Shown here piece after piece: positions 1 to 64,000 of a DNA stretch of 64,000 bases. Positions within the stretch are counted from its first letter, which is position 1; each line of letters starts with the position of its first letter. Origin of the DNA: Spirochaetota bacterium (GTDB lineage Bacteria; Spirochaetota; Spirochaetia; Sphaerochaetales; Sphaerochaetaceae); the NCBI GenBank assembly GCA_918298275.1, contig CAKJZO010000007.1, positions 6,612 to 70,611 of the forward strand, given 5' to 3'. The notes under the pieces were generated by a model that worked only from the letters and a program-made list of their open reading frames with translations, did no database searches and was not told the DNA's origin. The translations under genes and the position numbers were made by a program.

Positions 1-50
1 ACGGCAAACAGGAACAGCAGCAGAGAAACAACCAGAAGAAAGCTCTGACC

Positions 51-1385
51 ATGGAAGAGATTTCCATAACGGATGAGGAATATGCCGACCACCTGAACCA
101 CAGGATTATTATAGGAGACCTTGTCACAAGACCTGCAGACGAGCTCAAGGAGCGTCTGGCAGAGATGGCGGGAACATCCGTAGACGATTATCTGGAGTAC
201 AAGAAGCAGGAAGTAATAGTCGAGCTTCTTAAGACCTTCAGCCGCAACGGAGGAGTCATCTACGCCACCGGTACTCTGGAGATTCTCAGCGACGGCTACG
301 GGTTTTTGCGCTCACCGCTCAACAGCTATCTCTCAGGTCCCGAGGATGTTTACGTTTCCCCGGCCATCATCAAGTTCCTGAATCTCAAGACCGGAGATAC
401 CATCGAGGGAATGATGAGAACCCCGAAGGAAAACGAGAGGTTCTTCGCAATTGCAAAGATAGCAACCGTCAACGGAGATGCTCCAATCGTCGCAAAGACC
501 CGCACGAGCTTCGACAATCTGATTCCGCTCTATCCGGATCAGAGAATCAACCTCGAGACCGAGAGAACCGACAACGATGTATCTATGAGAATCATCAATC
601 TGTTCTGTCCTATCGGAAAAGGCCAGAGAGCTCTCATCACAGCTCCGCCGAGGACCGGAAAGACCATCCTCCTGCAGCAGATTGCAAATTCCATCACCAC
701 AAACCATCCGGAAATCAAGCTCATGGTTCTTCTCGTTGACGAAAGACCTGAGGAAGTTACGGACATGAGGCGCAATGTGCGCGGCGAGGTCATCGCCTCC
801 ACGTTCGATGAGCAGGCAACACGCCATGTCACTGTGGCGGAAATGGTCATCGAGAAGGCAAAGCGCCTTGTCGAGCACGGCAAGGATGTCGTGATTCTTC
901 TGGATTCGATTACCCGTCTTGCAAGAGCCTATAACCAGACAGTGCCTGCAAGTGGAAAGATTCTCTCCGGTGGTGTTGATTCCAATGCGCTTCACAAGCC
1001 CAAGAGATTCTTCGGTGCAGCAAGAAACATCGAGAACGGCGGATCTCTGACAATCATTGCATCTGCTCTGATCGAGACAGGCTCCAGGATGGATGAAGTC
1101 ATCTTCGAAGAGTTCAAGGGAACCGGCAACAGCGAGATAGTCCTTGACAGGAGAATGGCTGACAGAAGGCTGTATCCGGCCATCAACATCAAGAAGAGCG
1201 GAACCAGACGTGAGGATCTTATCCTGTCCAAGGACGAGGCTGCACGTATCTGGATTCTCAGAAATGCGATAAACGATCTCGAGGACCTTGAAATGACGGA
1301 GTTCCTCATTGACAAAATGCGTAAAACCAAGAATAATGAGGCGTTCTTGCGTTCCATGAACACGGGGACCGTTCCCATGTTCTAA
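51..1385 (+). CDS. rho: Transcription termination factor Rho
   Basis: 444-aa ORF with the Rho ATPase core (Walker [20 protein letters not shown]), an OB/RNA-binding region (LSDGYGFLR) and the conserved C-terminal [19 protein letters not shown]. The frame stays open back to position 3 of the window, so the start is not secure. Confidence 0.9.
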
Positions 1386-1454
1386 AACGGAGACGGCTTA
1401 TTAACTCTTGCAGTCTGCTGCACTACACCAGCAGGCGGAAAACGGAGGACAAAA

Positions 1455-1661
1455 ATGAAGAATGGAATCCACCCGAAGTATGAGCTTACTGAGATCAAGT
1501 GCTCATGCGGCAATGTCATCAAGACAAAGACAACAGCAAAGAACCTCACGGTTGAAATTTGCTCCGCTTGTCACCCGTTCTTTACAGGCACCCAGAAGCT
1601 GGTTGACTCGACAGGAAGAGTCGAGAGATTCAACAAGCGCTACGGTATGCAGTCCAAGTAA
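1455..1661 (+). CDS. rpmE: 50S ribosomal protein L31 (zinc-ribbon type A)
   Basis: 68 aa starting MKNGIHPKY, with CSCG...[10 protein letters not shown] cysteine pairs. A GGAGGA Shine-Dalgarno lies just upstream. Confidence 0.9.
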
Positions 1662-1681
1662 CAGATCTGACGATCTGGAGA

Positions 1682-1720
1682 GGTCCACAGTCAAGGCTGT
1701 GGACCTTTTTATTTTATTTG
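1682..1720 (+). terminator. Rho-independent terminator after rpmE
   Basis: A 9-bp stem GGTCCACAG/CTGTGGACC (1682-1690/1697-1705) with a 6-nt loop, followed by TTTTTATTTTATTT. Confidence 0.75.
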
Positions 1721-1769
1721 CAATATTGAGTTCTGTGTTTTAAGATTTCAGTGAGGGGTATCGGGATAG

Positions 1770-2888
1770 GTGGCTGAAGTCATTGTTCGAGTTCCAGGCG
1801 TCTCTACCGTAATGGGAGAATTTTCACAACACTGCAAGGGTAATGTTCTCTGTTTTGCTAATAACCAGAATCTGACCGTAAAACTATCCGACAGCTCGGA
1901 TAGTCAGGTCCACATCTTCAACAGCTTTACCGGAGACAGGAAGAAGTTTTCGCTTGCCAACATCAAGTTCCGCAAGGAAGACAAGTGGTGCAACAGTGCA
2001 AAAGGTGTCTACTTCAACTTGATGGAGGAGGGTATCAAGCCCAAGGCGTACCAAATTGTCCTGGATGGTGAAGTCCTGAGAAGCGACGGCCCCATGCTTA
2101 CTGCAGCAATCAGCGTGGGAATCAGTTTGGCGCTGAGAAAGGCAATGAATCTTGATCTTTCCGACAACCAGTTGGCATTGCTCTGCTATAAGGTCTGCAC
2201 CCTGTTCTGTTCGGAGAATACCAAATACAGCACCATAAGAACCATGCTGGATGCCAAGGAAGGCAATTTCATTCTGTTTGACCTCGGAAACATGACATAC
2301 GCCGAAATCGGAGATCCGTTTCCGGGCAGCAAGCAGAGCATGCTTATGGTGGACTGCCGGATTCCGCCTGATGCGATGCGGGAAGAAATCAGACACAGGC
2401 ATGAACAGACAGCCGCTGCATTCAGGTTGCTCAGGGACAAGGCTCCGCATTTCCCGATCAGGGACTTTCCAATTTCCGAACTGCGGGACCGGATGATACC
2501 CGTTGATGAGGAAACCCGGCGTATCTGCGCAACGGTTCTGGAAGACAGTATGGCTGCAGCCGGAATGCAACGGATCTTCGAGAGAAAAGACTGCGTTCAG
2601 ATAGGCAGGAGCCTTGGAAAAATCGGCAAGATGATACGCGATGATCTGGAGCTTTCCTGTCCCGAAATGGACTGGATGGTCAAGAGAGCTTCGGAAGTGC
2701 CTCTCTGCTATGGCGCAGGGGTTCTTTTCAACGGAATCAGCGCCTATGTTCTGCTTATCATCGAAGAGTCCTCCATCGATCTCTATAAGGCCAAACTCGA
2801 GGATTACGAGCACATTTTCGGCTTCAAGGCAGAGGTCTCGATACTGGCTCCCGGCGGTGGTTGGTCACTGGTTTCTCAAAGTAGTTAG
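1770..2888 (+). CDS. GHMP-kinase (galactokinase-like) family protein with degenerate motifs
   Basis: 372 aa with a GTG start. The N-terminal PGVSTVMGEFSQHCKGNVL resembles the galactokinase signature (GRVNLIGEHTDYNGG). The phosphate-binding motif position reads DGPMLTAAISVGISLAL rather than a Gly/Ser-rich loop. Confidence 0.55.
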   Translation: MAEVIVRVPGVSTVMGEFSQHCKGNVLCFANNQNLTVKLSDSSDSQVHIFNSFTGDRKKFSLANIKFRKEDKWCNSAKGVYFNLMEEGIKPKAYQIVLDGEVLRSDGPMLTAAISVGISLALRKAMNLDLSDNQLALLCYKVCTLFCSENTKYSTIRTMLDAKEGNFILFDLGNMTYAEIGDPFPGSKQSMLMVDCRIPPDAMREEIRHRHEQTAAAFRLLRDKAPHFPIRDFPISELRDRMIPVDEETRRICATVLEDSMAAAGMQRIFERKDCVQIGRSLGKIGKMIRDDLELSCPEMDWMVKRASEVPLCYGAGVLFNGISAYVLLIIEESSIDLYKAKLEDYEHIFGFKAEVSILAPGGGWSLVSQSS

Positions 2889-2956
2889 AGATAACAAACC
2901 AGAAGACCTTGACGTTATCCGTTTTCAGTTATAACTTTCACTCGTAGGATTAGAAA

Positions 2957-4120
2957 ATGGGAAGATTAATATATCTTGATAATAATGCCACCACACAGAT
3001 GGCTCCCGAGGTTCTGAATGCAATTACGGAAGCTCAGAGCGTTGTCTACGGCAATGCTTCAAGCATGCACACATTCGGACGCGAGGCCCAGAGATTGGTC
3101 GAGCAGGCCCGTGACAACATTGCGTCTCTTCTGGATTGCGACAGCTCGGAGATAACCTTCACAAGTGGAGCATCCGAGTCCAACAACACGGTTTTCATGA
3201 TAGCCAAGTCGCTCATAGAAAAGCGCGGAGGCGGCAGGATAGTGACCACCACGATCGAGCATCCCTCGATAATGGAAACGGTCAAGTATCTGAGAAAATG
3301 CGGCATCCATGTGGATCAGGCTCCAGTTGCCACCGATGGCAGTGTGAAGCTGGACGAGTTCGAGAAACTCATGGGACCGGATGTGGTCCTGGTTTCGGTC
3401 ATGACCGGAAATAACGAGACCGGCACAATTCAGCCTATAGAAACAATATCTCAGATTGCACATAAGTACGGAGCTTTAATGCATACCGATGCTACTCAGG
3501 CTATCGGAAAGCTTCAGCTTTCATGCAAAAAGTGGAATCTGGATTATCTTTCATGCAGCGGACACAAGTTCTACGGACCTAAGGGTGTGGGTGTCCTGTA
3601 TGCGAAAAAGGGAATCCCGTATGAGCCGTTCGTGCATGGCGGAGAACAGGAACATGGCCGTAGGGCCGGCACCTACAACACCATCGCAATCTACGGAATG
3701 GGTGTGGCTGCCAAGCTCGCAAAGGAGAACATCGACGAGGAGTCCAGAAGGCTTTGGACAATGCGCGAGAAGCTCCGCGAGGGAATAGTTGCAAAGGTTC
3801 CCAACGTCGTGGTCAACGGATGCAATGACCGCCAGCACTGCCTGCCGGGAACTCTGGATGTTTCCTTCGAGAACGTCGAGGGAGAATCCATTCTCCTGAT
3901 GCTGGATATAGCCGGGATTGCAGTTTCGACGGGATCGGCCTGCGCCACCGGATCGCTGGAGCCCAGCTATGTACTTATGGCCGGCGGACTGGATGTAGAG
4001 CTTGCCCACGGATCTATTCGCTTCTCGTTCGGCAGGTTCAACACCATGGAGGATGTGGATTATGTCCTTGAGGTCCTTCCTCCGATCATCAGCAGACTCA
4101 GGGCAATATCAACAAGGTAA
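2957..4120 (+). CDS. nifS: Cysteine desulfurase, NifS type (class V aminotransferase)
   Basis: 387 aa. It has the PLP-lysine motif SCSGHKFYGPKG, the active-site Cys loop STGSACATG, and the typical N-terminus IYLDNNATT. Confidence 0.9.
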   Translation: MGRLIYLDNNATTQMAPEVLNAITEAQSVVYGNASSMHTFGREAQRLVEQARDNIASLLDCDSSEITFTSGASESNNTVFMIAKSLIEKRGGGRIVTTTIEHPSIMETVKYLRKCGIHVDQAPVATDGSVKLDEFEKLMGPDVVLVSVMTGNNETGTIQPIETISQIAHKYGALMHTDATQAIGKLQLSCKKWNLDYLSCSGHKFYGPKGVGVLYAKKGIPYEPFVHGGEQEHGRRAGTYNTIAIYGMGVAAKLAKENIDEESRRLWTMREKLREGIVAKVPNVVVNGCNDRQHCLPGTLDVSFENVEGESILLMLDIAGIAVSTGSACATGSLEPSYVLMAGGLDVELAHGSIRFSFGRFNTMEDVDYVLEVLPPIISRLRAISTR

Positions 4121-4129
4121 GAGGTTACT

Positions 4130-4738
4130 ATGGACAGTTTCATGGCCCAGTGGGTTTATACGGATACAGTCAAAGATCATTTCATGAATCCCAGGAACAT
4201 CTGGAACAAGGATGAGAACTGGGTTCCCGATGCATCTGGTGAAGTCGGATCGCTTGCATGCGGAGACCAGATGAGAGTCGGAATCAAGGTTGTCGATGAC
4301 AAGATTTCAGACATCAGATGGCTTACATACGGTTGTGCCAGTGCAATTGCCAGCACCTCCATGATGAGCGAGATGGTCAAGGGAATGACTCTTGAAGAGG
4401 CATACCACATCACTCCTGAGATGATCACCGACCAGCTAGGAGGACTTCCCCAGCACAAGTTCCATTGCTCGGTTCTCGGAGACAAGGCCCTTAGGGCTGC
4501 AATCGATGATTATCTTGAAAAGAATGGCAGGGAGAATCCCTTCAGAAGTTCGATTGCAAAGATAATCTGCGAGTGCAAGGGCGTCACCGACCAGATGATC
4601 GAACACCTTGTTGCAACTGATCAGGCCAAGACCCTCGAAGATCTTCAGAGACTCACCGGCTATGGTACAGGTTGCGGTAGGTGCAAGGCCCGCATCGAGC
4701 ATGAGTTTGAAGAAATGAAGCACATTCACGGGAAATAA
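4130..4738 (+). CDS. nifU: NifU-like Fe-S cluster scaffold (IscU-like domain plus BFD-like [2Fe-2S] domain)
   Basis: 202 aa. The scaffold cysteines lie in LACGD, YGCASA and HCSVL. The C-terminal CECKGVT...GCGRC motif is BFD-like. The gene sits directly downstream of nifS. Confidence 0.85.
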   Translation: MDSFMAQWVYTDTVKDHFMNPRNIWNKDENWVPDASGEVGSLACGDQMRVGIKVVDDKISDIRWLTYGCASAIASTSMMSEMVKGMTLEEAYHITPEMITDQLGGLPQHKFHCSVLGDKALRAAIDDYLEKNGRENPFRSSIAKIICECKGVTDQMIEHLVATDQAKTLEDLQRLTGYGTGCGRCKARIEHEFEEMKHIHGK

Positions 4739-4839
4739 TCCGAATTTCCCGTGAAAATAACCTTGTCAAGGGCGGCTTTGCCGTTCATCTTGACCCTTGA
4801 CGAGGTTTTATCCACGAAATAATCCGAATTCCCCGTGAA
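4727..4839 (+). repeat. Imperfect direct repeat of a hairpin element flanking a second hairpin
   Basis: Copy 1 is CACGGGAAATAATCCGAATTTCCCGTGAA (4727-4755); it forms a perfect 10-bp stem and overlaps the nifU stop codon. Copy 2 is CACGAAATAATCCGAATTCCCCGTGAA (4813-4839) and its stem is decayed. Between them lies an 11-bp stem, CTTGTCAAGGG/CCCTTGACGAG (4762-4772/4794-4804). Confidence 0.6.
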
Positions 4840-4861
4840 TATGGAGAAACATGTTGAATAA

Positions 4862-4882
4862 GCCGCCTTCGGGCGGTTTTTC
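4862..4882 (+). terminator. Rho-independent terminator of nifSU
   Basis: GCCGCC-TTCG-GGCGG stem-loop followed by TTTTTCTT. Confidence 0.75.
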
Positions 4883-4911
4883 TTGCCTTTTGGGCATTTT
4901 GCAAGGATACT

Positions 4912-6585
4912 TTGCATATGAGAGAAATAGTAGCGTCAGTTGAAGGAAAAAAGTATAAGGTACCGGCATTTTCAAGTGCCAGAGAGATTCTGGAGAAAGC
5001 CGGCATGGCCCTCGGAACAGACTATCAGGAAAACCCAATCGTCGCTGCTCTGGTCAACGGCAGACTCAGCCCTTTGGGAACCCCTGTTCCTATGTCATGC
5101 CCGATTGAGCCTGTCAGGGCATTCCAGGGTTTCGGGCGAAGGGTCTACAGGCACAGCCTCTGCTTTCTTCTCTGCTATGCCTCCAAGCTTGTTTTCCCAA
5201 AGAGAAGACTTGTCATCGGGCACTCGCTCGGCGACGGATTCTTCTTCAACTACGAGGATGCAAAAGATACCGACAAGGACCAGATAGAAGCACTGAGTGC
5301 AAAGATGAAGGAACTTGTCGAGCAGAAGCTGGATATCGAGTATGTCTCGCTTTCAAACCAGGATGCCATCAAGGCCCTCAAGAAACAGGGCTACGAGGAT
5401 GCCGTTCTGCTTCTGAAGTCCATGAATGCACCCTCGGTGGACCTATATAAGCTGCAGGAATACTACCAGATTGCATATGAGCCCATCGTAGACAACACAA
5501 GCGTTCTTGGTGTATGGGATCTCAGATCCTACGAGAACGGTATGCTTCTCAGGTATCCTGTCAAGGAAAGCATCCACAGCGTTGTCCAGTTCAAGGACAA
5601 CCAGAAGCTGTTCGAAGTCTTCAACGAGTACCGTGCCTGGGGTAAGATTCTCGGTGTCAGCTATGTCGGTGAAATGAACAGAATGTGCTCGAATAACACC
5701 GCTGAGCAGTATGTCAGGCTTTCCGAAGCACTCCAGAGGCGTAAAATCGCCAGCATTGCAGATGACATTCACAACCGCAAGGCAAAGGCCGTTTTCATTG
5801 CTGGACCTTCGTCCTCCGGTAAGACCACATTTGCAAAGAAACTATGCGAGCAGCTTCTGCTGATGGAATATTCCCCGATAAAAATCTCTCTGGATGACTA
5901 CTACAAACAGCGTCAGTATGCACCTCTGGACGAGGAAGGAAAACCGGATTTCGAGGCTCTGGAAGCCTTGGATACGGACATGTTCGACCGCAATATGCAT
6001 GATCTGTTTGCAGGTCAGGAGGTGGATCTTCCGCACTTCAGCTTTACGGAAAATGCCACCTATTACCTCAACAAGCCAATCAAGATGAATAGCCATACGA
6101 TCTTTGTAATAGAGGGAATTCATGGCCTGAATCCGAAGATTGTGTCAAAAATCGAGCCTAAATATGTATATAAGGTATATATTTCTGCCCTGACACAGCT
6201 GAACATGGATGACTGCAATAGAGTCTCCACAACAGATGACAGGATGCTCAGAAGAATTCTTCGTGACTACCGGACCCGCGGTTCCAGTGCAGAGGAAACG
6301 CTGCTGATGTGGCCGAGCGTCTCACGTGGAGAAAGGGTCCATATCTTCCCGAATCAGAACAACGCCGATGTCATGTTCAACAGTGCGCTGGACTATGAAC
6401 TCGGAGTTCTCTCTCCGTTCGTGGCGCCGCTCCTTCATGAGGTAAGCCCGGATTCAGGCACTGCATACACGCATGCCCAGAGACTTCTGGCCTTCCTCGA
6501 GAACATATATGCGATTCCCTCATCCTTCGTTCCGAGCGATTCGATTCTAAGGGAGTTCATAGGCGAAAGCGATTACGAGGACTGA
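4912..6585 (+). CDS. TGS-domain / uridine-kinase-family (P-loop nucleoside kinase) fusion protein
   Basis: 557 aa. The N-terminal third resembles the ThrRS/TGS region, and the C-terminal half has the P-loop IAGPSSSGKTTFAKKL and uridine kinase/PRK-like blocks. The track start is a TTG at 4912; the ATG at 4918 is an equally plausible start. Confidence 0.7.
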   Translation: MHMREIVASVEGKKYKVPAFSSAREILEKAGMALGTDYQENPIVAALVNGRLSPLGTPVPMSCPIEPVRAFQGFGRRVYRHSLCFLLCYASKLVFPKRRLVIGHSLGDGFFFNYEDAKDTDKDQIEALSAKMKELVEQKLDIEYVSLSNQDAIKALKKQGYEDAVLLLKSMNAPSVDLYKLQEYYQIAYEPIVDNTSVLGVWDLRSYENGMLLRYPVKESIHSVVQFKDNQKLFEVFNEYRAWGKILGVSYVGEMNRMCSNNTAEQYVRLSEALQRRKIASIADDIHNRKAKAVFIAGPSSSGKTTFAKKLCEQLLLMEYSPIKISLDDYYKQRQYAPLDEEGKPDFEALEALDTDMFDRNMHDLFAGQEVDLPHFSFTENATYYLNKPIKMNSHTIFVIEGIHGLNPKIVSKIEPKYVYKVYISALTQLNMDDCNRVSTTDDRMLRRILRDYRTRGSSAEETLLMWPSVSRGERVHIFPNQNNADVMFNSALDYELGVLSPFVAPLLHEVSPDSGTAYTHAQRLLAFLENIYAIPSSFVPSDSILREFIGESDYED

Positions 6586-6631
6586 TTCCTCCGCGATTGA
6601 CGAGGTACTTCAATCAAGGTAAATTTGTGCT

Positions 6632-7060
6632 ATGACGTATGAGATTCTGGACACCTGTAACGGGTGTGGGACATGCCTCTCGATTTGTCCCGTCAAGGCT
6701 ATTTCCTGCGGGCCCGGGAGGATTCATTCAATCAATGCAGACTACTGCATAGGTTGCGGTGCCTGTTTCCGTGTATGTGCAAACTCATCCGTCATCGATT
6801 CTTTCGGCAACACCGGAGAAAAGGAAAGCAAAAGGTTCTGGCTTATCCCTCATTTCGACAAGAATCAGTGCAGGCGTTGCGGCAAGTGCTATGAGATGTG
6901 TCCTGCCGGAATAATAACCAGACCTGACAGCGAGAGGGAGCCTTCTCTGACAAACGCCAAGCTCTGTGCTTCATGCCGTTGGTGCGAGAAGGTCTGCGTT
7001 TTCGATGCCATCTCGTTTTCGCCTGCTTCAGGCGATAATGCCAGTGGAGGACCAAAGTGA
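6632..7060 (+). CDS. Polyferredoxin with four [4Fe-4S] binding motifs
   Basis: 142 aa with four CxxCxxCxxxC(P) motifs: CNGCGTCLSICP, CIGCGACFRVC, CRRCGKCYEMCP and CASCRWCEKVC. Its stop overlaps the start of the downstream AOR gene (GTGA). Confidence 0.85.
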   Translation: MTYEILDTCNGCGTCLSICPVKAISCGPGRIHSINADYCIGCGACFRVCANSSVIDSFGNTGEKESKRFWLIPHFDKNQCRRCGKCYEMCPAGIITRPDSEREPSLTNAKLCASCRWCEKVCVFDAISFSPASGDNASGGPK

Positions 7061-8922
7061 ACATAGCGGTACTCAGACAGCATCTTGAGAGCCTGGACAG
7101 ACGTTTCTGTGAAGAAGCGATGGCAGAGAGACGCAACCTCAAGGCTCTGGTTCTGGACTTGAGCGAAGAAACCCATTACGAATGGGTGATTCCCGAGCCT
7201 ATTCTCGACTCCTATATCTCCGGTCCGGCACTCGGTGCCAGACTCTGGGCTGAGTTTGCCGGCTCAGATGTTGAGGAAGAATCGACATACGAATCAAACA
7301 ACCCCATAGTCATAACGGCATCTGCTCTTACCAATTCGGGAATAGCAGGTTGTGAAAGCGTCAGCATTGCGTTCCGTTCACCTGTTACAGGAAGACTTGC
7401 ATTCAATGTTGTCTCCAATTCCGTGGGAATGCGGCTGGATGCCCTTGGATATTGCGCTCTGATTGTCATCGGAAGACTCAGACGACCTACCGTCATCGAC
7501 GTCCGTAAGAGCGGGGTGACATACAATGTGTCTGAGATATTCATCGAATACACGGTCAGCCAGATCGAAAACCTGGTCGGCGTAGGCCCAATGACTACAG
7601 CTCTTTCCATCGGACCTGCAGGAGAGCAGAAGGTTCCTTTTGCAGCAGTTGTCTGTGAAGGCATGGTAACCGGTCGCGGAGGACTTGGGTGCGTGTTCGG
7701 TTTCAAGAACATCAAGGCTCTCTGTATCACCGGCTTCTGCACGGACTACAGACGGACCGGGGATGAAACTGAAATCAGCAAGGTTTCCGATAAGCTGATG
7801 AAAGCCATCGAAGGCAGTGAGTACTGTCGCCGCATGAACCGCGGAGGTTCTGCATCCCTGATCAGCCGTGCGAGCAAGAACGGCTGGGCTCCGGTATTCA
7901 ACTTCAGCCGACGTACCGATCCGAGGCTTTTCCATCTCGGCGGAGAGGAGACGAACCGACGCTACGGAAACGAACATGGCGGTTGCATGGCCTGTCCGGT
8001 GCTCTGCAGACACAGGACCAGAGACGGGGTCTCGATTCCCGGTTATGAATCCATCCTGATGCTCGGACCGAACATTGCGTGTTTCGATATGGACAAGATC
8101 ATCGAGCGTCATGCTCAGTGCCTGGACTTCGGACTTGATCCGGTATCAACCGGAAATGTCATGGGTTGGGCCAGCGAGGCATGGTCAAGCGGACTGGTCA
8201 ATCTCTTTGAGCCTGACTTCTCATTCAAGGACAACTCCAAGGTTCTTCCTCTGATTGAAATGATTGCACGCAGGACAGGACCGGGTGAGCCGCTGAGCTT
8301 CGGAACCTATGCGCTTGGGAAGGCATATCATGCCGAGGACTTTGCATACACCATCCGCGGTCTCGAATGCGGACCGTTCGATTACAGGGGAGCATACTGC
8401 CAGAGCCTTTCGGACTGCATGGGTTTCTGGTTCGACAACTATTTCGAGATCCACTGCGATATAAGCACCTCGGACAAGGCTGCCTGGGAGGTTCTTAATG
8501 AGAACCTCGTAATGGGTCTTGAGAGCTACGGGTTGTCTCCGGCTTTGATTGTTCCTACTGTTGTAGAGAACTGCAAGAAGCTCAAGAAGAGGTTTAAAAT
8601 ACTTCCGAAAACGGAAACAAATAGCGTAAAACCATCGTTTCCTGCCGAAATAATCAGTGCTGTGACCGGTTTTGACATTCTTCCGGACCAGATAATCGAA
8701 ATGGGTGAGAGGTGCTGGAGGCTTGTTTATGAGATAGACAGGGCCTTGGGTTTCGACATGCTCAATGATTCGGAAGACCTTTTGCCGGAGCATTTCTTCA
8801 TTGATCCGGACAGCAACCACGAAGTATCTTCAATCGTTCCTATCAGGAGTCTTGTCGACCGTTATAGTTTCCTTCGCAAGCAGACCATCGCCATCCAGGG
8901 CTCTGATTTCAAGGCCTACTGA
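7057..8922 (+). CDS. Aldehyde:ferredoxin oxidoreductase family (tungstopterin enzyme)
   Basis: 621 aa. It has the AOR N-terminal domain (LVLDLS..., GGLGCVFGFKNIKAL), the cluster motif CMACPVLC (CxxCxxxC) and an LSDCMG pterin-region motif. The start may be the GTG at 7057 or the ATG at 7120. Confidence 0.8.
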   Translation: MNIAVLRQHLESLDRRFCEEAMAERRNLKALVLDLSEETHYEWVIPEPILDSYISGPALGARLWAEFAGSDVEEESTYESNNPIVITASALTNSGIAGCESVSIAFRSPVTGRLAFNVVSNSVGMRLDALGYCALIVIGRLRRPTVIDVRKSGVTYNVSEIFIEYTVSQIENLVGVGPMTTALSIGPAGEQKVPFAAVVCEGMVTGRGGLGCVFGFKNIKALCITGFCTDYRRTGDETEISKVSDKLMKAIEGSEYCRRMNRGGSASLISRASKNGWAPVFNFSRRTDPRLFHLGGEETNRRYGNEHGGCMACPVLCRHRTRDGVSIPGYESILMLGPNIACFDMDKIIERHAQCLDFGLDPVSTGNVMGWASEAWSSGLVNLFEPDFSFKDNSKVLPLIEMIARRTGPGEPLSFGTYALGKAYHAEDFAYTIRGLECGPFDYRGAYCQSLSDCMGFWFDNYFEIHCDISTSDKAAWEVLNENLVMGLESYGLSPALIVPTVVENCKKLKKRFKILPKTETNSVKPSFPAEIISAVTGFDILPDQIIEMGERCWRLVYEIDRALGFDMLNDSEDLLPEHFFIDPDSNHEVSSIVPIRSLVDRYSFLRKQTIAIQGSDFKAY

Positions 8923-9423
8923 TCCGTCTTCATTGAAAACCACCAGTGCATAAGAGGGTTTGCTTCCTCCCCTCGGGCGGGAGGGTGAGCCCGGATTCAG
9001 ATATGTAATTCTTTTCCCATCAACGAATTCACTTGTAATTTCATTGCAATGGGAATGACCTGTTATCACTAGATCGAAATCCTTGTCCTCAAGGCCCACG
9101 GAGCTCGGACTTGCATACAGATGTCCATGTGTGATGAAGATCCTCAGACCTCTGAAAGAGCATGTTCTGTACAGCGGAAGATCAAGATTCACATCCGTCC
9201 AGGACCATCTGTTGTCGCAGTTTCCCTGTACCGGCAGAAATAAATAGCTGCGCAGCTGCACACTTTGTGTGATGAAGTAGTTTTCGATATCCAGGTCGCC
9301 CGCATAAAGGAAGGCCAGACAGTCGGGACAGGCTGCGATTTTGGCCAGTTTCTCGAAGCATTCGTCCGAGCTGTGGACGTCACTGGCGACAAGTAGAAAT
9401 TTCTTATCTTTTAATCCAAGCAT
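8830..9423 (-). CDS. YfcE-family metallophosphoesterase
   Basis: 197 aa with calcineurin-like motifs: LLVASDVHS, YAGDL, ITHGH and ITGHSH. The 3' end overlaps the convergent AOR gene. Confidence 0.75.
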   Translation of the reverse strand: MLGLKDKKFLLVASDVHSSDECFEKLAKIAACPDCLAFLYAGDLDIENYFITQSVQLRSYLFLPVQGNCDNRWSWTDVNLDLPLYRTCSFRGLRIFITHGHLYASPSSVGLEDKDFDLVITGHSHCNEITSEFVDGKRITYLNPGSPSRPRGGSKPSYALVVFNEDGSVGLEIRALDGDGLLAKETITVDKTPDRND

Positions 9424-9653
9424 GGTATGGATTTATCTTAACATAGGCATTTAATTCGAAAAAGCTATACATCCGTTAAGGATAAATGAAAACTTTTCCG
9501 AAAAACCGATCTTTTTTATTATTTTCCAAAGTAATTGTTTCTTGTAAATGCTTTTGCAATCATAGTATTATACCTATAGTCAACCTGTATAGGTTTTTAT
9601 ATATATTGTACTTTCCTGGGATTTGGACTCAGGAAAAATCATTGGAGGTATAT

Positions 9654-10574
9654 ATGGCAGATAACGTCTTCATCTGTTCAGATGGTCATAGACTTGCATA
9701 TAACCTCTGGTTGCCTTCTCCAAACATTGAAATCAAAGCTTTTCTGCAGATTCTCCACGGCATGGCCGAGTATAGCGACCGTTATGCAAGATTCGCAGAA
9801 TATTTAAATAAATTGGGAATTGCGGTTTTCGCCGCAGATCATAGAGGACACGGAGCAACAGCATCAGAGGATGAGATAGGTTGGTTCGCGGAGCACGATG
9901 GCTGGAACAGGGTTTCCGAGGATGCCTTCGAGCTGGCGAACTTCATCACTTCGCAGTACTACGTAAACACGACATTCCTCATGGGTCACAGCATGGGAAG
10001 CTTTCTGGCAAGGACCGTCATGGTCAAGCACCCGGACTTCTACACAGGCGTGATCATCATGGGTACAGGTTGCAGCAAGGGTATAGTCGGCAAGATAGGT
10101 AAATTGCTTTGTAAGAACGAGATACGTAAAAATGGATCCAAGAGTCCCGGAGTTCTGATGAACAAGCTCTCGTTCTCTGCTTACAACAAGCAGTTCGAGC
10201 CCACGGCAACAGATTTCGACTGGCTTTCCCGTGATGCAAAGGAAGTTGAGAAGTACGTCAAGGACGACAAATGCGGCTTCCTGTGCACAAATGGTTTCTT
10301 CTATGACCTGCTTTCCGGTATAGAGTTTGCCAACAGCAAGGCAAATGCGGAAACGCTTCCCAAGGATCTTCCTCTTCTGATCATCAGCGGTGAGATGGAT
10401 CCTGTCGGAGATCTCGGAAAGGGCGTCAGAAAGGTCTACAAGCTCTATACGGATGCCGGAATTGCCGATGTGACCCTGAAGCTGTTCAAGGATGCCCGCC
10501 ACGAGCTTCTGAACGAGACCAACAGAAAGGAAGTATATGAATTTCTCGCCAAGTGGCTTGAAGCTCATATCTGA
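9654..10574 (+). CDS. Alpha/beta hydrolase (lysophospholipase / monoacylglycerol lipase-like)
   Basis: ATG at 9654 is preceded by GGAGG (9644-9648). The nucleophile elbow is GHSMGS, with HGMAEY and DARHELLNE blocks. The longer track ORF starting at 9486 has an implausible, AT-rich leader. Confidence 0.8.
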   Translation: MADNVFICSDGHRLAYNLWLPSPNIEIKAFLQILHGMAEYSDRYARFAEYLNKLGIAVFAADHRGHGATASEDEIGWFAEHDGWNRVSEDAFELANFITSQYYVNTTFLMGHSMGSFLARTVMVKHPDFYTGVIIMGTGCSKGIVGKIGKLLCKNEIRKNGSKSPGVLMNKLSFSAYNKQFEPTATDFDWLSRDAKEVEKYVKDDKCGFLCTNGFFYDLLSGIEFANSKANAETLPKDLPLLIISGEMDPVGDLGKGVRKVYKLYTDAGIADVTLKLFKDARHELLNETNRKEVYEFLAKWLEAHI

Positions 10575-10579
10575 CGTAA

Positions 10580-11440
10580 ATGAAAGCAAGGAAAAGAATA
10601 AAAGAACTTACAAACAGCAAACCGGTCGGTTTTATCAAGAACTTTCTCGGTGAGTTCAGTGGGTCCTCTGTCTCGATGTTGTCAAACGGCATGGTCTATT
10701 CCACGCTTATAGCCGTGGTGCCATGCCTTGCATTGATTTATGCGGTCCTGAACATATTCGGAGTTCTGGATCCGGTAATGAGCATGCTCGAGAACTATAT
10801 CATCGAGACTTTCGGTGATACCACGGGAAAGAGTCTGGTAGGTTATCTCAATTACTTCACACAGAATGCAGTAAGCATGGGTATTGTCAGCATCCTTTCC
10901 TTCGGCGTGACTTTTGTCCTTTTGATTGACAAGATATATTCAATTGTCAACAAGATTTATCACGTTCCTAAAGGGAAGAAGCTGGTTGTCAGATACCTCA
11001 AGTATGTAATGGTAATTATCATAGGTCTTGCCGCCATAGTCCTATCTGTTTTCTCTATAGGACAGTTCAACAGCCTGTCGCTTAAACTGCGCAATCTGCC
11101 TGCTCTGAACGGTTTCCAGACGGCGCTCAAGTTTGTATTGCCGTTTGCCGTCCTCTTCGGCCTCATGCTGGCCTTGGTTTATATTATGCCAAACTGCAAG
11201 GTCCGCTTTCTCTCGGGTCTGATAGGAGCAGCCGTAGGAACAGTCTCCGTCGGTGTTCTCGGAATGGTGTTCAGGTTCGTTGTGCAGAGATCCGTAAAGT
11301 ATTCTGTCATATACGGTTCTCTTGCCACGCTGATGTTCTTCTTCATGTTCCTGTCGTACCTCTGGAAGCTGGTCTTCGCATCCGTAATCGTCTCTTATGT
11401 CCATCAGAAGATGACTACGGGAATAAAATACGAATCATGA
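10580..11440 (+). CDS. YihY/BrkB family membrane protein
   Basis: 286 aa, polytopic and hydrophobic, with a family-like N-terminal region (FLGEFSGSSVSMLSNGMVYSTLIAVVP). It shares a 4-nt ATGA overlap with manA. Confidence 0.65.
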   Translation: MKARKRIKELTNSKPVGFIKNFLGEFSGSSVSMLSNGMVYSTLIAVVPCLALIYAVLNIFGVLDPVMSMLENYIIETFGDTTGKSLVGYLNYFTQNAVSMGIVSILSFGVTFVLLIDKIYSIVNKIYHVPKGKKLVVRYLKYVMVIIIGLAAIVLSVFSIGQFNSLSLKLRNLPALNGFQTALKFVLPFAVLFGLMLALVYIMPNCKVRFLSGLIGAAVGTVSVGVLGMVFRFVVQRSVKYSVIYGSLATLMFFFMFLSYLWKLVFASVIVSYVHQKMTTGIKYES

Positions 11441-12552
11441 ACGATATCCTTATTCTAGAGCCCTGTGTGAAGGATTATGCATGGGGCAATGACTATTTCA
11501 TTGCAGATCTGCTGGAACTTGAGAAAAACGGCCCCAGAGCCGAGATGTGGATCGGTGCCCATAAACAGGGCAGTGCAGTGGTAAAGGAGTCCGGAGAAAG
11601 GCTCTGTGATTATCTGGACCAGAATCCCGGCTTTGCAGGCTGTGATGCGGATTCCTTTCCATATCTTCTTAAGATACTTGCAATTGCACAGAGTCTGAGC
11701 ATCCAGTGTCATCCTGATGCAGAGCAGGCGAAAGCCGGCTTTGAAGCTGAGATTCCCAAACATTCTTCAACAGACAGAAAGAACTGGAATTATCAGGATT
11801 CCAATCCCAAGGCGGAGATGCTCTATGCATTGACTCCTGTTACGGCCATGTGCGGTTTCAGAAGTCCGGAAGAAGCTGAGAAACTCATGAAAACAGCTGT
11901 TTCCGTATTTTATTCGGACCATATTTCCGAAATCGGAAGTGTTTTTGAGCTCTTTGATAAACTTTATAGGATGGATTCGGAAACCCTGTCTTTTGCTCAG
12001 GCAGAGCTTCTCAGGAACTGCGAGATGCTCCCTGATGATGTAAGGACAGTGGTAAAGGAGCTCTGTGACCTGCACTTCGGAGATCCGGGAGTCTTTGCTC
12101 CTCTTCTACTTAATATAGTGCATCTGGAGCCGGGCCAGGCAGTGTACCTCAAGCCTCGTGTGCTGCATGCATATATCAGCGGAAACGGAGTAGAGCTCAT
12201 GAACAACTCCGACAATGTACTCAGGGCTGGACTTACGCAGAAGCACATGGACCTGGATGAACTGGAGTCCGTAATGCTCCATGAGACATATATCCCAAGC
12301 CCCATGGAAAGCGTCAGCGATGAAGGCGGAAAGCACTTTGAGTGTGAGGGCGGCTTTACGCTTACTGCTATGGTCAACGGATCCTTTGTAAATCAGATTG
12401 CGGGACCGAAGATGCTTGTCTGTACGGAAGGAGATGCTGACATCAACGGAACGACGCTTAGGAAAGGGCAGTGCTGCATAGTCGGAAGATCCGTGACAAA
12501 TCTCTGTGTCCGGGCAAAGAAGGCTTCTGTCTTCATGGCCTCTGTGAACTAA
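11437..12552 (+). CDS. manA: Mannose-6-phosphate isomerase, class I
   Basis: 371 aa with class I PMI blocks: VKDYAWGN, EMWIGAH, LSIQCHPD and VLHAY. Confidence 0.8.
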   Translation: MNDILILEPCVKDYAWGNDYFIADLLELEKNGPRAEMWIGAHKQGSAVVKESGERLCDYLDQNPGFAGCDADSFPYLLKILAIAQSLSIQCHPDAEQAKAGFEAEIPKHSSTDRKNWNYQDSNPKAEMLYALTPVTAMCGFRSPEEAEKLMKTAVSVFYSDHISEIGSVFELFDKLYRMDSETLSFAQAELLRNCEMLPDDVRTVVKELCDLHFGDPGVFAPLLLNIVHLEPGQAVYLKPRVLHAYISGNGVELMNNSDNVLRAGLTQKHMDLDELESVMLHETYIPSPMESVSDEGGKHFECEGGFTLTAMVNGSFVNQIAGPKMLVCTEGDADINGTTLRKGQCCIVGRSVTNLCVRAKKASVFMASVN

Positions 12553-12657
12553 ACTAACATCTATGTTATTATATTAACATACTGTTAAAAATCATAACAA
12601 ACTCGATTGACATTGAAACACTCTTTGAGGTATTTCTAAGGCAACTTGGAGGTTTTC

Positions 12658-14202
12658 ATGTTAATCAAGGTTTTGTTGATTTTGATTTTCTTTTCAATCA
12701 TGATCGGCGTCGGAATCGTTTGCCGCAAGCAGGCGAGGGATGTCCGCGGGTTTGTTCTCGGTGGAAGAAACGTAGGCCCTTGGCTTTCGGCCTTTGCTTT
12801 CGGTACCAGTTATTTCTCTGCAGTCATCTTCGTAGGTTACGCCGGACAGTTCGGTTGGAAATTCGGACTTGCAAGTACCTGGATCGGACTTGGAAATGCT
12901 TTCATCGGATCGCTTCTGGCCTGGACAATCCTGGGCAGAAGAACAAGGATCATGACCCAGCACCTGAGCTCGGCTACCATGCCACAGTTTTTTGAGAGCC
13001 GATTTGACAGCAAGGCCCTCAAGCTGATTTCATCCATTATAATATTTATCTTCCTTATTCCTTACACTGCATCGCTTTACAATGGTCTTTCCAGATTGTT
13101 CGGAATGGGCTTCAACGTTGATTACACGATCTGTATCGTGGTCATGGCCATACTGACTGCAGTCTATGTCATAGCCGGAGGCTACATGGCAACTGCCATA
13201 AACGACTTCATCCAGGGCATGATAATGCTTATCGGAATCGTTGCTATAATTGCATCCGTTCTGAGAATCAACGGCGGTTTCGTGGGTTCTCTGACAGCAC
13301 TGGCAAACATCACTGATCCTGCAGTGACCACAACGCCCGGAATCTTCGCTTCGTTCTTCGGCCCGGATCCGTTCGGACTGCTCTGCGTAGTCATCCTTAC
13401 ATCTTTGGGAACCTGGGGACTTCCCCAGATGGTCCAGAAGTTCTATGCAATCAAGAGCGAGAATGACATCCATAAGGGAACGGTCATTTCAACGGTCTTT
13501 GCAATCGTGGTCGCTGGCGGATGTTACTTCCTCGGCGGATTCGGAAGACTGTTCAACGTCAATGTCGCCTCAGAAGGCTTCGATGCAATCATCCCCGCCA
13601 TGCTTTCGCACCTTTCTCCGGTGGTTTTCGGAATAGCATTGGTTCTTGTTCTGTCTGCTTCGATGTCCACGCTTTCGTCGCTTGTTCTGGCTTCAAGTTC
13701 CACGCTGACGCTGGACTTCATCGACCCGGTATTCTTCGGCAACAAGCGCGATGAGAAGAAGAATCTTCCGATCATAAGGATCTTCATTGCAGTATTTATC
13801 CTTATCTCCGCTGTCATCGCCATAATCCAGTACAAGAAGAACGTGACATTCATCGCACAGCTGATGGGTCTTTCCTGGGGTGCTCTGGCAGGCTCGTTCC
13901 TGGCTCCGTTCCTCTACAGTCTCTACTGGAAGAAAACCACAAAGGCCAGCTGTATCGTATGCTTTGCATGGGGTTCGCTGCTGATGCTGGCAAACATGTT
14001 CTTCAAGTCCAGCTTTCCTGCAGTGCTGCAGAGCCCGATCAACTGCGGAGCCTTTGCAATGCTGGGCGGAATGGTAATCGTTCCGATAGTAAGTGCATTT
14101 ACAAGGAAGCCTGACAAACAGCAGATCGACAATATCTTCTCCTGCTACGAGAAGAAGGTCATGGCACCTATCACCGATGTGCTAAGTTCCGAAGAGGCTT
14201 GA
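12658..14202 (+). CDS. Sodium:solute symporter family (SSS) transporter
   Basis: About 514 aa with roughly 13 hydrophobic segments and SSS-like blocks (GGRNVGPWLSAFAFGTSYFSA, GLPQMVQKFYA). The ATG at 12658 follows GGAGG. The substrate cannot be determined from sequence. Confidence 0.8.
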   Translation: MLIKVLLILIFFSIMIGVGIVCRKQARDVRGFVLGGRNVGPWLSAFAFGTSYFSAVIFVGYAGQFGWKFGLASTWIGLGNAFIGSLLAWTILGRRTRIMTQHLSSATMPQFFESRFDSKALKLISSIIIFIFLIPYTASLYNGLSRLFGMGFNVDYTICIVVMAILTAVYVIAGGYMATAINDFIQGMIMLIGIVAIIASVLRINGGFVGSLTALANITDPAVTTTPGIFASFFGPDPFGLLCVVILTSLGTWGLPQMVQKFYAIKSENDIHKGTVISTVFAIVVAGGCYFLGGFGRLFNVNVASEGFDAIIPAMLSHLSPVVFGIALVLVLSASMSTLSSLVLASSSTLTLDFIDPVFFGNKRDEKKNLPIIRIFIAVFILISAVIAIIQYKKNVTFIAQLMGLSWGALAGSFLAPFLYSLYWKKTTKASCIVCFAWGSLLMLANMFFKSSFPAVLQSPINCGAFAMLGGMVIVPIVSAFTRKPDKQQIDNIFSCYEKKVMAPITDVLSSEEA

Positions 14203-14242
14203 AATTAAATAAGTTAGTAAGTATAGTTAACAAAGGATTGTC

Positions 14243-14268
14243 AGAGCTGCAGCACACCCTGCAGCTCT
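14243..14268. terminator. Bidirectional hairpin between convergent genes
   Basis: A perfect 10-bp stem AGAGCTGCAG/CTGCAGCTCT with a 6-nt loop, followed by TTTAT on the plus strand. Confidence 0.6.
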
Positions 14269-14293
14269 TTATGTAATCTATGGTCATGATTGC

Positions 14294-16417
14294 TCAACGA
14301 ATGCGATGGGTTTCCCTGTATTTTGCAGGAGTGCAACCGTTGAGTTGCTTGAATAATTTATAGAAATATGGTGTGTCTCCAAATCCGACAGAGTATATGA
14401 TGCTGTCTATCGGTTCATCTGTCTCGGCCAGCAACCTGCATGCAACAGTCATTCTCTCATTCAGCACAAATCGGCTGAAGGTTTCTCCTGTGGTTCGTTT
14501 GAAGACTTTTCCGAGATAAGCTGATGTCATCCCAAGTTTTTCTGCGATGAAATCAATCGAAAATGTTCTGCTCTCACAGTTTTCCTTTGTAATTCTTATT
14601 ATTTCATTGACCAGCTCAGACTGCCTGCTGTTTTTGTTTTGTTCAACAGCACTTTCTGTGTTAAGGAGCAGAGCTTCAATATATGAACATATCTCTTCAA
14701 TCGATTCAATTTTGAGTAACTTATAGGCCAAAGCTTCAGAGAGTTCGTTGTTCTCTATCCCATTGTTGTTCAGCAGTTTCAGTATTGAATCATCGAGAAC
14801 AGTGGAAAGATTGATCAGATTCATCTGGGCACTTCTGTAGGAACCTTCTGAGATACCCTGAAGCAGCTCCTTTATAATCAACATGGCTCCTGGAATGTTC
14901 AGCTTCAGAATCTCTTCCGACATTTTCCGCAGCATGTTGTCGGGGATTGAATATGATGTCATTTCCCTCTCTTCAACCATCTCTACTGTGACGACACGGC
15001 CTTTCCCGAACAAAAGGCGATACGACAAGGATCTGCAGAGGAAATCATATTCCATTGGTATTTTTTCTACAGGACATCTGTCTGATAGGAATAATGAAAC
15101 AGAGACGTTGGACTCACTGGCAATTCCTGCTCTGATTTTCTCAAAATCGTAAACATCATTGGGATTTTGGATGATTACTATACACCTGTCATCGTTTTCG
15201 TATGTTGCAATAGGATGACTTTCTTCTCCTAACAGCGAGGATGCAGATTGGCAGATTCTTTCCTTTATGATGTTCCTGTCAGAAGCCTTGTCCAGTTGTT
15301 CGATCAGATCTGTATAGCCATCAATAGCCAAAACCACAACTATTGCTTCCTTTGTATCCTGCTCAAGAATACCGGATGAATCAAATGATGTCTCTGCATG
15401 AAGTGCAGAGAGAAAAAGGTTTCTTCTGGTCAGCGCAATTGCGGCATTCTGGTTTCTTATTATCTTCCATATAAATCTGAAAATCAGGATTGTAATGATC
15501 AGACTTATTGCGAACAGGAGGGCAAGGAAGACTATCGCATTTCCATAGCCTTTCGTTCTTGTAATGGAATCTATTACGGTTTCATCAGCAATCATGACCA
15601 GTCTTGCTTTCCCGTTGAGAATCGAAGATTGGCAAACGATGTAGTTTTTTCTGTCTGAATGAACAGTGAAGTTATCGGAGCTTTTGCCAAGCTTCCTGAG
15701 AACCTCTGACATTAGTTTTTCTGTGGCAATGGATCTGTTACCTGCAATTATCTGGCATGAGTCTGTATTGTTGTCCATAAGTAGCAGGAGTTCTCCATTG
15801 TTCTCATTCTCGCTGACAAGAGGGGAAAGCACATCCTGTCGGATGTTGACCATTATCACATTTGAATCGTTTTCTTTTACCAGAGTGTTATAACGTATGA
15901 AACTCAGATAATGCAGTTCACTGACTGATGGAAAAAACGAGTTGAAAGTTCTGAAAATGGGTTCCAGATTGTTTATTTTTGAATAATTCCGGAATATTCC
16001 AGTCGCCTCAAAATCCGGGAAGTCATCAATCAAATACACAGCTTCAGGCATATGAGGAGAAGAGTTGTATACGTTTCCGTTTCTCCTGTTGTAGATGTAG
16101 ATTGAGTCAATGAAGTAATTTGAAGATTCATAGTTGCTCAGTCTCCTCAGCCCCGTCAAAAGATCGCTTGCGGAGATGTTTTCATAGTTTAGAAGCCGTG
16201 ATACATCTGCATCAAGACTTACATTATCCAACAGATCCTTGGTTGAACCTAAAATTGCATTTACATACAGAGTCTCGCTGTCAAGTGCTTTCTGTCCGTA
16301 TGAGATGAGGTGACGTTCCATCGTCTTCCCGTAGATGTATATGAATCCTGATGTGAGGATTGCCGCCATAGCAAGAATGCCGATGGAAAAAAGAATCAGG
16401 AGCCTGGTGGGTTTCAT
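14294..16417 (-). CDS. Membrane-anchored one-component regulator: TM - periplasmic sensor - TM - cytoplasmic domain - AraC/XylS HTH
   Basis: 707 aa. TM1 is LLILFSIGILAMAAILTSGFIYIY and TM2 is AIVFLALLFAISLIITILIFRFIW, near residue 300. The C-terminus carries the AraC signature (GFGDTPYFYKLFKQLNGCTPAKYR). Confidence 0.8.
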   Translation of the reverse strand: MKPTRLLILFSIGILAMAAILTSGFIYIYGKTMERHLISYGQKALDSETLYVNAILGSTKDLLDNVSLDADVSRLLNYENISASDLLTGLRRLSNYESSNYFIDSIYIYNRRNGNVYNSSPHMPEAVYLIDDFPDFEATGIFRNYSKINNLEPIFRTFNSFFPSVSELHYLSFIRYNTLVKENDSNVIMVNIRQDVLSPLVSENENNGELLLLMDNNTDSCQIIAGNRSIATEKLMSEVLRKLGKSSDNFTVHSDRKNYIVCQSSILNGKARLVMIADETVIDSITRTKGYGNAIVFLALLFAISLIITILIFRFIWKIIRNQNAAIALTRRNLFLSALHAETSFDSSGILEQDTKEAIVVVLAIDGYTDLIEQLDKASDRNIIKERICQSASSLLGEESHPIATYENDDRCIVIIQNPNDVYDFEKIRAGIASESNVSVSLFLSDRCPVEKIPMEYDFLCRSLSYRLLFGKGRVVTVEMVEEREMTSYSIPDNMLRKMSEEILKLNIPGAMLIIKELLQGISEGSYRSAQMNLINLSTVLDDSILKLLNNNGIENNELSEALAYKLLKIESIEEICSYIEALLLNTESAVEQNKNSRQSELVNEIIRITKENCESRTFSIDFIAEKLGMTSAYLGKVFKRTTGETFSRFVLNERMTVACRLLAETDEPIDSIIYSVGFGDTPYFYKLFKQLNGCTPAKYRETHRIR

Positions 16418-16443
16418 GTCTGTATTCTAAATCATTATTGCCT

Positions 16444-16483
16444 GAAAAAGAATGCAGACTTCCAGAAAACCGGAAGTCTGCAT
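16444..16483 (-). terminator. Rho-independent terminator after the solute-binding protein gene
   Basis: A perfect 12-bp stem ATGCAGACTTCC/GGAAGTCTGCAT (16452-16463/16472-16483) with an 8-nt loop. On the minus strand it is followed by CTTTTTC. Confidence 0.7.
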
Positions 16484-16502
16484 GGATGGATTCCAAATCG
16501 CG

Positions 16503-18023
16503 TTATCTGATGTTGTTTCTTGCGTAGTAATCTTCCATTTGAGCTGATACTTCTGCAAGAAGCTTGTCAATTCCGGCAGCTGTAAGCTGCTTTCTGTACT
16601 CAGCGATTGCAGCATCGACATCATCTACGATGCCGATATTGATTGGATAACCATACTGCTGTACGACCTGATTCACTGCTGCAAGCTCTGCCTGGACATT
16701 TGTATAATCCAGTGAGGCGGATCCGAACTTATTCAGAACCTCAACTGATTTAAGGTAAGCAAGAAGTGGCTCATATCCTTCCCACACGCCATCGTCATTT
16801 CTCATGAGGTTGCTGACTCTCATTGCATATTGGGCTCCACTCATGCTGTGTGTATTGACGGTTGACGGATCAACACCTACTGCCGGCTTTATGAGATTTC
16901 CCTCTGAAGTGATTGTGAAATGACGTCCTTCGATACCATACATCCAAAGGTCAAAGAGTTCCTGATCCGTCTTTATGATTTCAAGGACCCTGAGGGCTCT
17001 TTCTGCATTCGGGGATGATGCGGGGATGGCATAGCCGTTCTCTGTAACCGGGTTGACGAATGTGTATCCGGTGAGTGCTGCAAACGGCCAGTATGCACAG
17101 ACAGCCTGAGGAACCTTTGTCGCCATATATGCCATCATGTTCTTTGCTCCGTCAGCGTTGGCCTGTGTGATTGCACTTGTTCCTGCCTGAATGCTGCTCC
17201 ATGGATCTGTTGTGCTTGAGAGCGCATTGCTGCTCCAATAGCCCTTCTGTGCCCACTTCTGCATTCTGTGTGCCCATTCGACATATTCATCTGTGAACGG
17301 GTAGGCTATGATATCATGGATGTCATCCATGCTTTTCACCATTACGATTGATGTTGTTGAACCGGCAATTGCCTCGAACCCGTAATATGCCTTGAAGAAC
17401 TGGAAAAGCGCCTGCTCCGGGTTTCCGTCAATTACTCTGATTGCAGGTTCATTTTTTGCTATTGCATCTGCATATGCTTCAAATGACTCTATGCTGTCAA
17501 TCTTGCTTATCCCGTACTTATCGCCTAGATCCTGTCTGTAGAATATTCCGTTTGTTCCGTAGTTTGACTCATATGACGGGATTTCATACAGCTTACCGTC
17601 AACCTTTGCCTGGTCCAACTGGCCCTCTGTGAAGTAACTATATACAGTCGGCATATACTTCGGGAACATTTCTGTAAGATCAGTAAAAGCACCTGTAGCT
17701 GCGTATTGGCTGTAGAGGCTCGGGTTGACATACATCAGGTCGGCAGGTTCTCCAGTTGTCAGAATCAGCTGATACTGGTTCCTGTAGTTATCCCAACCAA
17801 GGCATGTGACATTGATTTTCGTGTTGCATTTCTCTTTCAGAAGTGCATTGAACTTTTCCATGACCATGTCCTTGTCTTTTCCTGAAGAACCGGAGCTGTA
17901 CATGATGAGTTCGACATAATCTGCGAACGGATCGTCTGATACCGCTGGCTTCTCGGTTGCGCTCTGTGCGAAAAGGCTCATCGTAACCATCAATACCAGC
18001 AGAGCAATTGAAAATCTTCTCAT
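16503..18023 (-). CDS. Extracellular solute-binding protein, family 1 (large LplA-like sugar-binding component)
   Basis: 506 aa with the signal peptide MRRFSIALLVLMVTMSLFAQS. An AAGGAGGA SD lies upstream. The gene sits 34 bp downstream of the GH59 gene on the same strand. Confidence 0.85.
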   Translation of the reverse strand: MRRFSIALLVLMVTMSLFAQSATEKPAVSDDPFADYVELIMYSSGSSGKDKDMVMEKFNALLKEKCNTKINVTCLGWDNYRNQYQLILTTGEPADLMYVNPSLYSQYAATGAFTDLTEMFPKYMPTVYSYFTEGQLDQAKVDGKLYEIPSYESNYGTNGIFYRQDLGDKYGISKIDSIESFEAYADAIAKNEPAIRVIDGNPEQALFQFFKAYYGFEAIAGSTTSIVMVKSMDDIHDIIAYPFTDEYVEWAHRMQKWAQKGYWSSNALSSTTDPWSSIQAGTSAITQANADGAKNMMAYMATKVPQAVCAYWPFAALTGYTFVNPVTENGYAIPASSPNAERALRVLEIIKTDQELFDLWMYGIEGRHFTITSEGNLIKPAVGVDPSTVNTHSMSGAQYAMRVSNLMRNDDGVWEGYEPLLAYLKSVEVLNKFGSASLDYTNVQAELAAVNQVVQQYGYPINIGIVDDVDAAIAEYRKQLTAAGIDKLLAEVSAQMEDYYARNNIR

Positions 18024-18057
18024 AGCTTATCCTCCTTATGATAAAACTCTCTGAGTG

Positions 18058-21000
18058 TTAATTCCCTTCCTTGATACATATATCTTTAAGTTTTGTTGTT
18101 CCCGTGTAGCTTTCACCACTTGCTATCATCATCTGACTGATGTTGCTTACAACATTTCTGAAGGTGCATCCGGTTTTCACCAAAGAATCATCAACGTATA
18201 TGTCGAATCGTTTCAGGTTGACGTCAATGATGAGCTTAATCTTATACCATGTTCCGGGCTGAGGGTTCAGGAACTCTACATACGACCCGTCATTCGACCG
18301 ATAGCAGAAGTTGTAGAGATCGCTGTTATAAATCTCGATTGCATTTACTGACCCGTTGGAAAAGATTAGTCGTGACCAAGTTCCTATGTTGCTGTCTGAA
18401 ATACTAAATGTAGCAGAGAGTTTTCCTGTTTGCGCAGGGAAGTACTTTGTCATTGAAACCTGCTGTGATGTGTTGTTGTCAGACAGAACAACGCAATGAC
18501 CTGTTTGATTCGGGATTGAATCAATCAAGCAAGTTGTATTTGTCGGGACGACAAGGCTCCAATCTTCTGGCTGGGTGTTGATTGCCTGATTGTCAAAATC
18601 ATCTTGGAGAAGAGAGTAGGTTCCTATTTCAATATTCCGGTACCAGGCCTGACCCTGATAACTGGTGCCGCTTTCAATTCGAATTCCGTCAATCTTGCTT
18701 CCGGATCTCCTGAACGTACAACCCTTTTTCCTGAATACACCATCTATCATGACTGAATAAAGGTTTTTCCTGATATCTACATCCAGAACAACCCTGTACC
18801 AGGAATTTGCTGATATGTCCATTATCTTCAGGTCAGAAGCAGACTGATTCCGATAGCATAATCCGTTTACATTGCTATCATAGATTTCTATGATGCTTGT
18901 TGATCCATCCAAAGCATAAAGCCTGAACCATTTTCCGGTCGCAGAGGTTCTGTAATCGAATGATACTCTGAGTCTGTCATAGGTGGCTTCAAATGTCTTT
19001 ATGCCATAACACACACCCGAAGAAGACTGATCGTTCAGTCTAATGCAGTTTTCATTGTCAAGTGAAACAATTCTGCAACTGGTGTTGTTTGCCTCAGAGA
19101 CCGACCACCCCGATGGAACACTTCCTGCTGGCTCTAAACTGAAATCTGATTCATATACAGTACTGTCCTGCCTTTCAGAGCAGACAACGGGAGTATGAAT
19201 GATGGCCTTGAGTCCTGTCCCTCCGGTTGTTTCAACTGCATCTATGTTTATCATATTGCCCGTGGAATCCGTTGAATGGGTGCCTTTGACAACAAGCCTT
19301 AGATAATGGTCCGAAGCGGAGAGATCATATGCAGAGAACAGGCTTTTTCTGTATTTTGTTGAATCTGCATATGTGTCGATTGTTTCAACATATGACCCGT
19401 CCAAATAGATGTCTGCCAGGCCACAGTTCGTATCTTTTACGCCTAGAATGCTTATGGCTGTACCATTGAATGCTAAATCCATCTCATCGCCTTCAGAAGA
19501 AGTAGTGAGAAGTGTTCTATGGTAGTTTTTTGCGTTGCTGCCTGATTCTGTCCAAGAACCGATATACTCTATTCTGTCATCAAGTTCCTTGAACCTGATG
19601 CATTCCACCGGAGTACTGGAATCTATTGCCTCGATCAGCAGGTTGTCGTATCTGACAATGTTATAACCGCTTCCGATTACAACATGCCCGCTCGGATACT
19701 CCTTGTCTATCACCGAGGTCAGCAGGTTTCCGTCATAGTAGACGCGTACTTCTGCATCATTGCAGGACATCTGAAGGCTGTGCCACACATTCAAAGTGAA
19801 ACTGGAGATGATTCCGCTTTCCAGAACGAGAGCTGCACTTCTCAACTGCCAACTTCCGTCATGGAAAAGCCGAAGATTATAGCATTCGGGCGGGACATTC
19901 CCGGTTGGGGAGAAGTTACACCTTGCACCAATCATGACATATCCGTCATAGTCCGTGTCTGTTATGGTTTCCATCAGGAAGTCGAAGCTTACTTTGTAGT
20001 TTTTAAGCTCCTGACCTCCGAGGAGAGTGTATGGGGAAGGGGTCGCACGACGCTCCCAATCTGTAGGTTTTGTTCCTAAAGTGATGACCTGTTTAAGACA
20101 CTTTGTGCTGTTTTTTCCGCCTTCAGCGATTTCATAAGCACCTGATTGATCAACTGTATACTTTGGCTGTTTCCCGATACCGTATGACTCGAATGTATCT
20201 GAGTATGGCAGACTGAACGAAGTCTCGGTGGGTATTTGGTAAAGGGGCTGTCCTTTGGTCTGTCCCGTTGTTGTTGTAAGTGTGCAGATTGAATTAGCCG
20301 GTAGTGTGATTGCTGTATAGTTGTTTGAGACAGTCAGATCGGAAAGATTTTCGAACTGGTTCTCTTCTGTCGTCTGCCACACATGCAGGGATGATGCGGT
20401 AAGATTGTTCAAGGTTATGTTGAACGTGTTCGGTGATGAACTTCTGTTGAGAAGAATGATGCTGAAATCTCCCGTTGAAGTGTTCTTCAGAGTCAGATAA
20501 CTCTGCTCGCTAGCACTTAAACAACCGCTGTTTATGTAGTACCACCCCGGTTCGGTGAATTGGGTAAACTGAGCAACAACCCAAAGGGATGGTTCGATTT
20601 TGTAATAACCGGTCCATGGATGGGCAGCAACTATGATGCCTTTATATGTGTAGGGGACATTGTCATAGATTGCCTCAATCACAGGGTGCATGACATACTG
20701 GACCATTCTGCCTGATGCATAGGACCTTATGATCTTATACGCCATGTCAAGAGCAGACGAGAATTTGTGTCTGTATGCAACAACATCCTCGCTGTCAAAA
20801 ATCGGGAGTCCGCAGTTCTTTGCATTGTCGGGACTGTCCTGCTTATAATGTGCGTTTATAGCATACAACGCAGACTTCAGCGCCGAATCGCTGTTGACCA
20901 TGGATGCGATATTCCAGTCTGTAGTGCTGTCGGCTCCTGTAAGCTTGACAGAAGAGAATCCATCCGAATTCAGTCCCGGGCGCAATGTGTTCACAACCCA

Positions 21001-21471
21001 GTTCCTGCTGAAGTCTCCTTCGTTCTCATCAGGAGAAAGAAAATCGAAATCAAGATTGAAAGTATCTTTCGCTCCCTGCAAGAAATTTTTATAGAAGGTA
21101 TATTTCTTTGAGTTGTCTGTAATCCATGCCGGGGTTCCCCAGCGGATGGCGTCAAGTAGGATGTTCTGATTTCTTGATTTTGCTTCACTTGCAAGCCAAA
21201 GCCCGACACCTCGGGTTATATCAAAGTCGTTTTCAGCCCTCATGTGGCTTGGTTCTGTTCCGCATGTACCATTGGCATCAGAACCTATTTCCACTTTAAG
21301 TTGATGAAATGATGCCCCGAATTTTGGTGAAAACAGCATATTCAGGATATCGGATCTCTGCTGCTCGGGGTATTCATGGAGAAGCTTTGTCATTCCATTG
21401 CTTGTCACTCCGCCGATACCCTCGAACATCCTGCCGAGGCTTGATCCGTTTATCGTTATTGAAGTAGCCAT
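18058..21471 (-). CDS. Glycoside hydrolase family 59 (galactosylceramidase-like) with extra C-terminal carbohydrate-binding-like modules
   Basis: 1137 aa. The N-terminal ~650 aa align by eye with human GALC across four blocks:
- FEGIGGVTSNGMTKLLHEYPEQQRSDILNMLFSPKFGASFHQLKVEIGSDANGTCGTEPSHM
- FDSEDV, the nucleophile block
- FTEPGWYYI
- YDNLLIEAI
No signal peptide is present. Residues 772-951 and 952-1137 form a tandem duplicated module. Confidence 0.85.
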   Translation of the reverse strand: MATSITINGSSLGRMFEGIGGVTSNGMTKLLHEYPEQQRSDILNMLFSPKFGASFHQLKVEIGSDANGTCGTEPSHMRAENDFDITRGVGLWLASEAKSRNQNILLDAIRWGTPAWITDNSKKYTFYKNFLQGAKDTFNLDFDFLSPDENEGDFSRNWVVNTLRPGLNSDGFSSVKLTGADSTTDWNIASMVNSDSALKSALYAINAHYKQDSPDNAKNCGLPIFDSEDVVAYRHKFSSALDMAYKIIRSYASGRMVQYVMHPVIEAIYDNVPYTYKGIIVAAHPWTGYYKIEPSLWVVAQFTQFTEPGWYYINSGCLSASEQSYLTLKNTSTGDFSIILLNRSSSPNTFNITLNNLTASSLHVWQTTEENQFENLSDLTVSNNYTAITLPANSICTLTTTTGQTKGQPLYQIPTETSFSLPYSDTFESYGIGKQPKYTVDQSGAYEIAEGGKNSTKCLKQVITLGTKPTDWERRATPSPYTLLGGQELKNYKVSFDFLMETITDTDYDGYVMIGARCNFSPTGNVPPECYNLRLFHDGSWQLRSAALVLESGIISSFTLNVWHSLQMSCNDAEVRVYYDGNLLTSVIDKEYPSGHVVIGSGYNIVRYDNLLIEAIDSSTPVECIRFKELDDRIEYIGSWTESGSNAKNYHRTLLTTSSEGDEMDLAFNGTAISILGVKDTNCGLADIYLDGSYVETIDTYADSTKYRKSLFSAYDLSASDHYLRLVVKGTHSTDSTGNMINIDAVETTGGTGLKAIIHTPVVCSERQDSTVYESDFSLEPAGSVPSGWSVSEANNTSCRIVSLDNENCIRLNDQSSSGVCYGIKTFEATYDRLRVSFDYRTSATGKWFRLYALDGSTSIIEIYDSNVNGLCYRNQSASDLKIMDISANSWYRVVLDVDIRKNLYSVMIDGVFRKKGCTFRRSGSKIDGIRIESGTSYQGQAWYRNIEIGTYSLLQDDFDNQAINTQPEDWSLVVPTNTTCLIDSIPNQTGHCVVLSDNNTSQQVSMTKYFPAQTGKLSATFSISDSNIGTWSRLIFSNGSVNAIEIYNSDLYNFCYRSNDGSYVEFLNPQPGTWYKIKLIIDVNLKRFDIYVDDSLVKTGCTFRNVVSNISQMMIASGESYTGTTKLKDICIKEGN

Positions 21472-21662
21472 ATCAACTCCTTTCAGATCATCTGTCTAAA
21501 GTTTATGGGTTCGGTTTTTCAGTTGTCTATTTGAAATAAAAGGCATGATTGGAAAAAAGAAGCATTTCACTCAAAACCCTAAAAAATACAATAGAAGCCC
21601 TGAATTTCAAATTGAAGGTTTTGCGAGGCATTTTAATATTTTATTGAACAAGGTACATACGT

Positions 21663-22610
21663 ATGGGAAACAGAGAAACATCAGGAATCGGGAAAACACT
21701 GTCCCGTAAGTCAACATTCATGAAAAATAAGACCCTATGGCTGATGCTTGCCCCTACAATAGCGTATTTCATTCTGTTCTGTTATCTGCCTATGGCGGGA
21801 ATATGGCTGGCCTTCACAAGATTTGATTTCCGGCTGGGCTTTTTTAAAAGTCCGTTCGTCGGGATGAAGAACTTCGAGTTCCTGTTCAAGAGCGGAATAA
21901 TGTTCAGATTGTTGAGGAATACCGTCCTTTACAATCTTGCTTTCCTGATCGGAGGAAACCTTGCCCAGATGATCTGTGCGGTTTTTCTGAGCGATTTGAA
22001 GAACAAGAGGTTCGTGAAAGTCAGCCAGAACATCATATTTCTTCCTTATTTCATTTCATGGGTATTGGTAGGACTTTTTTCCTATGCCCTTTTCAATATT
22101 GACAACGGGGTGATCAATTCGGTTTTCAGATCATTGGGGTTGAACACCTATAACTTCTACCTCAAGCCCAACTCCTGGCCTCCAATAATCACCTTTTTCC
22201 AGATTTGGAAGGGCCTTGGGTATGGAAGTGTAATCTATCTTTCTGTAATAACCGGAATAGAGCAGGACATATATGAGTCGGCAAGGATTGATGGTGCAAC
22301 GAAATGGCAACAGGTGAGATTCATTACCTTGCCGATGATTAAACCCACTTTCATTCTTCTGATAATGTTCAATTTGGGAAGCATCCTCAAAGGGCAGTTC
22401 CAACTGTTTTACCAGATAGTAGGAAACAACGGAGTTCTCTTCAATGCAACCGATATCATCGATACTTATGTGTATAGATCACTCATGGTTAATTTCGATA
22501 TAGGGATGGGATCTGCTGCTGGTGTGTTCCAATCAGTTTTCGGTTGCATCCTCGTGCTTTCCGTCAATGCTATAGTCAAGCGAATCAACAGTGATCTGGC
22601 ACTGTTCTGA
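21663..22610 (+). CDS. Carbohydrate ABC transporter permease (LplB-like)
   Basis: 315 aa with six hydrophobic segments and the EAA-loop region YESARIDGATKWQQVRFITLPMIKP. Confidence 0.85.
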   Translation: MGNRETSGIGKTLSRKSTFMKNKTLWLMLAPTIAYFILFCYLPMAGIWLAFTRFDFRLGFFKSPFVGMKNFEFLFKSGIMFRLLRNTVLYNLAFLIGGNLAQMICAVFLSDLKNKRFVKVSQNIIFLPYFISWVLVGLFSYALFNIDNGVINSVFRSLGLNTYNFYLKPNSWPPIITFFQIWKGLGYGSVIYLSVITGIEQDIYESARIDGATKWQQVRFITLPMIKPTFILLIMFNLGSILKGQFQLFYQIVGNNGVLFNATDIIDTYVYRSLMVNFDIGMGSAAGVFQSVFGCILVLSVNAIVKRINSDLALF

Positions 22611-22628
22611 TTTGGGAGGAATGATAGG

Positions 22629-23534
22629 ATGAAGGACAGAAACTTCCATGTCAGAGACGATAAAGGCAGCAGGTCTTTTGCGATAGTCGGATATTCGGTG
22701 ATGACCATAATCACGATAATTTGTTTCATTCCGTTCTGGCTTATGCTTATGGCAAGCATTTCCGATGAAATGAGCATCCTGACTCAAGGGTTCAGCCTGA
22801 TCCCCAGGAAAATATCTTTTGCCGCATACAAGTCAATCTTCGGCGGTTTCAGCCAACTTCTGAGATCCTATGGCCTTACCATATTTGTAACTGTCGTTGG
22901 ATCTGCGATATCGCTTCTGCTGACTTCAATGACGGGGTATGTCCTCATGCGACAGGATTTCAAGGCAAGGAACAAGGTTTCGTTCTTCATATACTTTACT
23001 TCGCTGTTCAGCGGGGGTGTTATTCCGATCTACATCCTGTATGTCAAATATCTGAATCTGAAGAATTCGGTCTGGGCTCTTATTCTGCCTTGTATTCTCA
23101 GTCCCTGGAACATATTCCTCATGCGCAACTATATGAAATCAATTCCGTACAGTCTTGTCGATGCTTCGACCATAGACGGGGCAAATGACTGGCAGATCTA
23201 CTATAGGGTGATTCTGCCTCTCTGCAAGGCGGGATTGGCAACAGTCGGGCTTTTTGTTGCATTAACGTACTGGAATGACTGGTATCATGCGAGTCTCTAC
23301 ATAACGAAGGAGAGCCTGTATCCGCTCCAGTATCTTCTCCATAGAATGCTCTCGAATGCAGAATACATGAGGCAGGCTGCTGCATCAGGAGCCTTGGTAG
23401 AAGAAATGGCCGCTCCTAGCGAGACTCTGAAAATGGCGACTGCAGTTGTTGTCACTGGTCCGATTCTACTGCTTTACCCCTTTATCCAGAAATATTTCGT
23501 CAAGGGAATCATGGTAGGCTCGGTGAAGGGGTAA
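22629..23534 (+). CDS. Carbohydrate ABC transporter permease (LplC-like)
   Basis: 301 aa with the EAA-loop region VDASTIDGANDWQIYYRVILPLCKA. Confidence 0.85.
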   Translation: MKDRNFHVRDDKGSRSFAIVGYSVMTIITIICFIPFWLMLMASISDEMSILTQGFSLIPRKISFAAYKSIFGGFSQLLRSYGLTIFVTVVGSAISLLLTSMTGYVLMRQDFKARNKVSFFIYFTSLFSGGVIPIYILYVKYLNLKNSVWALILPCILSPWNIFLMRNYMKSIPYSLVDASTIDGANDWQIYYRVILPLCKAGLATVGLFVALTYWNDWYHASLYITKESLYPLQYLLHRMLSNAEYMRQAAASGALVEEMAAPSETLKMATAVVVTGPILLLYPFIQKYFVKGIMVGSVKG

Positions 23535-23538
23535 GTAT

Positions 23539-25296
23539 ATGTTGTATCCGATTCAAAACAGAGCAAGAAGCATCGTTTCCCTCGACGGACTCTGGGATTT
23601 CAGGTTCGCTGATGAGGATCAGTGGCAGTCTGTATATGTCCCTGCCTCTTTCAATAATCAGTTCGCAGAAGCTAAAGCGCGAAAGTACTCCGGTTTTGTT
23701 GAGTACAGAAAGCAATTCATACTGCCTGATACGTTGGAAGACAGCAGGAGAGTCCTGCGGTTTGGTGCAGTGACACATAATGCAAAAGTTTTCATCGACG
23801 GCAGTCTGATCATGGAACATAGGGGAGGATTCCTTCCCTTTGAGTGTGATGTAACTGCGAATGTCTGCTGTGGAGTGGAGCACACTCTGTCTGTCATGGT
23901 CGACAACAGGATAGACAATCATACATTTCCCGTAGGCAATGAATCGGGAACTTATTTTTTCGGTTCCGACAATCCGGGGATTCCTAGCGTGGAACATGGG
24001 AAACTTAAACTCTCCGGAACAAATCTGCCAAACTTCGATTTCTTTAATTATGCCGGGATCACCAGATCAGTGATAATTTATTCGACCCCACTTGAATTCA
24101 TATCTGATATCACCATAGTAACGGATATTGTTGGCTCGGACGGATATGTGAGATATAAAGTCGAAACATCTGACGGCTCAGACAATATCTCGTTCGATGT
24201 TCTGGATAGGGACGGTGTTGCAGTTTCTTCTGCAAAAGGTTGCTCCGGAAACATCGTTATAGAAAATGCACAACTGTGGAATCCTTGGCCTCAGGATTCT
24301 TATCTGTATAGAGCAAGAGTTGCTTTCCGGAATGATTCATATGAGTTACCCTTTGGAATAAGAACAGTTTCGGTGGAAGGAAACAGATTCCTTGTCAACG
24401 GCAAACCGTTCTATTTCAAGGGTCCGGGGAAGCATGAAGACTCATTCATAAGAGGTAGGGGTGTTGATGTATGTCTGGAAATGAAAGATATTAACCTTTT
24501 CCATTGGCTGAATGCGAATTCCTTCAGAACCAGCCATTACCCATATGACGAATCCATGTATCAGCTTTGTGACAGGGAAGGTATTCTCATAGTTGACGAA
24601 CTACCTGCCGTTGGGTTGAATTTTGGCGGTAATAAGAATCCATATTCACTTGTAACATCTAATTACCACGGTTCATTGCTCAGGGATATGATTGAAAGGG
24701 ATAAGAATCATCCGTGTGTGGTGATGTGGAGCCTCGGAAACGAGCCGGATACGGAGCATTTCCCGGAAGATGCATTCGATTACTGGCATTCCCTGTATCT
24801 TATTGCACATGAAAACGATCCGCAAAGTCGGCCCGTCACTGTTGTTTGCTGTCAGAATGACTACACCAAGGATATCACTGCCAAATCGATGGATGTAGTA
24901 TGTCTGAACAGGTATTACGGGTGGTACAATCTATGTGGGGAACTGGAGATTGCAGGAGAGGCTTTGGAAGAGGAGTTGAAGTTCTGGGAAAAGATAGGTA
25001 AGCCTCTGATTCTGAGCGAATATGGAGCAGATGCCATACCCGGAATGCATTCAACTGTTCCTGAAATGTTTTCGGAGGAATTCCAGGTTGAGTATCTAAA
25101 AACCATGAATGGCATTCTGGATAAATTCGATTTCATAATTGGGGAACAGCCCTGGAATTTCGCTGATTTCGATACTCAGCAGGGGCCGATGAGAGCGGGT
25201 GGAAATCACAAAGGCCTTTTCTCCCGTGACAGGACACCAAAGATGGCGGCTTACTATGTGAAATCGAGATGGTCCAATAATCTTGATTATGTGTAA
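23539..25296 (+). CDS. uidA: Beta-glucuronidase, GH2
   Basis: 585 aa, collinear with E. coli GUS at four blocks:
- LDGLWDFRF
- RFGAVTHNAKVFIDG
- NSFRTSHYPY
- WSLGNEP
It also carries the glucuronide-specific N-x-K motif, GGNHKGLFSRDRTPK. No signal peptide is present. Confidence 0.85.
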   Translation: MLYPIQNRARSIVSLDGLWDFRFADEDQWQSVYVPASFNNQFAEAKARKYSGFVEYRKQFILPDTLEDSRRVLRFGAVTHNAKVFIDGSLIMEHRGGFLPFECDVTANVCCGVEHTLSVMVDNRIDNHTFPVGNESGTYFFGSDNPGIPSVEHGKLKLSGTNLPNFDFFNYAGITRSVIIYSTPLEFISDITIVTDIVGSDGYVRYKVETSDGSDNISFDVLDRDGVAVSSAKGCSGNIVIENAQLWNPWPQDSYLYRARVAFRNDSYELPFGIRTVSVEGNRFLVNGKPFYFKGPGKHEDSFIRGRGVDVCLEMKDINLFHWLNANSFRTSHYPYDESMYQLCDREGILIVDELPAVGLNFGGNKNPYSLVTSNYHGSLLRDMIERDKNHPCVVMWSLGNEPDTEHFPEDAFDYWHSLYLIAHENDPQSRPVTVVCCQNDYTKDITAKSMDVVCLNRYYGWYNLCGELEIAGEALEEELKFWEKIGKPLILSEYGADAIPGMHSTVPEMFSEEFQVEYLKTMNGILDKFDFIIGEQPWNFADFDTQQGPMRAGGNHKGLFSRDRTPKMAAYYVKSRWSNNLDYV

Positions 25297-25318
25297 AACC
25301 CTGAGCAGGTCTACATTA

Positions 25319-26479
25319 TTATCTGCAGGCTGCCTTGATTATCGAGGCGGCCTGTTTCAGTATATCCATGGAAATATTGAGCGCAGGCAGCAGTCTGACC
25401 TTGTCTTTTGCAGTCAGGCAGAGAACTCCGTTCTCCATGCACTTTGCAACCACTTCCGAGGCGGGTTTCTTTGTCTTGAGACCTATCATCAGACCCATGC
25501 CGCTGACACTTTCTATTCCTTCCGAGTGTGAGAATTCCCTGAAGAGCCAGTCGCTCTTGGCTCTCACGTCATAGAGAAGATTGTCATCGATCCTGCTCAG
25601 GATGCTGATGGCTCCGGCACAGCAGACAGGGTTGCCGCCGAAGGTTGAGCCGTGGTCTCCGAATCCCAGTACGTCCTTGCATTTGTCCGAAATCAGTGTT
25701 GCTCCGAGAGGAAGTCCTCCTCCGAGGCCCTTGGCAGTCGAGACTACATCGGGAACAATGCCGAAGTTCATGTAGCTGTAGAGCCTTCCGGTCCTTCCGT
25801 TTCCGGTCTGTACCTCGTCGACTATCATGATGATGTCGTTCTTCTGAGTGATTTCACGGACGAACCTGATGTATTCGGCATCAAGAGGCACTACGCCTCC
25901 TTCTCCCTGGATACATTCGATCATCACGGCTGCGGGATTGTACTTTTCTATCGCATCCTCAAGGGCATCGGTCTTGTTGGCAGGAATGCTGACGAAGCCC
26001 GGTGTCAGGGGCTGGAAGAGCTCATGGTAGTGGTCCTGTCCGGTGGCGGCAAGAGTGGTGAGAGTGCGGCCGTGGAAACTGTTTTCAAGCGTGATGATCG
26101 TGCTGCGTGTGCTTCCGTATTTGTCTGAGGAGTACTTTCTGGCGACCTTGATGGCGCATTCGTTGGCCTCGGCTCCGGAGTTGGAGAAGAAGACCTTGCT
26201 CATGCCTGTCTTCTGACACAGAAGGGCGGCCAGTTCCGCACACGGGGAGGTATAGTAGAGGTTGGACATGTGCTGGACTTTGGCCAGCTGAGCGGTAACG
26301 GCTTTCTGCCAAGTCTCATCGGCTATTCCGAATGCGGTGACACCTATTCCGCTTCCCATATCAATGTATGTTTTGCCGGCAGGGTCTTTGACCACTGAGC
26401 CTTTTCCGCTGACAATCTCGATCGGGAAGCGCTTGTATGTTCCCGCCACATAGGTCTTGTCCAGTTCTTTTGTGTCCAT
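25319..26479 (-). CDS. argD: Acetylornithine aminotransferase
   Basis: 386 aa class III aminotransferase (FFSNSGAEANE, DEVQTGNGRTG, TFGGNP) in the arg operon. Confidence 0.9.
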   Translation of the reverse strand: MDTKELDKTYVAGTYKRFPIEIVSGKGSVVKDPAGKTYIDMGSGIGVTAFGIADETWQKAVTAQLAKVQHMSNLYYTSPCAELAALLCQKTGMSKVFFSNSGAEANECAIKVARKYSSDKYGSTRSTIITLENSFHGRTLTTLAATGQDHYHELFQPLTPGFVSIPANKTDALEDAIEKYNPAAVMIECIQGEGGVVPLDAEYIRFVREITQKNDIIMIVDEVQTGNGRTGRLYSYMNFGIVPDVVSTAKGLGGGLPLGATLISDKCKDVLGFGDHGSTFGGNPVCCAGAISILSRIDDNLLYDVRAKSDWLFREFSHSEGIESVSGMGLMIGLKTKKPASEVVAKCMENGVLCLTAKDKVRLLPALNISMDILKQAASIIKAACR

Positions 26480-26480
26480 A

Positions 26481-27341
26481 TCATTCTCCTTTTACCAAGG
26501 TACCTGCACCTTCATTGGTCAGAAGCTCCATGAGAATCGAGTGGGGGACCCTGCCGTCCATGATGACTACGTTCTTGACTCCGGCTTCTATTGCAGTCAG
26601 GCAGCACTGCACCTTCGGAATCATTCCGGACGAGATTATTCCCTCATCCTTGAGTGTCTTTGCCTGACCGATTGTGATCTCGGGAATCAGGGTCGACGGA
26701 TCATCCTTATCCTTCAGAATTCCGGCGATGTCGGTCATCAGGATGAACCTCTCGGCACCGAGGGCTCCGGCAATATGCGCCGCTGCAGTATCAGCATTGA
26801 CATTGAATGCGTTGCCGTCGTCGTCACATCCGAGCGTCGAGATCACTGGTATGTAGCCTTTCTCAAGGATATCCATGACCGGATCCTTGTTGATGTTGGT
26901 CACTTCTCCTACAAAACCCAGTCTGGGATCCTTGATCTTTGCCTGAATGAGCTTGCCGTCCATGCCGCACAGACCGATGGCCTTGCCTCCGCGCTTCTCG
27001 AGAAGAGTCACCAGGGTTTTGTTGACCTTGCCCGCAAGCACCATCTGGACGATATCAACGGTCTCCTTGTCGGTAACCCTGAGGCCGTCGACGAACTCGG
27101 ATTTCTTGCCGAGCTTATCCATCATGCTGCTGATTTCCGGGCCGCCGCCGTGTACCAGCACGACCTTGACCCCGATGAGCCACAGAAGGACGATATCATC
27201 CATGACCTGCTGCTTGAGATCCGGATTAACCATGGCATTGCCGCCGTATTTCACTACGACGGTCTAGCCGACATATCTTTTGATGTAGGGCAGGGCCTGG
27301 GTCAGGACCTCGGCTCTTTCTGCATTGGAGAAGCTCTTCAT
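26481..27341 (-). pseudogene. argB: Acetylglutamate kinase interrupted by an in-frame TAG at codon 26
   Basis: The canonical start ATG at 27341 overlaps the argJ stop (ATGA). It encodes MKSFSNAERAEVLTQALPYIKRYVG, then a TAG at 27264-27266, then TVVVKYGGNAM... The stop sits where homologues have a conserved Lys (G-K-T-x-V-I-K-x-GG). The remaining 257 codons are intact. Confidence 0.8.
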
Positions 27342-28573
27342 GTTCTGTAATCTCCGTTGATCTTCACGTAGTCATAAGTCAGGTCGCAGCCCCAGGCTGT
27401 GGCGCTCTGGTTTCCGCTGTTGAGGTTGATCAGGATGTCGATCTCCTTTTCCAGGAGGATTTCCTTTGCTTTCTCTTCGGAAAAATCAATTCCCGCTCCG
27501 TTCTTGCAGACGGCAATAGTTCCCTTCGCACTCTTGAAAGCCACATCGATCTTGTTTACATCGACACAGGCGCCGCTGTAGCCGATTGCACAGAGCACAC
27601 GTCCCCAGTTGGCATCTGCGCCGAACATTGCAGCCTTGAGGAGGCTTGAGCAGATGACGCTCTTGGCAACCGTCTTTGCAGTCTGTTTGTCCGCAGCTCC
27701 TTCGGTTATGCACTCCAGAAGCTTCGTGGCGCCTTCGCCGTCACCGGCAATCATCCTGCATAGACTGACCGTAATCGTATTCAGTGCCTTCATGAAAGCA
27801 TCGAAATCCGGTCCGTCCTCAGTTATCAGGCTATTGCCTGCCATTCCGTTGGCAAGAACCGTCACCATATCGTTGGTTGAGGTGTCGCCGTCCACACTTA
27901 CCATGTTGAAAGTGTTTGCGATGTCGCTGGACAGGGCTTTCTGAAGCATATTCGGGCTGATAGCAGCATCCGTGGTGATGAATACCAGCATCGTAGCCAT
28001 GTTGGGATGAATCATTCCGCTACCCTTGGCCATGCCGCCGATCGTGCACTCCGTGCCGCCGACAGAAAACTTTACTGCAACTTCCTTCCTGACTGTATCC
28101 GTGGTCATTATGCCTTCGGAAGCATTCAGGTTGCCGTCCTTCGAAAGCTCTGATACCAGAAGGGGGATGCCCTTTGCAATGGGTGTGATATCCAGCTTCT
28201 GTCCGATTACGCCGGTCGAGGCGACAACTACATCACTCGGTTTGATTCCGAGAGCCTGGCCGGTGAGCTGACACATCTGATCGGCTATCTCGATTCCGTC
28301 GGCATTGCATGTGTTGGCGTTTCCGCTGTTGCAGATGACTGCCTGGGCATAGCCGTCGCTGATGTTGCGCTTTGTGACCTCAAGAGGAGCTCCCTTGACA
28401 AGGTTGGTGGTGTAGACTGCGGCACATGCTGCCGGAACCGCGGAGAAAACCAGGGCCAGATCCCTCTTGGTCCTTGATTTGCGGATTCCGCAATGTACTC
28501 CGCTTGCCTTGAAACCTTTTGCGGCACACACACCGCCGTCGATTATCTTCAATTCAGTAGTCTTCATGTTCAT
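27338..28573 (-). CDS. argJ: Bifunctional glutamate N-acetyltransferase / amino-acid acetyltransferase
   Basis: 411 aa with the autoproteolytic site block PNMATMLVFITTDA. Confidence 0.9.
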   Translation of the reverse strand: MNMKTTELKIIDGGVCAAKGFKASGVHCGIRKSRTKRDLALVFSAVPAACAAVYTTNLVKGAPLEVTKRNISDGYAQAVICNSGNANTCNADGIEIADQMCQLTGQALGIKPSDVVVASTGVIGQKLDITPIAKGIPLLVSELSKDGNLNASEGIMTTDTVRKEVAVKFSVGGTECTIGGMAKGSGMIHPNMATMLVFITTDAAISPNMLQKALSSDIANTFNMVSVDGDTSTNDMVTVLANGMAGNSLITEDGPDFDAFMKALNTITVSLCRMIAGDGEGATKLLECITEGAADKQTAKTVAKSVICSSLLKAAMFGADANWGRVLCAIGYSGACVDVNKIDVAFKSAKGTIAVCKNGAGIDFSEEKAKEILLEKEIDILINLNSGNQSATAWGCDLTYDYVKINGDYRT

Positions 28574-29499
28574 TCTCCTATCACAAGGCCTTCGGTCTCG
28601 TCCGTACCGAGAACCAGATTCATGTTCTGGATGGCTGCGCCGGATGCGCCCTTGCCGAGGTTGTCGAAACTTGAAACAAGAAGGATTCTATCCTCGTTTC
28701 CGAATACGCTGACGGCCATGTCATCCCTTCCTGAGAAGAGGCCGGCGGAAACGAATCCGTCAGATTCTATGCCGTCCATGTATTTGACAACAGTACCCTG
28801 ATAGTACTGCTTATACAGATTTTTGATGTCATCAATGCTGCAATGAGTCATTGTTTTCATGATTGGAACAGTTACCTGCATTCCGCTGTAGTAGGGTGCC
28901 ACCACGGGGCAGAAGACGGGAGAAGTTGTCAGATTGCAGATTGCCTGCATCTCCGGAAGGTGTTTGTGGACCTGCGAAAGGCCGTACATCCTCGGCGCAT
29001 CCAGCAATGTGTCCCTGCAATCGTCCTCATACTGTGCAATCATCTTTTTCCCGCCACCGGAATAGCCGGTCAGGGAGAAGCAGGTCAGGTTCACATCCTT
29101 GTTCAGGATTCCGCATTCCACAAGCGGCGCCACCAGTGAGATGAATCCGCTGGCATGGCAGCCGGGGTTTGCAATCCGCTTGGAAACGGTGATCTCCTTT
29201 TTCCTGTTGCCGATTTCAGCAAATCCGTATGTCCAGCCTTCGGTCGTCCTGTGTGCGGTAGAAGTGTCAATGATGCAGGTGTTCTTGTTCTCCACCATTG
29301 CCACCGCTTCCTTTGCCGCTGCATCGGGAAGACAGAGAAATACGATGTCAGCGCTGTTGATGGCATCCTTTCTGGCTGAATTGTCTTTCCTCAACTCCTC
29401 GGGAAGGGTGATCAGCTTTATATCCTTGCGCAGTGACAGCCTCTCGAAGATCCTGAGTCCGGTGGTTCCGGCACTTCCGTCAATGAACACCTTGTTCAT
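28570..29499 (-). CDS. argC: N-acetyl-gamma-glutamyl-phosphate reductase (short type)
   Basis: 309 aa with active-site NPGCHASG. It has 4-nt overlaps with both argH and argJ. Confidence 0.9.
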   Translation of the reverse strand: MNKVFIDGSAGTTGLRIFERLSLRKDIKLITLPEELRKDNSARKDAINSADIVFLCLPDAAAKEAVAMVENKNTCIIDTSTAHRTTEGWTYGFAEIGNRKKEITVSKRIANPGCHASGFISLVAPLVECGILNKDVNLTCFSLTGYSGGGKKMIAQYEDDCRDTLLDAPRMYGLSQVHKHLPEMQAICNLTTSPVFCPVVAPYYSGMQVTVPIMKTMTHCSIDDIKNLYKQYYQGTVVKYMDGIESDGFVSAGLFSGRDDMAVSVFGNEDRILLVSSFDNLGKGASGAAIQNMNLVLGTDETEGLVIGE

Positions 29500-30866
29500 A
29501 GAACCTCCCTGAGAAATGCAATCTGCTTCTTTACGGATTCGATTGATGTCCCCCCTTCGGAGGAGCGCTTCTGCACGCAGTTCTTCAGGTCAATTGCCTT
29601 ATAGACATCCTCATCGATGAGGGAACTGAACTTCCTGTATTCATCAAGAGGCAGGTCTTCCAGAATATGGCCGCTCTGTATACAGTATGCGACGACCGTT
29701 CCAGAAACCTTGTAGGCATCCCTGAAAGCCATGCCTTTCAGAACAAGATAGTCTGCAAGGTCTGTGGCATTCATGAAGCCTTTCTTTGCGCTTTCCACCA
29801 TATTGTCTGCGTTAACCTTCATGCTCCTGATCATGGGAGCGAATACCTGGAGGCAGATCTTTACGGTATCGCAGGCATCGAAGACGCTCTCCTTGTCTTC
29901 CTGCATGTCCTTGTTGTATGCAAGCGGAAGACCCTTGAGTGTGGTCAGCAGGGCCATGAGGTCTCCGTATACCCGTCCGGTCTTGCCCCTGCAGAGCTCG
30001 GCCATGTCCGGGTTCTTCTTCTGCGGCATGATCGATGAGCCTGTAGTGAAATCATCCGAGAGCTCGATGAAGCCGAACTCCTGGCTTGACCATAGGATAA
30101 GCTCCTCGCTGAGGCGGCTCAGATGTGTCATGATCAGTGAGAGGGCGCTCAGAAGCTCGACGCAGAAATCCCTGTCGGAGACTCCGTCGAGGCTGTTGAG
30201 ACAGACCGAATCGAAACCCAGTTTCTGAGCTTCGAAGAGCCTGTCTGTGTCGAAAGTGGTTCCTGCCAGGGCACAGCACCCGATGGGGCTTATGTTGATT
30301 CTCCTGCGACAGTCCGCAATTCTCTGCACATCCCTTTCGAGCATCATGGCATAGGCCAGAAGATGGTGCGAAAAAAGCACCGGCTGCGCATGCTGCAGAT
30401 GGGTGTAGCCGGGCATGATGACATCAAGATTGTCTTCTGCCTTCCCGATCAGGGCACCTATGAGATCCTTCAGCAAAGCTGTAAGTTCATCGGAATAATC
30501 TCTGAGATAGAGCCTCAGATCCAGGGCGACCTGGTCGTTGCGACTTCTGGCCGTATGGAGTTTCTTGCCAGTCTCTCCGATTCTCTGAGTAAGGATCTGC
30601 TCCACGAACATGTGAATGTCCTCGGCCTTCGGGTCGATTGCCAAAGCGCCTGATTCGATGTCCTGAAGTATTCCATTTAGCGCATTAATTATGCTATCAG
30701 CCTCATCACAGGTTATTATTCCCTGTTTGGCAAGCATGGCAGCATGAGAGATGCTGCCAGTGATGTCCTGCTTGTAGAGCCTTTTGTCGAAACTGATTGA
30801 AGAGTTGAAGCTATCGGCCAGACTGTCGGTTTTTCCCGAAGTCCTTCCTGCCCACATCTTTGCCAT
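29496..30866 (-). CDS. argH: Argininosuccinate lyase
   Basis: 456 aa with the fumarate-lyase signature GSSIMPQKKNPD and the N-terminal MWAGR... Confidence 0.92.
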   Translation of the reverse strand: MAKMWAGRTSGKTDSLADSFNSSISFDKRLYKQDITGSISHAAMLAKQGIITCDEADSIINALNGILQDIESGALAIDPKAEDIHMFVEQILTQRIGETGKKLHTARSRNDQVALDLRLYLRDYSDELTALLKDLIGALIGKAEDNLDVIMPGYTHLQHAQPVLFSHHLLAYAMMLERDVQRIADCRRRINISPIGCCALAGTTFDTDRLFEAQKLGFDSVCLNSLDGVSDRDFCVELLSALSLIMTHLSRLSEELILWSSQEFGFIELSDDFTTGSSIMPQKKNPDMAELCRGKTGRVYGDLMALLTTLKGLPLAYNKDMQEDKESVFDACDTVKICLQVFAPMIRSMKVNADNMVESAKKGFMNATDLADYLVLKGMAFRDAYKVSGTVVAYCIQSGHILEDLPLDEYRKFSSLIDEDVYKAIDLKNCVQKRSSEGGTSIESVKKQIAFLREVL

Positions 30867-30876
30867 AATGATCTCC

Positions 30877-32097
30877 TCAGAGCTGGCCCTTATCCCTCAG
30901 AGCCTGAACCAGTGTCGGAAGACCCCAGAGATTGATGAAGCCTTCTGACTGCTTCTGATCATAGTCGCTTTCGCCGAAGGTGACCAGGTTCTCGGAATAG
31001 AGAGAGTAGGGAGATGTCATTCCGGCCGGGATGATGTTGCCCTTGTAGAGCTTGAGCTTCACATCACCGGTGACGTACTTGTTGGACTCGTTTGCAAAGG
31101 CTGTCAGAGCTTCCTGAAGAGGTGAGTACCATTTGCCGTTGTAGATGAGATCCGCATAGTCTACGGCAAGCTTCTGCTTCAGATGCAGGGTGTCCTTGTC
31201 CACCGTGATCATCTCAAGCTGTTCATGTGCCTTGTAGAGAATGGTTCCGCCGGGAGTCTCGTAGACGCCCCTGTCCTTCATTCCGATAAGTCTGTTCTCG
31301 ACGATATCGATGATTCCGATACCGTTCTCACCACCGATCTTGTTCAGCTTCTCGATGATCTTGGAAGCCTTCATCTTCTCTCCGTCGATTGCTACCGGGG
31401 CACCGGCTTCGAAGCTGATTGTGACATAGGTCGGCTTGTCCGGAGCCATTGCGGGGGAGACTCCCATCTCCAGGAAGCCAGGCTTGTCCAGATTCGGCTC
31501 GTTTGCCGGATCCTCGAGATCCAGACCTTCGTGACTAAGGTGCCAGAGGTTCTTGTCCTTGGAATAGTTTGTTTCCCTTGAGATCTTGAGAGGAACATTG
31601 TGGGCTTCAGCATAGTCGATCTCTTCTTCCCTGGACTTGATGGACCATTCCCTCCACGGGGCGATGATCTTCATTCCGGGTGCGAAGCGCTTGATGGCAA
31701 GCTCGAATCTGACCTGGTCGTTGCCCTTTCCGGTGCAGCCGTGGGCAATTGCATCGGCACCCTCCGCCAATGCAATCTGTGCAAGCTTCTTTCCGATGAC
31801 CGGCCTTGCGAAGGCTGTTCCGAGAAGATAGGTCTCGTACTTTGCGTCCATCTTGAGGGCGGGGATGATGATGTCATCGACCATCTCGTCGACAAGGTCC
31901 GCAACGATGAGCTTGGAGGCACCGGTCTTGATTGCCTTTGCCTCAAGCCCCTCCAGTTCATCGGCCTGACCGACGTTTCCTGCTACTGCGATGATTTCCG
32001 GATTATTGTAGTTCTCCTTGAGCCAGGGGATGATGATGGAGGTATCAAGACCTCCCGAGTATGCCAGAACAACTTTCTTTATTTCTTTCTTTGCCAT
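30877..32097 (-). CDS. argG: Argininosuccinate synthase
   Basis: 406 aa with the motifs [12 protein letters not shown] and [15 protein letters not shown]. Confidence 0.95.
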
Positions 32098-32220
32098 TTT
32101 AAATTCTCCTTTGTTGATTTCGGTAAGAATTAGTCCGTCGGGAGATTGCTTTGAAGCAAGGCGACATACCTTTCTGGTAGGCGCCGAAGCAAAAAGCGAT
32201 AATCCCGAATGGAATTATTC

Positions 32221-33225
32221 TTACAATGTTGCGGCCATGACTGCCTTGATGGTGTGCATGCGGTTTTCTGCTTCATCGAAAACGGCTGACTGCGGGCTGT
32301 TGAACACCTCGTCCGTTACCTCCATGCAGTCGAGGCCGAACTTGTCGTAGATGTCCTTTCCGATTGTGGTATTCAGATCATGGAAGGAGGGCAGGCAGTG
32401 CATGAAGATGCATCCGGGTCCTGCGTTTTCCATGATGTCGCTGGTGACGCGGTAGGGGAGCAGATCTTTGATTCTCTGCTCCCACACCTCACTCGGTTCA
32501 CCCATCGAGACCCACACGTCGGTGTAGATCACATCGGCATCCTTTGTTGCCTTGATGGGGTCTGATTCGAACTGGAGAACCGCTCCGGTCTTCTTTGCAA
32601 TTTTCTGACAATGGTCAATCAGCTCCTGTGACGGGAAGTACTCTTTCGGGGCGCATGCGGTGAATTTCATGCCCATCTTGGCACAACCGACCATCAGGGA
32701 ATTGCCCATGTTGTATCTGGCATCTCCCATGTAGACCATCTTCTTGTCCGAAAGACTCCCGAAATGCTCCTTGATCGTCAGAAGGTCGGCCAGAATCTGG
32801 GTCGGGTGGAATTCGTTGGTAAGTCCGTTCCATACGGGAACACCGGCGTACTTGGCAAGTGTTTCAACCAATTCCTGTCCGTAGCCTCTGTATTCGATTC
32901 CGTCGAACATCCTTCCGAGGACCTTTGCGGTATCCTCGATGCTTTCCTTCTTGCCCATCTGGGAGCCGGAGGGATCGAGATAGACTGCATTCATGCCCAG
33001 ATCGGCAGCCGCAACCTCGAAGGCACAACGTGTACGGGTGCTGGTTTTCTCGAAAAGAATGGCGACGTTCTTGCCCTCATGAATCTTGTGCGCAATACCC
33101 GATTTCTTCTCTGCCTTGAGCTGTGCAGACAGATCGAGCAGGTACTGGATATCCTCGGTCGTGAAATCCAGGAGCTTCAGAAAGCTCTTTCCCCTGAACT
33201 TGCTGCATAGGCTGTTCTTGTCCAT
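32221..33225 (-). CDS. argF: Ornithine carbamoyltransferase
   Basis: ATG at 33225 is preceded by GGAGGG. It has the STRTR, HPTQ and HCLP motifs. The 39-codon N-terminal extension in the track ORF is AT-rich promoter DNA. Confidence 0.88.
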
Positions 33226-33248
33226 ATAATCCCTCCAATGATAGGATA

Positions 33249-33335
33249 TGCATAAAATATTCCTTTGAAAGGATTGAGTCAATATAAAAATATAAGGAAT
33301 ATGCATAAAACCGCATAAAAGTGCATAAAAATGTA
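33249..33335 (-). promoter_or_regulatory. ARG-box-like operator region upstream of argF
   Basis: There are four GCATAAAA copies; three are exact consecutive decamers NNGCATAAAA at 33301-33330. TGCATAAAAATGTA (33322-33335) matches 11 of 14 positions of the E. coli ARG-box core TGAATAAAAATTCA. A palindrome, TCCTTTgAAAGGA, lies at 33261-33273. Confidence 0.4.
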
Positions 33336-33398
33336 TTAACAACCCTCGAAGGTCATAACATGATGGTTTTTTGCCCTGATATGGAGTAAAATAAAACC

Positions 33399-34244
33399 AT
33401 GTTTGACAAAAATAAAATCAAGGTTATCACGCTGGATTTCGATGGTACGATCCTTCAGAGTGACAAGACCTGGCTCAGCCCCAGAAACTATCATGCCCTG
33501 AAGGAATGCCAGAAGAAGGGAATATATTGTGTTCCGTGTACGGGAAGAAGCGCCGACATGTTTCCTCCCCAGTTCGAGGACGGATCTTTCCGATACTGGT
33601 TCACCTGTTTCGGCTCGAGGATAATCGACACCCTTACCGGTGAGATCATCCACAAGCATTCATTCACGCCCGAGCAGAGCGCAGAGGTCTGCCGCCTCTT
33701 TGAAGGCAAGGGCATCTACTGTGAGGTTGCCGCGGAAGGCAAGCTTCTGTTCGAGAAGGAGGTCATGGACAACCTTTACAAGTATCCGGTTCCGCCGCAC
33801 CACGTCTGGTACATGTATGCCTCAAAGCGTCCGGTGACCGTCTACGGCAAGCTTTCCGATTACTTTATTTCCCAAAACATCGGAGCCGAGAAGTTCAATC
33901 TCTACGGCATTCCCGAAGAGGACTTCGAGCCCATGCTCGAGGAGTGCAAAAAGTTCGATTTCGCAGGCATCTCCCTCTCGGATCCGAAGGGAATACAGAT
34001 ATCCGATGATCCCAAGCTCAGGGTCCCGTCCATGGAAATCCTTCTGGACAGGCTCGGATGCACATGGGAGAACGTCATGAGCATAGGTGACGGCATGGCG
34101 CTGGACAGCCTGATGATCCGCAAGGCAGCCTTCGGTGTAACGCTGGAGAATGCTTCGGATGAGCTCAAGGCCATTGCAGACTACGTGACCGACCGCTATG
34201 ACCGTGACGGCTTTGCCAAGGTAGTGGAGAAGTTCATCCTGTAA
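33399..34244 (+). CDS. Cof-type HAD-IIB phosphatase
   Basis: 281 aa with motif I LDFDGT and the later [10 protein letters not shown] motif. Confidence 0.8.
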
Positions 34245-35512
34245 TGAACGAAAACGAGACTCGAAGACTATACGATTTCTACTTGGATGAACTCAGGAAC
34301 AACATCCTGAGATTCTGGCTTCCGCGATGCGAGGACACTCAGTTCGGCGGTTATCTCAACTGTTTTGACAACAGGGGCACAAAGCTGGTCAGCCACGACA
34401 AGTACACCTGGAGCCAGGGCCGCTTCCTATGGATGTTCTCCAAGCTGGCTATGACCAAAGCCCCGCTGTTCACCGAAGAAGAGAGAAACAGATTCCTGGA
34501 CCTTGCCGAAACGGGCTACCAATTTCTCAAAGAACATTGCCTGATTTCCAAGGACGACTGGCGCTGCGTGTTCCTTACCGAGCGCGACGGAACGCCCAAA
34601 AGGGTGGGCAACTACGATACCCTGGACATGAGCATCTATGCCGACTGCTTCGTAGTCATCGGCATGGCGGCATATTCGATTGCCTCCGGCAACCCGGAGG
34701 CATACGACTTTGCAAAAAAGCTCTATAACTCAATCAAGGACCGCATAGACCGGAATGAATTCAATACCCTGCCGTATCCGCTTGATGGTGCCTACCGCGC
34801 CCACGGCATCCCCATGATCCTCACAAACGTGGCAAAGGAGCTCTACGAGGCTGCCCTGGTTCATGACAAGGCTTCATGCCCCGGACTTCTCTTCGACATG
34901 GACAGGACCGCAACCGATGTGGTTACTCACTTCATGGACAGAAACCACATCATCCACGAGGTCATCACCAAGGACGATGCCGCTGTGCCCGGGCTTCTGG
35001 GCCAGCATGCCAACCCCGGCCATTCGATTGAGGATTCATGGTTCATTTATGATGCAGCCAAACTTCTGAACAAGAGTGATTTGGCAAAAACGGCAGCCCA
35101 GATCATGAAGAAGAGCTTCGAAATCGGCTGGGATGAGCAATTCGGGGGCATTCTTCACTTTGTGAATCTTGACGGGGAGAAGCTTGAATTCAACTCGGAG
35201 AGTAATGAGCCTACAGTCACCCTTGTCAAAGGCGGCTGGGGGGACAAGCTCTGGTGGGTGCACTCCGAGACCCTCTATGCTTCGTTGCTCTTTTACAAGA
35301 TCACAAAGGATGAAGAATACCTGAGAATCCATGACAAAACCTTCGCCTATGTCTTCAACCATTTCAAAAACCCCGATGCAAGCATAGGCGAGTGGATCCA
35401 GATTCTGACCCGCGAAGGCCTGCCGCAGGACAAGGTGGTCGCCCTCCCGGTAAAGGATCCCTTCCACATCACACGCAACCTGCTTCTGATCTGCGAACTG
35501 CTGTCCAAATAG
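34244..35512 (+). CDS. N-acylglucosamine 2-epimerase (AGE) superfamily protein
   Basis: 422 aa alpha/alpha-barrel family protein (FWLPRCEDTQFGGYLNCFD, GHSIEDSWF, WWVHSE). Its start overlaps the HAD stop (TAATG). Confidence 0.75.
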   Translation: MNENETRRLYDFYLDELRNNILRFWLPRCEDTQFGGYLNCFDNRGTKLVSHDKYTWSQGRFLWMFSKLAMTKAPLFTEEERNRFLDLAETGYQFLKEHCLISKDDWRCVFLTERDGTPKRVGNYDTLDMSIYADCFVVIGMAAYSIASGNPEAYDFAKKLYNSIKDRIDRNEFNTLPYPLDGAYRAHGIPMILTNVAKELYEAALVHDKASCPGLLFDMDRTATDVVTHFMDRNHIIHEVITKDDAAVPGLLGQHANPGHSIEDSWFIYDAAKLLNKSDLAKTAAQIMKKSFEIGWDEQFGGILHFVNLDGEKLEFNSESNEPTVTLVKGGWGDKLWWVHSETLYASLLFYKITKDEEYLRIHDKTFAYVFNHFKNPDASIGEWIQILTREGLPQDKVVALPVKDPFHITRNLLLICELLSK

Positions 35513-35527
35513 ATTGATAACGATTAC

Positions 35528-35563
35528 AAAAAACCGGCACCCGTATGGATGCCGGTTTTATTT
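35528..35563. terminator. Bidirectional terminator between convergent genes
   Basis: AAAAACCGGCA...TGCCGGTTTTATTT: an A-tract and a T-tract flank the stem. Confidence 0.65.
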
Positions 35564-35578
35564 GTCTTGACGATTGGA

Positions 35579-37321
35579 TCACATCTTCATGGAAGATGAG
35601 AGGTCCGTGCCCTTTCTGGTGTTCATCGTGTAGATGATTGCAAAGACAACCACCAAGAGGACCGTGGACAGTGCGCTTGCCTTTCCGAGTTCACCGGAGT
35701 TGACTGCGTTGAAGATCTGAATCGGGACTGTCTTTGTCTTGACGCCGCACAGCAGGATGGTGGTACTGAGCTCCTGCAGAAGTGTGGTCAGAGTCATGAC
35801 GGAACCTGAGATGATTGCCGGCATGATGAGAGGAACACTTACTCGTCGGAAGGTGTAGAACCAGGTTGCACCGCTTATGGTACTTGCTTCCTCCAGCGAC
35901 GGGTTAAGCTGCGTGAGGTTGGCTGCAACCGAACGGTAGACATACGGGGTTCTTCTGATCATGTAGGAGATGATCAGGATGATGTATGTTCCGGTCAGCT
36001 TCATGATTCCGTTTCCGCCGAATGCAGAGAGCAGTGCAATCGAGACGACGGTACCGGGCAGGATGAACGGGGCCATGATGGACAGGTCCAGAAGAGCAGC
36101 TCCCTTGGGCTTCTTTCTTTCGGTGATGTATGCGAGAACCGATCCGAAGATGGCACACATCAGGGTCGCAGTGATGGAGAGGAAGAAGGAGTTGAACATC
36201 TCGTGTCTGGAGTTCTTCCAGATTCCGCCGTAGTTTGCCCAAGTAAAACCTGTGGGCAGAAGTCCGTCCCATCTGGTGAAGAAGCTCATGATGATGATTG
36301 TCAGCTGCGGCAGCAGCGAGAAGATTAGGATGATGAGGCAGAAGACAATTGCGAAGATTCTAGCTCCGACGCTCTCGTGCAGCTTGGCATCGGTATGTGT
36401 GGAGGAGATTGTCTCGTATTCATGCCTTGAGACGACATACTTCTGGACGTAGAGGACAAGACCGGTGATCAGAACGTTGATGACTGCAATCGAGGATGCC
36501 AGGTTGATGTCTCCGGCTCCGCCGTATGCGAACTTGATCAACGTGGGAAGCACGTAGTTGTTGGCTCCGATTCCTATGACGGCAGGGATTCCGTAGTTTC
36601 CGATTGCCCTGACGAAGACAAGAAGGGCTGCAGCGCCGAGAGAAGGAATGATCAGCGGCAGTGTGATTGTCCTCATGATCCTTGCCTTGCCTGCGCCCAT
36701 GAGCATTGCAGATTCCTCAAGAAGAGCATTGGCACCGCTGAATGCTCCGTATGCCATCTGGAAGACGAACGGATAGTAGGTGAGTGTCATACAGAGGATC
36801 ATTCCGAACATGCCGTAGATGCTCGGAAGAGTCACTCCGAACGGCTTTAGGATGAAGTTCAGCGCGGTTCTGACAATTCCCTTGTTTCCCAGAAGGATGA
36901 CCCAGGTATAGGCTCCTACGAACGACGGCATGATGATGGGCAGGATTCCGAGCGATACCAGAAGTTTCTTTCCCGGAATCTTTACGCGGGCTACACAATA
37001 GCCCATCGGAACGCCAATCAGTATGCACAGCACCGTGACGGAAAGGCTGACTACGATGGAGTTTCGCAGAGCCTTCAGGTAGATTCTTGTTCCGAAGAAT
37101 GTCCTGAAGCTCTCAAGAGACCATCCCGTGAATTCGAAATCATACTCAGCAGGTGCCCAGAAGGCCCTTATGAGCGTGATGGCCATAGGGTAGAGCAGGA
37201 AGATGGCAATGAAGATCATGGGAATCGCAAAGATAATCAATTGCGAAAAATCCTTTTGGAAGAACCTCTTCAGCTTGCTGGTTTCTGCTCCATTTTCAAT
37301 CATGGAGTATTTTCTGCTCAT
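35579..37321 (-). CDS. ABC transporter permease, fused double-domain (FbpB/ThiP-like)
   Basis: 580 aa with two tandem six-TM halves, as in Fe3+/thiamine-type importers. Confidence 0.8.
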   Translation of the reverse strand: MSRKYSMIENGAETSKLKRFFQKDFSQLIIFAIPMIFIAIFLLYPMAITLIRAFWAPAEYDFEFTGWSLESFRTFFGTRIYLKALRNSIVVSLSVTVLCILIGVPMGYCVARVKIPGKKLLVSLGILPIIMPSFVGAYTWVILLGNKGIVRTALNFILKPFGVTLPSIYGMFGMILCMTLTYYPFVFQMAYGAFSGANALLEESAMLMGAGKARIMRTITLPLIIPSLGAAALLVFVRAIGNYGIPAVIGIGANNYVLPTLIKFAYGGAGDINLASSIAVINVLITGLVLYVQKYVVSRHEYETISSTHTDAKLHESVGARIFAIVFCLIILIFSLLPQLTIIIMSFFTRWDGLLPTGFTWANYGGIWKNSRHEMFNSFFLSITATLMCAIFGSVLAYITERKKPKGAALLDLSIMAPFILPGTVVSIALLSAFGGNGIMKLTGTYIILIISYMIRRTPYVYRSVAANLTQLNPSLEEASTISGATWFYTFRRVSVPLIMPAIISGSVMTLTTLLQELSTTILLCGVKTKTVPIQIFNAVNSGELGKASALSTVLLVVVFAIIYTMNTRKGTDLSSSMKM

Positions 37322-38439
37322 ACTTCTCTTCCCTCCGGTGAGAACAAAGCGATTCTGCTTTCATCGAATGACACGTTCACAGTGTCGCCTTCGTGAATTC
37401 CGGGCTGCAGGCTGTCCATATCGATTTCAAGTGTGACAGGGGAGATTTCCCTGCTGATTTCGACTTCGTAGCGGATGAACGAGCCGAGGTGCTGGATGAT
37501 TCTGACCGTACCGGGCAGCGACTTTTCCGTTGCCGTGGCAGATACTGACAGATACTCGGGTCTGCCTCCGATGAGGACCATGTCACCGACCTGCGGCTCG
37601 ACATGGCGCTTCTCTGCCCTGATGGCCACCCTGATACCGGTGGTATCGATCTGTGCTACCGTTTCATCGGCATCTGTGGAGATTACGGTGGCGTTGAAGA
37701 AGTTCATCTTTCCGATGAAGTTCGCAACGAATGCGTTTCTGGGCTGGTTGTAGAGTTCGTCGGAGGTTCCGATCTGCTCTACGACGCCCTTTCTGAGGAC
37801 CGCAAGTCTGTCACCGACTGCCATTGCCTCTTCCTGGTCGTGCGTGACGAAGATGGTTGTGATGTTGGTGGCTTTCTGGATTCTGCGGATTTCGGCTCTC
37901 ATGTAGCGGCGAAGCTTTGCATCGAGGTTGGCCAGCGGCTCGTCCAGAAGCAGTACGTCCGGGTCATAGACCAGTGCGCGGGCGATTGCGACTCTCTGCT
38001 GCTGTCCGCCCGAGAGGGCCGTGGGGCTCGGGTTTCTCTTGAGCTCTTCCTGAAGGCCTACGAGTTCCATTACATCATTGACTTTCTTTGTGACGATGTC
38101 GTTGGGAACCTTTCTGACCCTGAGACCGTAAGCAACATTCTCGAAGATGGACATGTGGGGATAGAGGGCATAGCTCTGGAAGACCATTCCGATGTTTCTC
38201 TTGTACGGGGGAATGGTCGAGATGTCCACGTCACCGTAATACATCTTTCCGGATGTGATGGTATCGAGACCTGCCGTATTTCTGAGCAGCGTGGTCTTTC
38301 CGCAGCCGGAAGGTCCCAGAAGGCAGAACAGCTCGCCTTCATTGATCGTAAATGAAATGTCCTTGAGGGCATGTACCTCATTTTTGGTTCCAAGCCCGAA
38401 AATCTTGTTTACATTCTCATATCTAACATTCTTGCTCAT
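37318..38439 (-). CDS. ABC transporter ATP-binding protein (PotA/FbpC type)
   Basis: 373 aa with Walker A GPSGCGKTT, signature LSGGQQQR and Walker B LLLDEP, plus a C-terminal regulatory/TOBE-like domain. Confidence 0.9.
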   Translation of the reverse strand: MSKNVRYENVNKIFGLGTKNEVHALKDISFTINEGELFCLLGPSGCGKTTLLRNTAGLDTITSGKMYYGDVDISTIPPYKRNIGMVFQSYALYPHMSIFENVAYGLRVRKVPNDIVTKKVNDVMELVGLQEELKRNPSPTALSGGQQQRVAIARALVYDPDVLLLDEPLANLDAKLRRYMRAEIRRIQKATNITTIFVTHDQEEAMAVGDRLAVLRKGVVEQIGTSDELYNQPRNAFVANFIGKMNFFNATVISTDADETVAQIDTTGIRVAIRAEKRHVEPQVGDMVLIGGRPEYLSVSATATEKSLPGTVRIIQHLGSFIRYEVEISREISPVTLEIDMDSLQPGIHEGDTVNVSFDESRIALFSPEGREV

Positions 38440-38543
38440 GAGATGTATGTCTCCTTTTCTATAAACGTTACCCTGTTATGTGCCTTACAAAAGTTTGGGC
38501 CGCCCGCCAGGCAGGCAGCCCATTGTTGGATTCAGACGATGAA

Positions 38544-39536
38544 TCAAAGGAATGTTGCGAACTCGGCGCGGAGCTGCTTCTTGAGGTCTCCTGCTTCCTT
38601 TGCATCATACTCGAAGAACGGAAGCTCATCGAGAGCGGGGAGGAAATCAGGTCCGCCGACTTCTGTTGAAACAGGTCTTCTTCCGAGGCTTCTGATGGTC
38701 TCAGCACCACCCTTGCCGGTGAACCAGTCCATGAAGATCTTTGCAGCCTCGAGGTTCTTGCAGCCATCGATGATTCCTGCACCCTCGATTCTTCTGCCGG
38801 TTCCTTCCTGCGGATAGAGGTAGGTGACCGGGCTGCCGTTCTTCATTGCGCTGGAAACGTTGCTCTCACCTGTCATGGTAAGTGCATACTCTCCGCGTGC
38901 GACTGCCTGCGGGCCGGCCTTGGAATCTGTTACATAGACTGTTCCGTTCTGTGCGATGGCCTTTGCCAGGCTGAGGTCGCCTGTGAGCTTGTACATCATG
39001 TAGAGCTGTGCATAAGCGCTTCCGGATGATGACGGGTCTGTCATGATGATCTTGCCCTTGTACTTGGGATCTGCCAGGTCATACCATGACTTGGGGATGT
39101 CATCGCCCTTGAGAAGGTCTGTGTTGTACATGAATGTCTGAAGCGGCATTGAACAGGCATACCATCTTCCTTCGGCATCCTTGTATGCGGCATCGAACTT
39201 TGCATCATTGACGTTCTTGTAGGCGTAGAGGTTCTTTGCCATGGGCTCAAGGCTGTCCTGAGCAATCAAAAGAACGACGTCAGAGTCTGAAGACTTCTGC
39301 TGAACCAGAGTGAGAACGTCACCGGAGTCCTTCTCGAGGTGGGTCACTGTGATGTTGGGATACTCCTTGTTGAATGCCTCGATGAGAGCAATGCTCTCGG
39401 CTTCCTTTCCTGCGCTGAGAAGAACGAGCTCCATCTTCTCGGGCTGTGCTGCCGGAGCAGCCTCGGGGGCACCCTGTGCGAACACTGCCGAAATGGCAAG
39501 TGCTACAACCAAAACAATAGCTAATGTTTTCTTCAT
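38544..39536 (-). CDS. ABC transporter periplasmic substrate-binding protein (Fe3+/polyamine-like family)
   Basis: 330 aa with the signal peptide MKKTLAIVLVVALAISAVFAQG. It is the first gene of the SBP-ATPase-permease operon. Confidence 0.75.
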   Translation of the reverse strand: MKKTLAIVLVVALAISAVFAQGAPEAAPAAQPEKMELVLLSAGKEAESIALIEAFNKEYPNITVTHLEKDSGDVLTLVQQKSSDSDVVLLIAQDSLEPMAKNLYAYKNVNDAKFDAAYKDAEGRWYACSMPLQTFMYNTDLLKGDDIPKSWYDLADPKYKGKIIMTDPSSSGSAYAQLYMMYKLTGDLSLAKAIAQNGTVYVTDSKAGPQAVARGEYALTMTGESNVSSAMKNGSPVTYLYPQEGTGRRIEGAGIIDGCKNLEAAKIFMDWFTGKGGAETIRSLGRRPVSTEVGGPDFLPALDELPFFEYDAKEAGDLKKQLRAEFATFL

Positions 39537-39606
39537 ATTAGCCTCCTATGCGTGTTATCTTTGATAATTTTACCATATTAACTAAATAAAACAATAAAAA
39601 ATGATG

Positions 39607-39635
39607 TGCAGATTAACCGATACCCTTAATCTGCA
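39607..39635. promoter_or_regulatory. Perfect 10-bp inverted repeat in the divergent promoter region upstream of nagB
   Basis: TGCAGATTAA-N9-TTAATCTGCA, lying 9 bp upstream of a TATAAT hexamer (39645-39650). Confidence 0.35.
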
Positions 39636-39695
39636 TTTCAGTGTTATAATCAAACACGATTCGATGCCGGGTGTGCATCATGGAGGAGAATTGAC

Positions 39696-40430
39696 ATGAA
39701 CATCAACATAAGCGTTTCATCGACTGCTGCAGAAAACGGCAGAAAGGCTGCAGTCAAGGCTGCAGAGCTCATCAACAAGGCAATTGCCGAAAAAGGCCAT
39801 GCAAGGATAATCCTTTCCACAGGCGCAAGCCAGTTCGAGATGTTCGAGAACCTCGTCAAACAGCCCGTACAGTGGTCAAAGGTCGAGATGTTCCACCTTG
39901 ACGAGTATGTCAACCTTCCGGAGACCCACATCGCCTCATTCCGCAAGTATCTCAAGGAAAGATTCGTCAATATCGTCCATCCGGGTGCAGTGCACTTCGT
40001 CGGTGACGGAGACCCGAAGCAGAATATCGAGGAGCTTACGCGTGAGCTCAGAAAGGATGTGGTGGATGTAGGCCTTATCGGAATAGGCGAGAACGGACAC
40101 ATTGCCTTCAACGATCCACCGGCTGATTTCGATGCAACGGAGGCCTACAGGATCGTCAATCTCGACCACAAGTGCCGCATGCAGCAGGTGGGAGAGGGCT
40201 GGTTCGCAACCGAGGATGATGTTCCCAGGCAGGCGATCTCGATGCTTCCGAAGCAGATCATGGCATGCAGGGCGATAGTCTCAGTAGTCCCTCATGCAGT
40301 TAAGGCCAAGGCTGTCTATGACACCATCACGCAGCCCGTGAACAACATGGTACCGGCAACACTGCTGAAGACCCACCCCGAATGGTACCTCTACATCGAT
40401 GACGATGCAGCTTCGATGCTGATAAAGTGA
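39696..40430 (+). CDS. nagB: Glucosamine-6-phosphate deaminase family protein
   Basis: 244 aa with the motifs ILSTGASQ, FHLDEY and GIGENGHIAFNDP. Confidence 0.78.
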   Translation: MNINISVSSTAAENGRKAAVKAAELINKAIAEKGHARIILSTGASQFEMFENLVKQPVQWSKVEMFHLDEYVNLPETHIASFRKYLKERFVNIVHPGAVHFVGDGDPKQNIEELTRELRKDVVDVGLIGIGENGHIAFNDPPADFDATEAYRIVNLDHKCRMQQVGEGWFATEDDVPRQAISMLPKQIMACRAIVSVVPHAVKAKAVYDTITQPVNNMVPATLLKTHPEWYLYIDDDAASMLIK

Positions 40431-40446
40431 TTGGTGACCTGATATG

Positions 40447-40480
40447 TAAAACCGGCTTCGAGAGGAGCCGGTTTTTGTTT
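40447..40480. terminator. Bidirectional terminator
   Basis: AAAACCGGCT-TCGAGAGG-AGCCGGTTTTTGTTT between convergent genes. Confidence 0.7.
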
Positions 40481-41459
40481 AGAAGAAGAACTGGAACGCC
40501 ACGTAGGCTGCGTAGATGATCAGCAGCAGTATGCCCTGATATCTTCTGAGCTTCTTTGTGCAGAGGGCAGGAACGGTCATGAAGGCCATCACGAAGAACA
40601 TCAGCGGGATATCCACGACCAGGGATGCATTGTGTCCGGCAATCAGCTTGTCTGCCGGGATGCTGAACGGATTGATGGTTACGGCCATTCCGCTGACCAG
40701 CACAAGGTTGAACAGGTTTGCTCCGACGATGTTTCCCAGAGACAGGGAGGAATGACCCTTCACGAGGGATGTGATTGCCGTCACCAGTTCCGGCAACGAA
40801 GTGCCGAGGGCAATGAAGGTAAGGGCGATTACGGACTCCGGAACACCCAGACCGGCTGCGATGATCTTTCCGTTATCGACCAGAAGCTTTGCTCCGACGG
40901 CAATGACTGCGGCTCCGATAATCAGCAGAACGAGGTCCTTCCACAGGGGTTTGTCTGTTTTTTCTTCACTCTCATCGTCTTCCGGGTCCATCACAAGTTT
41001 TCCACTGAAGGCCTGTCTGATTGTGATTGCCATGTAGATGAGGAAGATTGCCAAAAGGATTATGCCTACGAGTCTGGAGAAGAAACCTGTGCTGTAGGCG
41101 ATTGCCGAGTAGAAGATTGCCGCGATGAAGAAGAATATGATCGGAGTCCTGAATGTCCTTGTATCGACGTCGAGGCTGCTCTTTGCCGCAATCGTTATAG
41201 CGGCAATCAGGGCCGTGTTGCAGATGCAGGAACCTATGGCATTGCCGTATGCCGTCTGGCTCTGTCCGACTGCAGCTGCCAGGGAGGAAACCATAACCTC
41301 GGGAATCGTTGTTCCTATGGAAACAATCGTTGCTCCGATGAGAATCTCCGGAATGTGGTAGCGGTGGGCTATTCCCACGGCACCGTCGACGAACCAGTCG
41401 CCGCCTTTGATCAGAAGCACAAAACCGACAAGAAACAGAACAATTGCCAAGAACATCAC
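40479..41459 (-). CDS. Ca2+/Na+ antiporter (CaCA, YrbG-like)
   Basis: 326 aa with two alpha-repeat motifs: GATIVSIGTTIPE and ALGTSLPELVT. Confidence 0.85.
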   Translation of the reverse strand: MMFLAIVLFLVGFVLLIKGGDWFVDGAVGIAHRYHIPEILIGATIVSIGTTIPEVMVSSLAAAVGQSQTAYGNAIGSCICNTALIAAITIAAKSSLDVDTRTFRTPIIFFFIAAIFYSAIAYSTGFFSRLVGIILLAIFLIYMAITIRQAFSGKLVMDPEDDESEEKTDKPLWKDLVLLIIGAAVIAVGAKLLVDNGKIIAAGLGVPESVIALTFIALGTSLPELVTAITSLVKGHSSLSLGNIVGANLFNLVLVSGMAVTINPFSIPADKLIAGHNASLVVDIPLMFFVMAFMTVPALCTKKLRRYQGILLLIIYAAYVAFQFFF

Positions 41460-41493
41460 AAACTCCTAATGCAACATGCCAGTATTATCGGCA

Positions 41494-41889
41494 TTATATG
41501 GGAAAAGATGGTTTTTTGACAGTATTTGCAGCACCGGTATTCCTGTTTTCGACAATCAGCACCTTTGCGGATTCCCCGGTTATGTTTGCGTGCCATGTAC
41601 CTTTTTTGACAACGAAGACTTTCCCTTTTTCCAAAGGATGCTCCGTAATTGTTCCGATTTCCTCATCGCCATCTCCAAGTAGGAGGCTCGCTTCCCCTTC
41701 AAGAAGGATGAAAGCTTCGTCGGTTTCAAGATGTTTTCCAAAGCTCTTCAGATTTTCTTTTCGGAAAGAAGGATCATCATTTGTAATGGCAATCCTCCAG
41801 GATTCATAGTCATAGACCGGGCAATAGCCACCCTTATCAGATTCAATGATAGAAAAAAAGTCCTTGTCCTTCGGTTTTTCGGTACTCAT
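41494..41889 (-). CDS. Cupin-fold protein of unknown function
   Basis: 131 aa with a beta-rich C-terminal half (FILLEGEASLLLGD...VFVVKKGTWHA) typical of small cupins. Confidence 0.5.
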   Translation of the reverse strand: MSTEKPKDKDFFSIIESDKGGYCPVYDYESWRIAITNDDPSFRKENLKSFGKHLETDEAFILLEGEASLLLGDGDEEIGTITEHPLEKGKVFVVKKGTWHANITGESAKVLIVENRNTGAANTVKKPSFPI

Positions 41890-41969
41890 TTGCCTGATAA
41901 TATAGCATAAAGAACAATTCGTTGACTACTGACATATGGGGATGCAAGATTAAATAAAGGAGAAGCAAA

Positions 41970-43238
41970 ATGGTACTAACATTCCCTTACGGACGGGAGA
42001 CACGATCTCTGGACGTGCAGGACAATCGGATTGATGGGATTCTTGTTTCGGGCATACATGATTACAGGCCGGAGCAATCCCCGGAAAAGCTCGTTGCCGA
42101 TGCCTTGGCAAACCCAATAGGAAGTCCGAGGCTGAGCGAACTGGCAAAAGACCGAAAAAACATTGTTCTCATCTGCAGCGACCATACACGTCCGGTCCCC
42201 AGCAAGGTCATAGTCCCCCAGATGCTAAGGGAAATGCGCAGGGGAAATCCCGAAGCACAGATAACGATTCTTATCAGCACCGGATGCCACAGACCGACGA
42301 CACGGGAGGAACTTGAGTCCAAGTTCGGCAAGGATATCGTCCGGGAAGAAAGAATCGTAGTCCATGATTGCGACAAGTCCCCGATGGTAAGTCTGGGGAT
42401 GCTTCCGAGCGGTGGAGAACTGATAGTCAACGCTCTTGTGGCACAGGCGGACCTTGTCTGCTCCGAAGGCTTCATCGAGCCGCACTTCTTCGCAGGGTTC
42501 TCCGGTGGACGTAAATCCATTCTTCCCGGTGTTGCCTCCAGAAAAACCGTCATGGCCAATCACTGTTCCGAATTCATTGCAAGCGAGTACTCGAGGACCG
42601 GAATACTGAAAGGGAACCCCATTCACAAGGATATGATATGGGCTGCCAGACAGGCCAAACTCCGTTTCGTGTGCAACGTCGTGATCGATTCCGATAAGAA
42701 AGCCATCTTTGCAGTTGCCGGGGATCTGGAGAAAGCCCATGAGAAGGGTTGCAGTTTCCTGTCAGCTCTCTGCGGAGCCAAGCGCAGGATAGCAGATATA
42801 GTGATAACCACGAACGGCGGTTATCCGCTCGACCAGAACATATATCAGTCCGTCAAGGGTATGACAGCTGCAGAAGCAACCGTCCGAGACGGAGGTGTGA
42901 TAATAATGCTGGCAGCATGCAATGACGGCCATGGCGGGCAGTCGTTCTTCGACCAGCTTGCCGGAGCTTCGGATCTGAACTTTGCGATGAATGAGATTCT
43001 CAGCAGGGGCAGGGACCGGACCATACCGGATCAGTGGGAGGCGCAGATTCTCATAAGAATCCTGTTGAAGGCAAAGGTCATCCTCGTGTCGGAAGCCCCC
43101 GATGATATGGTCAGGGCAATGCATATGATTCCTTCTCACAGTCTGCAGCAGGCTCTTGAACAGGCAGAAGCGATAATCGGAAACAAAGAAGCTACAGTAA
43201 CAGCTATACCGGATGGAGTCTCCGTGATGGTTGTATAA
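41970..43238 (+). CDS. larA: LarA-family nickel-pincer-dependent 2-hydroxyacid racemase/epimerase
   Basis: 422 aa with LarA blocks CSDHTRPVPS, PHFFAGFSGGRKSILPG (including the cofactor Lys region) and GNPIHKD. Confidence 0.8.
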   Translation: MVLTFPYGRETRSLDVQDNRIDGILVSGIHDYRPEQSPEKLVADALANPIGSPRLSELAKDRKNIVLICSDHTRPVPSKVIVPQMLREMRRGNPEAQITILISTGCHRPTTREELESKFGKDIVREERIVVHDCDKSPMVSLGMLPSGGELIVNALVAQADLVCSEGFIEPHFFAGFSGGRKSILPGVASRKTVMANHCSEFIASEYSRTGILKGNPIHKDMIWAARQAKLRFVCNVVIDSDKKAIFAVAGDLEKAHEKGCSFLSALCGAKRRIADIVITTNGGYPLDQNIYQSVKGMTAAEATVRDGGVIIMLAACNDGHGGQSFFDQLAGASDLNFAMNEILSRGRDRTIPDQWEAQILIRILLKAKVILVSEAPDDMVRAMHMIPSHSLQQALEQAEAIIGNKEATVTAIPDGVSVMVV

Positions 43239-43255
43239 AAACAGGTAAAAAAGAT

Positions 43256-43284
43256 TTGACATCCATCTTCCGGTGTTTTAGTCT
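43256..43284 (+). promoter_or_regulatory. Candidate sigma70-type promoter of the GntR-led operon
   Basis: TTGACA (43256-43261), a 17-bp spacer, then TAGTCT (43279-43284). Confidence 0.35.
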
Positions 43285-43308
43285 GACATTAGAAGTTGTC
43301 AGACAACT
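43281..43308. promoter_or_regulatory. Candidate GntR/FadR-type operator
   Basis: A 15-bp perfect palindrome AGTTGTCaGACAACT (43294-43308) and an inverted repeat GTCTGACA/TGTCAGAC (43281-43288/43297-43304). The GT-N-AC core is typical of GntR-family sites. It lies about 30 bp upstream of the regulator gene. Confidence 0.45.
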
Positions 43309-43339
43309 GACAAATAGCATCGGCTTAATGAACTGAGTA

Positions 43340-44035
43340 ATGAGTATGGAACTTCATAAGGTTATATGCCCTGAGCAGCTTGAGAGAAGAGATCTGAAGA
43401 CAGATGTAGTTGTCATGCAGCTCAAAAAGTACATCATTGACAATAATCTTACTGCTGGTGAAAAACTTCCGACTGAGGCTGAACTGTCATCTGCCCTTCA
43501 TGTTTCCCGTTCTGCAATAAGGGAAGCCATGAAAGCACTGGAAAGCCTGGGATTGATAATGACTGTTCAGGGGAAGGGGCGGTTCATAAAAGAGTTCGAT
43601 TACAGAAAACTCATTGACGCAATGACATATAACGTTCAAGTTGGGTACAAGGATTTTCAGGAAGTACTTCAGGTCAGAAAAGCTTTGGAATATTTCTTTA
43701 TTCCTGAGGCTATGAAAAATATGACAAAGTCAGATTGCTGTGAGCTGGATCAGGTGGTAGACCAGATGGAGATTGACGTGAATGAAGGCAAGTCTTACAG
43801 CTCCATTGCAGAGACTCATGCAAAATTCCATCAGATACTGTACAGGAACTTGGGAAACAAACTGCTTGATGCGCTGATTTCAATGTTCGCTTTTTTCCAG
43901 AAGATGTTGGATAAGACAATTGACAATAAAGAGCTGTTCATCCAAGAACACAGAAGCATGATAGAAAGTCTCAGACTGGGAGACGTTGATGGAATGAGGG
44001 AGAAAATATTCAGGCATTTCCATGATTTTGCATGA
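43340..44035 (+). CDS. GntR-family transcriptional regulator, FadR/FCD subfamily
   Basis: 231 aa with the N-terminal winged HTH (LPTEAELSSALHVSRSAIREAMKALESLGLI) and a C-terminal all-helical FCD-like domain. Confidence 0.85.
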   Translation: MSMELHKVICPEQLERRDLKTDVVVMQLKKYIIDNNLTAGEKLPTEAELSSALHVSRSAIREAMKALESLGLIMTVQGKGRFIKEFDYRKLIDAMTYNVQVGYKDFQEVLQVRKALEYFFIPEAMKNMTKSDCCELDQVVDQMEIDVNEGKSYSSIAETHAKFHQILYRNLGNKLLDALISMFAFFQKMLDKTIDNKELFIQEHRSMIESLRLGDVDGMREKIFRHFHDFA

Positions 44036-44042
44036 GGGGACT

Positions 44043-44801
44043 ATGAGAAAGGAACAGGTTCAGTATTACAACACGGTTTTGGGGATCTATGACAAGATTC
44101 TTAACAATAATCCTCAACTTGAGGATGCCGCGCGGGTAATTGCACAGAGCATTGCCAGAGGTCAGTTGATTCATGTTATAGGAACCGGCGGACATTCCAA
44201 CATGGCTGCGGAAGAGCTTTTGTGGAGGGCCGGAGGTCTTGCTCCCATCAATGCCATTCTTGATGCAGGAACCAACCTCATTCATGGGGCAAAAAGATCC
44301 AATATAATCGAGAGGACAGAGGGCTATACAGAAAAGGTCTTCAATGTATACAACGTCGGGAAAACTCCGAACGAAGTTATCATCATTGCCAATGCCTATG
44401 GAATCAATGCAATGACAATTGATGCGGTGATTGAAGCTAGAAAACGCGGTATGACATCGATAGCCATAACTTCCACGGGGTTTGCTGATTCTGTTCCGAA
44501 AGGAGTTCCCTCAAGGCACTCGTCCGGAATGAACCTCTATCAGGAGGCAGACTACTTCATCAACAACTTCATGCCATACGGGGATGCTGTTGTTGATATA
44601 GATGGATGTAATCAGAAGACCGCACCCACATCCACGCTATGCAATACATTCGCCATCAATCTTCTGATGTTGACTGCCGTCGCAATTCTGAAGGAGATGG
44701 GGATTGATCCTCCTCTTTGGACAAGCGCAAACCTGCCGGACGGAGACAGAAAGAACAAAGCCCTTGAGGAGCAGTATGCCTCAAGAGTCAAACATCTTTG
44801 A
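44043..44801 (+). CDS. Single-SIS-domain protein, UPF0309-like (uncharacterised family), paralogue 1
   Basis: The ATG at 44043 gives MRKEQVQYYNTV, which aligns residue for residue with paralogue 2 (MTEAVEQYYNSV). It has the SIS block HVIGTGGHSNMAAEELLWRAGGL and the C-terminal ...RVKHL. Confidence 0.7.
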   Translation: MRKEQVQYYNTVLGIYDKILNNNPQLEDAARVIAQSIARGQLIHVIGTGGHSNMAAEELLWRAGGLAPINAILDAGTNLIHGAKRSNIIERTEGYTEKVFNVYNVGKTPNEVIIIANAYGINAMTIDAVIEARKRGMTSIAITSTGFADSVPKGVPSRHSSGMNLYQEADYFINNFMPYGDAVVDIDGCNQKTAPTSTLCNTFAINLLMLTAVAILKEMGIDPPLWTSANLPDGDRKNKALEEQYASRVKHL

Positions 44802-44812
44802 GAGGGTGACAA

Positions 44813-45586
44813 ATGATAGAATTCAGAGTTGACAAGCTTTCTGTCTTAGTAGCGGACAACAACCAGGAGATGGGAAGAACAGCGGCTGAGGCAATTGCCG
44901 CGGATTTGAGAAAACTGGCTCGTGAAAAGGAAGAAATCAGGGTCATGTTCGCTGCGGCACCATCTCAGAACACCATGTTTGAGGCGCTTTGCGGCCTGAA
45001 GGATATTCCCTGGGAGAAGATAGTTGCATTTCATATGGATGAATACATAGGAATCGGCATTGATAGGCCCCAGTCTTTCAGGGCTTTCCTTAAAAATGCC
45101 ATATTCGGCAAAAAGCCTTTCAAGGCTGTAAACCTGATAGAAGGTGATGCAAAAGACATTGAAAGCACCATCAGCCGCTATGAGGGGATGTTGCGTGAGA
45201 AACCTATGGACATGATTGTGCTAGGAATCGGAGAGAACGGACACATCGCCTTCAATGATCCCGCTGTAGCTGATTTCAATGACGAGCATCTGGTGAAAAT
45301 TGTGGAACTCGACGATATCTGCAGGCAGCAACAGGTCAATGACGGATGCTTTGCAACTATTGATGATGTCCCAAAACAAGCTCTTACCGTTACAATTCCC
45401 GCATTTATGACGGCAGGAGTCCTTCATTGTGTTGTTCCAAATGTCCGTAAAGCAAATGCTGTGAAAAATGCCCTTCATGGGCCTGTGGGAGAAAAGTGCC
45501 CCGCATCAATACTTAGGACGCATGATAATGCGCACCTGTATCTGGATGCTGGAAGCGCCTCTCTTCTCTGTAATCGTATGGAATAA
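44813..45586 (+). CDS. Glucosamine-6-phosphate deaminase-like protein, paralogue of 39696..40430
   Basis: 257 aa with the motifs FAAAPSQ, FHMDEY, GIGENGHIAFNDP and CRQQQVNDGCFATIDDVP. The last aligns with CRMQQVGEGWFATEDDVP in the other copy. Confidence 0.75.
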   Translation: MIEFRVDKLSVLVADNNQEMGRTAAEAIAADLRKLAREKEEIRVMFAAAPSQNTMFEALCGLKDIPWEKIVAFHMDEYIGIGIDRPQSFRAFLKNAIFGKKPFKAVNLIEGDAKDIESTISRYEGMLREKPMDMIVLGIGENGHIAFNDPAVADFNDEHLVKIVELDDICRQQQVNDGCFATIDDVPKQALTVTIPAFMTAGVLHCVVPNVRKANAVKNALHGPVGEKCPASILRTHDNAHLYLDAGSASLLCNRME

Positions 45587-45692
45587 AAAAGTGGCGGAGA
45601 GCTTCTTTGAGGAGTATGATTTAAGAGGTTGTCCGCCAACCGATTTTAGAAAACATGCCGCGTTGCGGCTAAAAACATCAGGAGGATAAAAG

Positions 45693-47207
45693 ATGAAGAA
45701 AATTCTCGTTGTTCTGCTTCTTCTGACAGCTATGGTCTCTGTGTTCGCACAGGGAGCTTCAGAACAGAAGGCAACAGTTGCCAAGGATTCAGTGACACTG
45801 GTAATCTCCGGAAACCCGTATCGTTTCTACGCTCTTTCAGCAAAGGGCTGCGGTGGAGATGATAACCTGGTTCTTGCCAACGTCTACGATTGTCTGCTCT
45901 GTCTTGAGCCGGACGGAACTCTCTCACCTGCATTAGCAGAGAGCTATGACCTTTCAGCTGATGGTCTGACATACACATTCCATCTGCGCAAGGGTGTCAA
46001 GTTCCATGATGGTTCGGAAATGACGGCAGAAGATGTCAAATTCACTTTGGACAAGGGTTCTGCAGGTCCTCTCGGAGCAGCTCTGTTCATCAACTTCGAT
46101 CACTGTGACATTATCGATGAATACACAGTGGCAGTTACACTTTCAAGCCCGTTTGCTGCATTCCCGTATGGAATCGCCAGCCGTCTGGGCGGAATCTGCA
46201 GCAAGGCCTATTATGAGAAGGTCGGTGATGACGGATATATGGAGAACCCAATTGGAACCGGTGCATATAAGCTCGTCGAGTATGTCAACGGTGACCATAT
46301 TGTCCTTGAGGCATTTGAGGATCACTGGAGAGGCGCACCGGCAATCAAGACCGCAAGGATTGTCATGGTCGCTGATACCAATACAAAGATCCTCGGACTC
46401 CAGAACGGTGATTACGATGTCATGAAGGATCCTGGAATCGAGCAGTGCACACGTTTCGAGTCCGTCAAGGGAATCGGCACCGCAGTCGGTGATTCAACCG
46501 CCCGTATCACAGTCAATATCAACGCATGGAGCGGCATCGGAACAGACATCAATTTCAGAAAGGCTCTCCAGTATGCAATCAACAAGGATGACATTAACAA
46601 GGCCGTTAACAATGGCGCTGCAAAGATCCTGACCGTTGATATCTGTCCGATGTACGGTGGATATCCCGACCATATCCAGGGTGTCGAGTATAATGCTGAA
46701 AAGGCAAAGGAGTATCTGGCAAAGTCCTCATACAAGGGCGAGCCGTGGTCAATCACTTGCAAAGCTGGCACAACCTATGAGACAGCAGCAAAGGTCATGC
46801 AGGCTCAGCTGCTTGAAGTCGGAATCAACTGTGAGGTTGAAGCTGTTGACAACATGACATATGAGGAGAAGGGAAAGAAGAGAAACTTCGACTGCAGAAT
46901 AGTTGAAGAGGCCTCATCTCTTATCGATGCAGACTCAATCGCAACACAGTTCACTCCATCAAGATTCGACGAGGCAGTCTGGTATCCGCGTGCAATGGAA
47001 ATCTATGAGATGGCTCAGAAGGGAAGATCTCTCCAGGGTCAGGAGAGAAAGAACCTCTATGGTGATATTGCTCAGATCCTCATTGACGAGGCTTACACGA
47101 TTCCTCTCTATAACGGTGTCAACACAGTTGCATATAACTCAGATCTCCAGGGTGTTAAGGCACACTGCCTGAGCTACTATGTATTCCGCTATTGGTCATG
47201 GAAGTAA
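45693..47207 (+). CDS. ABC transporter substrate-binding protein, family 5 (Dpp/Opp type)
   Basis: 504 aa with the signal peptide MKKILVVLLLLTAMVSVFAQG and family 5 blocks (YTFHLRKGVKFHDGSEMTAEDVKFT). Confidence 0.85.
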   Translation: MKKILVVLLLLTAMVSVFAQGASEQKATVAKDSVTLVISGNPYRFYALSAKGCGGDDNLVLANVYDCLLCLEPDGTLSPALAESYDLSADGLTYTFHLRKGVKFHDGSEMTAEDVKFTLDKGSAGPLGAALFINFDHCDIIDEYTVAVTLSSPFAAFPYGIASRLGGICSKAYYEKVGDDGYMENPIGTGAYKLVEYVNGDHIVLEAFEDHWRGAPAIKTARIVMVADTNTKILGLQNGDYDVMKDPGIEQCTRFESVKGIGTAVGDSTARITVNINAWSGIGTDINFRKALQYAINKDDINKAVNNGAAKILTVDICPMYGGYPDHIQGVEYNAEKAKEYLAKSSYKGEPWSITCKAGTTYETAAKVMQAQLLEVGINCEVEAVDNMTYEEKGKKRNFDCRIVEEASSLIDADSIATQFTPSRFDEAVWYPRAMEIYEMAQKGRSLQGQERKNLYGDIAQILIDEAYTIPLYNGVNTVAYNSDLQGVKAHCLSYYVFRYWSWK

Positions 47208-47259
47208 GTGATCAATCTGGTGGTCATTATGATCGCCGATGATTATCTTTTCACGTTCC

Positions 47260-47291
47260 CATGTGGCGTTGAGACTTCCCAACGCCACATG
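47260..47291 (+). other. Intercistronic stem-loop after the SBP gene
   Basis: A perfect 12-bp stem CATGTGGCGTTG/CAACGCCACATG with an 8-nt loop and no T-tract. It sits in the 125-bp gap before the permease gene. Confidence 0.6.
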
Positions 47292-47332
47292 CGTTTAATC
47301 ATCCACTTTTCCATTCTAAATGGAGGGAGCCT

Positions 47333-48262
47333 GTGAACTGGTTAAAATATGCCTTGAAACGGATTCTGATGCTTATTCCTGTCATCATTTCCGTTACATT
47401 CATTCTGTTTCTGATATTATCACTTGCGCCAGGCGATGTGGCGCGAATGGTCCTCGGTCAGGATGCCACGGAAGAGCAAGTCGCACAACTCAATCATGAG
47501 ATGGGTCTGGACAGACCATTGTTAATCAGATATCTGCGTTATATGCGGGATGCCCTGCGTCTGGATTTCGGTCGGTCATGGACCGGAAATTTCGATGTTC
47601 TTGCAGAGTTCTCACATAGATTACCTTATACATTACTTGTCTCATTCCTTGCGATTATATTCGCAACGGGAGTGGGAATTCCTCTGGGAATAGCCTCTGC
47701 CATCAAGCAATATAGCCTGCTAGACTATGGCAGCACTTTCATGGTCATGCTTCTTTTCTCCATGCCTGCATTCTGGCTTGGAACCATGTGTCAACTGCTG
47801 TTCTGTCTGACACTGCACTGGCTTCCTGTCTCAGGAATCACCAACTGGAAGAACTTCATCCTTCCACCGTTGATTCTCGGGGCAAATACACTTGCATCCA
47901 TGATAAGGATGAGCCGAACAAGCATGCTTGACGTCATCCGCATGGATTATATCCGCACAGCCCGCGCAAAGGGTGGTTCAAGAAGATATGTCACAAGACA
48001 CCATGCCATACGAAACAGCCTTATTCCTGTTGTCACACAGATTGGAATCAGTTTTGCCGGGACAATCGGCGGTGCTGTTGTTACCGAGAATATATTCGCC
48101 ATTCCGGGTATCGGAACACTCCTTATAAATGCGGTAAAGAGCCGTGATGTTCCGGTTGTCATGGGAACGGTAATATTCATCACCATAATAGTCGGTGTGA
48201 TCAACCTGATTGTTGATCTGATCTGCGCGCTGGTCGATCCCAGAATCGATCTCGCATCCTAA
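47333..48262 (+). CDS. Dpp/Opp-type ABC permease (DppB-like)
   Basis: 309 aa with a GTG start after GGAGGGA. It has the N-terminal ILKRILMLIPVIISVTFILF and the EAA region DYIRTARAKG. Confidence 0.85.
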   Translation: MNWLKYALKRILMLIPVIISVTFILFLILSLAPGDVARMVLGQDATEEQVAQLNHEMGLDRPLLIRYLRYMRDALRLDFGRSWTGNFDVLAEFSHRLPYTLLVSFLAIIFATGVGIPLGIASAIKQYSLLDYGSTFMVMLLFSMPAFWLGTMCQLLFCLTLHWLPVSGITNWKNFILPPLILGANTLASMIRMSRTSMLDVIRMDYIRTARAKGGSRRYVTRHHAIRNSLIPVVTQIGISFAGTIGGAVVTENIFAIPGIGTLLINAVKSRDVPVVMGTVIFITIIVGVINLIVDLICALVDPRIDLAS

Positions 48263-48273
48263 GGAGGGGGACG

Positions 48274-49158
48274 ATGGCTATATTCAAGAAAAAAACGAAG
48301 AAACCCCTTTCGGAATACAGCACAGGAGAACTGATCCTGTTCAGGTTCAAGAAGAATAAGCTTGCTATGATAGGTGTTGCGATGTTCATGTTCGTGACCA
48401 TCATGATCCTCATTGCTCCGCTCATCAGGCCATACTCAATGGTCATCAAGCAGGACATTGTCCACAGACTCAATCCGCCCAGCAAGGAACATATTTTCGG
48501 AACCGACGAGCTTGGAAGAGACCTTCTTGCAAGAATCCTCTACGGAGGAAGGATATCGCTTTTCTGCAGCCTGGCGATAATCGGAATAGCTTTCGTGACA
48601 GGTGCGATAATCGGAGGAACCGCTGGTTTCTTCGGCGGTAAGGTCGATACCATCCTGATGAGAATCGTAGACATGCTCATGTCCGTTCCGTCCGCTCTGC
48701 TTGCAATGGCAATAATAACCGCTTTGGGTAACGGAGTCTGGAAACTTGTCCTTGCTCTCTCGATAGGCCAAATTGCACGATTTGCGAGAATGGTCAGGTC
48801 TTCCGTTCTTACCCTGCGTAATCGTGAGTACATAGAGGCTGCAAAGTGCTTCGGATCCAGTTCCTGGAGAATTATCATGAAGCATATACTTCCGAACGGA
48901 ATAGGCCCGATCATCGTTTCCGCAACCCTGACGTTGGGTGCAGTCATCCTCAGTATCTCATCAATGGGATATCTCGGCTTGGGCGTTGCTTCGCCTACAC
49001 CTGAGTGGGGAACCATCATTTCTGAGAATAAGGTCAATATCCAGTACTTCCCGTATCTTGGAGTGATTCCCGGAATATGCATCATGCTCACCGTTATGTC
49101 CGTCAACTTCATAGGTGATGGCCTAAGGGATGCTTTCGATCCGAAGTCAAAGAGGTAA
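48274..49158 (+). CDS. Dpp/Opp-type ABC permease (DppC-like)
   Basis: 294 aa with HIFGTDELGRDLLARILYGGRISL and the EAA region EYIEAAKCFGSS. Confidence 0.85.
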   Translation: MAIFKKKTKKPLSEYSTGELILFRFKKNKLAMIGVAMFMFVTIMILIAPLIRPYSMVIKQDIVHRLNPPSKEHIFGTDELGRDLLARILYGGRISLFCSLAIIGIAFVTGAIIGGTAGFFGGKVDTILMRIVDMLMSVPSALLAMAIITALGNGVWKLVLALSIGQIARFARMVRSSVLTLRNREYIEAAKCFGSSSWRIIMKHILPNGIGPIIVSATLTLGAVILSISSMGYLGLGVASPTPEWGTIISENKVNIQYFPYLGVIPGICIMLTVMSVNFIGDGLRDAFDPKSKR

Positions 49159-49171
49159 AGGAGGAGACGTC

Positions 49172-50167
49172 GTGGAAAACGAAGACAGGTCGGTTCTTGA
49201 GATAAAGGACCTGTATGTCCAGTACAATACTGATGATGCTGTGGTCCATGCCGTAAACGGACTTAATCTGACCCTGAAAGAGGGTGAAAAGCTCGGTCTG
49301 GTAGGAGAGACCGGAGCAGGCAAAACCACGCTTGCTCTCTCGATTCTGAAGCTTCTGCCGGACAAGGTCGGAGAGATACACAGCGGTTCCATCGTTTACA
49401 AGGGTGAAGATCTTGTTGACAAGCCTGAAAGCTACATGCTCGGGCTCAGAGGTCACAGGATATCCATGATATTCCAGGATCCCATGACCAGCCTCAATCC
49501 GACAAAAAATGTCGGAGATCAGGTGCTTGAGGTCATCAACCTTCATTTCCCCGAATTATCCTCAGCTGAAAAGGCGGCTAAAGTCGATGAGATGTTCCGA
49601 CTGGTCGGAATTCCGGCCTCCAGAAAAGGAGAGTTCCCCCACCAGTTCTCCGGCGGAATGAAGCAGAGGATTGTCATTGCAATGGCTTTGATTGCGGAGC
49701 CTGAGCTTCTGCTGGCGGATGAACCGACTACTGCCCTGGATGTTACGATTCAAGCCCAGATTCTGGAACTGATGAGAAAGCTCAAGGAGGAGTTCAACTC
49801 CGCTGTTGTGCTGATAACGCATGATCTGGGAGTTGTGGCTGAATTCTGTGACACCGTGTCGGTTATATATTCGGGAAGAGTTGTTGAGCATGGAACAGTT
49901 GAGCAGATTTTCGAGGGTGAAGACAACCATCCGTATACAAAGGGACTCATACACTGTATTCCGTCCCTTTCCGACACATCAAAAAGACTCCAGCCCATTC
50001 CCGGACGCATGCCGGATCCAAGAAATCTTCCGGAGGGCTGTTGCTTTGCTGACAGATGCCCGTTCTGCAGGGAGAAATGCAAGACCTCAATGCCCGAACC
50101 TCATGAAAAAGACGGACATATGATTCTCTGTCATCTCTATGACCCCAAGGAGGACGGAAATGCCTGA
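49172..50167 (+). CDS. Dpp/Opp-type ABC ATPase (DppD-like)
   Basis: A GTG at 49172 follows GGAGGAG. It has Walker A GETGAGKTT, signature FSGGMKQR, Walker B LLLADEP and the C-terminal oligopeptide-type extension. Confidence 0.85.
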   Translation: MENEDRSVLEIKDLYVQYNTDDAVVHAVNGLNLTLKEGEKLGLVGETGAGKTTLALSILKLLPDKVGEIHSGSIVYKGEDLVDKPESYMLGLRGHRISMIFQDPMTSLNPTKNVGDQVLEVINLHFPELSSAEKAAKVDEMFRLVGIPASRKGEFPHQFSGGMKQRIVIAMALIAEPELLLADEPTTALDVTIQAQILELMRKLKEEFNSAVVLITHDLGVVAEFCDTVSVIYSGRVVEHGTVEQIFEGEDNHPYTKGLIHCIPSLSDTSKRLQPIPGRMPDPRNLPEGCCFADRCPFCREKCKTSMPEPHEKDGHMILCHLYDPKEDGNA

Positions 50168-51131
50168 AGACAATACCAAACCGATTGTTGAAGCAGTTAA
50201 TCTATGTAAGTATTTCAAGACTCCAAAAGGGCAGTTGCATGCCGTTGAGGATGTAAGTTTCAAACTATTCTCAGGAAAGACTCTGGGCGTCGTCGGTGAG
50301 TCCGGATGCGGTAAATCAACACTGGGAAGGACCATTCTCCGTCTGCAGCCTGCAACAAGCGGTGAAGTAAGGTATGAAGGAGAGAACATCCTGAAATACA
50401 ACCGTAAGGAAATGCGAAAGGTCCAACAGAATATGCAAATGATATTCCAGGATCCGTACAGCTCACTTGATCCCAGAATGTCCATCAGGGGTCTGATAAC
50501 AGAACCGCTTGAAGTACAGGGAGCTATGAAGAAGATGTCGGCTTCTGAGGAAAAGGACAGGGTTACAGAGATAATGGAGATGTGTGGTCTGCCAAAGTAC
50601 TACAACAACCTTTATCCACATGAACTTGACGGAGGAATGCGCCAGAGAGTCGGCCTTGCCAGAGCAATGATTCTTGATCCGAAGTTCATTGTATGCGATG
50701 AGCCTGTCTCTGCATTGGATGTCTCCATCCAGGCACAGATCTTGAACCTTCTTCTTGACCTACAGGAGAAACACGAACTCAGTTATATGTTCATCACCCA
50801 CGACCTTGCCGTTGTCAAATACATAAGTGATGTGATTATGGTCATGTACATGGGACAGGTAGTTGAGATGGCTGAGTCCAGCGAGTTGTTCATGCATCCA
50901 CTTCATCCTTATACTAGAGCGCTCTTGAACTCCATCCCGACAATTGACCTTTCCAGGAGGAACCGTGAGAGGATAACAATCAAGGGTGAGGTCTCCAGCC
51001 CGATCAATCCTGCTCCGGGGTGCAGATTCGCACAGCGTTGTCCGTATGCCACCGAAGCCTGCAAGCAGAACCAGTGCTTGAAGGAAGTGGGTCCGGGGCA
51101 CTTTGCCGCATGTATAGAAGGAGCTGTCTGA
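50160..51131 (+). CDS. Dpp/Opp-type ABC ATPase (DppF-like)
   Basis: The ATG at 50160 follows AAGGAGGA and overlaps the upstream stop by 8 nt. It has Walker A GESGCGKST, signature LDGGMRQR and Walker B FIVCDEP. Confidence 0.85.
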   Translation: MPEDNTKPIVEAVNLCKYFKTPKGQLHAVEDVSFKLFSGKTLGVVGESGCGKSTLGRTILRLQPATSGEVRYEGENILKYNRKEMRKVQQNMQMIFQDPYSSLDPRMSIRGLITEPLEVQGAMKKMSASEEKDRVTEIMEMCGLPKYYNNLYPHELDGGMRQRVGLARAMILDPKFIVCDEPVSALDVSIQAQILNLLLDLQEKHELSYMFITHDLAVVKYISDVIMVMYMGQVVEMAESSELFMHPLHPYTRALLNSIPTIDLSRRNRERITIKGEVSSPINPAPGCRFAQRCPYATEACKQNQCLKEVGPGHFAACIEGAV

Positions 51132-51868
51132 TGGCCCATTTAAGATGTGATTTCCGCTCGGAGATGCTTCAGATGGGAACCTCAATGACAGTGTTTCTTC
51201 CGGAGTCGATCAATACGGAAGATGCAGACGTAGTGTATCTGCTCCATGGCCTTGAAGACAACTGCACCGGATGGACCAGATACACCAGCGTTGAGAGATA
51301 TGCAAGGGCATACAATCTGGTCGTAGTGATTCCGGAGGTTCAGAGAAGCTTCTACACCGATATGGAAGCAGGACTCAGGTATTTCAGCTTTGTTCATGAT
51401 GAACTTCCTGCAATCTGCAGGAGGATGTTCCATATTACCGGAAAACCTGAGAAAACCTATATCATGGGACTATCGATGGGAGGCTATGGAACTCTCAAGT
51501 GCATGCTTCGCAGCCCTTCACGATATGCGGGATGTGCCGCTTTTTCCTCATTGACCGATATTCAGAATTCTGTCGATAATGCCGGCGAACCCCGACGCTC
51601 GGAATACAGGGCCATTTTCGGAGAAAGCCTTAAGGTCGGCAAGAAAGATGATCTTTTTGCTCTGCTGAAAAGCAAAAGAAGCATAAGGTTTCCACGCATC
51701 TACATAGCGTGCGGAGATCAGGATTCTCATCTTGAAGAAAACCAACGGTTTGTTGATGCCCTTGACTCCAAGGGGATTCCATGTACATGGGAACATTTCG
51801 AAGGGGCCCATAACTGGGTTTTCTGGGATAAGGTAATCTGCAAGGCATTTGATTTGTTTTTTGCCTGA
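51131..51868 (+). CDS. Esterase (esterase D / tributyrin-esterase-like alpha/beta hydrolase)
   Basis: The ATG at 51131 overlaps the upstream stop (TGATG). It has the nucleophile elbow GLSMGGYG and an early VVYLLHGL block. Confidence 0.75.
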   Translation: MAHLRCDFRSEMLQMGTSMTVFLPESINTEDADVVYLLHGLEDNCTGWTRYTSVERYARAYNLVVVIPEVQRSFYTDMEAGLRYFSFVHDELPAICRRMFHITGKPEKTYIMGLSMGGYGTLKCMLRSPSRYAGCAAFSSLTDIQNSVDNAGEPRRSEYRAIFGESLKVGKKDDLFALLKSKRSIRFPRIYIACGDQDSHLEENQRFVDALDSKGIPCTWEHFEGAHNWVFWDKVICKAFDLFFA

Positions 51869-51882
51869 CAGGAGGTGGCTAT

Positions 51883-52779
51883 ATGATTGATCTGAGAGGT
51901 ATGATGACGGAATCTCGGAATCCCGAATCCATGAACCTTGACGAAATGACAGCCTTAGAGATTGTCACTGTGATGAATTCTGAGGATATAAAGGTTCCTC
52001 AGGCTATCAAAAGCCAGCTTCCCATGATTGCACAGGCTGTTGACTGCTGTGTTTCGGGAATAAAGGAAGGAGGCAGGATTATCTACATCGGAGCCGGGAC
52101 AAGCGGCAGATTGGGGATTGTCGATGCCTCAGAATGTCCTCCGACATTCGGAGTTTCGCATGATCTTGTAGTAGGCCTGATGGCCGGTGGCATGAGAGCC
52201 ATGTCCCATGCCGTTGAAGGTGCCGAGGACAGCCGAGAGCTCTGCGTCGAGGATCTGAAGAATCTTGCTCTCAGGAAATCAGACACCGTTGTCGGTCTTG
52301 CAGCGAGTGGAAGAACCCCTTATGTTCTTGGTGGTCTTGAGTATGCAAACAGCATAGGTTGCAGAACAGTCTCCATCGCATGTAATACAGACTCAGCAAT
52401 CGGAAAGGAAGCAAAAGTGAAAATAGAGGTTCCAGTAGGCCCGGAGGTCCTTACCGGATCAACAAGGCTCAAGGCAGGAACGGCTCAAAAACTTGTTCTC
52501 AACATGATAACTACAGCTACAATGGTAAGACTCGGCAAATGCTACCAGAACTTGATGGTGGACATGGTACAGTCGAATGCAAAGCTGAAGATCCGCGCCC
52601 AGAATATGGTCATGGATGCCACCGGCGTCGACAGGGATGAAGCCATAGAAATACTTGAGAAAGCTCAGGGAAGCGTAAAGACCGCCATAGTGATGATCCT
52701 TGCCTCCTGTTCCTGTGAAGAGGCCCTGAACAGACTGTCCGCATCTGAAGGGCATGTACGACAGGCGGTGATGCAATGA
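51883..52779 (+). CDS. murQ: N-acetylmuramic acid 6-phosphate etherase
   Basis: 298 aa, nearly collinear with E. coli MurQ across four blocks:
- GAGTSGRLGIVDASECPPTFGV
- AVEGAEDS
- GLAASGRTPYV
- TGSTRLKAGTAQKLVLNM. Confidence 0.95.
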   Translation: MIDLRGMMTESRNPESMNLDEMTALEIVTVMNSEDIKVPQAIKSQLPMIAQAVDCCVSGIKEGGRIIYIGAGTSGRLGIVDASECPPTFGVSHDLVVGLMAGGMRAMSHAVEGAEDSRELCVEDLKNLALRKSDTVVGLAASGRTPYVLGGLEYANSIGCRTVSIACNTDSAIGKEAKVKIEVPVGPEVLTGSTRLKAGTAQKLVLNMITTATMVRLGKCYQNLMVDMVQSNAKLKIRAQNMVMDATGVDRDEAIEILEKAQGSVKTAIVMILASCSCEEALNRLSASEGHVRQAVMQ

Positions 52780-53651
52780 GAATAATAGCCGGTGTGGATG
52801 GCGGAGGAACCAAGACAACCCTCATCTGCAGATGTCTGGAAGATAATTCCGAACAAGTATTCAGATACGGCCCCTTCAACATAAATGCAATAGGGGAGCA
52901 GTCTTTCAGGGCTCTGCTTTCACGCATGGTCGATGATATTGTAAAAACAGGTGAATGCGAGGCCCTCTGCATAGGTGCCGCAGGCGTGAGCAATTCTCGC
53001 ATGAAAGATATTGTCTCGGATGTTCTTGGTTCTTCCCCGATTTCCAGATGGACTCTTGTCGGAGATGACGTAATAGCCATGGAAGGTGCATTGGATGGAG
53101 GTCCCGGTATTATCGTTATTTCGGGAACAGGCTCTATTGTTCTGGGGCGGGATGTTGAAGGCAACAAGACCCGCATGGGTGGCTGGGGTCATCTGATAGG
53201 AGATGAAGGAAGCGGATACGGGATTGCCAGAGACGCTTTCAAGGCTCTTTCAATGGTGTTTGACGGCGTAGGAGAAGATACATCTCTGATGAGGGATTTT
53301 TGTATCGGGACACGGACAGATCTGATTTCAAAACTTTACAGCGGAGAAAAAGGCGATGTTGCCGCCTATGCCGTGATAGTGGAGAAGGCGGCGGAAGCTG
53401 GGGACAAGGTTGCCCTAGGTATACTGGAGGACAATGCGGTCAAGCTTGCAGAAACTGTCTTTGATGTTTATTTGAGTCTGAATCTTGGAAGAACCAACGT
53501 AGCTTTTATCGGCGGTCAGATTAATCACGATACTCTTTTTAGACGGATGCTTTCTTCTGCGATTATCAGTCTTTCAAATGATATGGTCTGCATTGATCCG
53601 ATTCATGATGCTGCAGAAGGGGCTGTCATGATTGCCGGAGGAATGATCTGA
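52776..53651 (+). CDS. BadF/BadG/BcrA/BcrD-type sugar kinase (GlcNAc/MurNAc kinase, MurK-like)
   Basis: 291 aa with the N-terminal AGVDGGGTKT and later ISGTGS and IGDEGSGY ATPase motifs. It has an ATGA overlap with murQ. Confidence 0.75.
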   Translation: MRIIAGVDGGGTKTTLICRCLEDNSEQVFRYGPFNINAIGEQSFRALLSRMVDDIVKTGECEALCIGAAGVSNSRMKDIVSDVLGSSPISRWTLVGDDVIAMEGALDGGPGIIVISGTGSIVLGRDVEGNKTRMGGWGHLIGDEGSGYGIARDAFKALSMVFDGVGEDTSLMRDFCIGTRTDLISKLYSGEKGDVAAYAVIVEKAAEAGDKVALGILEDNAVKLAETVFDVYLSLNLGRTNVAFIGGQINHDTLFRRMLSSAIISLSNDMVCIDPIHDAAEGAVMIAGGMI

Positions 53652-54745
53652 TGGAGCGGGAGAAGGGGAAAAGTGTTTTCTCTACTTTGGGAGCGATTTT
53701 CTCTCCGCTGATTCCTGCATTCCTCGCTGCCGGAATGTGCACTGGAATCGCATCGCTGATTTCGGGGTTCAGTTCAAGTGCAGTTGTTTTACCTATAGCC
53801 AAATTACTTAAGTTGGTAAGTGCTGCCTTTACTACTTATATCTCGGCATGGATCGGAGTATCTGCGGCAAGGATATTCGGTGCGACTCCGATATTGGGAG
53901 GACTACTGGGAATGGCGTCGCTTCTGGGCGGTATAGGAGATATCGCGGAGATAGTCCATCTGGAAGGTTTTCTGCATCCAGGAAGCGGAGGGGCAATCGC
54001 GGTTGTCGCAGGGGTCTTCTTTCTCAGCAGAATAGAGAAGTTCCTTGCAGCCAGACTGCCCGGATGGGTTAATCAGGTTTTTTCTCCATTCATATCGGTT
54101 CTGGCTGTGCTTGTCCCATACGTATTTATTGTTATGCCATTATTGGGCGTGCTGACAGAAGCTGTGAGCAGCGGCATTCTCTTTCTCTGTTCCAATGACA
54201 ACCTGGCTGTGAAGATAATTACAGGCTATATCTGCGCAGCAATATTCCTGCCAGGACAATTACTGGGACTTCAACCGGTCTTCCAATCCATCTATATAAT
54301 CCAAATGGAGACAATAGGGGTGATTTCAATTGCACCGATACTCACTATGGCCGGTGCAGCGCAGGTAGGTGCGGCTTTCTCTGTAATGCTGAAAAGCCGC
54401 AATGTGAACAATACGAAACTCTGCGGAGTCTGTGCAGGGGGAATACTGCCAGGGATGCTGGGGATCGGAAACGCCTTGCTTTACGGGATGTCGGTTCCGT
54501 ATCCCAAGGTGCTTCTGACCACATGCATAGGCGCGGGGTTCGCGGGATCATTCATAGCAATCGCGCAGGTTTATGCCACGGGTTACGGGTCCAGTGGACT
54601 TCTTGCAATCCCGTTGATGACAGCAGGAGCAGGCAGCCCTGTCTGGAACATAGCGATGTATACTACAGGTCTGGCAATAGGATTTGTTGCCGGTTTTATT
54701 CTGACTGCTTTGATTGTAAACAAAAACCTATTCAAGGAGGATTGA
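53651..54745 (+). CDS. PTS EIIC-like permease lacking EIIB/EIIA domains (MurT-like candidate)
   Basis: 364 aa and polytopic. The region GMLGIGNALLYGMSVPYPK aligns with the glucose-family EIIC GITEP(A)xxG motif but reads GIGN at 54461-54472. It has a TGATG overlap with the kinase gene. Confidence 0.6.
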   Translation: MEREKGKSVFSTLGAIFSPLIPAFLAAGMCTGIASLISGFSSSAVVLPIAKLLKLVSAAFTTYISAWIGVSAARIFGATPILGGLLGMASLLGGIGDIAEIVHLEGFLHPGSGGAIAVVAGVFFLSRIEKFLAARLPGWVNQVFSPFISVLAVLVPYVFIVMPLLGVLTEAVSSGILFLCSNDNLAVKIITGYICAAIFLPGQLLGLQPVFQSIYIIQMETIGVISIAPILTMAGAAQVGAAFSVMLKSRNVNNTKLCGVCAGGILPGMLGIGNALLYGMSVPYPKVLLTTCIGAGFAGSFIAIAQVYATGYGSSGLLAIPLMTAGAGSPVWNIAMYTTGLAIGFVAGFILTALIVNKNLFKED

Positions 54746-54746
54746 T

Positions 54747-55496
54747 ATGACTGAAGCTGTTGAACAGTATTACAACTCGGTTTCGGAACTGATTACATCT
54801 ATCTTCAAGGAACAAATCGGCGCTATAGAGAAGGCTGCTACACTTGTTGCCGATGCCGTAGAGGCTGGAAATGTCTTCCATGTCTTCGGTTCGGGAGGAC
54901 ACTCCAATATGGTGGCAACCGAGATGTGCCATCGCGCGGGAAATCTTATTCCATGCAACGTGATATTGGATCCGGGACTAGGTTGTGAACACGGCGCGAC
55001 AAGATGGTGTGAGAAGATTCCCGGTTATGGCCCAAATCTCCTTAGGTATTACAAAGTCAAGAGAGGTGATGTGCTGTTGCAGTTCAATGCCTATGGAATT
55101 AACCAGTGTTCGATTGATACTGTTCTTGAATGCAAGAGACTTGGGGTTACTGTTGTGGCAATTACTTCCCCCAAGCTGAGCCATTCCATTCCGGAGGATT
55201 TCGGAGGCAGACATCCCAGCAAGAAGAACCTGTGTGATCTTGCAGATGTTGTGATTGACAGCTACACCCCTTATGGTGAGGCTGTAGTATCATTGGAAGG
55301 GTATCCGTTCAAGGTTTCCCCGACATCAACGATAGCAAACATATTTATAGTGAATGCAATCAATGCAAAATGCTGTCAGATTCTTGCAGAACGTGGTGTG
55401 AAGCCTCCTGTATGGATAAGCGGCAATATCCCCGGTGGCACGGAGTCCAATCAGGCAGGAATGGACAAGTATTTCGGGATTCTCAGGCACCTGTGA
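54747..55496 (+). CDS. Single-SIS-domain protein, UPF0309-like, paralogue 2
   Basis: 249 aa with HVFGSGGHSNMVATEMCHRAGNL and the C-terminal ...ILRHL. It is collinear with 44043..44801 over its whole length. Confidence 0.7.
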   Translation: MTEAVEQYYNSVSELITSIFKEQIGAIEKAATLVADAVEAGNVFHVFGSGGHSNMVATEMCHRAGNLIPCNVILDPGLGCEHGATRWCEKIPGYGPNLLRYYKVKRGDVLLQFNAYGINQCSIDTVLECKRLGVTVVAITSPKLSHSIPEDFGGRHPSKKNLCDLADVVIDSYTPYGEAVVSLEGYPFKVSPTSTIANIFIVNAINAKCCQILAERGVKPPVWISGNIPGGTESNQAGMDKYFGILRHL

Positions 55497-55510
55497 TATC
55501 GGAGGAACGA

Positions 55511-56299
55511 ATGAATATACTTGTATGCGTCAAACAGGTTCCTGGCTCGAGCAACGTCAAGGTCGATGAGAAAACAGGACTGTTGATACGGCCCAAAAAG
55601 GGCAACAAACTCAATCCATATGACCTTTATGCCATAGAGGCCGCATTGGTCTTGAAAGAACAGTACGGCGGCAGCGTCAAGGTCCTTACCATGGGTCCCC
55701 CTCAGGCAAGGGACGTTCTCGAGGAATGCCTGTGGATGGGCTGCGATGAGGCATATCTGATTACTGACCGGGCTTTCGGAGGTGCTGATGTCCTGGCTAC
55801 CAGCTACACCATCAGCCAGGGAATCCGCAAGGCAGGTGATATCGATCTGATAATCTGCGGAAAACAGACAACGGATGGAGACACCGCCCAGGTCGGAGCC
55901 GAGACTGCAGAACATCTGGGAATCCCTCATCTGTCAAATGTCACCGGAATATTGGAAGTGGATGAAGGCTCTGTTCTCGTGGAAGCCAATCAGGAGAAGA
56001 TGATAGTCAAGCAGAGGATCAAGCTTCCCTGTCTCATCTGCATGGACAGCGAGGTGAACACCCCAAGACTTCCTTCCTACAGGCGAAGGAAAACAACTGA
56101 AGAGACGCTGGTGCATTCGCTCACGCTTGCAGACCTGGAAGACAGGAATCCGGAACACTATGGACTGAAAGGCTCCCCTACGCAGGTACAGAAAGTATTC
56201 CCTCCGGAGAAAAGCTCCTCCAGAATACTTGAGAACGGCAGTTCGGAAGAGCTTGCGGATAAACTCAACCGGCTTCTGTCCGACAGGAAATTCATCTAG
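55511..56299 (+). CDS. etfB: Electron transfer flavoprotein beta subunit
   Basis: The ATG at 55511 follows GGAGGA. The N-terminus MNILVCVKQVPGSS and the block ICGKQTTDGDTAQVG are both typical of EtfB. Confidence 0.88.
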   Translation: MNILVCVKQVPGSSNVKVDEKTGLLIRPKKGNKLNPYDLYAIEAALVLKEQYGGSVKVLTMGPPQARDVLEECLWMGCDEAYLITDRAFGGADVLATSYTISQGIRKAGDIDLIICGKQTTDGDTAQVGAETAEHLGIPHLSNVTGILEVDEGSVLVEANQEKMIVKQRIKLPCLICMDSEVNTPRLPSYRRRKTTEETLVHSLTLADLEDRNPEHYGLKGSPTQVQKVFPPEKSSSRILENGSSEELADKLNRLLSDRKFI

Positions 56300-56308
56300 G
56301 AGGGCAGT

Positions 56309-57502
56309 ATGGGACTGGTTATACACAAGGAAAAGATAAGCAGAGAAACAGGTGAGAAACTCAAGAGCCTCTGTCCTTTCGGAGCCATCAGCTATACAGA
56401 GAAAGAGGGCCTTTCGATAGGGATGGGCTGCAAACTCTGCAAGCTGTGCGTGAAAAAATCAGACGGAGTGATAACGTTCGAGGAGGAGCTTTCCCCCAGA
56501 GTGGACAAGAGCCTGTGGAAAGGGATACTTGTCTTCTGCGAGCACTTTCACGGCAAGATCCATAATGTGACTTTCGAGCTCCTCGGGAAAGCAAGGGAGC
56601 TTGCGGCGGTCACGGGTCAGAATGTCATGGCACTCATGATAGGGTCCGATATCACTGACAAAGCCAAGGAGCTGTATTGCTATGGTGCCGATGATGTCTA
56701 TGTCTATGACAATCCCGGACTCAGGGATTTCCTGATCGAGCCCTACACCAACGTATTCGAATCCTTCATAAGACAGATCAGACCTTCTTCGATCCTTGTA
56801 GGTGCAACGAATGTCGGACGTTCCCTGGCTCCCAGGGTTGCAGCGCGACTCAGGACCGGGCTTACCGCCGACTGCACATCCCTGGAAATGACGGAGGATA
56901 CCGATCTTGTCCAGATAAGACCTGCGTTCGGCGGCAATATCATGGCCCGTATCATGACTCCGAACCACAGACCCCAGTTCTGCACGGTGAGGTATAAGAT
57001 TTTCTCAAAACCCGAGAAGACGGACTGCGACAGGGAACCCATTTCAATGGAAGTGACAGACCGGATGCTGGTCACCAACGCCCGGATCGTGGACATCGAG
57101 CTGAAGCCGGAAGACGTCGATATTTCGGAAGCCGAGGTAATAGTCCAGTGCGGACGTGGAGTCAAGAGCAAGTCAGACCTTGCAATGGTGCAGGAGCTGG
57201 CGAATCTTCTCGGGGCGAGGATGGCCTGCACAAGGCCTCTTGTAGAGAACAACTGGTTCGATGCCAAGCATCAGATCGGCCTCTCCGGAAGGACAGTCAA
57301 ACCCAAGCTCCTGATCTGCATCGGAGTCTCCGGAGCAGTACAAACGGTAGCCGGAATGAAAGGGAGCGACTTGATTATTGCAATAAACAGTGATCCACAG
57401 GCTCCTATTTTCGATGTAGCTCATTATGGATATGTGGGTGACCTCTATGAGATTGTTCCCAAGCTGATAGAGAAGATCAAGACAACCAGAGGGGAGGTGT
57501 GA
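56309..57502 (+). CDS. etfA: Electron transfer flavoprotein alpha subunit with an N-terminal ferredoxin-like [4Fe-4S] domain
   Basis: 397 aa. The first ~60 aa carry CP...CKLCKLC (four Cys). The C-terminal FAD block is [30 protein letters not shown]. Confidence 0.85.
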
Positions 57503-57503
57503 C

Positions 57504-58892
57504 ATGTTCAACGAAGTAAACAAAGAAGACCTTCTTGCCTTGCAGAAGATGCTCCCCGGAAGAGTTTTCGACGGCAGACAGATAAACGAGGATTACTATC
57601 ATGACGAACTCGGCACCGCCTTCGGTGTTCCCGATGTCCTGGTGAAGGTCCTCTCTACAAAAGAGGTTTCCGATGTCATGGGATATGCCTGCAGCAGATC
57701 CATTCCCGTAGTTGTCAGAGGGTCGGGAACAGGCCTTGTAGGAGGGGCGGTCGCAACACATGGAGGAATAATGCTGGATACCTCCATGATGAAGAAAGTC
57801 CTTGAATTGGATGAGAACAACCTTACGGTGACGGTACAGACCGGAATTCTCCTCATGGAGCTTGCAGCCTATTGCGATGAGAGAGGCTTCCAGTACTGTC
57901 CCGATCCGGGAGAGAAGAGCGCAACCATAGGCGGAAACATCTCGACGAATGCCGGCGGCATGAGAGCCATGAAATACGGAGTGACTAGGGATGCGGTGAG
58001 AGCCATCACTGTTGTCCTTGCCTCAGGTGAGATAATGAAGTTCGGCAGCAAGGTCGTAAAGAATTCCAGCGGCTATGATCTCAAGGACCTCATCATCGGA
58101 AGCGAAGGGACATTGGGGGTCGTCACCGAAGCCACGCTGAAGATAATCCCCAAACCGGAATACGCCATCAGCATACTTGTTCCGTTCAGAACCATGAAGG
58201 ATGCCATATCCACAGTTCCGAAGATCATCAGGGCTCAGGTCACACCGGTAGCCACCGAGTACATGAGTCAGGACGTCATTCTGTTTGCGGAAGAATATCT
58301 GGGCAAGAAGTTCCCGACCCATGCTTCCGATGCCTATCTTCTCCTTACCTTCGACGGCAACACGAGAGAGGCCGTCATGCATGACATGGAGACGATTGCA
58401 GACCTCTGTCTTGAGAACGATGCCATCGACGTGTTCATGATAGATACGGAGGAACGCTCTGCCAGCGTCTGGTCCGCCAGAAGCGCATTCCTTGAGGCAA
58501 TCAAGGGCTCCACGGACCAGATGGACGAGTGTGATGTCGTCGTTCCGAGAAGCAGGGTTGCGGACTTCATCCTCTTTACCCATGAAGTCGCAAAGAACGT
58601 CGGACTCAGGATCCCGAGCTTCGGGCATGCCGGAGACGGGAACCTGCATATCTACCTCTGTCGTGATGGCCTTGATGACAAGCAGTGGGAAAGCCGCAAG
58701 GAAAAGGCTTTCTCCATGATGTATGAGAAATCCAAGGAAATGGGCGGCCTTGTCAGCGGAGAACACGGTATCGGCCTGGACAAGAAGAAGTACCTTCTGG
58801 ACATGTTGGGGGAGCGTCAGCTTGAACTGATGAGAGGCATAAAGAGCGTATTCGACCCCAAGGGCATACTGAATCCCGGAAAGGTGATCTGA
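57504..58892 (+). CDS. FAD-linked oxidase, GlcD/LctD-type lactate dehydrogenase
   Basis: 462 aa with an FAD-binding PCMH domain ([15 protein letters not shown]) and a C-terminal GEHGIG...DP.GILNPGK block. It starts 1 nt after the etfA stop. Confidence 0.8.
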
Positions 58893-58922
58893 ACCTTCCG
58901 ATAGTATTACTGAAGTTGGGAA

Positions 58923-59774
58923 TTACTCGAGATACGGCTTGAGCGGTCTGTAGATTGCCAGGCCGTTCTTCTGTCCGAACTTTGTCATCAGGGCCATGTA
59001 GACGCTCTGCTTCCTGTTCGGGTTGTTCTTGTTGTTCTCCATGATCCTCTCGACGATCTTGCGATTCTCCGGGGTGTAGACGCTCGGATCGAATTCATCA
59101 TAGGGAACATGGTCCTTGTCGACGACAACCGGTGCGGCCTTTGCCGGTGCGGGTTTTGCAGGTGCAGGGGCGGGCTTTCTGATTACGGGAGCCGGTGCGG
59201 GTTTCTCGATCGGTGCGGGAGCCGGTTTCACGGGAGCCGGGGCAGGGGTGACTGCCGGAGCAGGTCTTACAGGTGCTGCAGGTTTCGGCTGAACCGGCTG
59301 GACAGGCTGGACAGGTCTTGCCACAGGGGCAGGTCTTACCGGAGTCGGAGCAGGCTTGGGGGCTTCCCTGTAATAGGAAGGAGCTGGGGCGGGTCTGCGG
59401 CCCGGAGCAACTCTGACAGGTGCATATTCCATTGCCCTCGAGGCTCTTCTGACTTCAACCCTTACACCCCTGAGATTCCAGAATCTGATGAGTCTGCCGT
59501 AGTTGTTGTCTCTTGTGATTATCTGGAACTGGTTCTGTTTTTCCTTGTCTGCGCCGATGAGGTAGCCCAGATAGGTGGCAATCTGAGTCTCGAGTTCCTG
59601 AGGACCCATATCGAGTTTGTGAGCCTTGACCTTGGCTTCCGTCAAGGCCTCGAGGGATATCTTGGCAGTATTGGTGATGTAGAAGATGTGGATGCAACAA
59701 TCCGCCGAAAGTGCGCTAAGCTCCCTCAGCTCTGCATCGGAAATGTTCTCGAAATCTACCAGATAATGCCTCAT
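58923..59774 (-). CDS. Hypothetical protein: PIN/NYN-like N-terminal domain, Pro/Ala-rich linker and a small C-terminal domain
   Basis: The ATG at 59774 follows AAGGGGG. The N-terminus reads MRHYLVDFENI...IITRDNNY. The central ~110 aa are PAPAP/PVQPVQPVQP low complexity. The track ORF extension to 59951 is AT-rich and unlikely to be coding. Confidence 0.55.
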   Translation of the reverse strand: MRHYLVDFENISDAELRELSALSADCCIHIFYITNTAKISLEALTEAKVKAHKLDMGPQELETQIATYLGYLIGADKEKQNQFQIITRDNNYGRLIRFWNLRGVRVEVRRASRAMEYAPVRVAPGRRPAPAPSYYREAPKPAPTPVRPAPVARPVQPVQPVQPKPAAPVRPAPAVTPAPAPVKPAPAPIEKPAPAPVIRKPAPAPAKPAPAKAAPVVVDKDHVPYDEFDPSVYTPENRKIVERIMENNKNNPNRKQSVYMALMTKFGQKNGLAIYRPLKPYLE

Positions 59775-59910
59775 CTTGTGCCCCCTTAAGTGTTTGAAAC
59801 TACCCTCTCTGTTAATTATTACACGATATTCAGTATGTAGTCGACAATTATTTTTCAAAATATATATAAAAATGTGAAAAAAACTTCCAAAAATGAGTAA
59901 CGGTATGACC

Positions 59911-59939
59911 TTGAAACAAACGACCAAATCTGCTACTTT
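59911..59939 (+). promoter_or_regulatory. Candidate promoter of the tRNA gene
   Basis: TTGAAA (59911-59916), a 17-bp spacer, then TACTTT (59934-59939), about 20 bp upstream of the tRNA 5' end. Confidence 0.35.
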
Positions 59940-59958
59940 ACTTTGCGTCAATAGATAA

Positions 59959-60031
59959 GGGCCTGTAGCTCAGCGGTTAGAGCAGAGGACTCATAATCCT
60001 TTGGTCGAGAGTTCAAATCTCTCTGGGCCCA
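59959..60031 (+). tRNA. tRNA with CAU anticodon, most similar to tRNA-Ile2 (lysidine type); elongator tRNA-Met not excluded
   Basis: The cloverleaf folds by hand: acceptor stem GGGCCTG/TGGGCCC, D-arm TAGCTCAGCGGTTAGAGCA, anticodon stem-loop GAGGA-CTCATAA-TCCTT, T-arm GAGAG-TTCAAAT-CTCTC. CCA is not encoded. The variable region TTGGTC and the overall sequence resemble E. coli ileX. Confidence 0.85.
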
Positions 60032-60036
60032 AAAAG

Positions 60037-60068
60037 AAAACGCAGATAAATGGTCTGCGTTTTTCTGT
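60037..60068 (+). terminator. Rho-independent terminator after the tRNA
   Basis: AACGCAGA-TAAATGG-TCTGCGTT followed by TTTTCTGTTT. Confidence 0.75.
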
Positions 60069-60097
60069 TTATGGCGGCTGATTCCGAGGAGGATTCT

Positions 60098-61459
60098 ATG
60101 GCAGTAAGCGTTTCCTATGACGAGAATCACAGACTGATTCTGTCCGGACTTGAATGTGATTGTGCATGTGAGCACAGAGTTCCCGACCAGGATATCTATG
60201 TCGGAGAGGACATACTCCCGAATCTTCCGAAATACATAAGCAAGCGCGGGCTTGGGAAGAACTGTGTTCTGGTATGCGACAAGAACACTTTCAAAGTTGC
60301 CGGAGAAAGGACGAACCGTATCCTCACCGACGCAGGCATCAACGTGATTATGTGCCTGATCAAAAGGGACGGAGACCTCGATCCCGATGAGCGCAGCGTT
60401 GGAGAAGTGCTTCTTTCCATCCAGCCCGAAACCGAATTCATCGTCGCCGTGGGTTCGGGTTCAATAACCGATACCTGCAGGGTGAATGCTGCAAGGACAG
60501 GGCTTCCGTTCGTAAGCGTGGGAACGGCTCCCTCCATGGACGGCTATACCTCGGCCGTCGCCCCGCTGATCTTCAAGGGTCTGAAGATCCACAGGCAGGG
60601 TCCCTGTCCCGAAATCATCTGCTGCGATACCAAGATCATGGCAACCGCTCCGGACTGGATGATTGCCGCAGGCGTAGGAGATGTACTCGGAAAGTTCATC
60701 GCAAAGGCAGACTGGAAAATCGGAAGCATCATCAATGACGAAGTCTACTGCCCGACATGCGGCCAGATCGTCACGGATGCCGTGAACAGGCTTATCGATA
60801 ACGTTCAGGAGATAAAGGCAAAGACTCCCAAGGGGATCCAGATCCTGATTGAAGGGCTTCTGCTTGCAGGAATGACCGTCCTCATAATCGGCCATACCAG
60901 AGCAGTTGCCTCTGTGGAGCACAACATAGCCCATTTCTGGGATATGAGCGAACTTTCCTTGGGTCACAGGGCTCCTTGCCACGGCGAATCCGTCGGAATC
61001 GGAACAATGATGGTCTGGCCCATGTTCGTGAGATTCGCGGATGAGGATCTCTCGAAAATCGATTTCGGAAAGCTGAAGAGCAGCAGGATGAACCGTGAGC
61101 AGAGGGTGCAGTGGATGCACAGCACCTGGGGCAAGGAGAACGGTGATACCATCATGATGGAGAATCCCGGTGATTTCCTGACTTGGGAAGAGCAGGAACG
61201 GCGTGTCAGACGTGCCCAGCAGAGATTCCCGGAGATTCAGGCCGTAATCAGGGAGCTTCCTCCGTTTGAGAAGATCCGTGATACGCTTCTGACCCTCAAC
61301 GCTCCGATGACGGCAGCGGATATGGGGATTTCGGATGAGGTGAGAAACATCTCGATCCACTGCGCAAAGGACTACAGGACGAGATATACGCTCTTCAAGC
61401 TTCTCGATGAGTGCGGGCTGCTGAAAGAATATCTTTCGGATTATCCGATCGACCTTTGA
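60098..61459 (+). CDS. Iron-containing alcohol dehydrogenase superfamily, sn-glycerol-1-phosphate dehydrogenase (AraM/EgsA)-like
   Basis: The ATG at 60098 follows GAGGAGGA; the longer track ORF would run through the tRNA terminator. It has the motifs AVGSGSITD, APSMDGYTS and HNIAHFWD...HGESVGIG (metal ligands). Confidence 0.55.
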   Translation: MAVSVSYDENHRLILSGLECDCACEHRVPDQDIYVGEDILPNLPKYISKRGLGKNCVLVCDKNTFKVAGERTNRILTDAGINVIMCLIKRDGDLDPDERSVGEVLLSIQPETEFIVAVGSGSITDTCRVNAARTGLPFVSVGTAPSMDGYTSAVAPLIFKGLKIHRQGPCPEIICCDTKIMATAPDWMIAAGVGDVLGKFIAKADWKIGSIINDEVYCPTCGQIVTDAVNRLIDNVQEIKAKTPKGIQILIEGLLLAGMTVLIIGHTRAVASVEHNIAHFWDMSELSLGHRAPCHGESVGIGTMMVWPMFVRFADEDLSKIDFGKLKSSRMNREQRVQWMHSTWGKENGDTIMMENPGDFLTWEEQERRVRRAQQRFPEIQAVIRELPPFEKIRDTLLTLNAPMTAADMGISDEVRNISIHCAKDYRTRYTLFKLLDECGLLKEYLSDYPIDL

Positions 61460-61517
61460 TCGGATAGTCCACAATCTTCTTGTTTTTCACTAGGTAAAAT
61501 ATTAAACTTTAAGCCAA

Positions 61518-62741
61518 ATGAGACGCGGTTTACGGAAAACTATCACCATCCTGGCCTTGCTTTTGATTCTCCCCGCCGCGGTCTTTTCTCTTTCGTTCAC
61601 CACTAGGCTTACAGGAATTACCACACATCCCGAATTCTGGCTCGGTATGTTCCCTTCCAGCGTACGTTGCTTCATGGGCATAAACGAGTTGGAGCTCATC
61701 CCCGGCAGGGTCACCGAAGCCGGCATGGAGATAGCCACAGGAACGATAGCCCGGACAATCTCCCAGGACCCCGTCACCGGTGCGATCATCAATGACAGCT
61801 CTGCTGCCGAGCTCAAGAACAACAGATACTACGATGTCACATATGCGGCCTGGAAGATAGGCCTTGCTCAGGGTCTGGGATGGTCCGATATCTCAGACTA
61901 CGATCTACTGACCCTGCGTTTCACGTTCGACGGACAATGGGAGGTCGCCCTCGATCCCCTTATGCAGATTACCAGGACCGGCTATCCGTTCAGGAACATC
62001 CCGGCCTACAGCGGCGCAATTGGGGGTCAGGTTCTTCCGGGAACTCCGGATCTTTCCGGCAACAGGACTCTTCTGAGTACAAGCTTCGACCTCTACGGCA
62101 AAATCTCCGACCAGTTCTTCAAGGTCGGTATCCTGGACGGGCTTTCGATGGAGTTCAAGATTGTCTGGGCGCCTTCCTTCATGACATTCTCCAAGGGCTA
62201 CGGCGGCTTTGCGGACTACTGGAAGATCTGGACCTACACGGAGTATTCCAAGATGATCCACACCAAGACCATGGCCGACGGCACCAACAAGTGGTCTTTG
62301 GGTGTTTCCGATACCTTCGAGATGCGTATCCTGGGCGGCAAACAGGTCCCGGAATACGCCAAGACCCTGAAGTCTCCCACATGGTGGTATGAGCCTGAGA
62401 ACATGACGTTCCTGGCCAAGAACACGCTGAGGCTGAACTATTACGGACGGCAGTTCTTCGGAAACTGCATCCCGTACATCTACCTCTTCCTGGACATGAA
62501 CTACTCGGGAGGCAGACTGAACAACAGCGTTGCAGAGTATGTGGCATCGGTCTGGGAGGGAAGCGTGGGGCTGCACATAGAGCTCCAGATGTTCGGGACG
62601 CTGCATATCTACTATGAAATCGGACGTCTTTTCATGTATACTGGTGAAGATTTGGCATATAAACCGGGAATGAGGGCATCGCAGTCACTGCGGATTACCT
62701 TCTCCCTTCCGTACAGGGAAGGTGCCGACTGGTCAAAATAA
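61518..62741 (+). CDS. Secreted 407-aa protein, putative outer-membrane beta-barrel, paralogue A
   Basis: It has the signal peptide MRRGLRKTITILALLLILPAAVFS. The body is aromatic- and Gly-rich with alternating hydrophobic patterns, and it shares motifs with the next gene. Confidence 0.45.
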   Translation: MRRGLRKTITILALLLILPAAVFSLSFTTRLTGITTHPEFWLGMFPSSVRCFMGINELELIPGRVTEAGMEIATGTIARTISQDPVTGAIINDSSAAELKNNRYYDVTYAAWKIGLAQGLGWSDISDYDLLTLRFTFDGQWEVALDPLMQITRTGYPFRNIPAYSGAIGGQVLPGTPDLSGNRTLLSTSFDLYGKISDQFFKVGILDGLSMEFKIVWAPSFMTFSKGYGGFADYWKIWTYTEYSKMIHTKTMADGTNKWSLGVSDTFEMRILGGKQVPEYAKTLKSPTWWYEPENMTFLAKNTLRLNYYGRQFFGNCIPYIYLFLDMNYSGGRLNNSVAEYVASVWEGSVGLHIELQMFGTLHIYYEIGRLFMYTGEDLAYKPGMRASQSLRITFSLPYREGADWSK

Positions 62742-62768
62742 AGGGAAAAACAAAAGGGGAAAGCGACA

Positions 62769-63992
62769 ATGAAGAAAGCTTTGACAATCGTTCTTGTGCT
62801 TGCACTGGCAGTGTGCAGCGTCTTTGCGGGAGACTTCAAGTTCCTGTTCACGGAACTCGACCAGCATCCCGAGATCCTTGCAGGATTCCTGCCGACTTTG
62901 ACTGCAATCGGTGTCGGTTACAACGGTCTGGATCTGATCGACGGGAATCTGACCCAGCTTCAGTTCACCATCGGCGGCGGTTATACCCAGAGGGTGCTTT
63001 TCCAGGATCCGCTTACGGGCGAGCCCCTGATCGCCAACCAGCTCCTGTACGATGACATCCAGCTCCGTTGGAACCTCAAGTTCCTCCAGGGCTTCGGACA
63101 GTCCCCGGTAGAGGGCCTTGACCTCGTGACCGCCTATGTCGGCTACGAAGGCAGATACGAGAAGGGCGTGGATTCCATGAAGCTCGGCGAGCCGCGTCTT
63201 CGCGGTTATGCCGCTACCGATGCGACGGGTACCAGAGGAACCGCCACGGGAACAACCCCGATTCCCTCGATGGATGACTGGTTCGGTCCCACCAAGGCCG
63301 GCAACAAGATCTATCCGGATCTTGCAGACGACTACACGGCCTTCATGCACAATTTCTACATCGGAGCCAAGCTGAACCTCATGGATGACAAGATGGTTTC
63401 AAACGAAGGCGCCCTTGCGGAAATCAAGCTCCAGTTCGCTCCCGGCTTCCTGAACAAGAAGGCCAGCTACTATACAATCACCCTCAACGGAGTTGCCGGT
63501 ACCACTCTGCTCGAGGTCGCAAACAAAAAGGGAATGAACCTCTTCTCGATCGTCCTCATCGACAGGGTCAACGCCACATGGACGGACGGTTCCAAGGTTC
63601 CCGTCTACGCATCAAGGCCGGTTTCCCTCGGACGCAAGGTTCGTGGCATAGATACCAACAGTTACAACACAAATTTCAGTGTTGTTAACAATCTGGACCT
63701 TCGTTTGGCAGGACCTGAGTTCCTGATGGCCGGTGTTTTCCCGAGACTCAACATCTTCTTCGACATGGGATGGCACGCCGGAAATTACTTCAACACCAAC
63801 CACTCCGCAGCCGATATGGCAGAGAAATACAATCTCAAGAGATTCCTCTGCACGACTGGCTTCCAGCTTGAGATGTGCTTCTTCGATTTCATCGACCTGG
63901 GCTTCCAGCTCTCCTACCTGATCAACGGAGAGAACATGAAGAATCCGCAGAGCAAGTTCATCACCGGAGCCACATTCTTCCTGGACTTCTGA
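62769..63992 (+). CDS. Secreted 407-aa protein, putative outer-membrane beta-barrel, paralogue B
   Basis: It has the signal peptide MKKALTIVLVLALAVCSVFAG. The C-terminal ...GATFFLDF ends in Phe, as in many OMPs, and it is a distant paralogue of the preceding gene. Confidence 0.5.
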   Translation: MKKALTIVLVLALAVCSVFAGDFKFLFTELDQHPEILAGFLPTLTAIGVGYNGLDLIDGNLTQLQFTIGGGYTQRVLFQDPLTGEPLIANQLLYDDIQLRWNLKFLQGFGQSPVEGLDLVTAYVGYEGRYEKGVDSMKLGEPRLRGYAATDATGTRGTATGTTPIPSMDDWFGPTKAGNKIYPDLADDYTAFMHNFYIGAKLNLMDDKMVSNEGALAEIKLQFAPGFLNKKASYYTITLNGVAGTTLLEVANKKGMNLFSIVLIDRVNATWTDGSKVPVYASRPVSLGRKVRGIDTNSYNTNFSVVNNLDLRLAGPEFLMAGVFPRLNIFFDMGWHAGNYFNTNHSAADMAEKYNLKRFLCTTGFQLEMCFFDFIDLGFQLSYLINGENMKNPQSKFITGATFFLDF

Positions 63993-64000
63993 TTCAACCG

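Follow-up and report, generated by a model that had tools for sequence, protein, structure and literature searches.

The MurNAc-6-P etherase MurQ has GlcNAc-6-P and D-lactate as its products, and LctBCD is an electron-confurcating Ldh-EtfAB complex in which lactate oxidation is coupled to NAD+ reduction with the use of reduced ferredoxin. D-lactate formed by MurQ (PMC5790795) is of interest in that D-lactate builds up unless a D-LDH is active (PMC6165865), and a preference for D-lactate has been described for an LctD homologue (PMC12630350). A literature search found no paper linking MurQ to Etf-LDH, in keeping with the preliminary description of the DNA studied here, which knew of no account of such a coupling. 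The window, by which we mean the whole stretch of 64,000 nucleotides that was analysed, comes from a rumen spirochaete and carries 17 genes on the plus strand at 41970-58892 in which gene sets for the two functions are joined. We put the probability at about 0.75 that this array is composite, made up of two independent units, a larA-lctBCD operon and an amino-sugar/MurNAc island.

Gene content and spacing

Gene identities and order were assigned by Pfam and NCBIfam profile searches (Table 1), and the identities, order and spacing first described for the 17 genes were borne out by the ORFs and profile matches. When RBS-supported starts were used, the junctions over 49172-58892 were, in order, an 8-nt overlap, a 1-nt overlap, a 14-bp gap, a 4-nt overlap (ATGA) and a 1-nt overlap, followed after the EIIC start by gaps of 1, 14, 9 and 1 bp; this matches the earlier statement that they are all overlaps or gaps of at most 14 bp. 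Three gaps in the cluster are wider (larA-gntR, 101 bp; nagB-like-dppA, 106 bp; dppA-dppB, 125 bp), and no terminator-like site was found on the plus strand in any intergenic gap of the cluster.

Table 1. Features of the cluster and its left flank (window coordinates)
Feature	Position	Strand	Basis or remark
Small 131-aa ORF	41494..41889	-	Pfam: no match; confined to island-bearing haplotypes
larA, nickel-pincer lactate racemase	41970..43238	+	NF033504 614 bits, cut-off 460
Amino-sugar/MurNAc island	43239..55496	+	13 genes, ~12.3 kb; missing in haplotype A; low GC3
Perfect 8+8 palindrome GTCTGACA-N8-TGTCAGAC	43281..43304	.	larA-gntR spacer; candidate GntR operator
FadR-type GntR/FCD regulator	43340..44035	+	Pfam GntR+FCD
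SIS_2/UPF0309/PRK02947 (NagS-family) protein 1	44043..44801 (alternative start 44022)	+	NF002805 223 bits
NagB-like Glucosamine_iso protein	44813..45586	+	PF01182; TIGR00502 128 bits, below cut-off 237
Family-5 solute-binding protein (SBP_bac_5, dppA), Dpp/Opp-type ABC importer	45693..47207	+	PF00496
15-bp inverted repeat, dppA-dppB gap	47260..47291	+	93% complementary, 2-nt loop
ABC permeases DppB, DppC and ATPases DppD, DppF	47333..51131	+	Pfam, NCBIfam; RBS-supported starts 49172, 50160
PF00756 esterase	51131..51868	+	Pfam; top PDB matches are esterases 4RGY, 2UZ0
murQ, MurNAc-6-P etherase	51883..52779	+	TIGR00274 402.6 bits, cut-off 302; PDB 4S12 334 bits
MurK-like BadF/BcrAD-family sugar kinase	52776..53651	+	PF01869 (BcrAD_BadFG)
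EIIC-only permease	53651..54745	+	PF02378; top NCBIfam match MurP IIBC, 141 bits, cut-off 516
SIS_2/UPF0309 (NagS-family) protein 2, final island gene	54747..55496	+	NF002805 229 bits
etfB (lctB)	55511..56299	+	Top PDB match 7QH2_B 301 bits; runner-up 199
etfA (lctC), N-terminal ferredoxin-like 4-Cys domain	56309..57502	+	Top PDB match 7QH2_A 508 bits
ldh (lctD), GlcD-like VAO-family FAD D-2-hydroxyacid (lactate) dehydrogenase	57504..58892	+	7QH2_C 622 bits

The lactate-oxidation genes

The lct-type identity first proposed for etfB-etfA-ldh is upheld, as 7QH2 chains are the top PDB matches of all three products and active-site residues are conserved. EtfA aligns with 7QH2_A from residue 2 with its four Cys conserved, and LctD is 60% identical to 7QH2_C and keeps 10/10 of the substrate and metal residues named for LctD in PMC9232219 (L80, R328, L332, E344, D346, H377, H384, Y386, E422 and H423). 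Judged by sequence, the three genes are clear orthologues of those for Acetobacterium woodii LctB, LctC and LctD. By analogy with its homologues, and on that basis only, the window LctD would prefer D-lactate. In several contigs (L005, L009, L112-L115) larA lies immediately 5' of etfB, and from such comparisons larA is assigned as the first gene of a presumably ancestral larA-lctBCD operon. There was no lactate permease adjacent to lctBCD in any spirochaete copy examined.

The island genes

The island is bounded precisely by the larA stop codon on one side and by the etfB ribosome-binding site on the other. Its GntR shares 41-43% identity with the regulators of three free-standing islands (L098, L103 and L105) but only 26% with the GntR linked to lct genes in a Firmicute (L014), and on these identities it belongs to the island and not to the lct unit. 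The preliminary description had held that all lct components except the permease are present, a tally that fails once the regulator is assigned to the island. SIS_2 protein 1, with PDB matches to 3CVJ and 9EOL, keeps H53, R64, E94 and D179, residues that are essential in NagS (PMC12680351), and SIS_2 protein 2 keeps H53, R64 and E94 with E in place of D179. The NagB-like protein scores under the NagB cut-offs. The closest PDB relatives of the solute-binding protein are the agrocinopine-binding AccA proteins, binders of sugar phosphodiesters, and it is possible that the esterase is a sugar O-deacetylase. The top PDB match of the MurK-like kinase is the MurNAc/GlcNAc kinase 8ZO3 (137 bits, full length), and a predicted MurNAc-6-P route through this kinase and MurQ is supported. 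In the EIIC permease only MurP residues 116-474 were aligned and no EIIB or EIIA domain was found. Taken together the contents would make up an amino-sugar/MurNAc utilisation set, in which the substrates of the importer, EIIC, esterase and SIS proteins are putative.

At least six other contigs in the series L097-L106 (L097, L098/L099, L102, L103, L105 and L106) carry the same gene set as a free-standing island, and two of them are named Sphaerochaetaceae or Spirochaetales. In these islands the gene order is permuted, SIS2 is 80-86% identical to SIS_2 protein 2, and no etf or ldh gene lies alongside. Likewise, etfA or etfB was found near MurQ at 0/79 other MurQ loci. An unrelated locus (L062) has GlcD and a GlcF-like subunit divergent from gntR-murQ-murP. 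The murQ-etf linkage, for which a survey of genomes had been proposed, is therefore not generally conserved, but is confined to one lineage, in which two species share it.

Composition and age

Whole-gene GC is 0.41-0.50 in the 13 inner genes and 0.52-0.53 in larA, etfB, etfA and ldh, and GC3 is 0.50 in the island, 0.61 in larA+lctBCD and 0.63 in 28 other window genes (Mann-Whitney p ~1e-6). The island is compositionally foreign. The GC mosaic that spot counts had hinted at is thus real by full gene calculation, although the contrast is smaller than the spot values implied. Another glycan island with low GC3 is present in a different part of the window.

The same SIS2-etfB fusion junction is present in a different GTDB species (L008). 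Between the window and L008, dS is 0.8-3 and dN/dS 0.02-0.10 in island and lct genes alike; the fusion is old and maintained, with both halves under purifying selection.

Three states of one chromosomal site

Public assemblies from rumen populations show one syntenic site in three states: empty, with a 10-gene insert, and with the 13-gene insert of the window. In the empty state of related rumen Spirochaetales (haplotype A: L005, L112-L115 and GCA_016648615.1) larA-etfB-etfA-ldh are contiguous, 20 bp separate larA from etfB and no permease is present; in L112-L115 the order is ABC transporter, nagB, Na/Ca exchanger, larA, etfB, etfA, ldh, PIN7, Fe-ADH. MurNAc genes had been said to occupy the position of the permease, and this is contradicted by the empty site. 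The reading of the cluster as an lct operon in which other genes took the place of the permease was accordingly rejected: the island was inserted in the larA-etfB spacer and nothing was replaced. In haplotype C (L107-L110) the order is larA-dppA...SIS2-etfB, with gntR, SIS1 and the nagB-like gene missing. The exact window LDH protein is encoded both on contigs with SIS2 5' (L001-L004) and with LarA directly 5' (L005, GCA_016648615.1).

BLAST breakpoints fall at 43232-43244, 45578 and 55507 in window coordinates. Both window flanks are collinear with empty-site contigs, and identity in this region is mosaic (left 85-89%, lctBCD 99%, right 95-96%). Neither an integrase or transposase nor direct repeats at the flanks were found that would explain the insertion. 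Within the clade the direction of change is ambiguous: lctBCD of haplotype A is ~99% nucleotide-identical to that of the window, yet the more distant L008 has the island. The empty haplotype may thus have lost the island secondarily or arisen by recombination, and need not represent the ancestral state.

Transcription

SIS2 ends 14-15 bp before etfB, and the etfB RBS (GGAGGAACGA) is the same as in the uninterrupted operon. In lineages with etfB as the first operon gene there are -10 boxes 5' of etfB; none was found in the SIS2-etfB spacer of island-bearing lineages. A consensus promoter scan returned 21 sites versus 19.8 expected, and an internal promoter within SIS2 is possible. Because the gap before etfB is so short and no terminator was seen, co-transcription of murQ with etf/ldh is likely, and the single transcript first proposed from the tight junctions is to that extent supported.

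Proposed origin and possible role of the composite

In the composite that we favor, a four-gene lactate-oxidation operon (larA-lctB-lctC-lctD, for a LarA racemase and the LctBCD confurcating complex) would have received, in its larA-etfB spacer, a unit of GntR, two NagS-family SIS proteins, NagB-like protein, Dpp-type ABC importer, esterase, MurQ, MurK-like kinase and EIIC-only permease. lctBCD would be read through from island or larA promoters and in this way co-expressed with murQ, and D-lactate released by MurQ could be converted to pyruvate via LctBCD in a fermentative anaerobe. A D-lactate-releasing enzyme is probably co-expressed with a complex able to oxidise D-lactate; oxidation of MurQ-derived D-lactate by LctBCD would be biochemically coherent, if unproven and lineage-restricted. 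Since there are related strains without the island, the MurNAc-lactate link is optional, and the coupling would be an opportunistic, lineage-specific gain from insertion and not a designed permease replacement.

We consider it unlikely that the cluster evolved as one dedicated unit that imports MurNAc and oxidises intracellular D-lactate, with uptake genes replacing the lct permease, given that: (i) the site is empty in close strains with near-identical lctBCD; (ii) no permease lies beside any examined spirochaete lctBCD, hence nothing was replaced; (iii) in six other contigs the island stands alone as a unit; (iv) the GntR comes from the island and is not LctA; (v) etf genes are missing from the 79 other MurQ loci; and (vi) LarA would be superfluous for MurQ-derived D-lactate. 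Such a unit would nevertheless fit the enzymology, in that the D-lactate formed by MurQ is a substrate for oxidation by LctD-type enzymes (PMC5790795, PMC12630350), as well as the tight junctions, the retention of the junction across two species at dS >1 under purifying selection and the L062 arrangement; chance landing in the genome's one D-lactate-oxidising operon is also a priori unlikely, a point of reasoning with no computed figure. A neutral juxtaposition is possible, though on balance doubtful: the island would have landed, or arrived by recombination, in a permissive spacer, the adjacency would be metabolically meaningless, and lctBCD would serve external lactate through a permease encoded elsewhere while tolerating read-through or using an internal promoter. 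The presence/absence polymorphism fits this account, the mosaic identities suggest a recombination hot spot, the second glycan island suggests that such acquisitions are common here, and the retention of LarA suggests that external L- and D-lactate are used. It accounts less well for the conserved orientation and etfB RBS, for a gap with no intergenic room for a separate promoter, and for a layout that outlasted synonymous saturation with both halves intact; moreover, D-lactate is unavoidable from MurQ, and a fermenter must oxidise or excrete it. That metagenomic mis-assembly fused two loci is very improbable, even though the window lies on a 71-kb NCBI contig of a metagenome-type assembly and its larA-gntR junction was not found in another assembly. 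The SIS2-etfB junction recurs in L001-L004, L008, L107 and L108, from differing samples and assemblers, and because it recurs in independent assemblies it is not an artefact; the larA-dppA junction of haplotype C was seen in four assemblies, and the collinear flanks also speak against a chimera.

Elements in and beside the larA-gntR spacer

The palindrome in this spacer has a single match in the window at <=3 mismatches; it was rejected as an intrinsic terminator, there being no U-run after it. TTGACA occurs in the same spacer at 43256-43261. Upstream of larA, haplotype A contig L112 has no counterpart of window 41507-41917, so the 131-aa ORF is missing there; the ORF, with a GC3 of 0.42, is 94% identical to L107:9525-9902.

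One chromosomal site in three states

All 17 plus-strand genes that the preliminary description had grouped in one cluster proved to be correctly identified when the ORF listing was set beside profile searches, and the tight packing that it had reported from 49172 to 58892 was borne out as well (overlaps or gaps of at most 14 bp, with RBS-supported starts). Only three gaps are longer than 100 bp: larA-gntR (101 bp), nagB-like-dppA (106 bp) and dppA-dppB (125 bp).

Public contigs that encode the window's exact lactate dehydrogenase (LDH) protein fall into two arrangements. Four of them (L001-L004) have EIIC-SIS2-etfB-etfA-ldh, as in the window, and in two, L005 and a contig of GCA_016648615.1, etfB-etfA-ldh comes straight after larA. 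In a BLAST comparison L005 matches window 42172-43232 and then resumes at 55507, and in the alignment the break falls after the larA stop codon and before the etfB RBS. From the contexts of close LarA homologues three states can be told apart, in all of which the flanks are collinear: ABC transporter, nagB, Na/Ca exchanger, larA, X, etfB-etfA-ldh, PIN7, Fe-ADH, two 407-aa genes and an M20 peptidase. X is empty in state A (L112-L115 and L005), where the larA-etfB spacer is 20 bp; in state C (L107-L110) it consists of dppABCDF-esterase-murQ-murK-EIIC-SIS2; and in state B, that of the window, it consists of the same genes plus gntR-SIS1-nagB-like. The insertion has a defined position and the site is polymorphic, with the empty, 10-gene and 13-gene states occurring side by side in rumen populations.

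An assembly chimera is ruled out, as the right junction and the left junction of state C recur in independent assemblies; the larA-gntR junction of the 13-gene state has been seen in the window only, given that exact-sequence look-ups of the window's GntR, LarA and protein P0121 returned no match. State A is 85-89% identical to the window at the nucleotide level in the left flank, approximately 99% in lctBCD and 95-96% further right, and state C is 83-87% identical in the left flank and 93.9% in the island. The lctBCD genes of state A, nearly identical to those of the window, are nested among island-bearing relatives, and within the clade the direction of change may be either a gain in states B and C or a loss in state A. 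When window 55507-59159 was compared with L113:8663-12315 and with L005, lctBCD was approximately 99% identical in nucleotide sequence, larA 85-89% and parts of the PIN7 region 82-92%; to judge from these alignments, the pattern of identity around lctBCD points to a recent recombination of this segment between lineages.

Two smaller differences were seen upstream of larA. The 131-aa ORF listed in the table is 94% identical in amino-acid sequence to L107:9525-9902, gave no match in Pfam and NCBIfam searches, and could be a further small insert that moves together with the island. State C also carries a NagA-like amidohydrolase gene (L107:6578-7762) between the SBP gene and nagB; no NagA was found at the counterpart position, window 39537-39695, or anywhere across the window's 64 kb.

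Features of the window discussed in the text
Feature	Position	Strand or place	Remarks
Polyferredoxin-like 4Fe-4S protein, then aldehyde:ferredoxin oxidoreductase	6632-8922		AFOR_N + AFOR_C
Second low-GC3 block	14294-25296		Mean GC3 0.50; AraC-type regulator, family-1 SBP with DUF3502, 1137-aa GH59 protein, two ABC permeases, GH2 enzyme
GlcNAc 2-epimerase-family protein	34244-35512	upstream of larA
Second NagB-like protein	39696-40430	upstream of larA
131-aa ORF	41494-41889	-	GC3 0.42; with states B and C, absent in state A
17-gene array	41970-58892	+
larA	41970-43238	+
Island	43239-55496	+	13 amino-sugar/MurNAc genes
gntR-SIS1-nagB-like	43245-45577	+	Present in state B
Perfect palindrome	43281-43304	larA-gntR spacer	Candidate operator
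SIS1	44043-44801	+	SIS_2/UPF0309
Inverted repeat, 15 bp	47260-47291	dppA-dppB gap	93% complementary, 2-nt loop
murK	52776-53651	+	BadF-type kinase
SIS2	54747-55496	+	SIS_2/UPF0309
etfB	55511-56299	+
etfB-etfA-ldh (lctBCD)	55511-58892	+

Foreign composition and free-standing relatives of the island

The island is foreign in composition. Mean GC3 is 0.50 for its 13 genes, 0.61 for larA and lctBCD and 0.63 for 28 other window genes (Mann-Whitney p ~1e-6), a deviation that agrees with a foreign origin. No integrase or transposase domains were detected within or beside the island, repeat searches around it gave only short, chance-level direct or inverted matches, and among plasmids the highest coverage of the island was 7%, in single genes only.

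Each of the two units also exists on its own. Through homologues of SIS2 we found the island gene set in six distinct contexts with permuted order (L097, L098/L099, L102, L103, L105 and L106), and for two of these SIS2 homologues the source gives the name Sphaerochaetaceae or Spirochaetales. Like the window, the free-standing islands combine a family-5 SBP ABC importer, a PF00756 esterase, MurQ, a BadF-type kinase, an EIIC-only permease, two SIS_2 proteins, a NagB-like protein and a GntR/FCD regulator, and their proteins are 76-91% (DppA-F), 80-85% (SIS2) and 64-69% (MurQ) identical to those of the window. They differ in their permuted gene order, in the frequent addition of an aldose epimerase and in having no flanking larA, etf or ldh gene. 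The only LarA homologue among them, in L105, is 47% identical and lies approximately 8 kb off, beyond a CRISPR-Cas locus; a second GntR/FCD gene accompanies it past the Cas genes. The closely related islands L105:1-9400 and L106:584-8199 adjoin different CRISPR-Cas loci, of the Cas9 type in L105 and type I-C-like in L106.

The window GntR belongs with the island. Its identity is 41-43% with the island GntRs, as against 26% with the GntR encoded ahead of etfB at a Firmicute lct locus, and its gene is missing from states A and C. Equating it with LctA is rejected on this identity, for which the comparator was the Firmicute lct-linked GntR, and on its absence from those two states.

Two other parts of the window bear on its history. 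Upstream of larA, the genes of an ABC importer are flanked by one for a GlcNAc 2-epimerase-family protein and one for a second NagB-like protein, which suggests that this neighborhood already served amino-sugar use when the island came in. The second low-GC3 block is probably another acquired glycan-utilisation island.

The lactate-oxidation unit

LarA is well above its NCBIfam equivalog cut-off (NF033504, 614 versus 460 bits), and none of the larBCE maturation genes is present in the window. For EtfB, EtfA and LDH the top solved relatives are the chains of A. woodii Ldh-EtfAB (PDB 7QH2; 301, 508 and 622 bits). LctD is 60% identical to 7QH2_C and keeps all ten residues named in the structural work (L80, R328, L332, E344, D346, H377, H384, Y386, E422 and H423; PMC9232219), including, as in a VAO/CMH-family FAD dehydrogenase, the metal ligands His377, His384 and Glu422, the catalytic His423 and the substrate-binding Arg328. 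EtfA has the N-terminal ferredoxin-like [4Fe-4S] domain, aligning with 7QH2_A from residue 2 and keeping the four Cys (CPF...C..C..C). EtfB is of the bifurcating type: after LctB at 301 bits its next matches are the bifurcating Etfs 4KPU_B and 6FAH_B, and over the segment CGKQTTDGDTAQVG it does not differ from the bifurcating LctB of A. woodii. D-lactate is the preferred substrate of a homologous Ldh (PMC12630350), and by analogy the window LctD may favor it as well.

Among the closest described systems is lctABCDEF of A. woodii (PMC9232219), with which the window shares the B-C-D order of etfB-etfA-ldh, a 7QH2 chain as the top PDB match of each subunit by a wide margin, and a LarA racemase within the operon. 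It differs in lacking an LctA-type regulator and an LctE permease, in that larA precedes lctBCD whereas it follows in A. woodii, and in the 12.3-kb foreign island between larA and lctB. The ldh-etf-bcd genes of Fusobacterium nucleatum (PMC12630350) similarly link an LctD-type, D-lactate-preferring dehydrogenase to Etf in a non-canonical gene context, but there the Etf is canonical and non-bifurcating and passes electrons to Bcd, unlike the window EtfB with its LctB-type segment. Elsewhere in the window, an aldehyde:ferredoxin oxidoreductase gene comes after one for a polyferredoxin-like 4Fe-4S protein; this locus might supply or consume the reduced ferredoxin required by a confurcating Ldh-EtfAB.

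Extent and age of the murQ-etf linkage

An LDH-centered scan of species-representative genomes yielded nine loci. In Spirochaetales RGIG8110, another species (L008; LDH 88% identical), the order dpp...SIS2-etfB-etfA-ldh is present with a 15-bp junction; in RUG12683 (L009; LDH 86%) larA directly precedes etfB; in L010, L012 and L016 (LDH 77-86%) lctBCD lies behind unrelated genes; and the Firmicute and Fusobacteria loci have gntR-lctBCD. In a MurQ-centered metagenome scan of 80 loci, 65 were ordinary murQ-murP pairs, and among the 79 loci other than the window neither etfA nor etfB occurred. Taken together, the two scans confine the linkage to a single rumen lineage, where it is old, given that dS between the window and L008 is 0.8-3; dN/dS is 0.02-0.10, in island and lct genes alike, and the fusion has been maintained over the long term. 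Conservation of the linkage in related genomes is thus partial: it is kept in L008, and among close relatives it is optional.

One of these 79 loci, L062:6072-12392 on an unrelated contig, encodes GlcD (570 bits, barely over the TIGR00387 cut-off) and a GlcF/LdhH-like Fe-S subunit, divergent from a HutC-type gntR-murQ-murP; it may represent an independent link of MurQ to a D-2-hydroxyacid dehydrogenase, or chance.

The arrangement had been described as an lct operon whose lactate permease was replaced by MurNAc genes, and this framing is not supported by the comparison. The GntR is not LctA, and in the closest relatives there is no permease that could have been replaced: none lies beside lctBCD in L008-L012, L016 or L112-L115, or beside any of the spirochaete copies, and no lactate-permease Pfam match was found among the scanned window ORFs. 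Further, the MurNAc genes form an island that evolves on its own, and its linkage is optional in close relatives and absent beyond the lineage.

Expression of the fused operon

A consensus scan of the cluster gave background numbers (21 promoter-like sites versus 19.8 expected; 17 terminator-like sites versus 15.1) and is therefore of no help in placing promoters; what it shows is only the absence of a terminator, as no terminator-like hairpin with a T-run was found in the plus-strand intergenic gaps. An Rfam search of 41000-59500 with E up to 0.1 found no riboswitch or known RNA element. The free-standing islands L097 and L105 have a strong promoter-like site 5' of dppA, and the same scan detected none at the equivalent place in the window. 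In the larA-gntR spacer of state B there is a TTGACA, together with a perfect palindrome, GTCTGACA-N8-TGTCAGAC, that occurs only once in the window. Its hairpin is no more stable than that of shuffled sequence (z = -1.07) and lacks a U-tail, and we therefore read the palindrome as a candidate DNA operator for the island GntR rather than as a terminator. The inverted repeat in the dppA-dppB gap may act as a stabiliser or attenuator; repeats of this type are common downstream of SBP genes.

In the fused state the direct link of lctBCD to the larA promoter would have been lost. Where etfB leads its operon, -10 boxes lie just 5' of it, and in the island-bearing lineages only 14-15 bp are available. 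The etfB RBS (GGAGGAA..ATG) is kept immediately past the SIS2 stop codon. The retained RBS and the short spacer argue that lctBCD would most likely be expressed by read-through, on a transcript shared with murQ.

The MurNAc route and its predicted coupling to lactate oxidation

MurQ exceeds its family cut-off (TIGR00274, 402.6 versus 302 bits) and matches PDB 4S12 at 334 bits. Among PDB entries the MurK-like kinase matches the MurNAc/GlcNAc kinase 8ZO3 best (137 bits, full-length alignment), a similarity from which sugar specificity is not readable. As in the PTS-independent MurNAc systems (murTKQ of T. forsythia and MurK of C. acetobutylicum, compared with E. coli murQP; PMC5790795), MurQ is accompanied by a cytoplasmic BcrAD/BadFG-family kinase, which would stand in for PTS phosphorylation. 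Transport differs: T. forsythia MurT is a member of the sodium symporter superfamily and not an EIIC-only permease (PMC5790795), and MurP is a complete EIIBC, whereas the window has an EIIC-only protein and a Dpp-type ABC system. The EIIC-only protein aligns with MurP residues 116-474, the EIIB part being absent, and MurP is its top NCBIfam match, far under the cut-off (141 versus 516 bits). For the binding protein DppA the nearest solved structures are those of AccA, which binds sugar phosphodiesters. The PF00756 esterase resembles small carbohydrate and tributyrin esterases, and we infer from this that it might de-O-acetylate MurNAc.

MurQ converts MurNAc-6-P to GlcNAc-6-P and D-lactate (PMC5790795), and in C. 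glutamicum engineered with MurQ the D-lactate builds up unless a D-LDH removes it (PMC6165865). In the fused operon, D-lactate from MurQ would meet a co-expressed confurcating dehydrogenase, and a coupling of MurQ to LctBCD, which we advance tentatively, is biochemically coherent. Such a dehydrogenase is the known NAD+ route for lactate oxidation in fermenters without a respiratory chain. The reading that we put forward, at a probability of roughly 40%, is that the insertion produced a functional natural operon that ties the catabolism of peptidoglycan sugars to flavin-based electron confurcation. LctBCD would oxidise the D-lactate from MurQ with reduced ferredoxin, a strictly fermentative rumen spirochaete would recover the lactyl carbon of MurNAc, and the three-state site would be a natural experiment with the operon fusion under selection.

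All components belong to known families and no new enzymology is implied. Literature searches for MurQ with Etf and LDH, and for UPF0309, found nothing, and within the literature searched the arrangement, an operon fusion that is specific to one lineage and naturally polymorphic with three states, is undescribed. Its value lies in being a clean, datable case of a catabolic island inserted within another operon, in which, given read-through, MurQ would come to be co-transcribed with Ldh-EtfAB, the only plausible anaerobic route for oxidising its by-product D-lactate. If the coupling is true, the role of the confurcating lactate dehydrogenase would extend from external lactate to internal D-lactate, and the disposal of the MurNAc lactyl moiety by fermenters would be explained.

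The SIS/NagB-like trio

SIS1 and SIS2 both match NF002805/PRK02947 and fall in the NagS family (PDB 9EOL) at 94-110 bits, a placement based on alignment scores. NagS (SCO4393) is the UPF0309 GlcNAc-6-P dehydratase of Streptomyces, and its homologues from Clostridium, Paenibacillus and Acidothermus, at 26-36% identity, are inactive as dehydratases (PMC12680351). Both window proteins keep the NagS-essential His, Arg and Glu; Asp179 is kept in SIS1 and is Glu in SIS2. In contrast to the Streptomyces system, there are two paralogues that always travel with a NagB-like gene. The trio recurs in an Oscillospiraceae locus (L100:8454-10747; NagB-like and two SIS_2 proteins), in the company of a TRAP transporter, a GNAT protein, an aldose epimerase and a NagA-like amidohydrolase, which argues that it is a portable sub-module of its own. 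We flag this conserved, uncharacterised trio of two NagS-family SIS proteins and a NagB-like protein in amino-sugar loci of spirochaetes and Oscillospiraceae.
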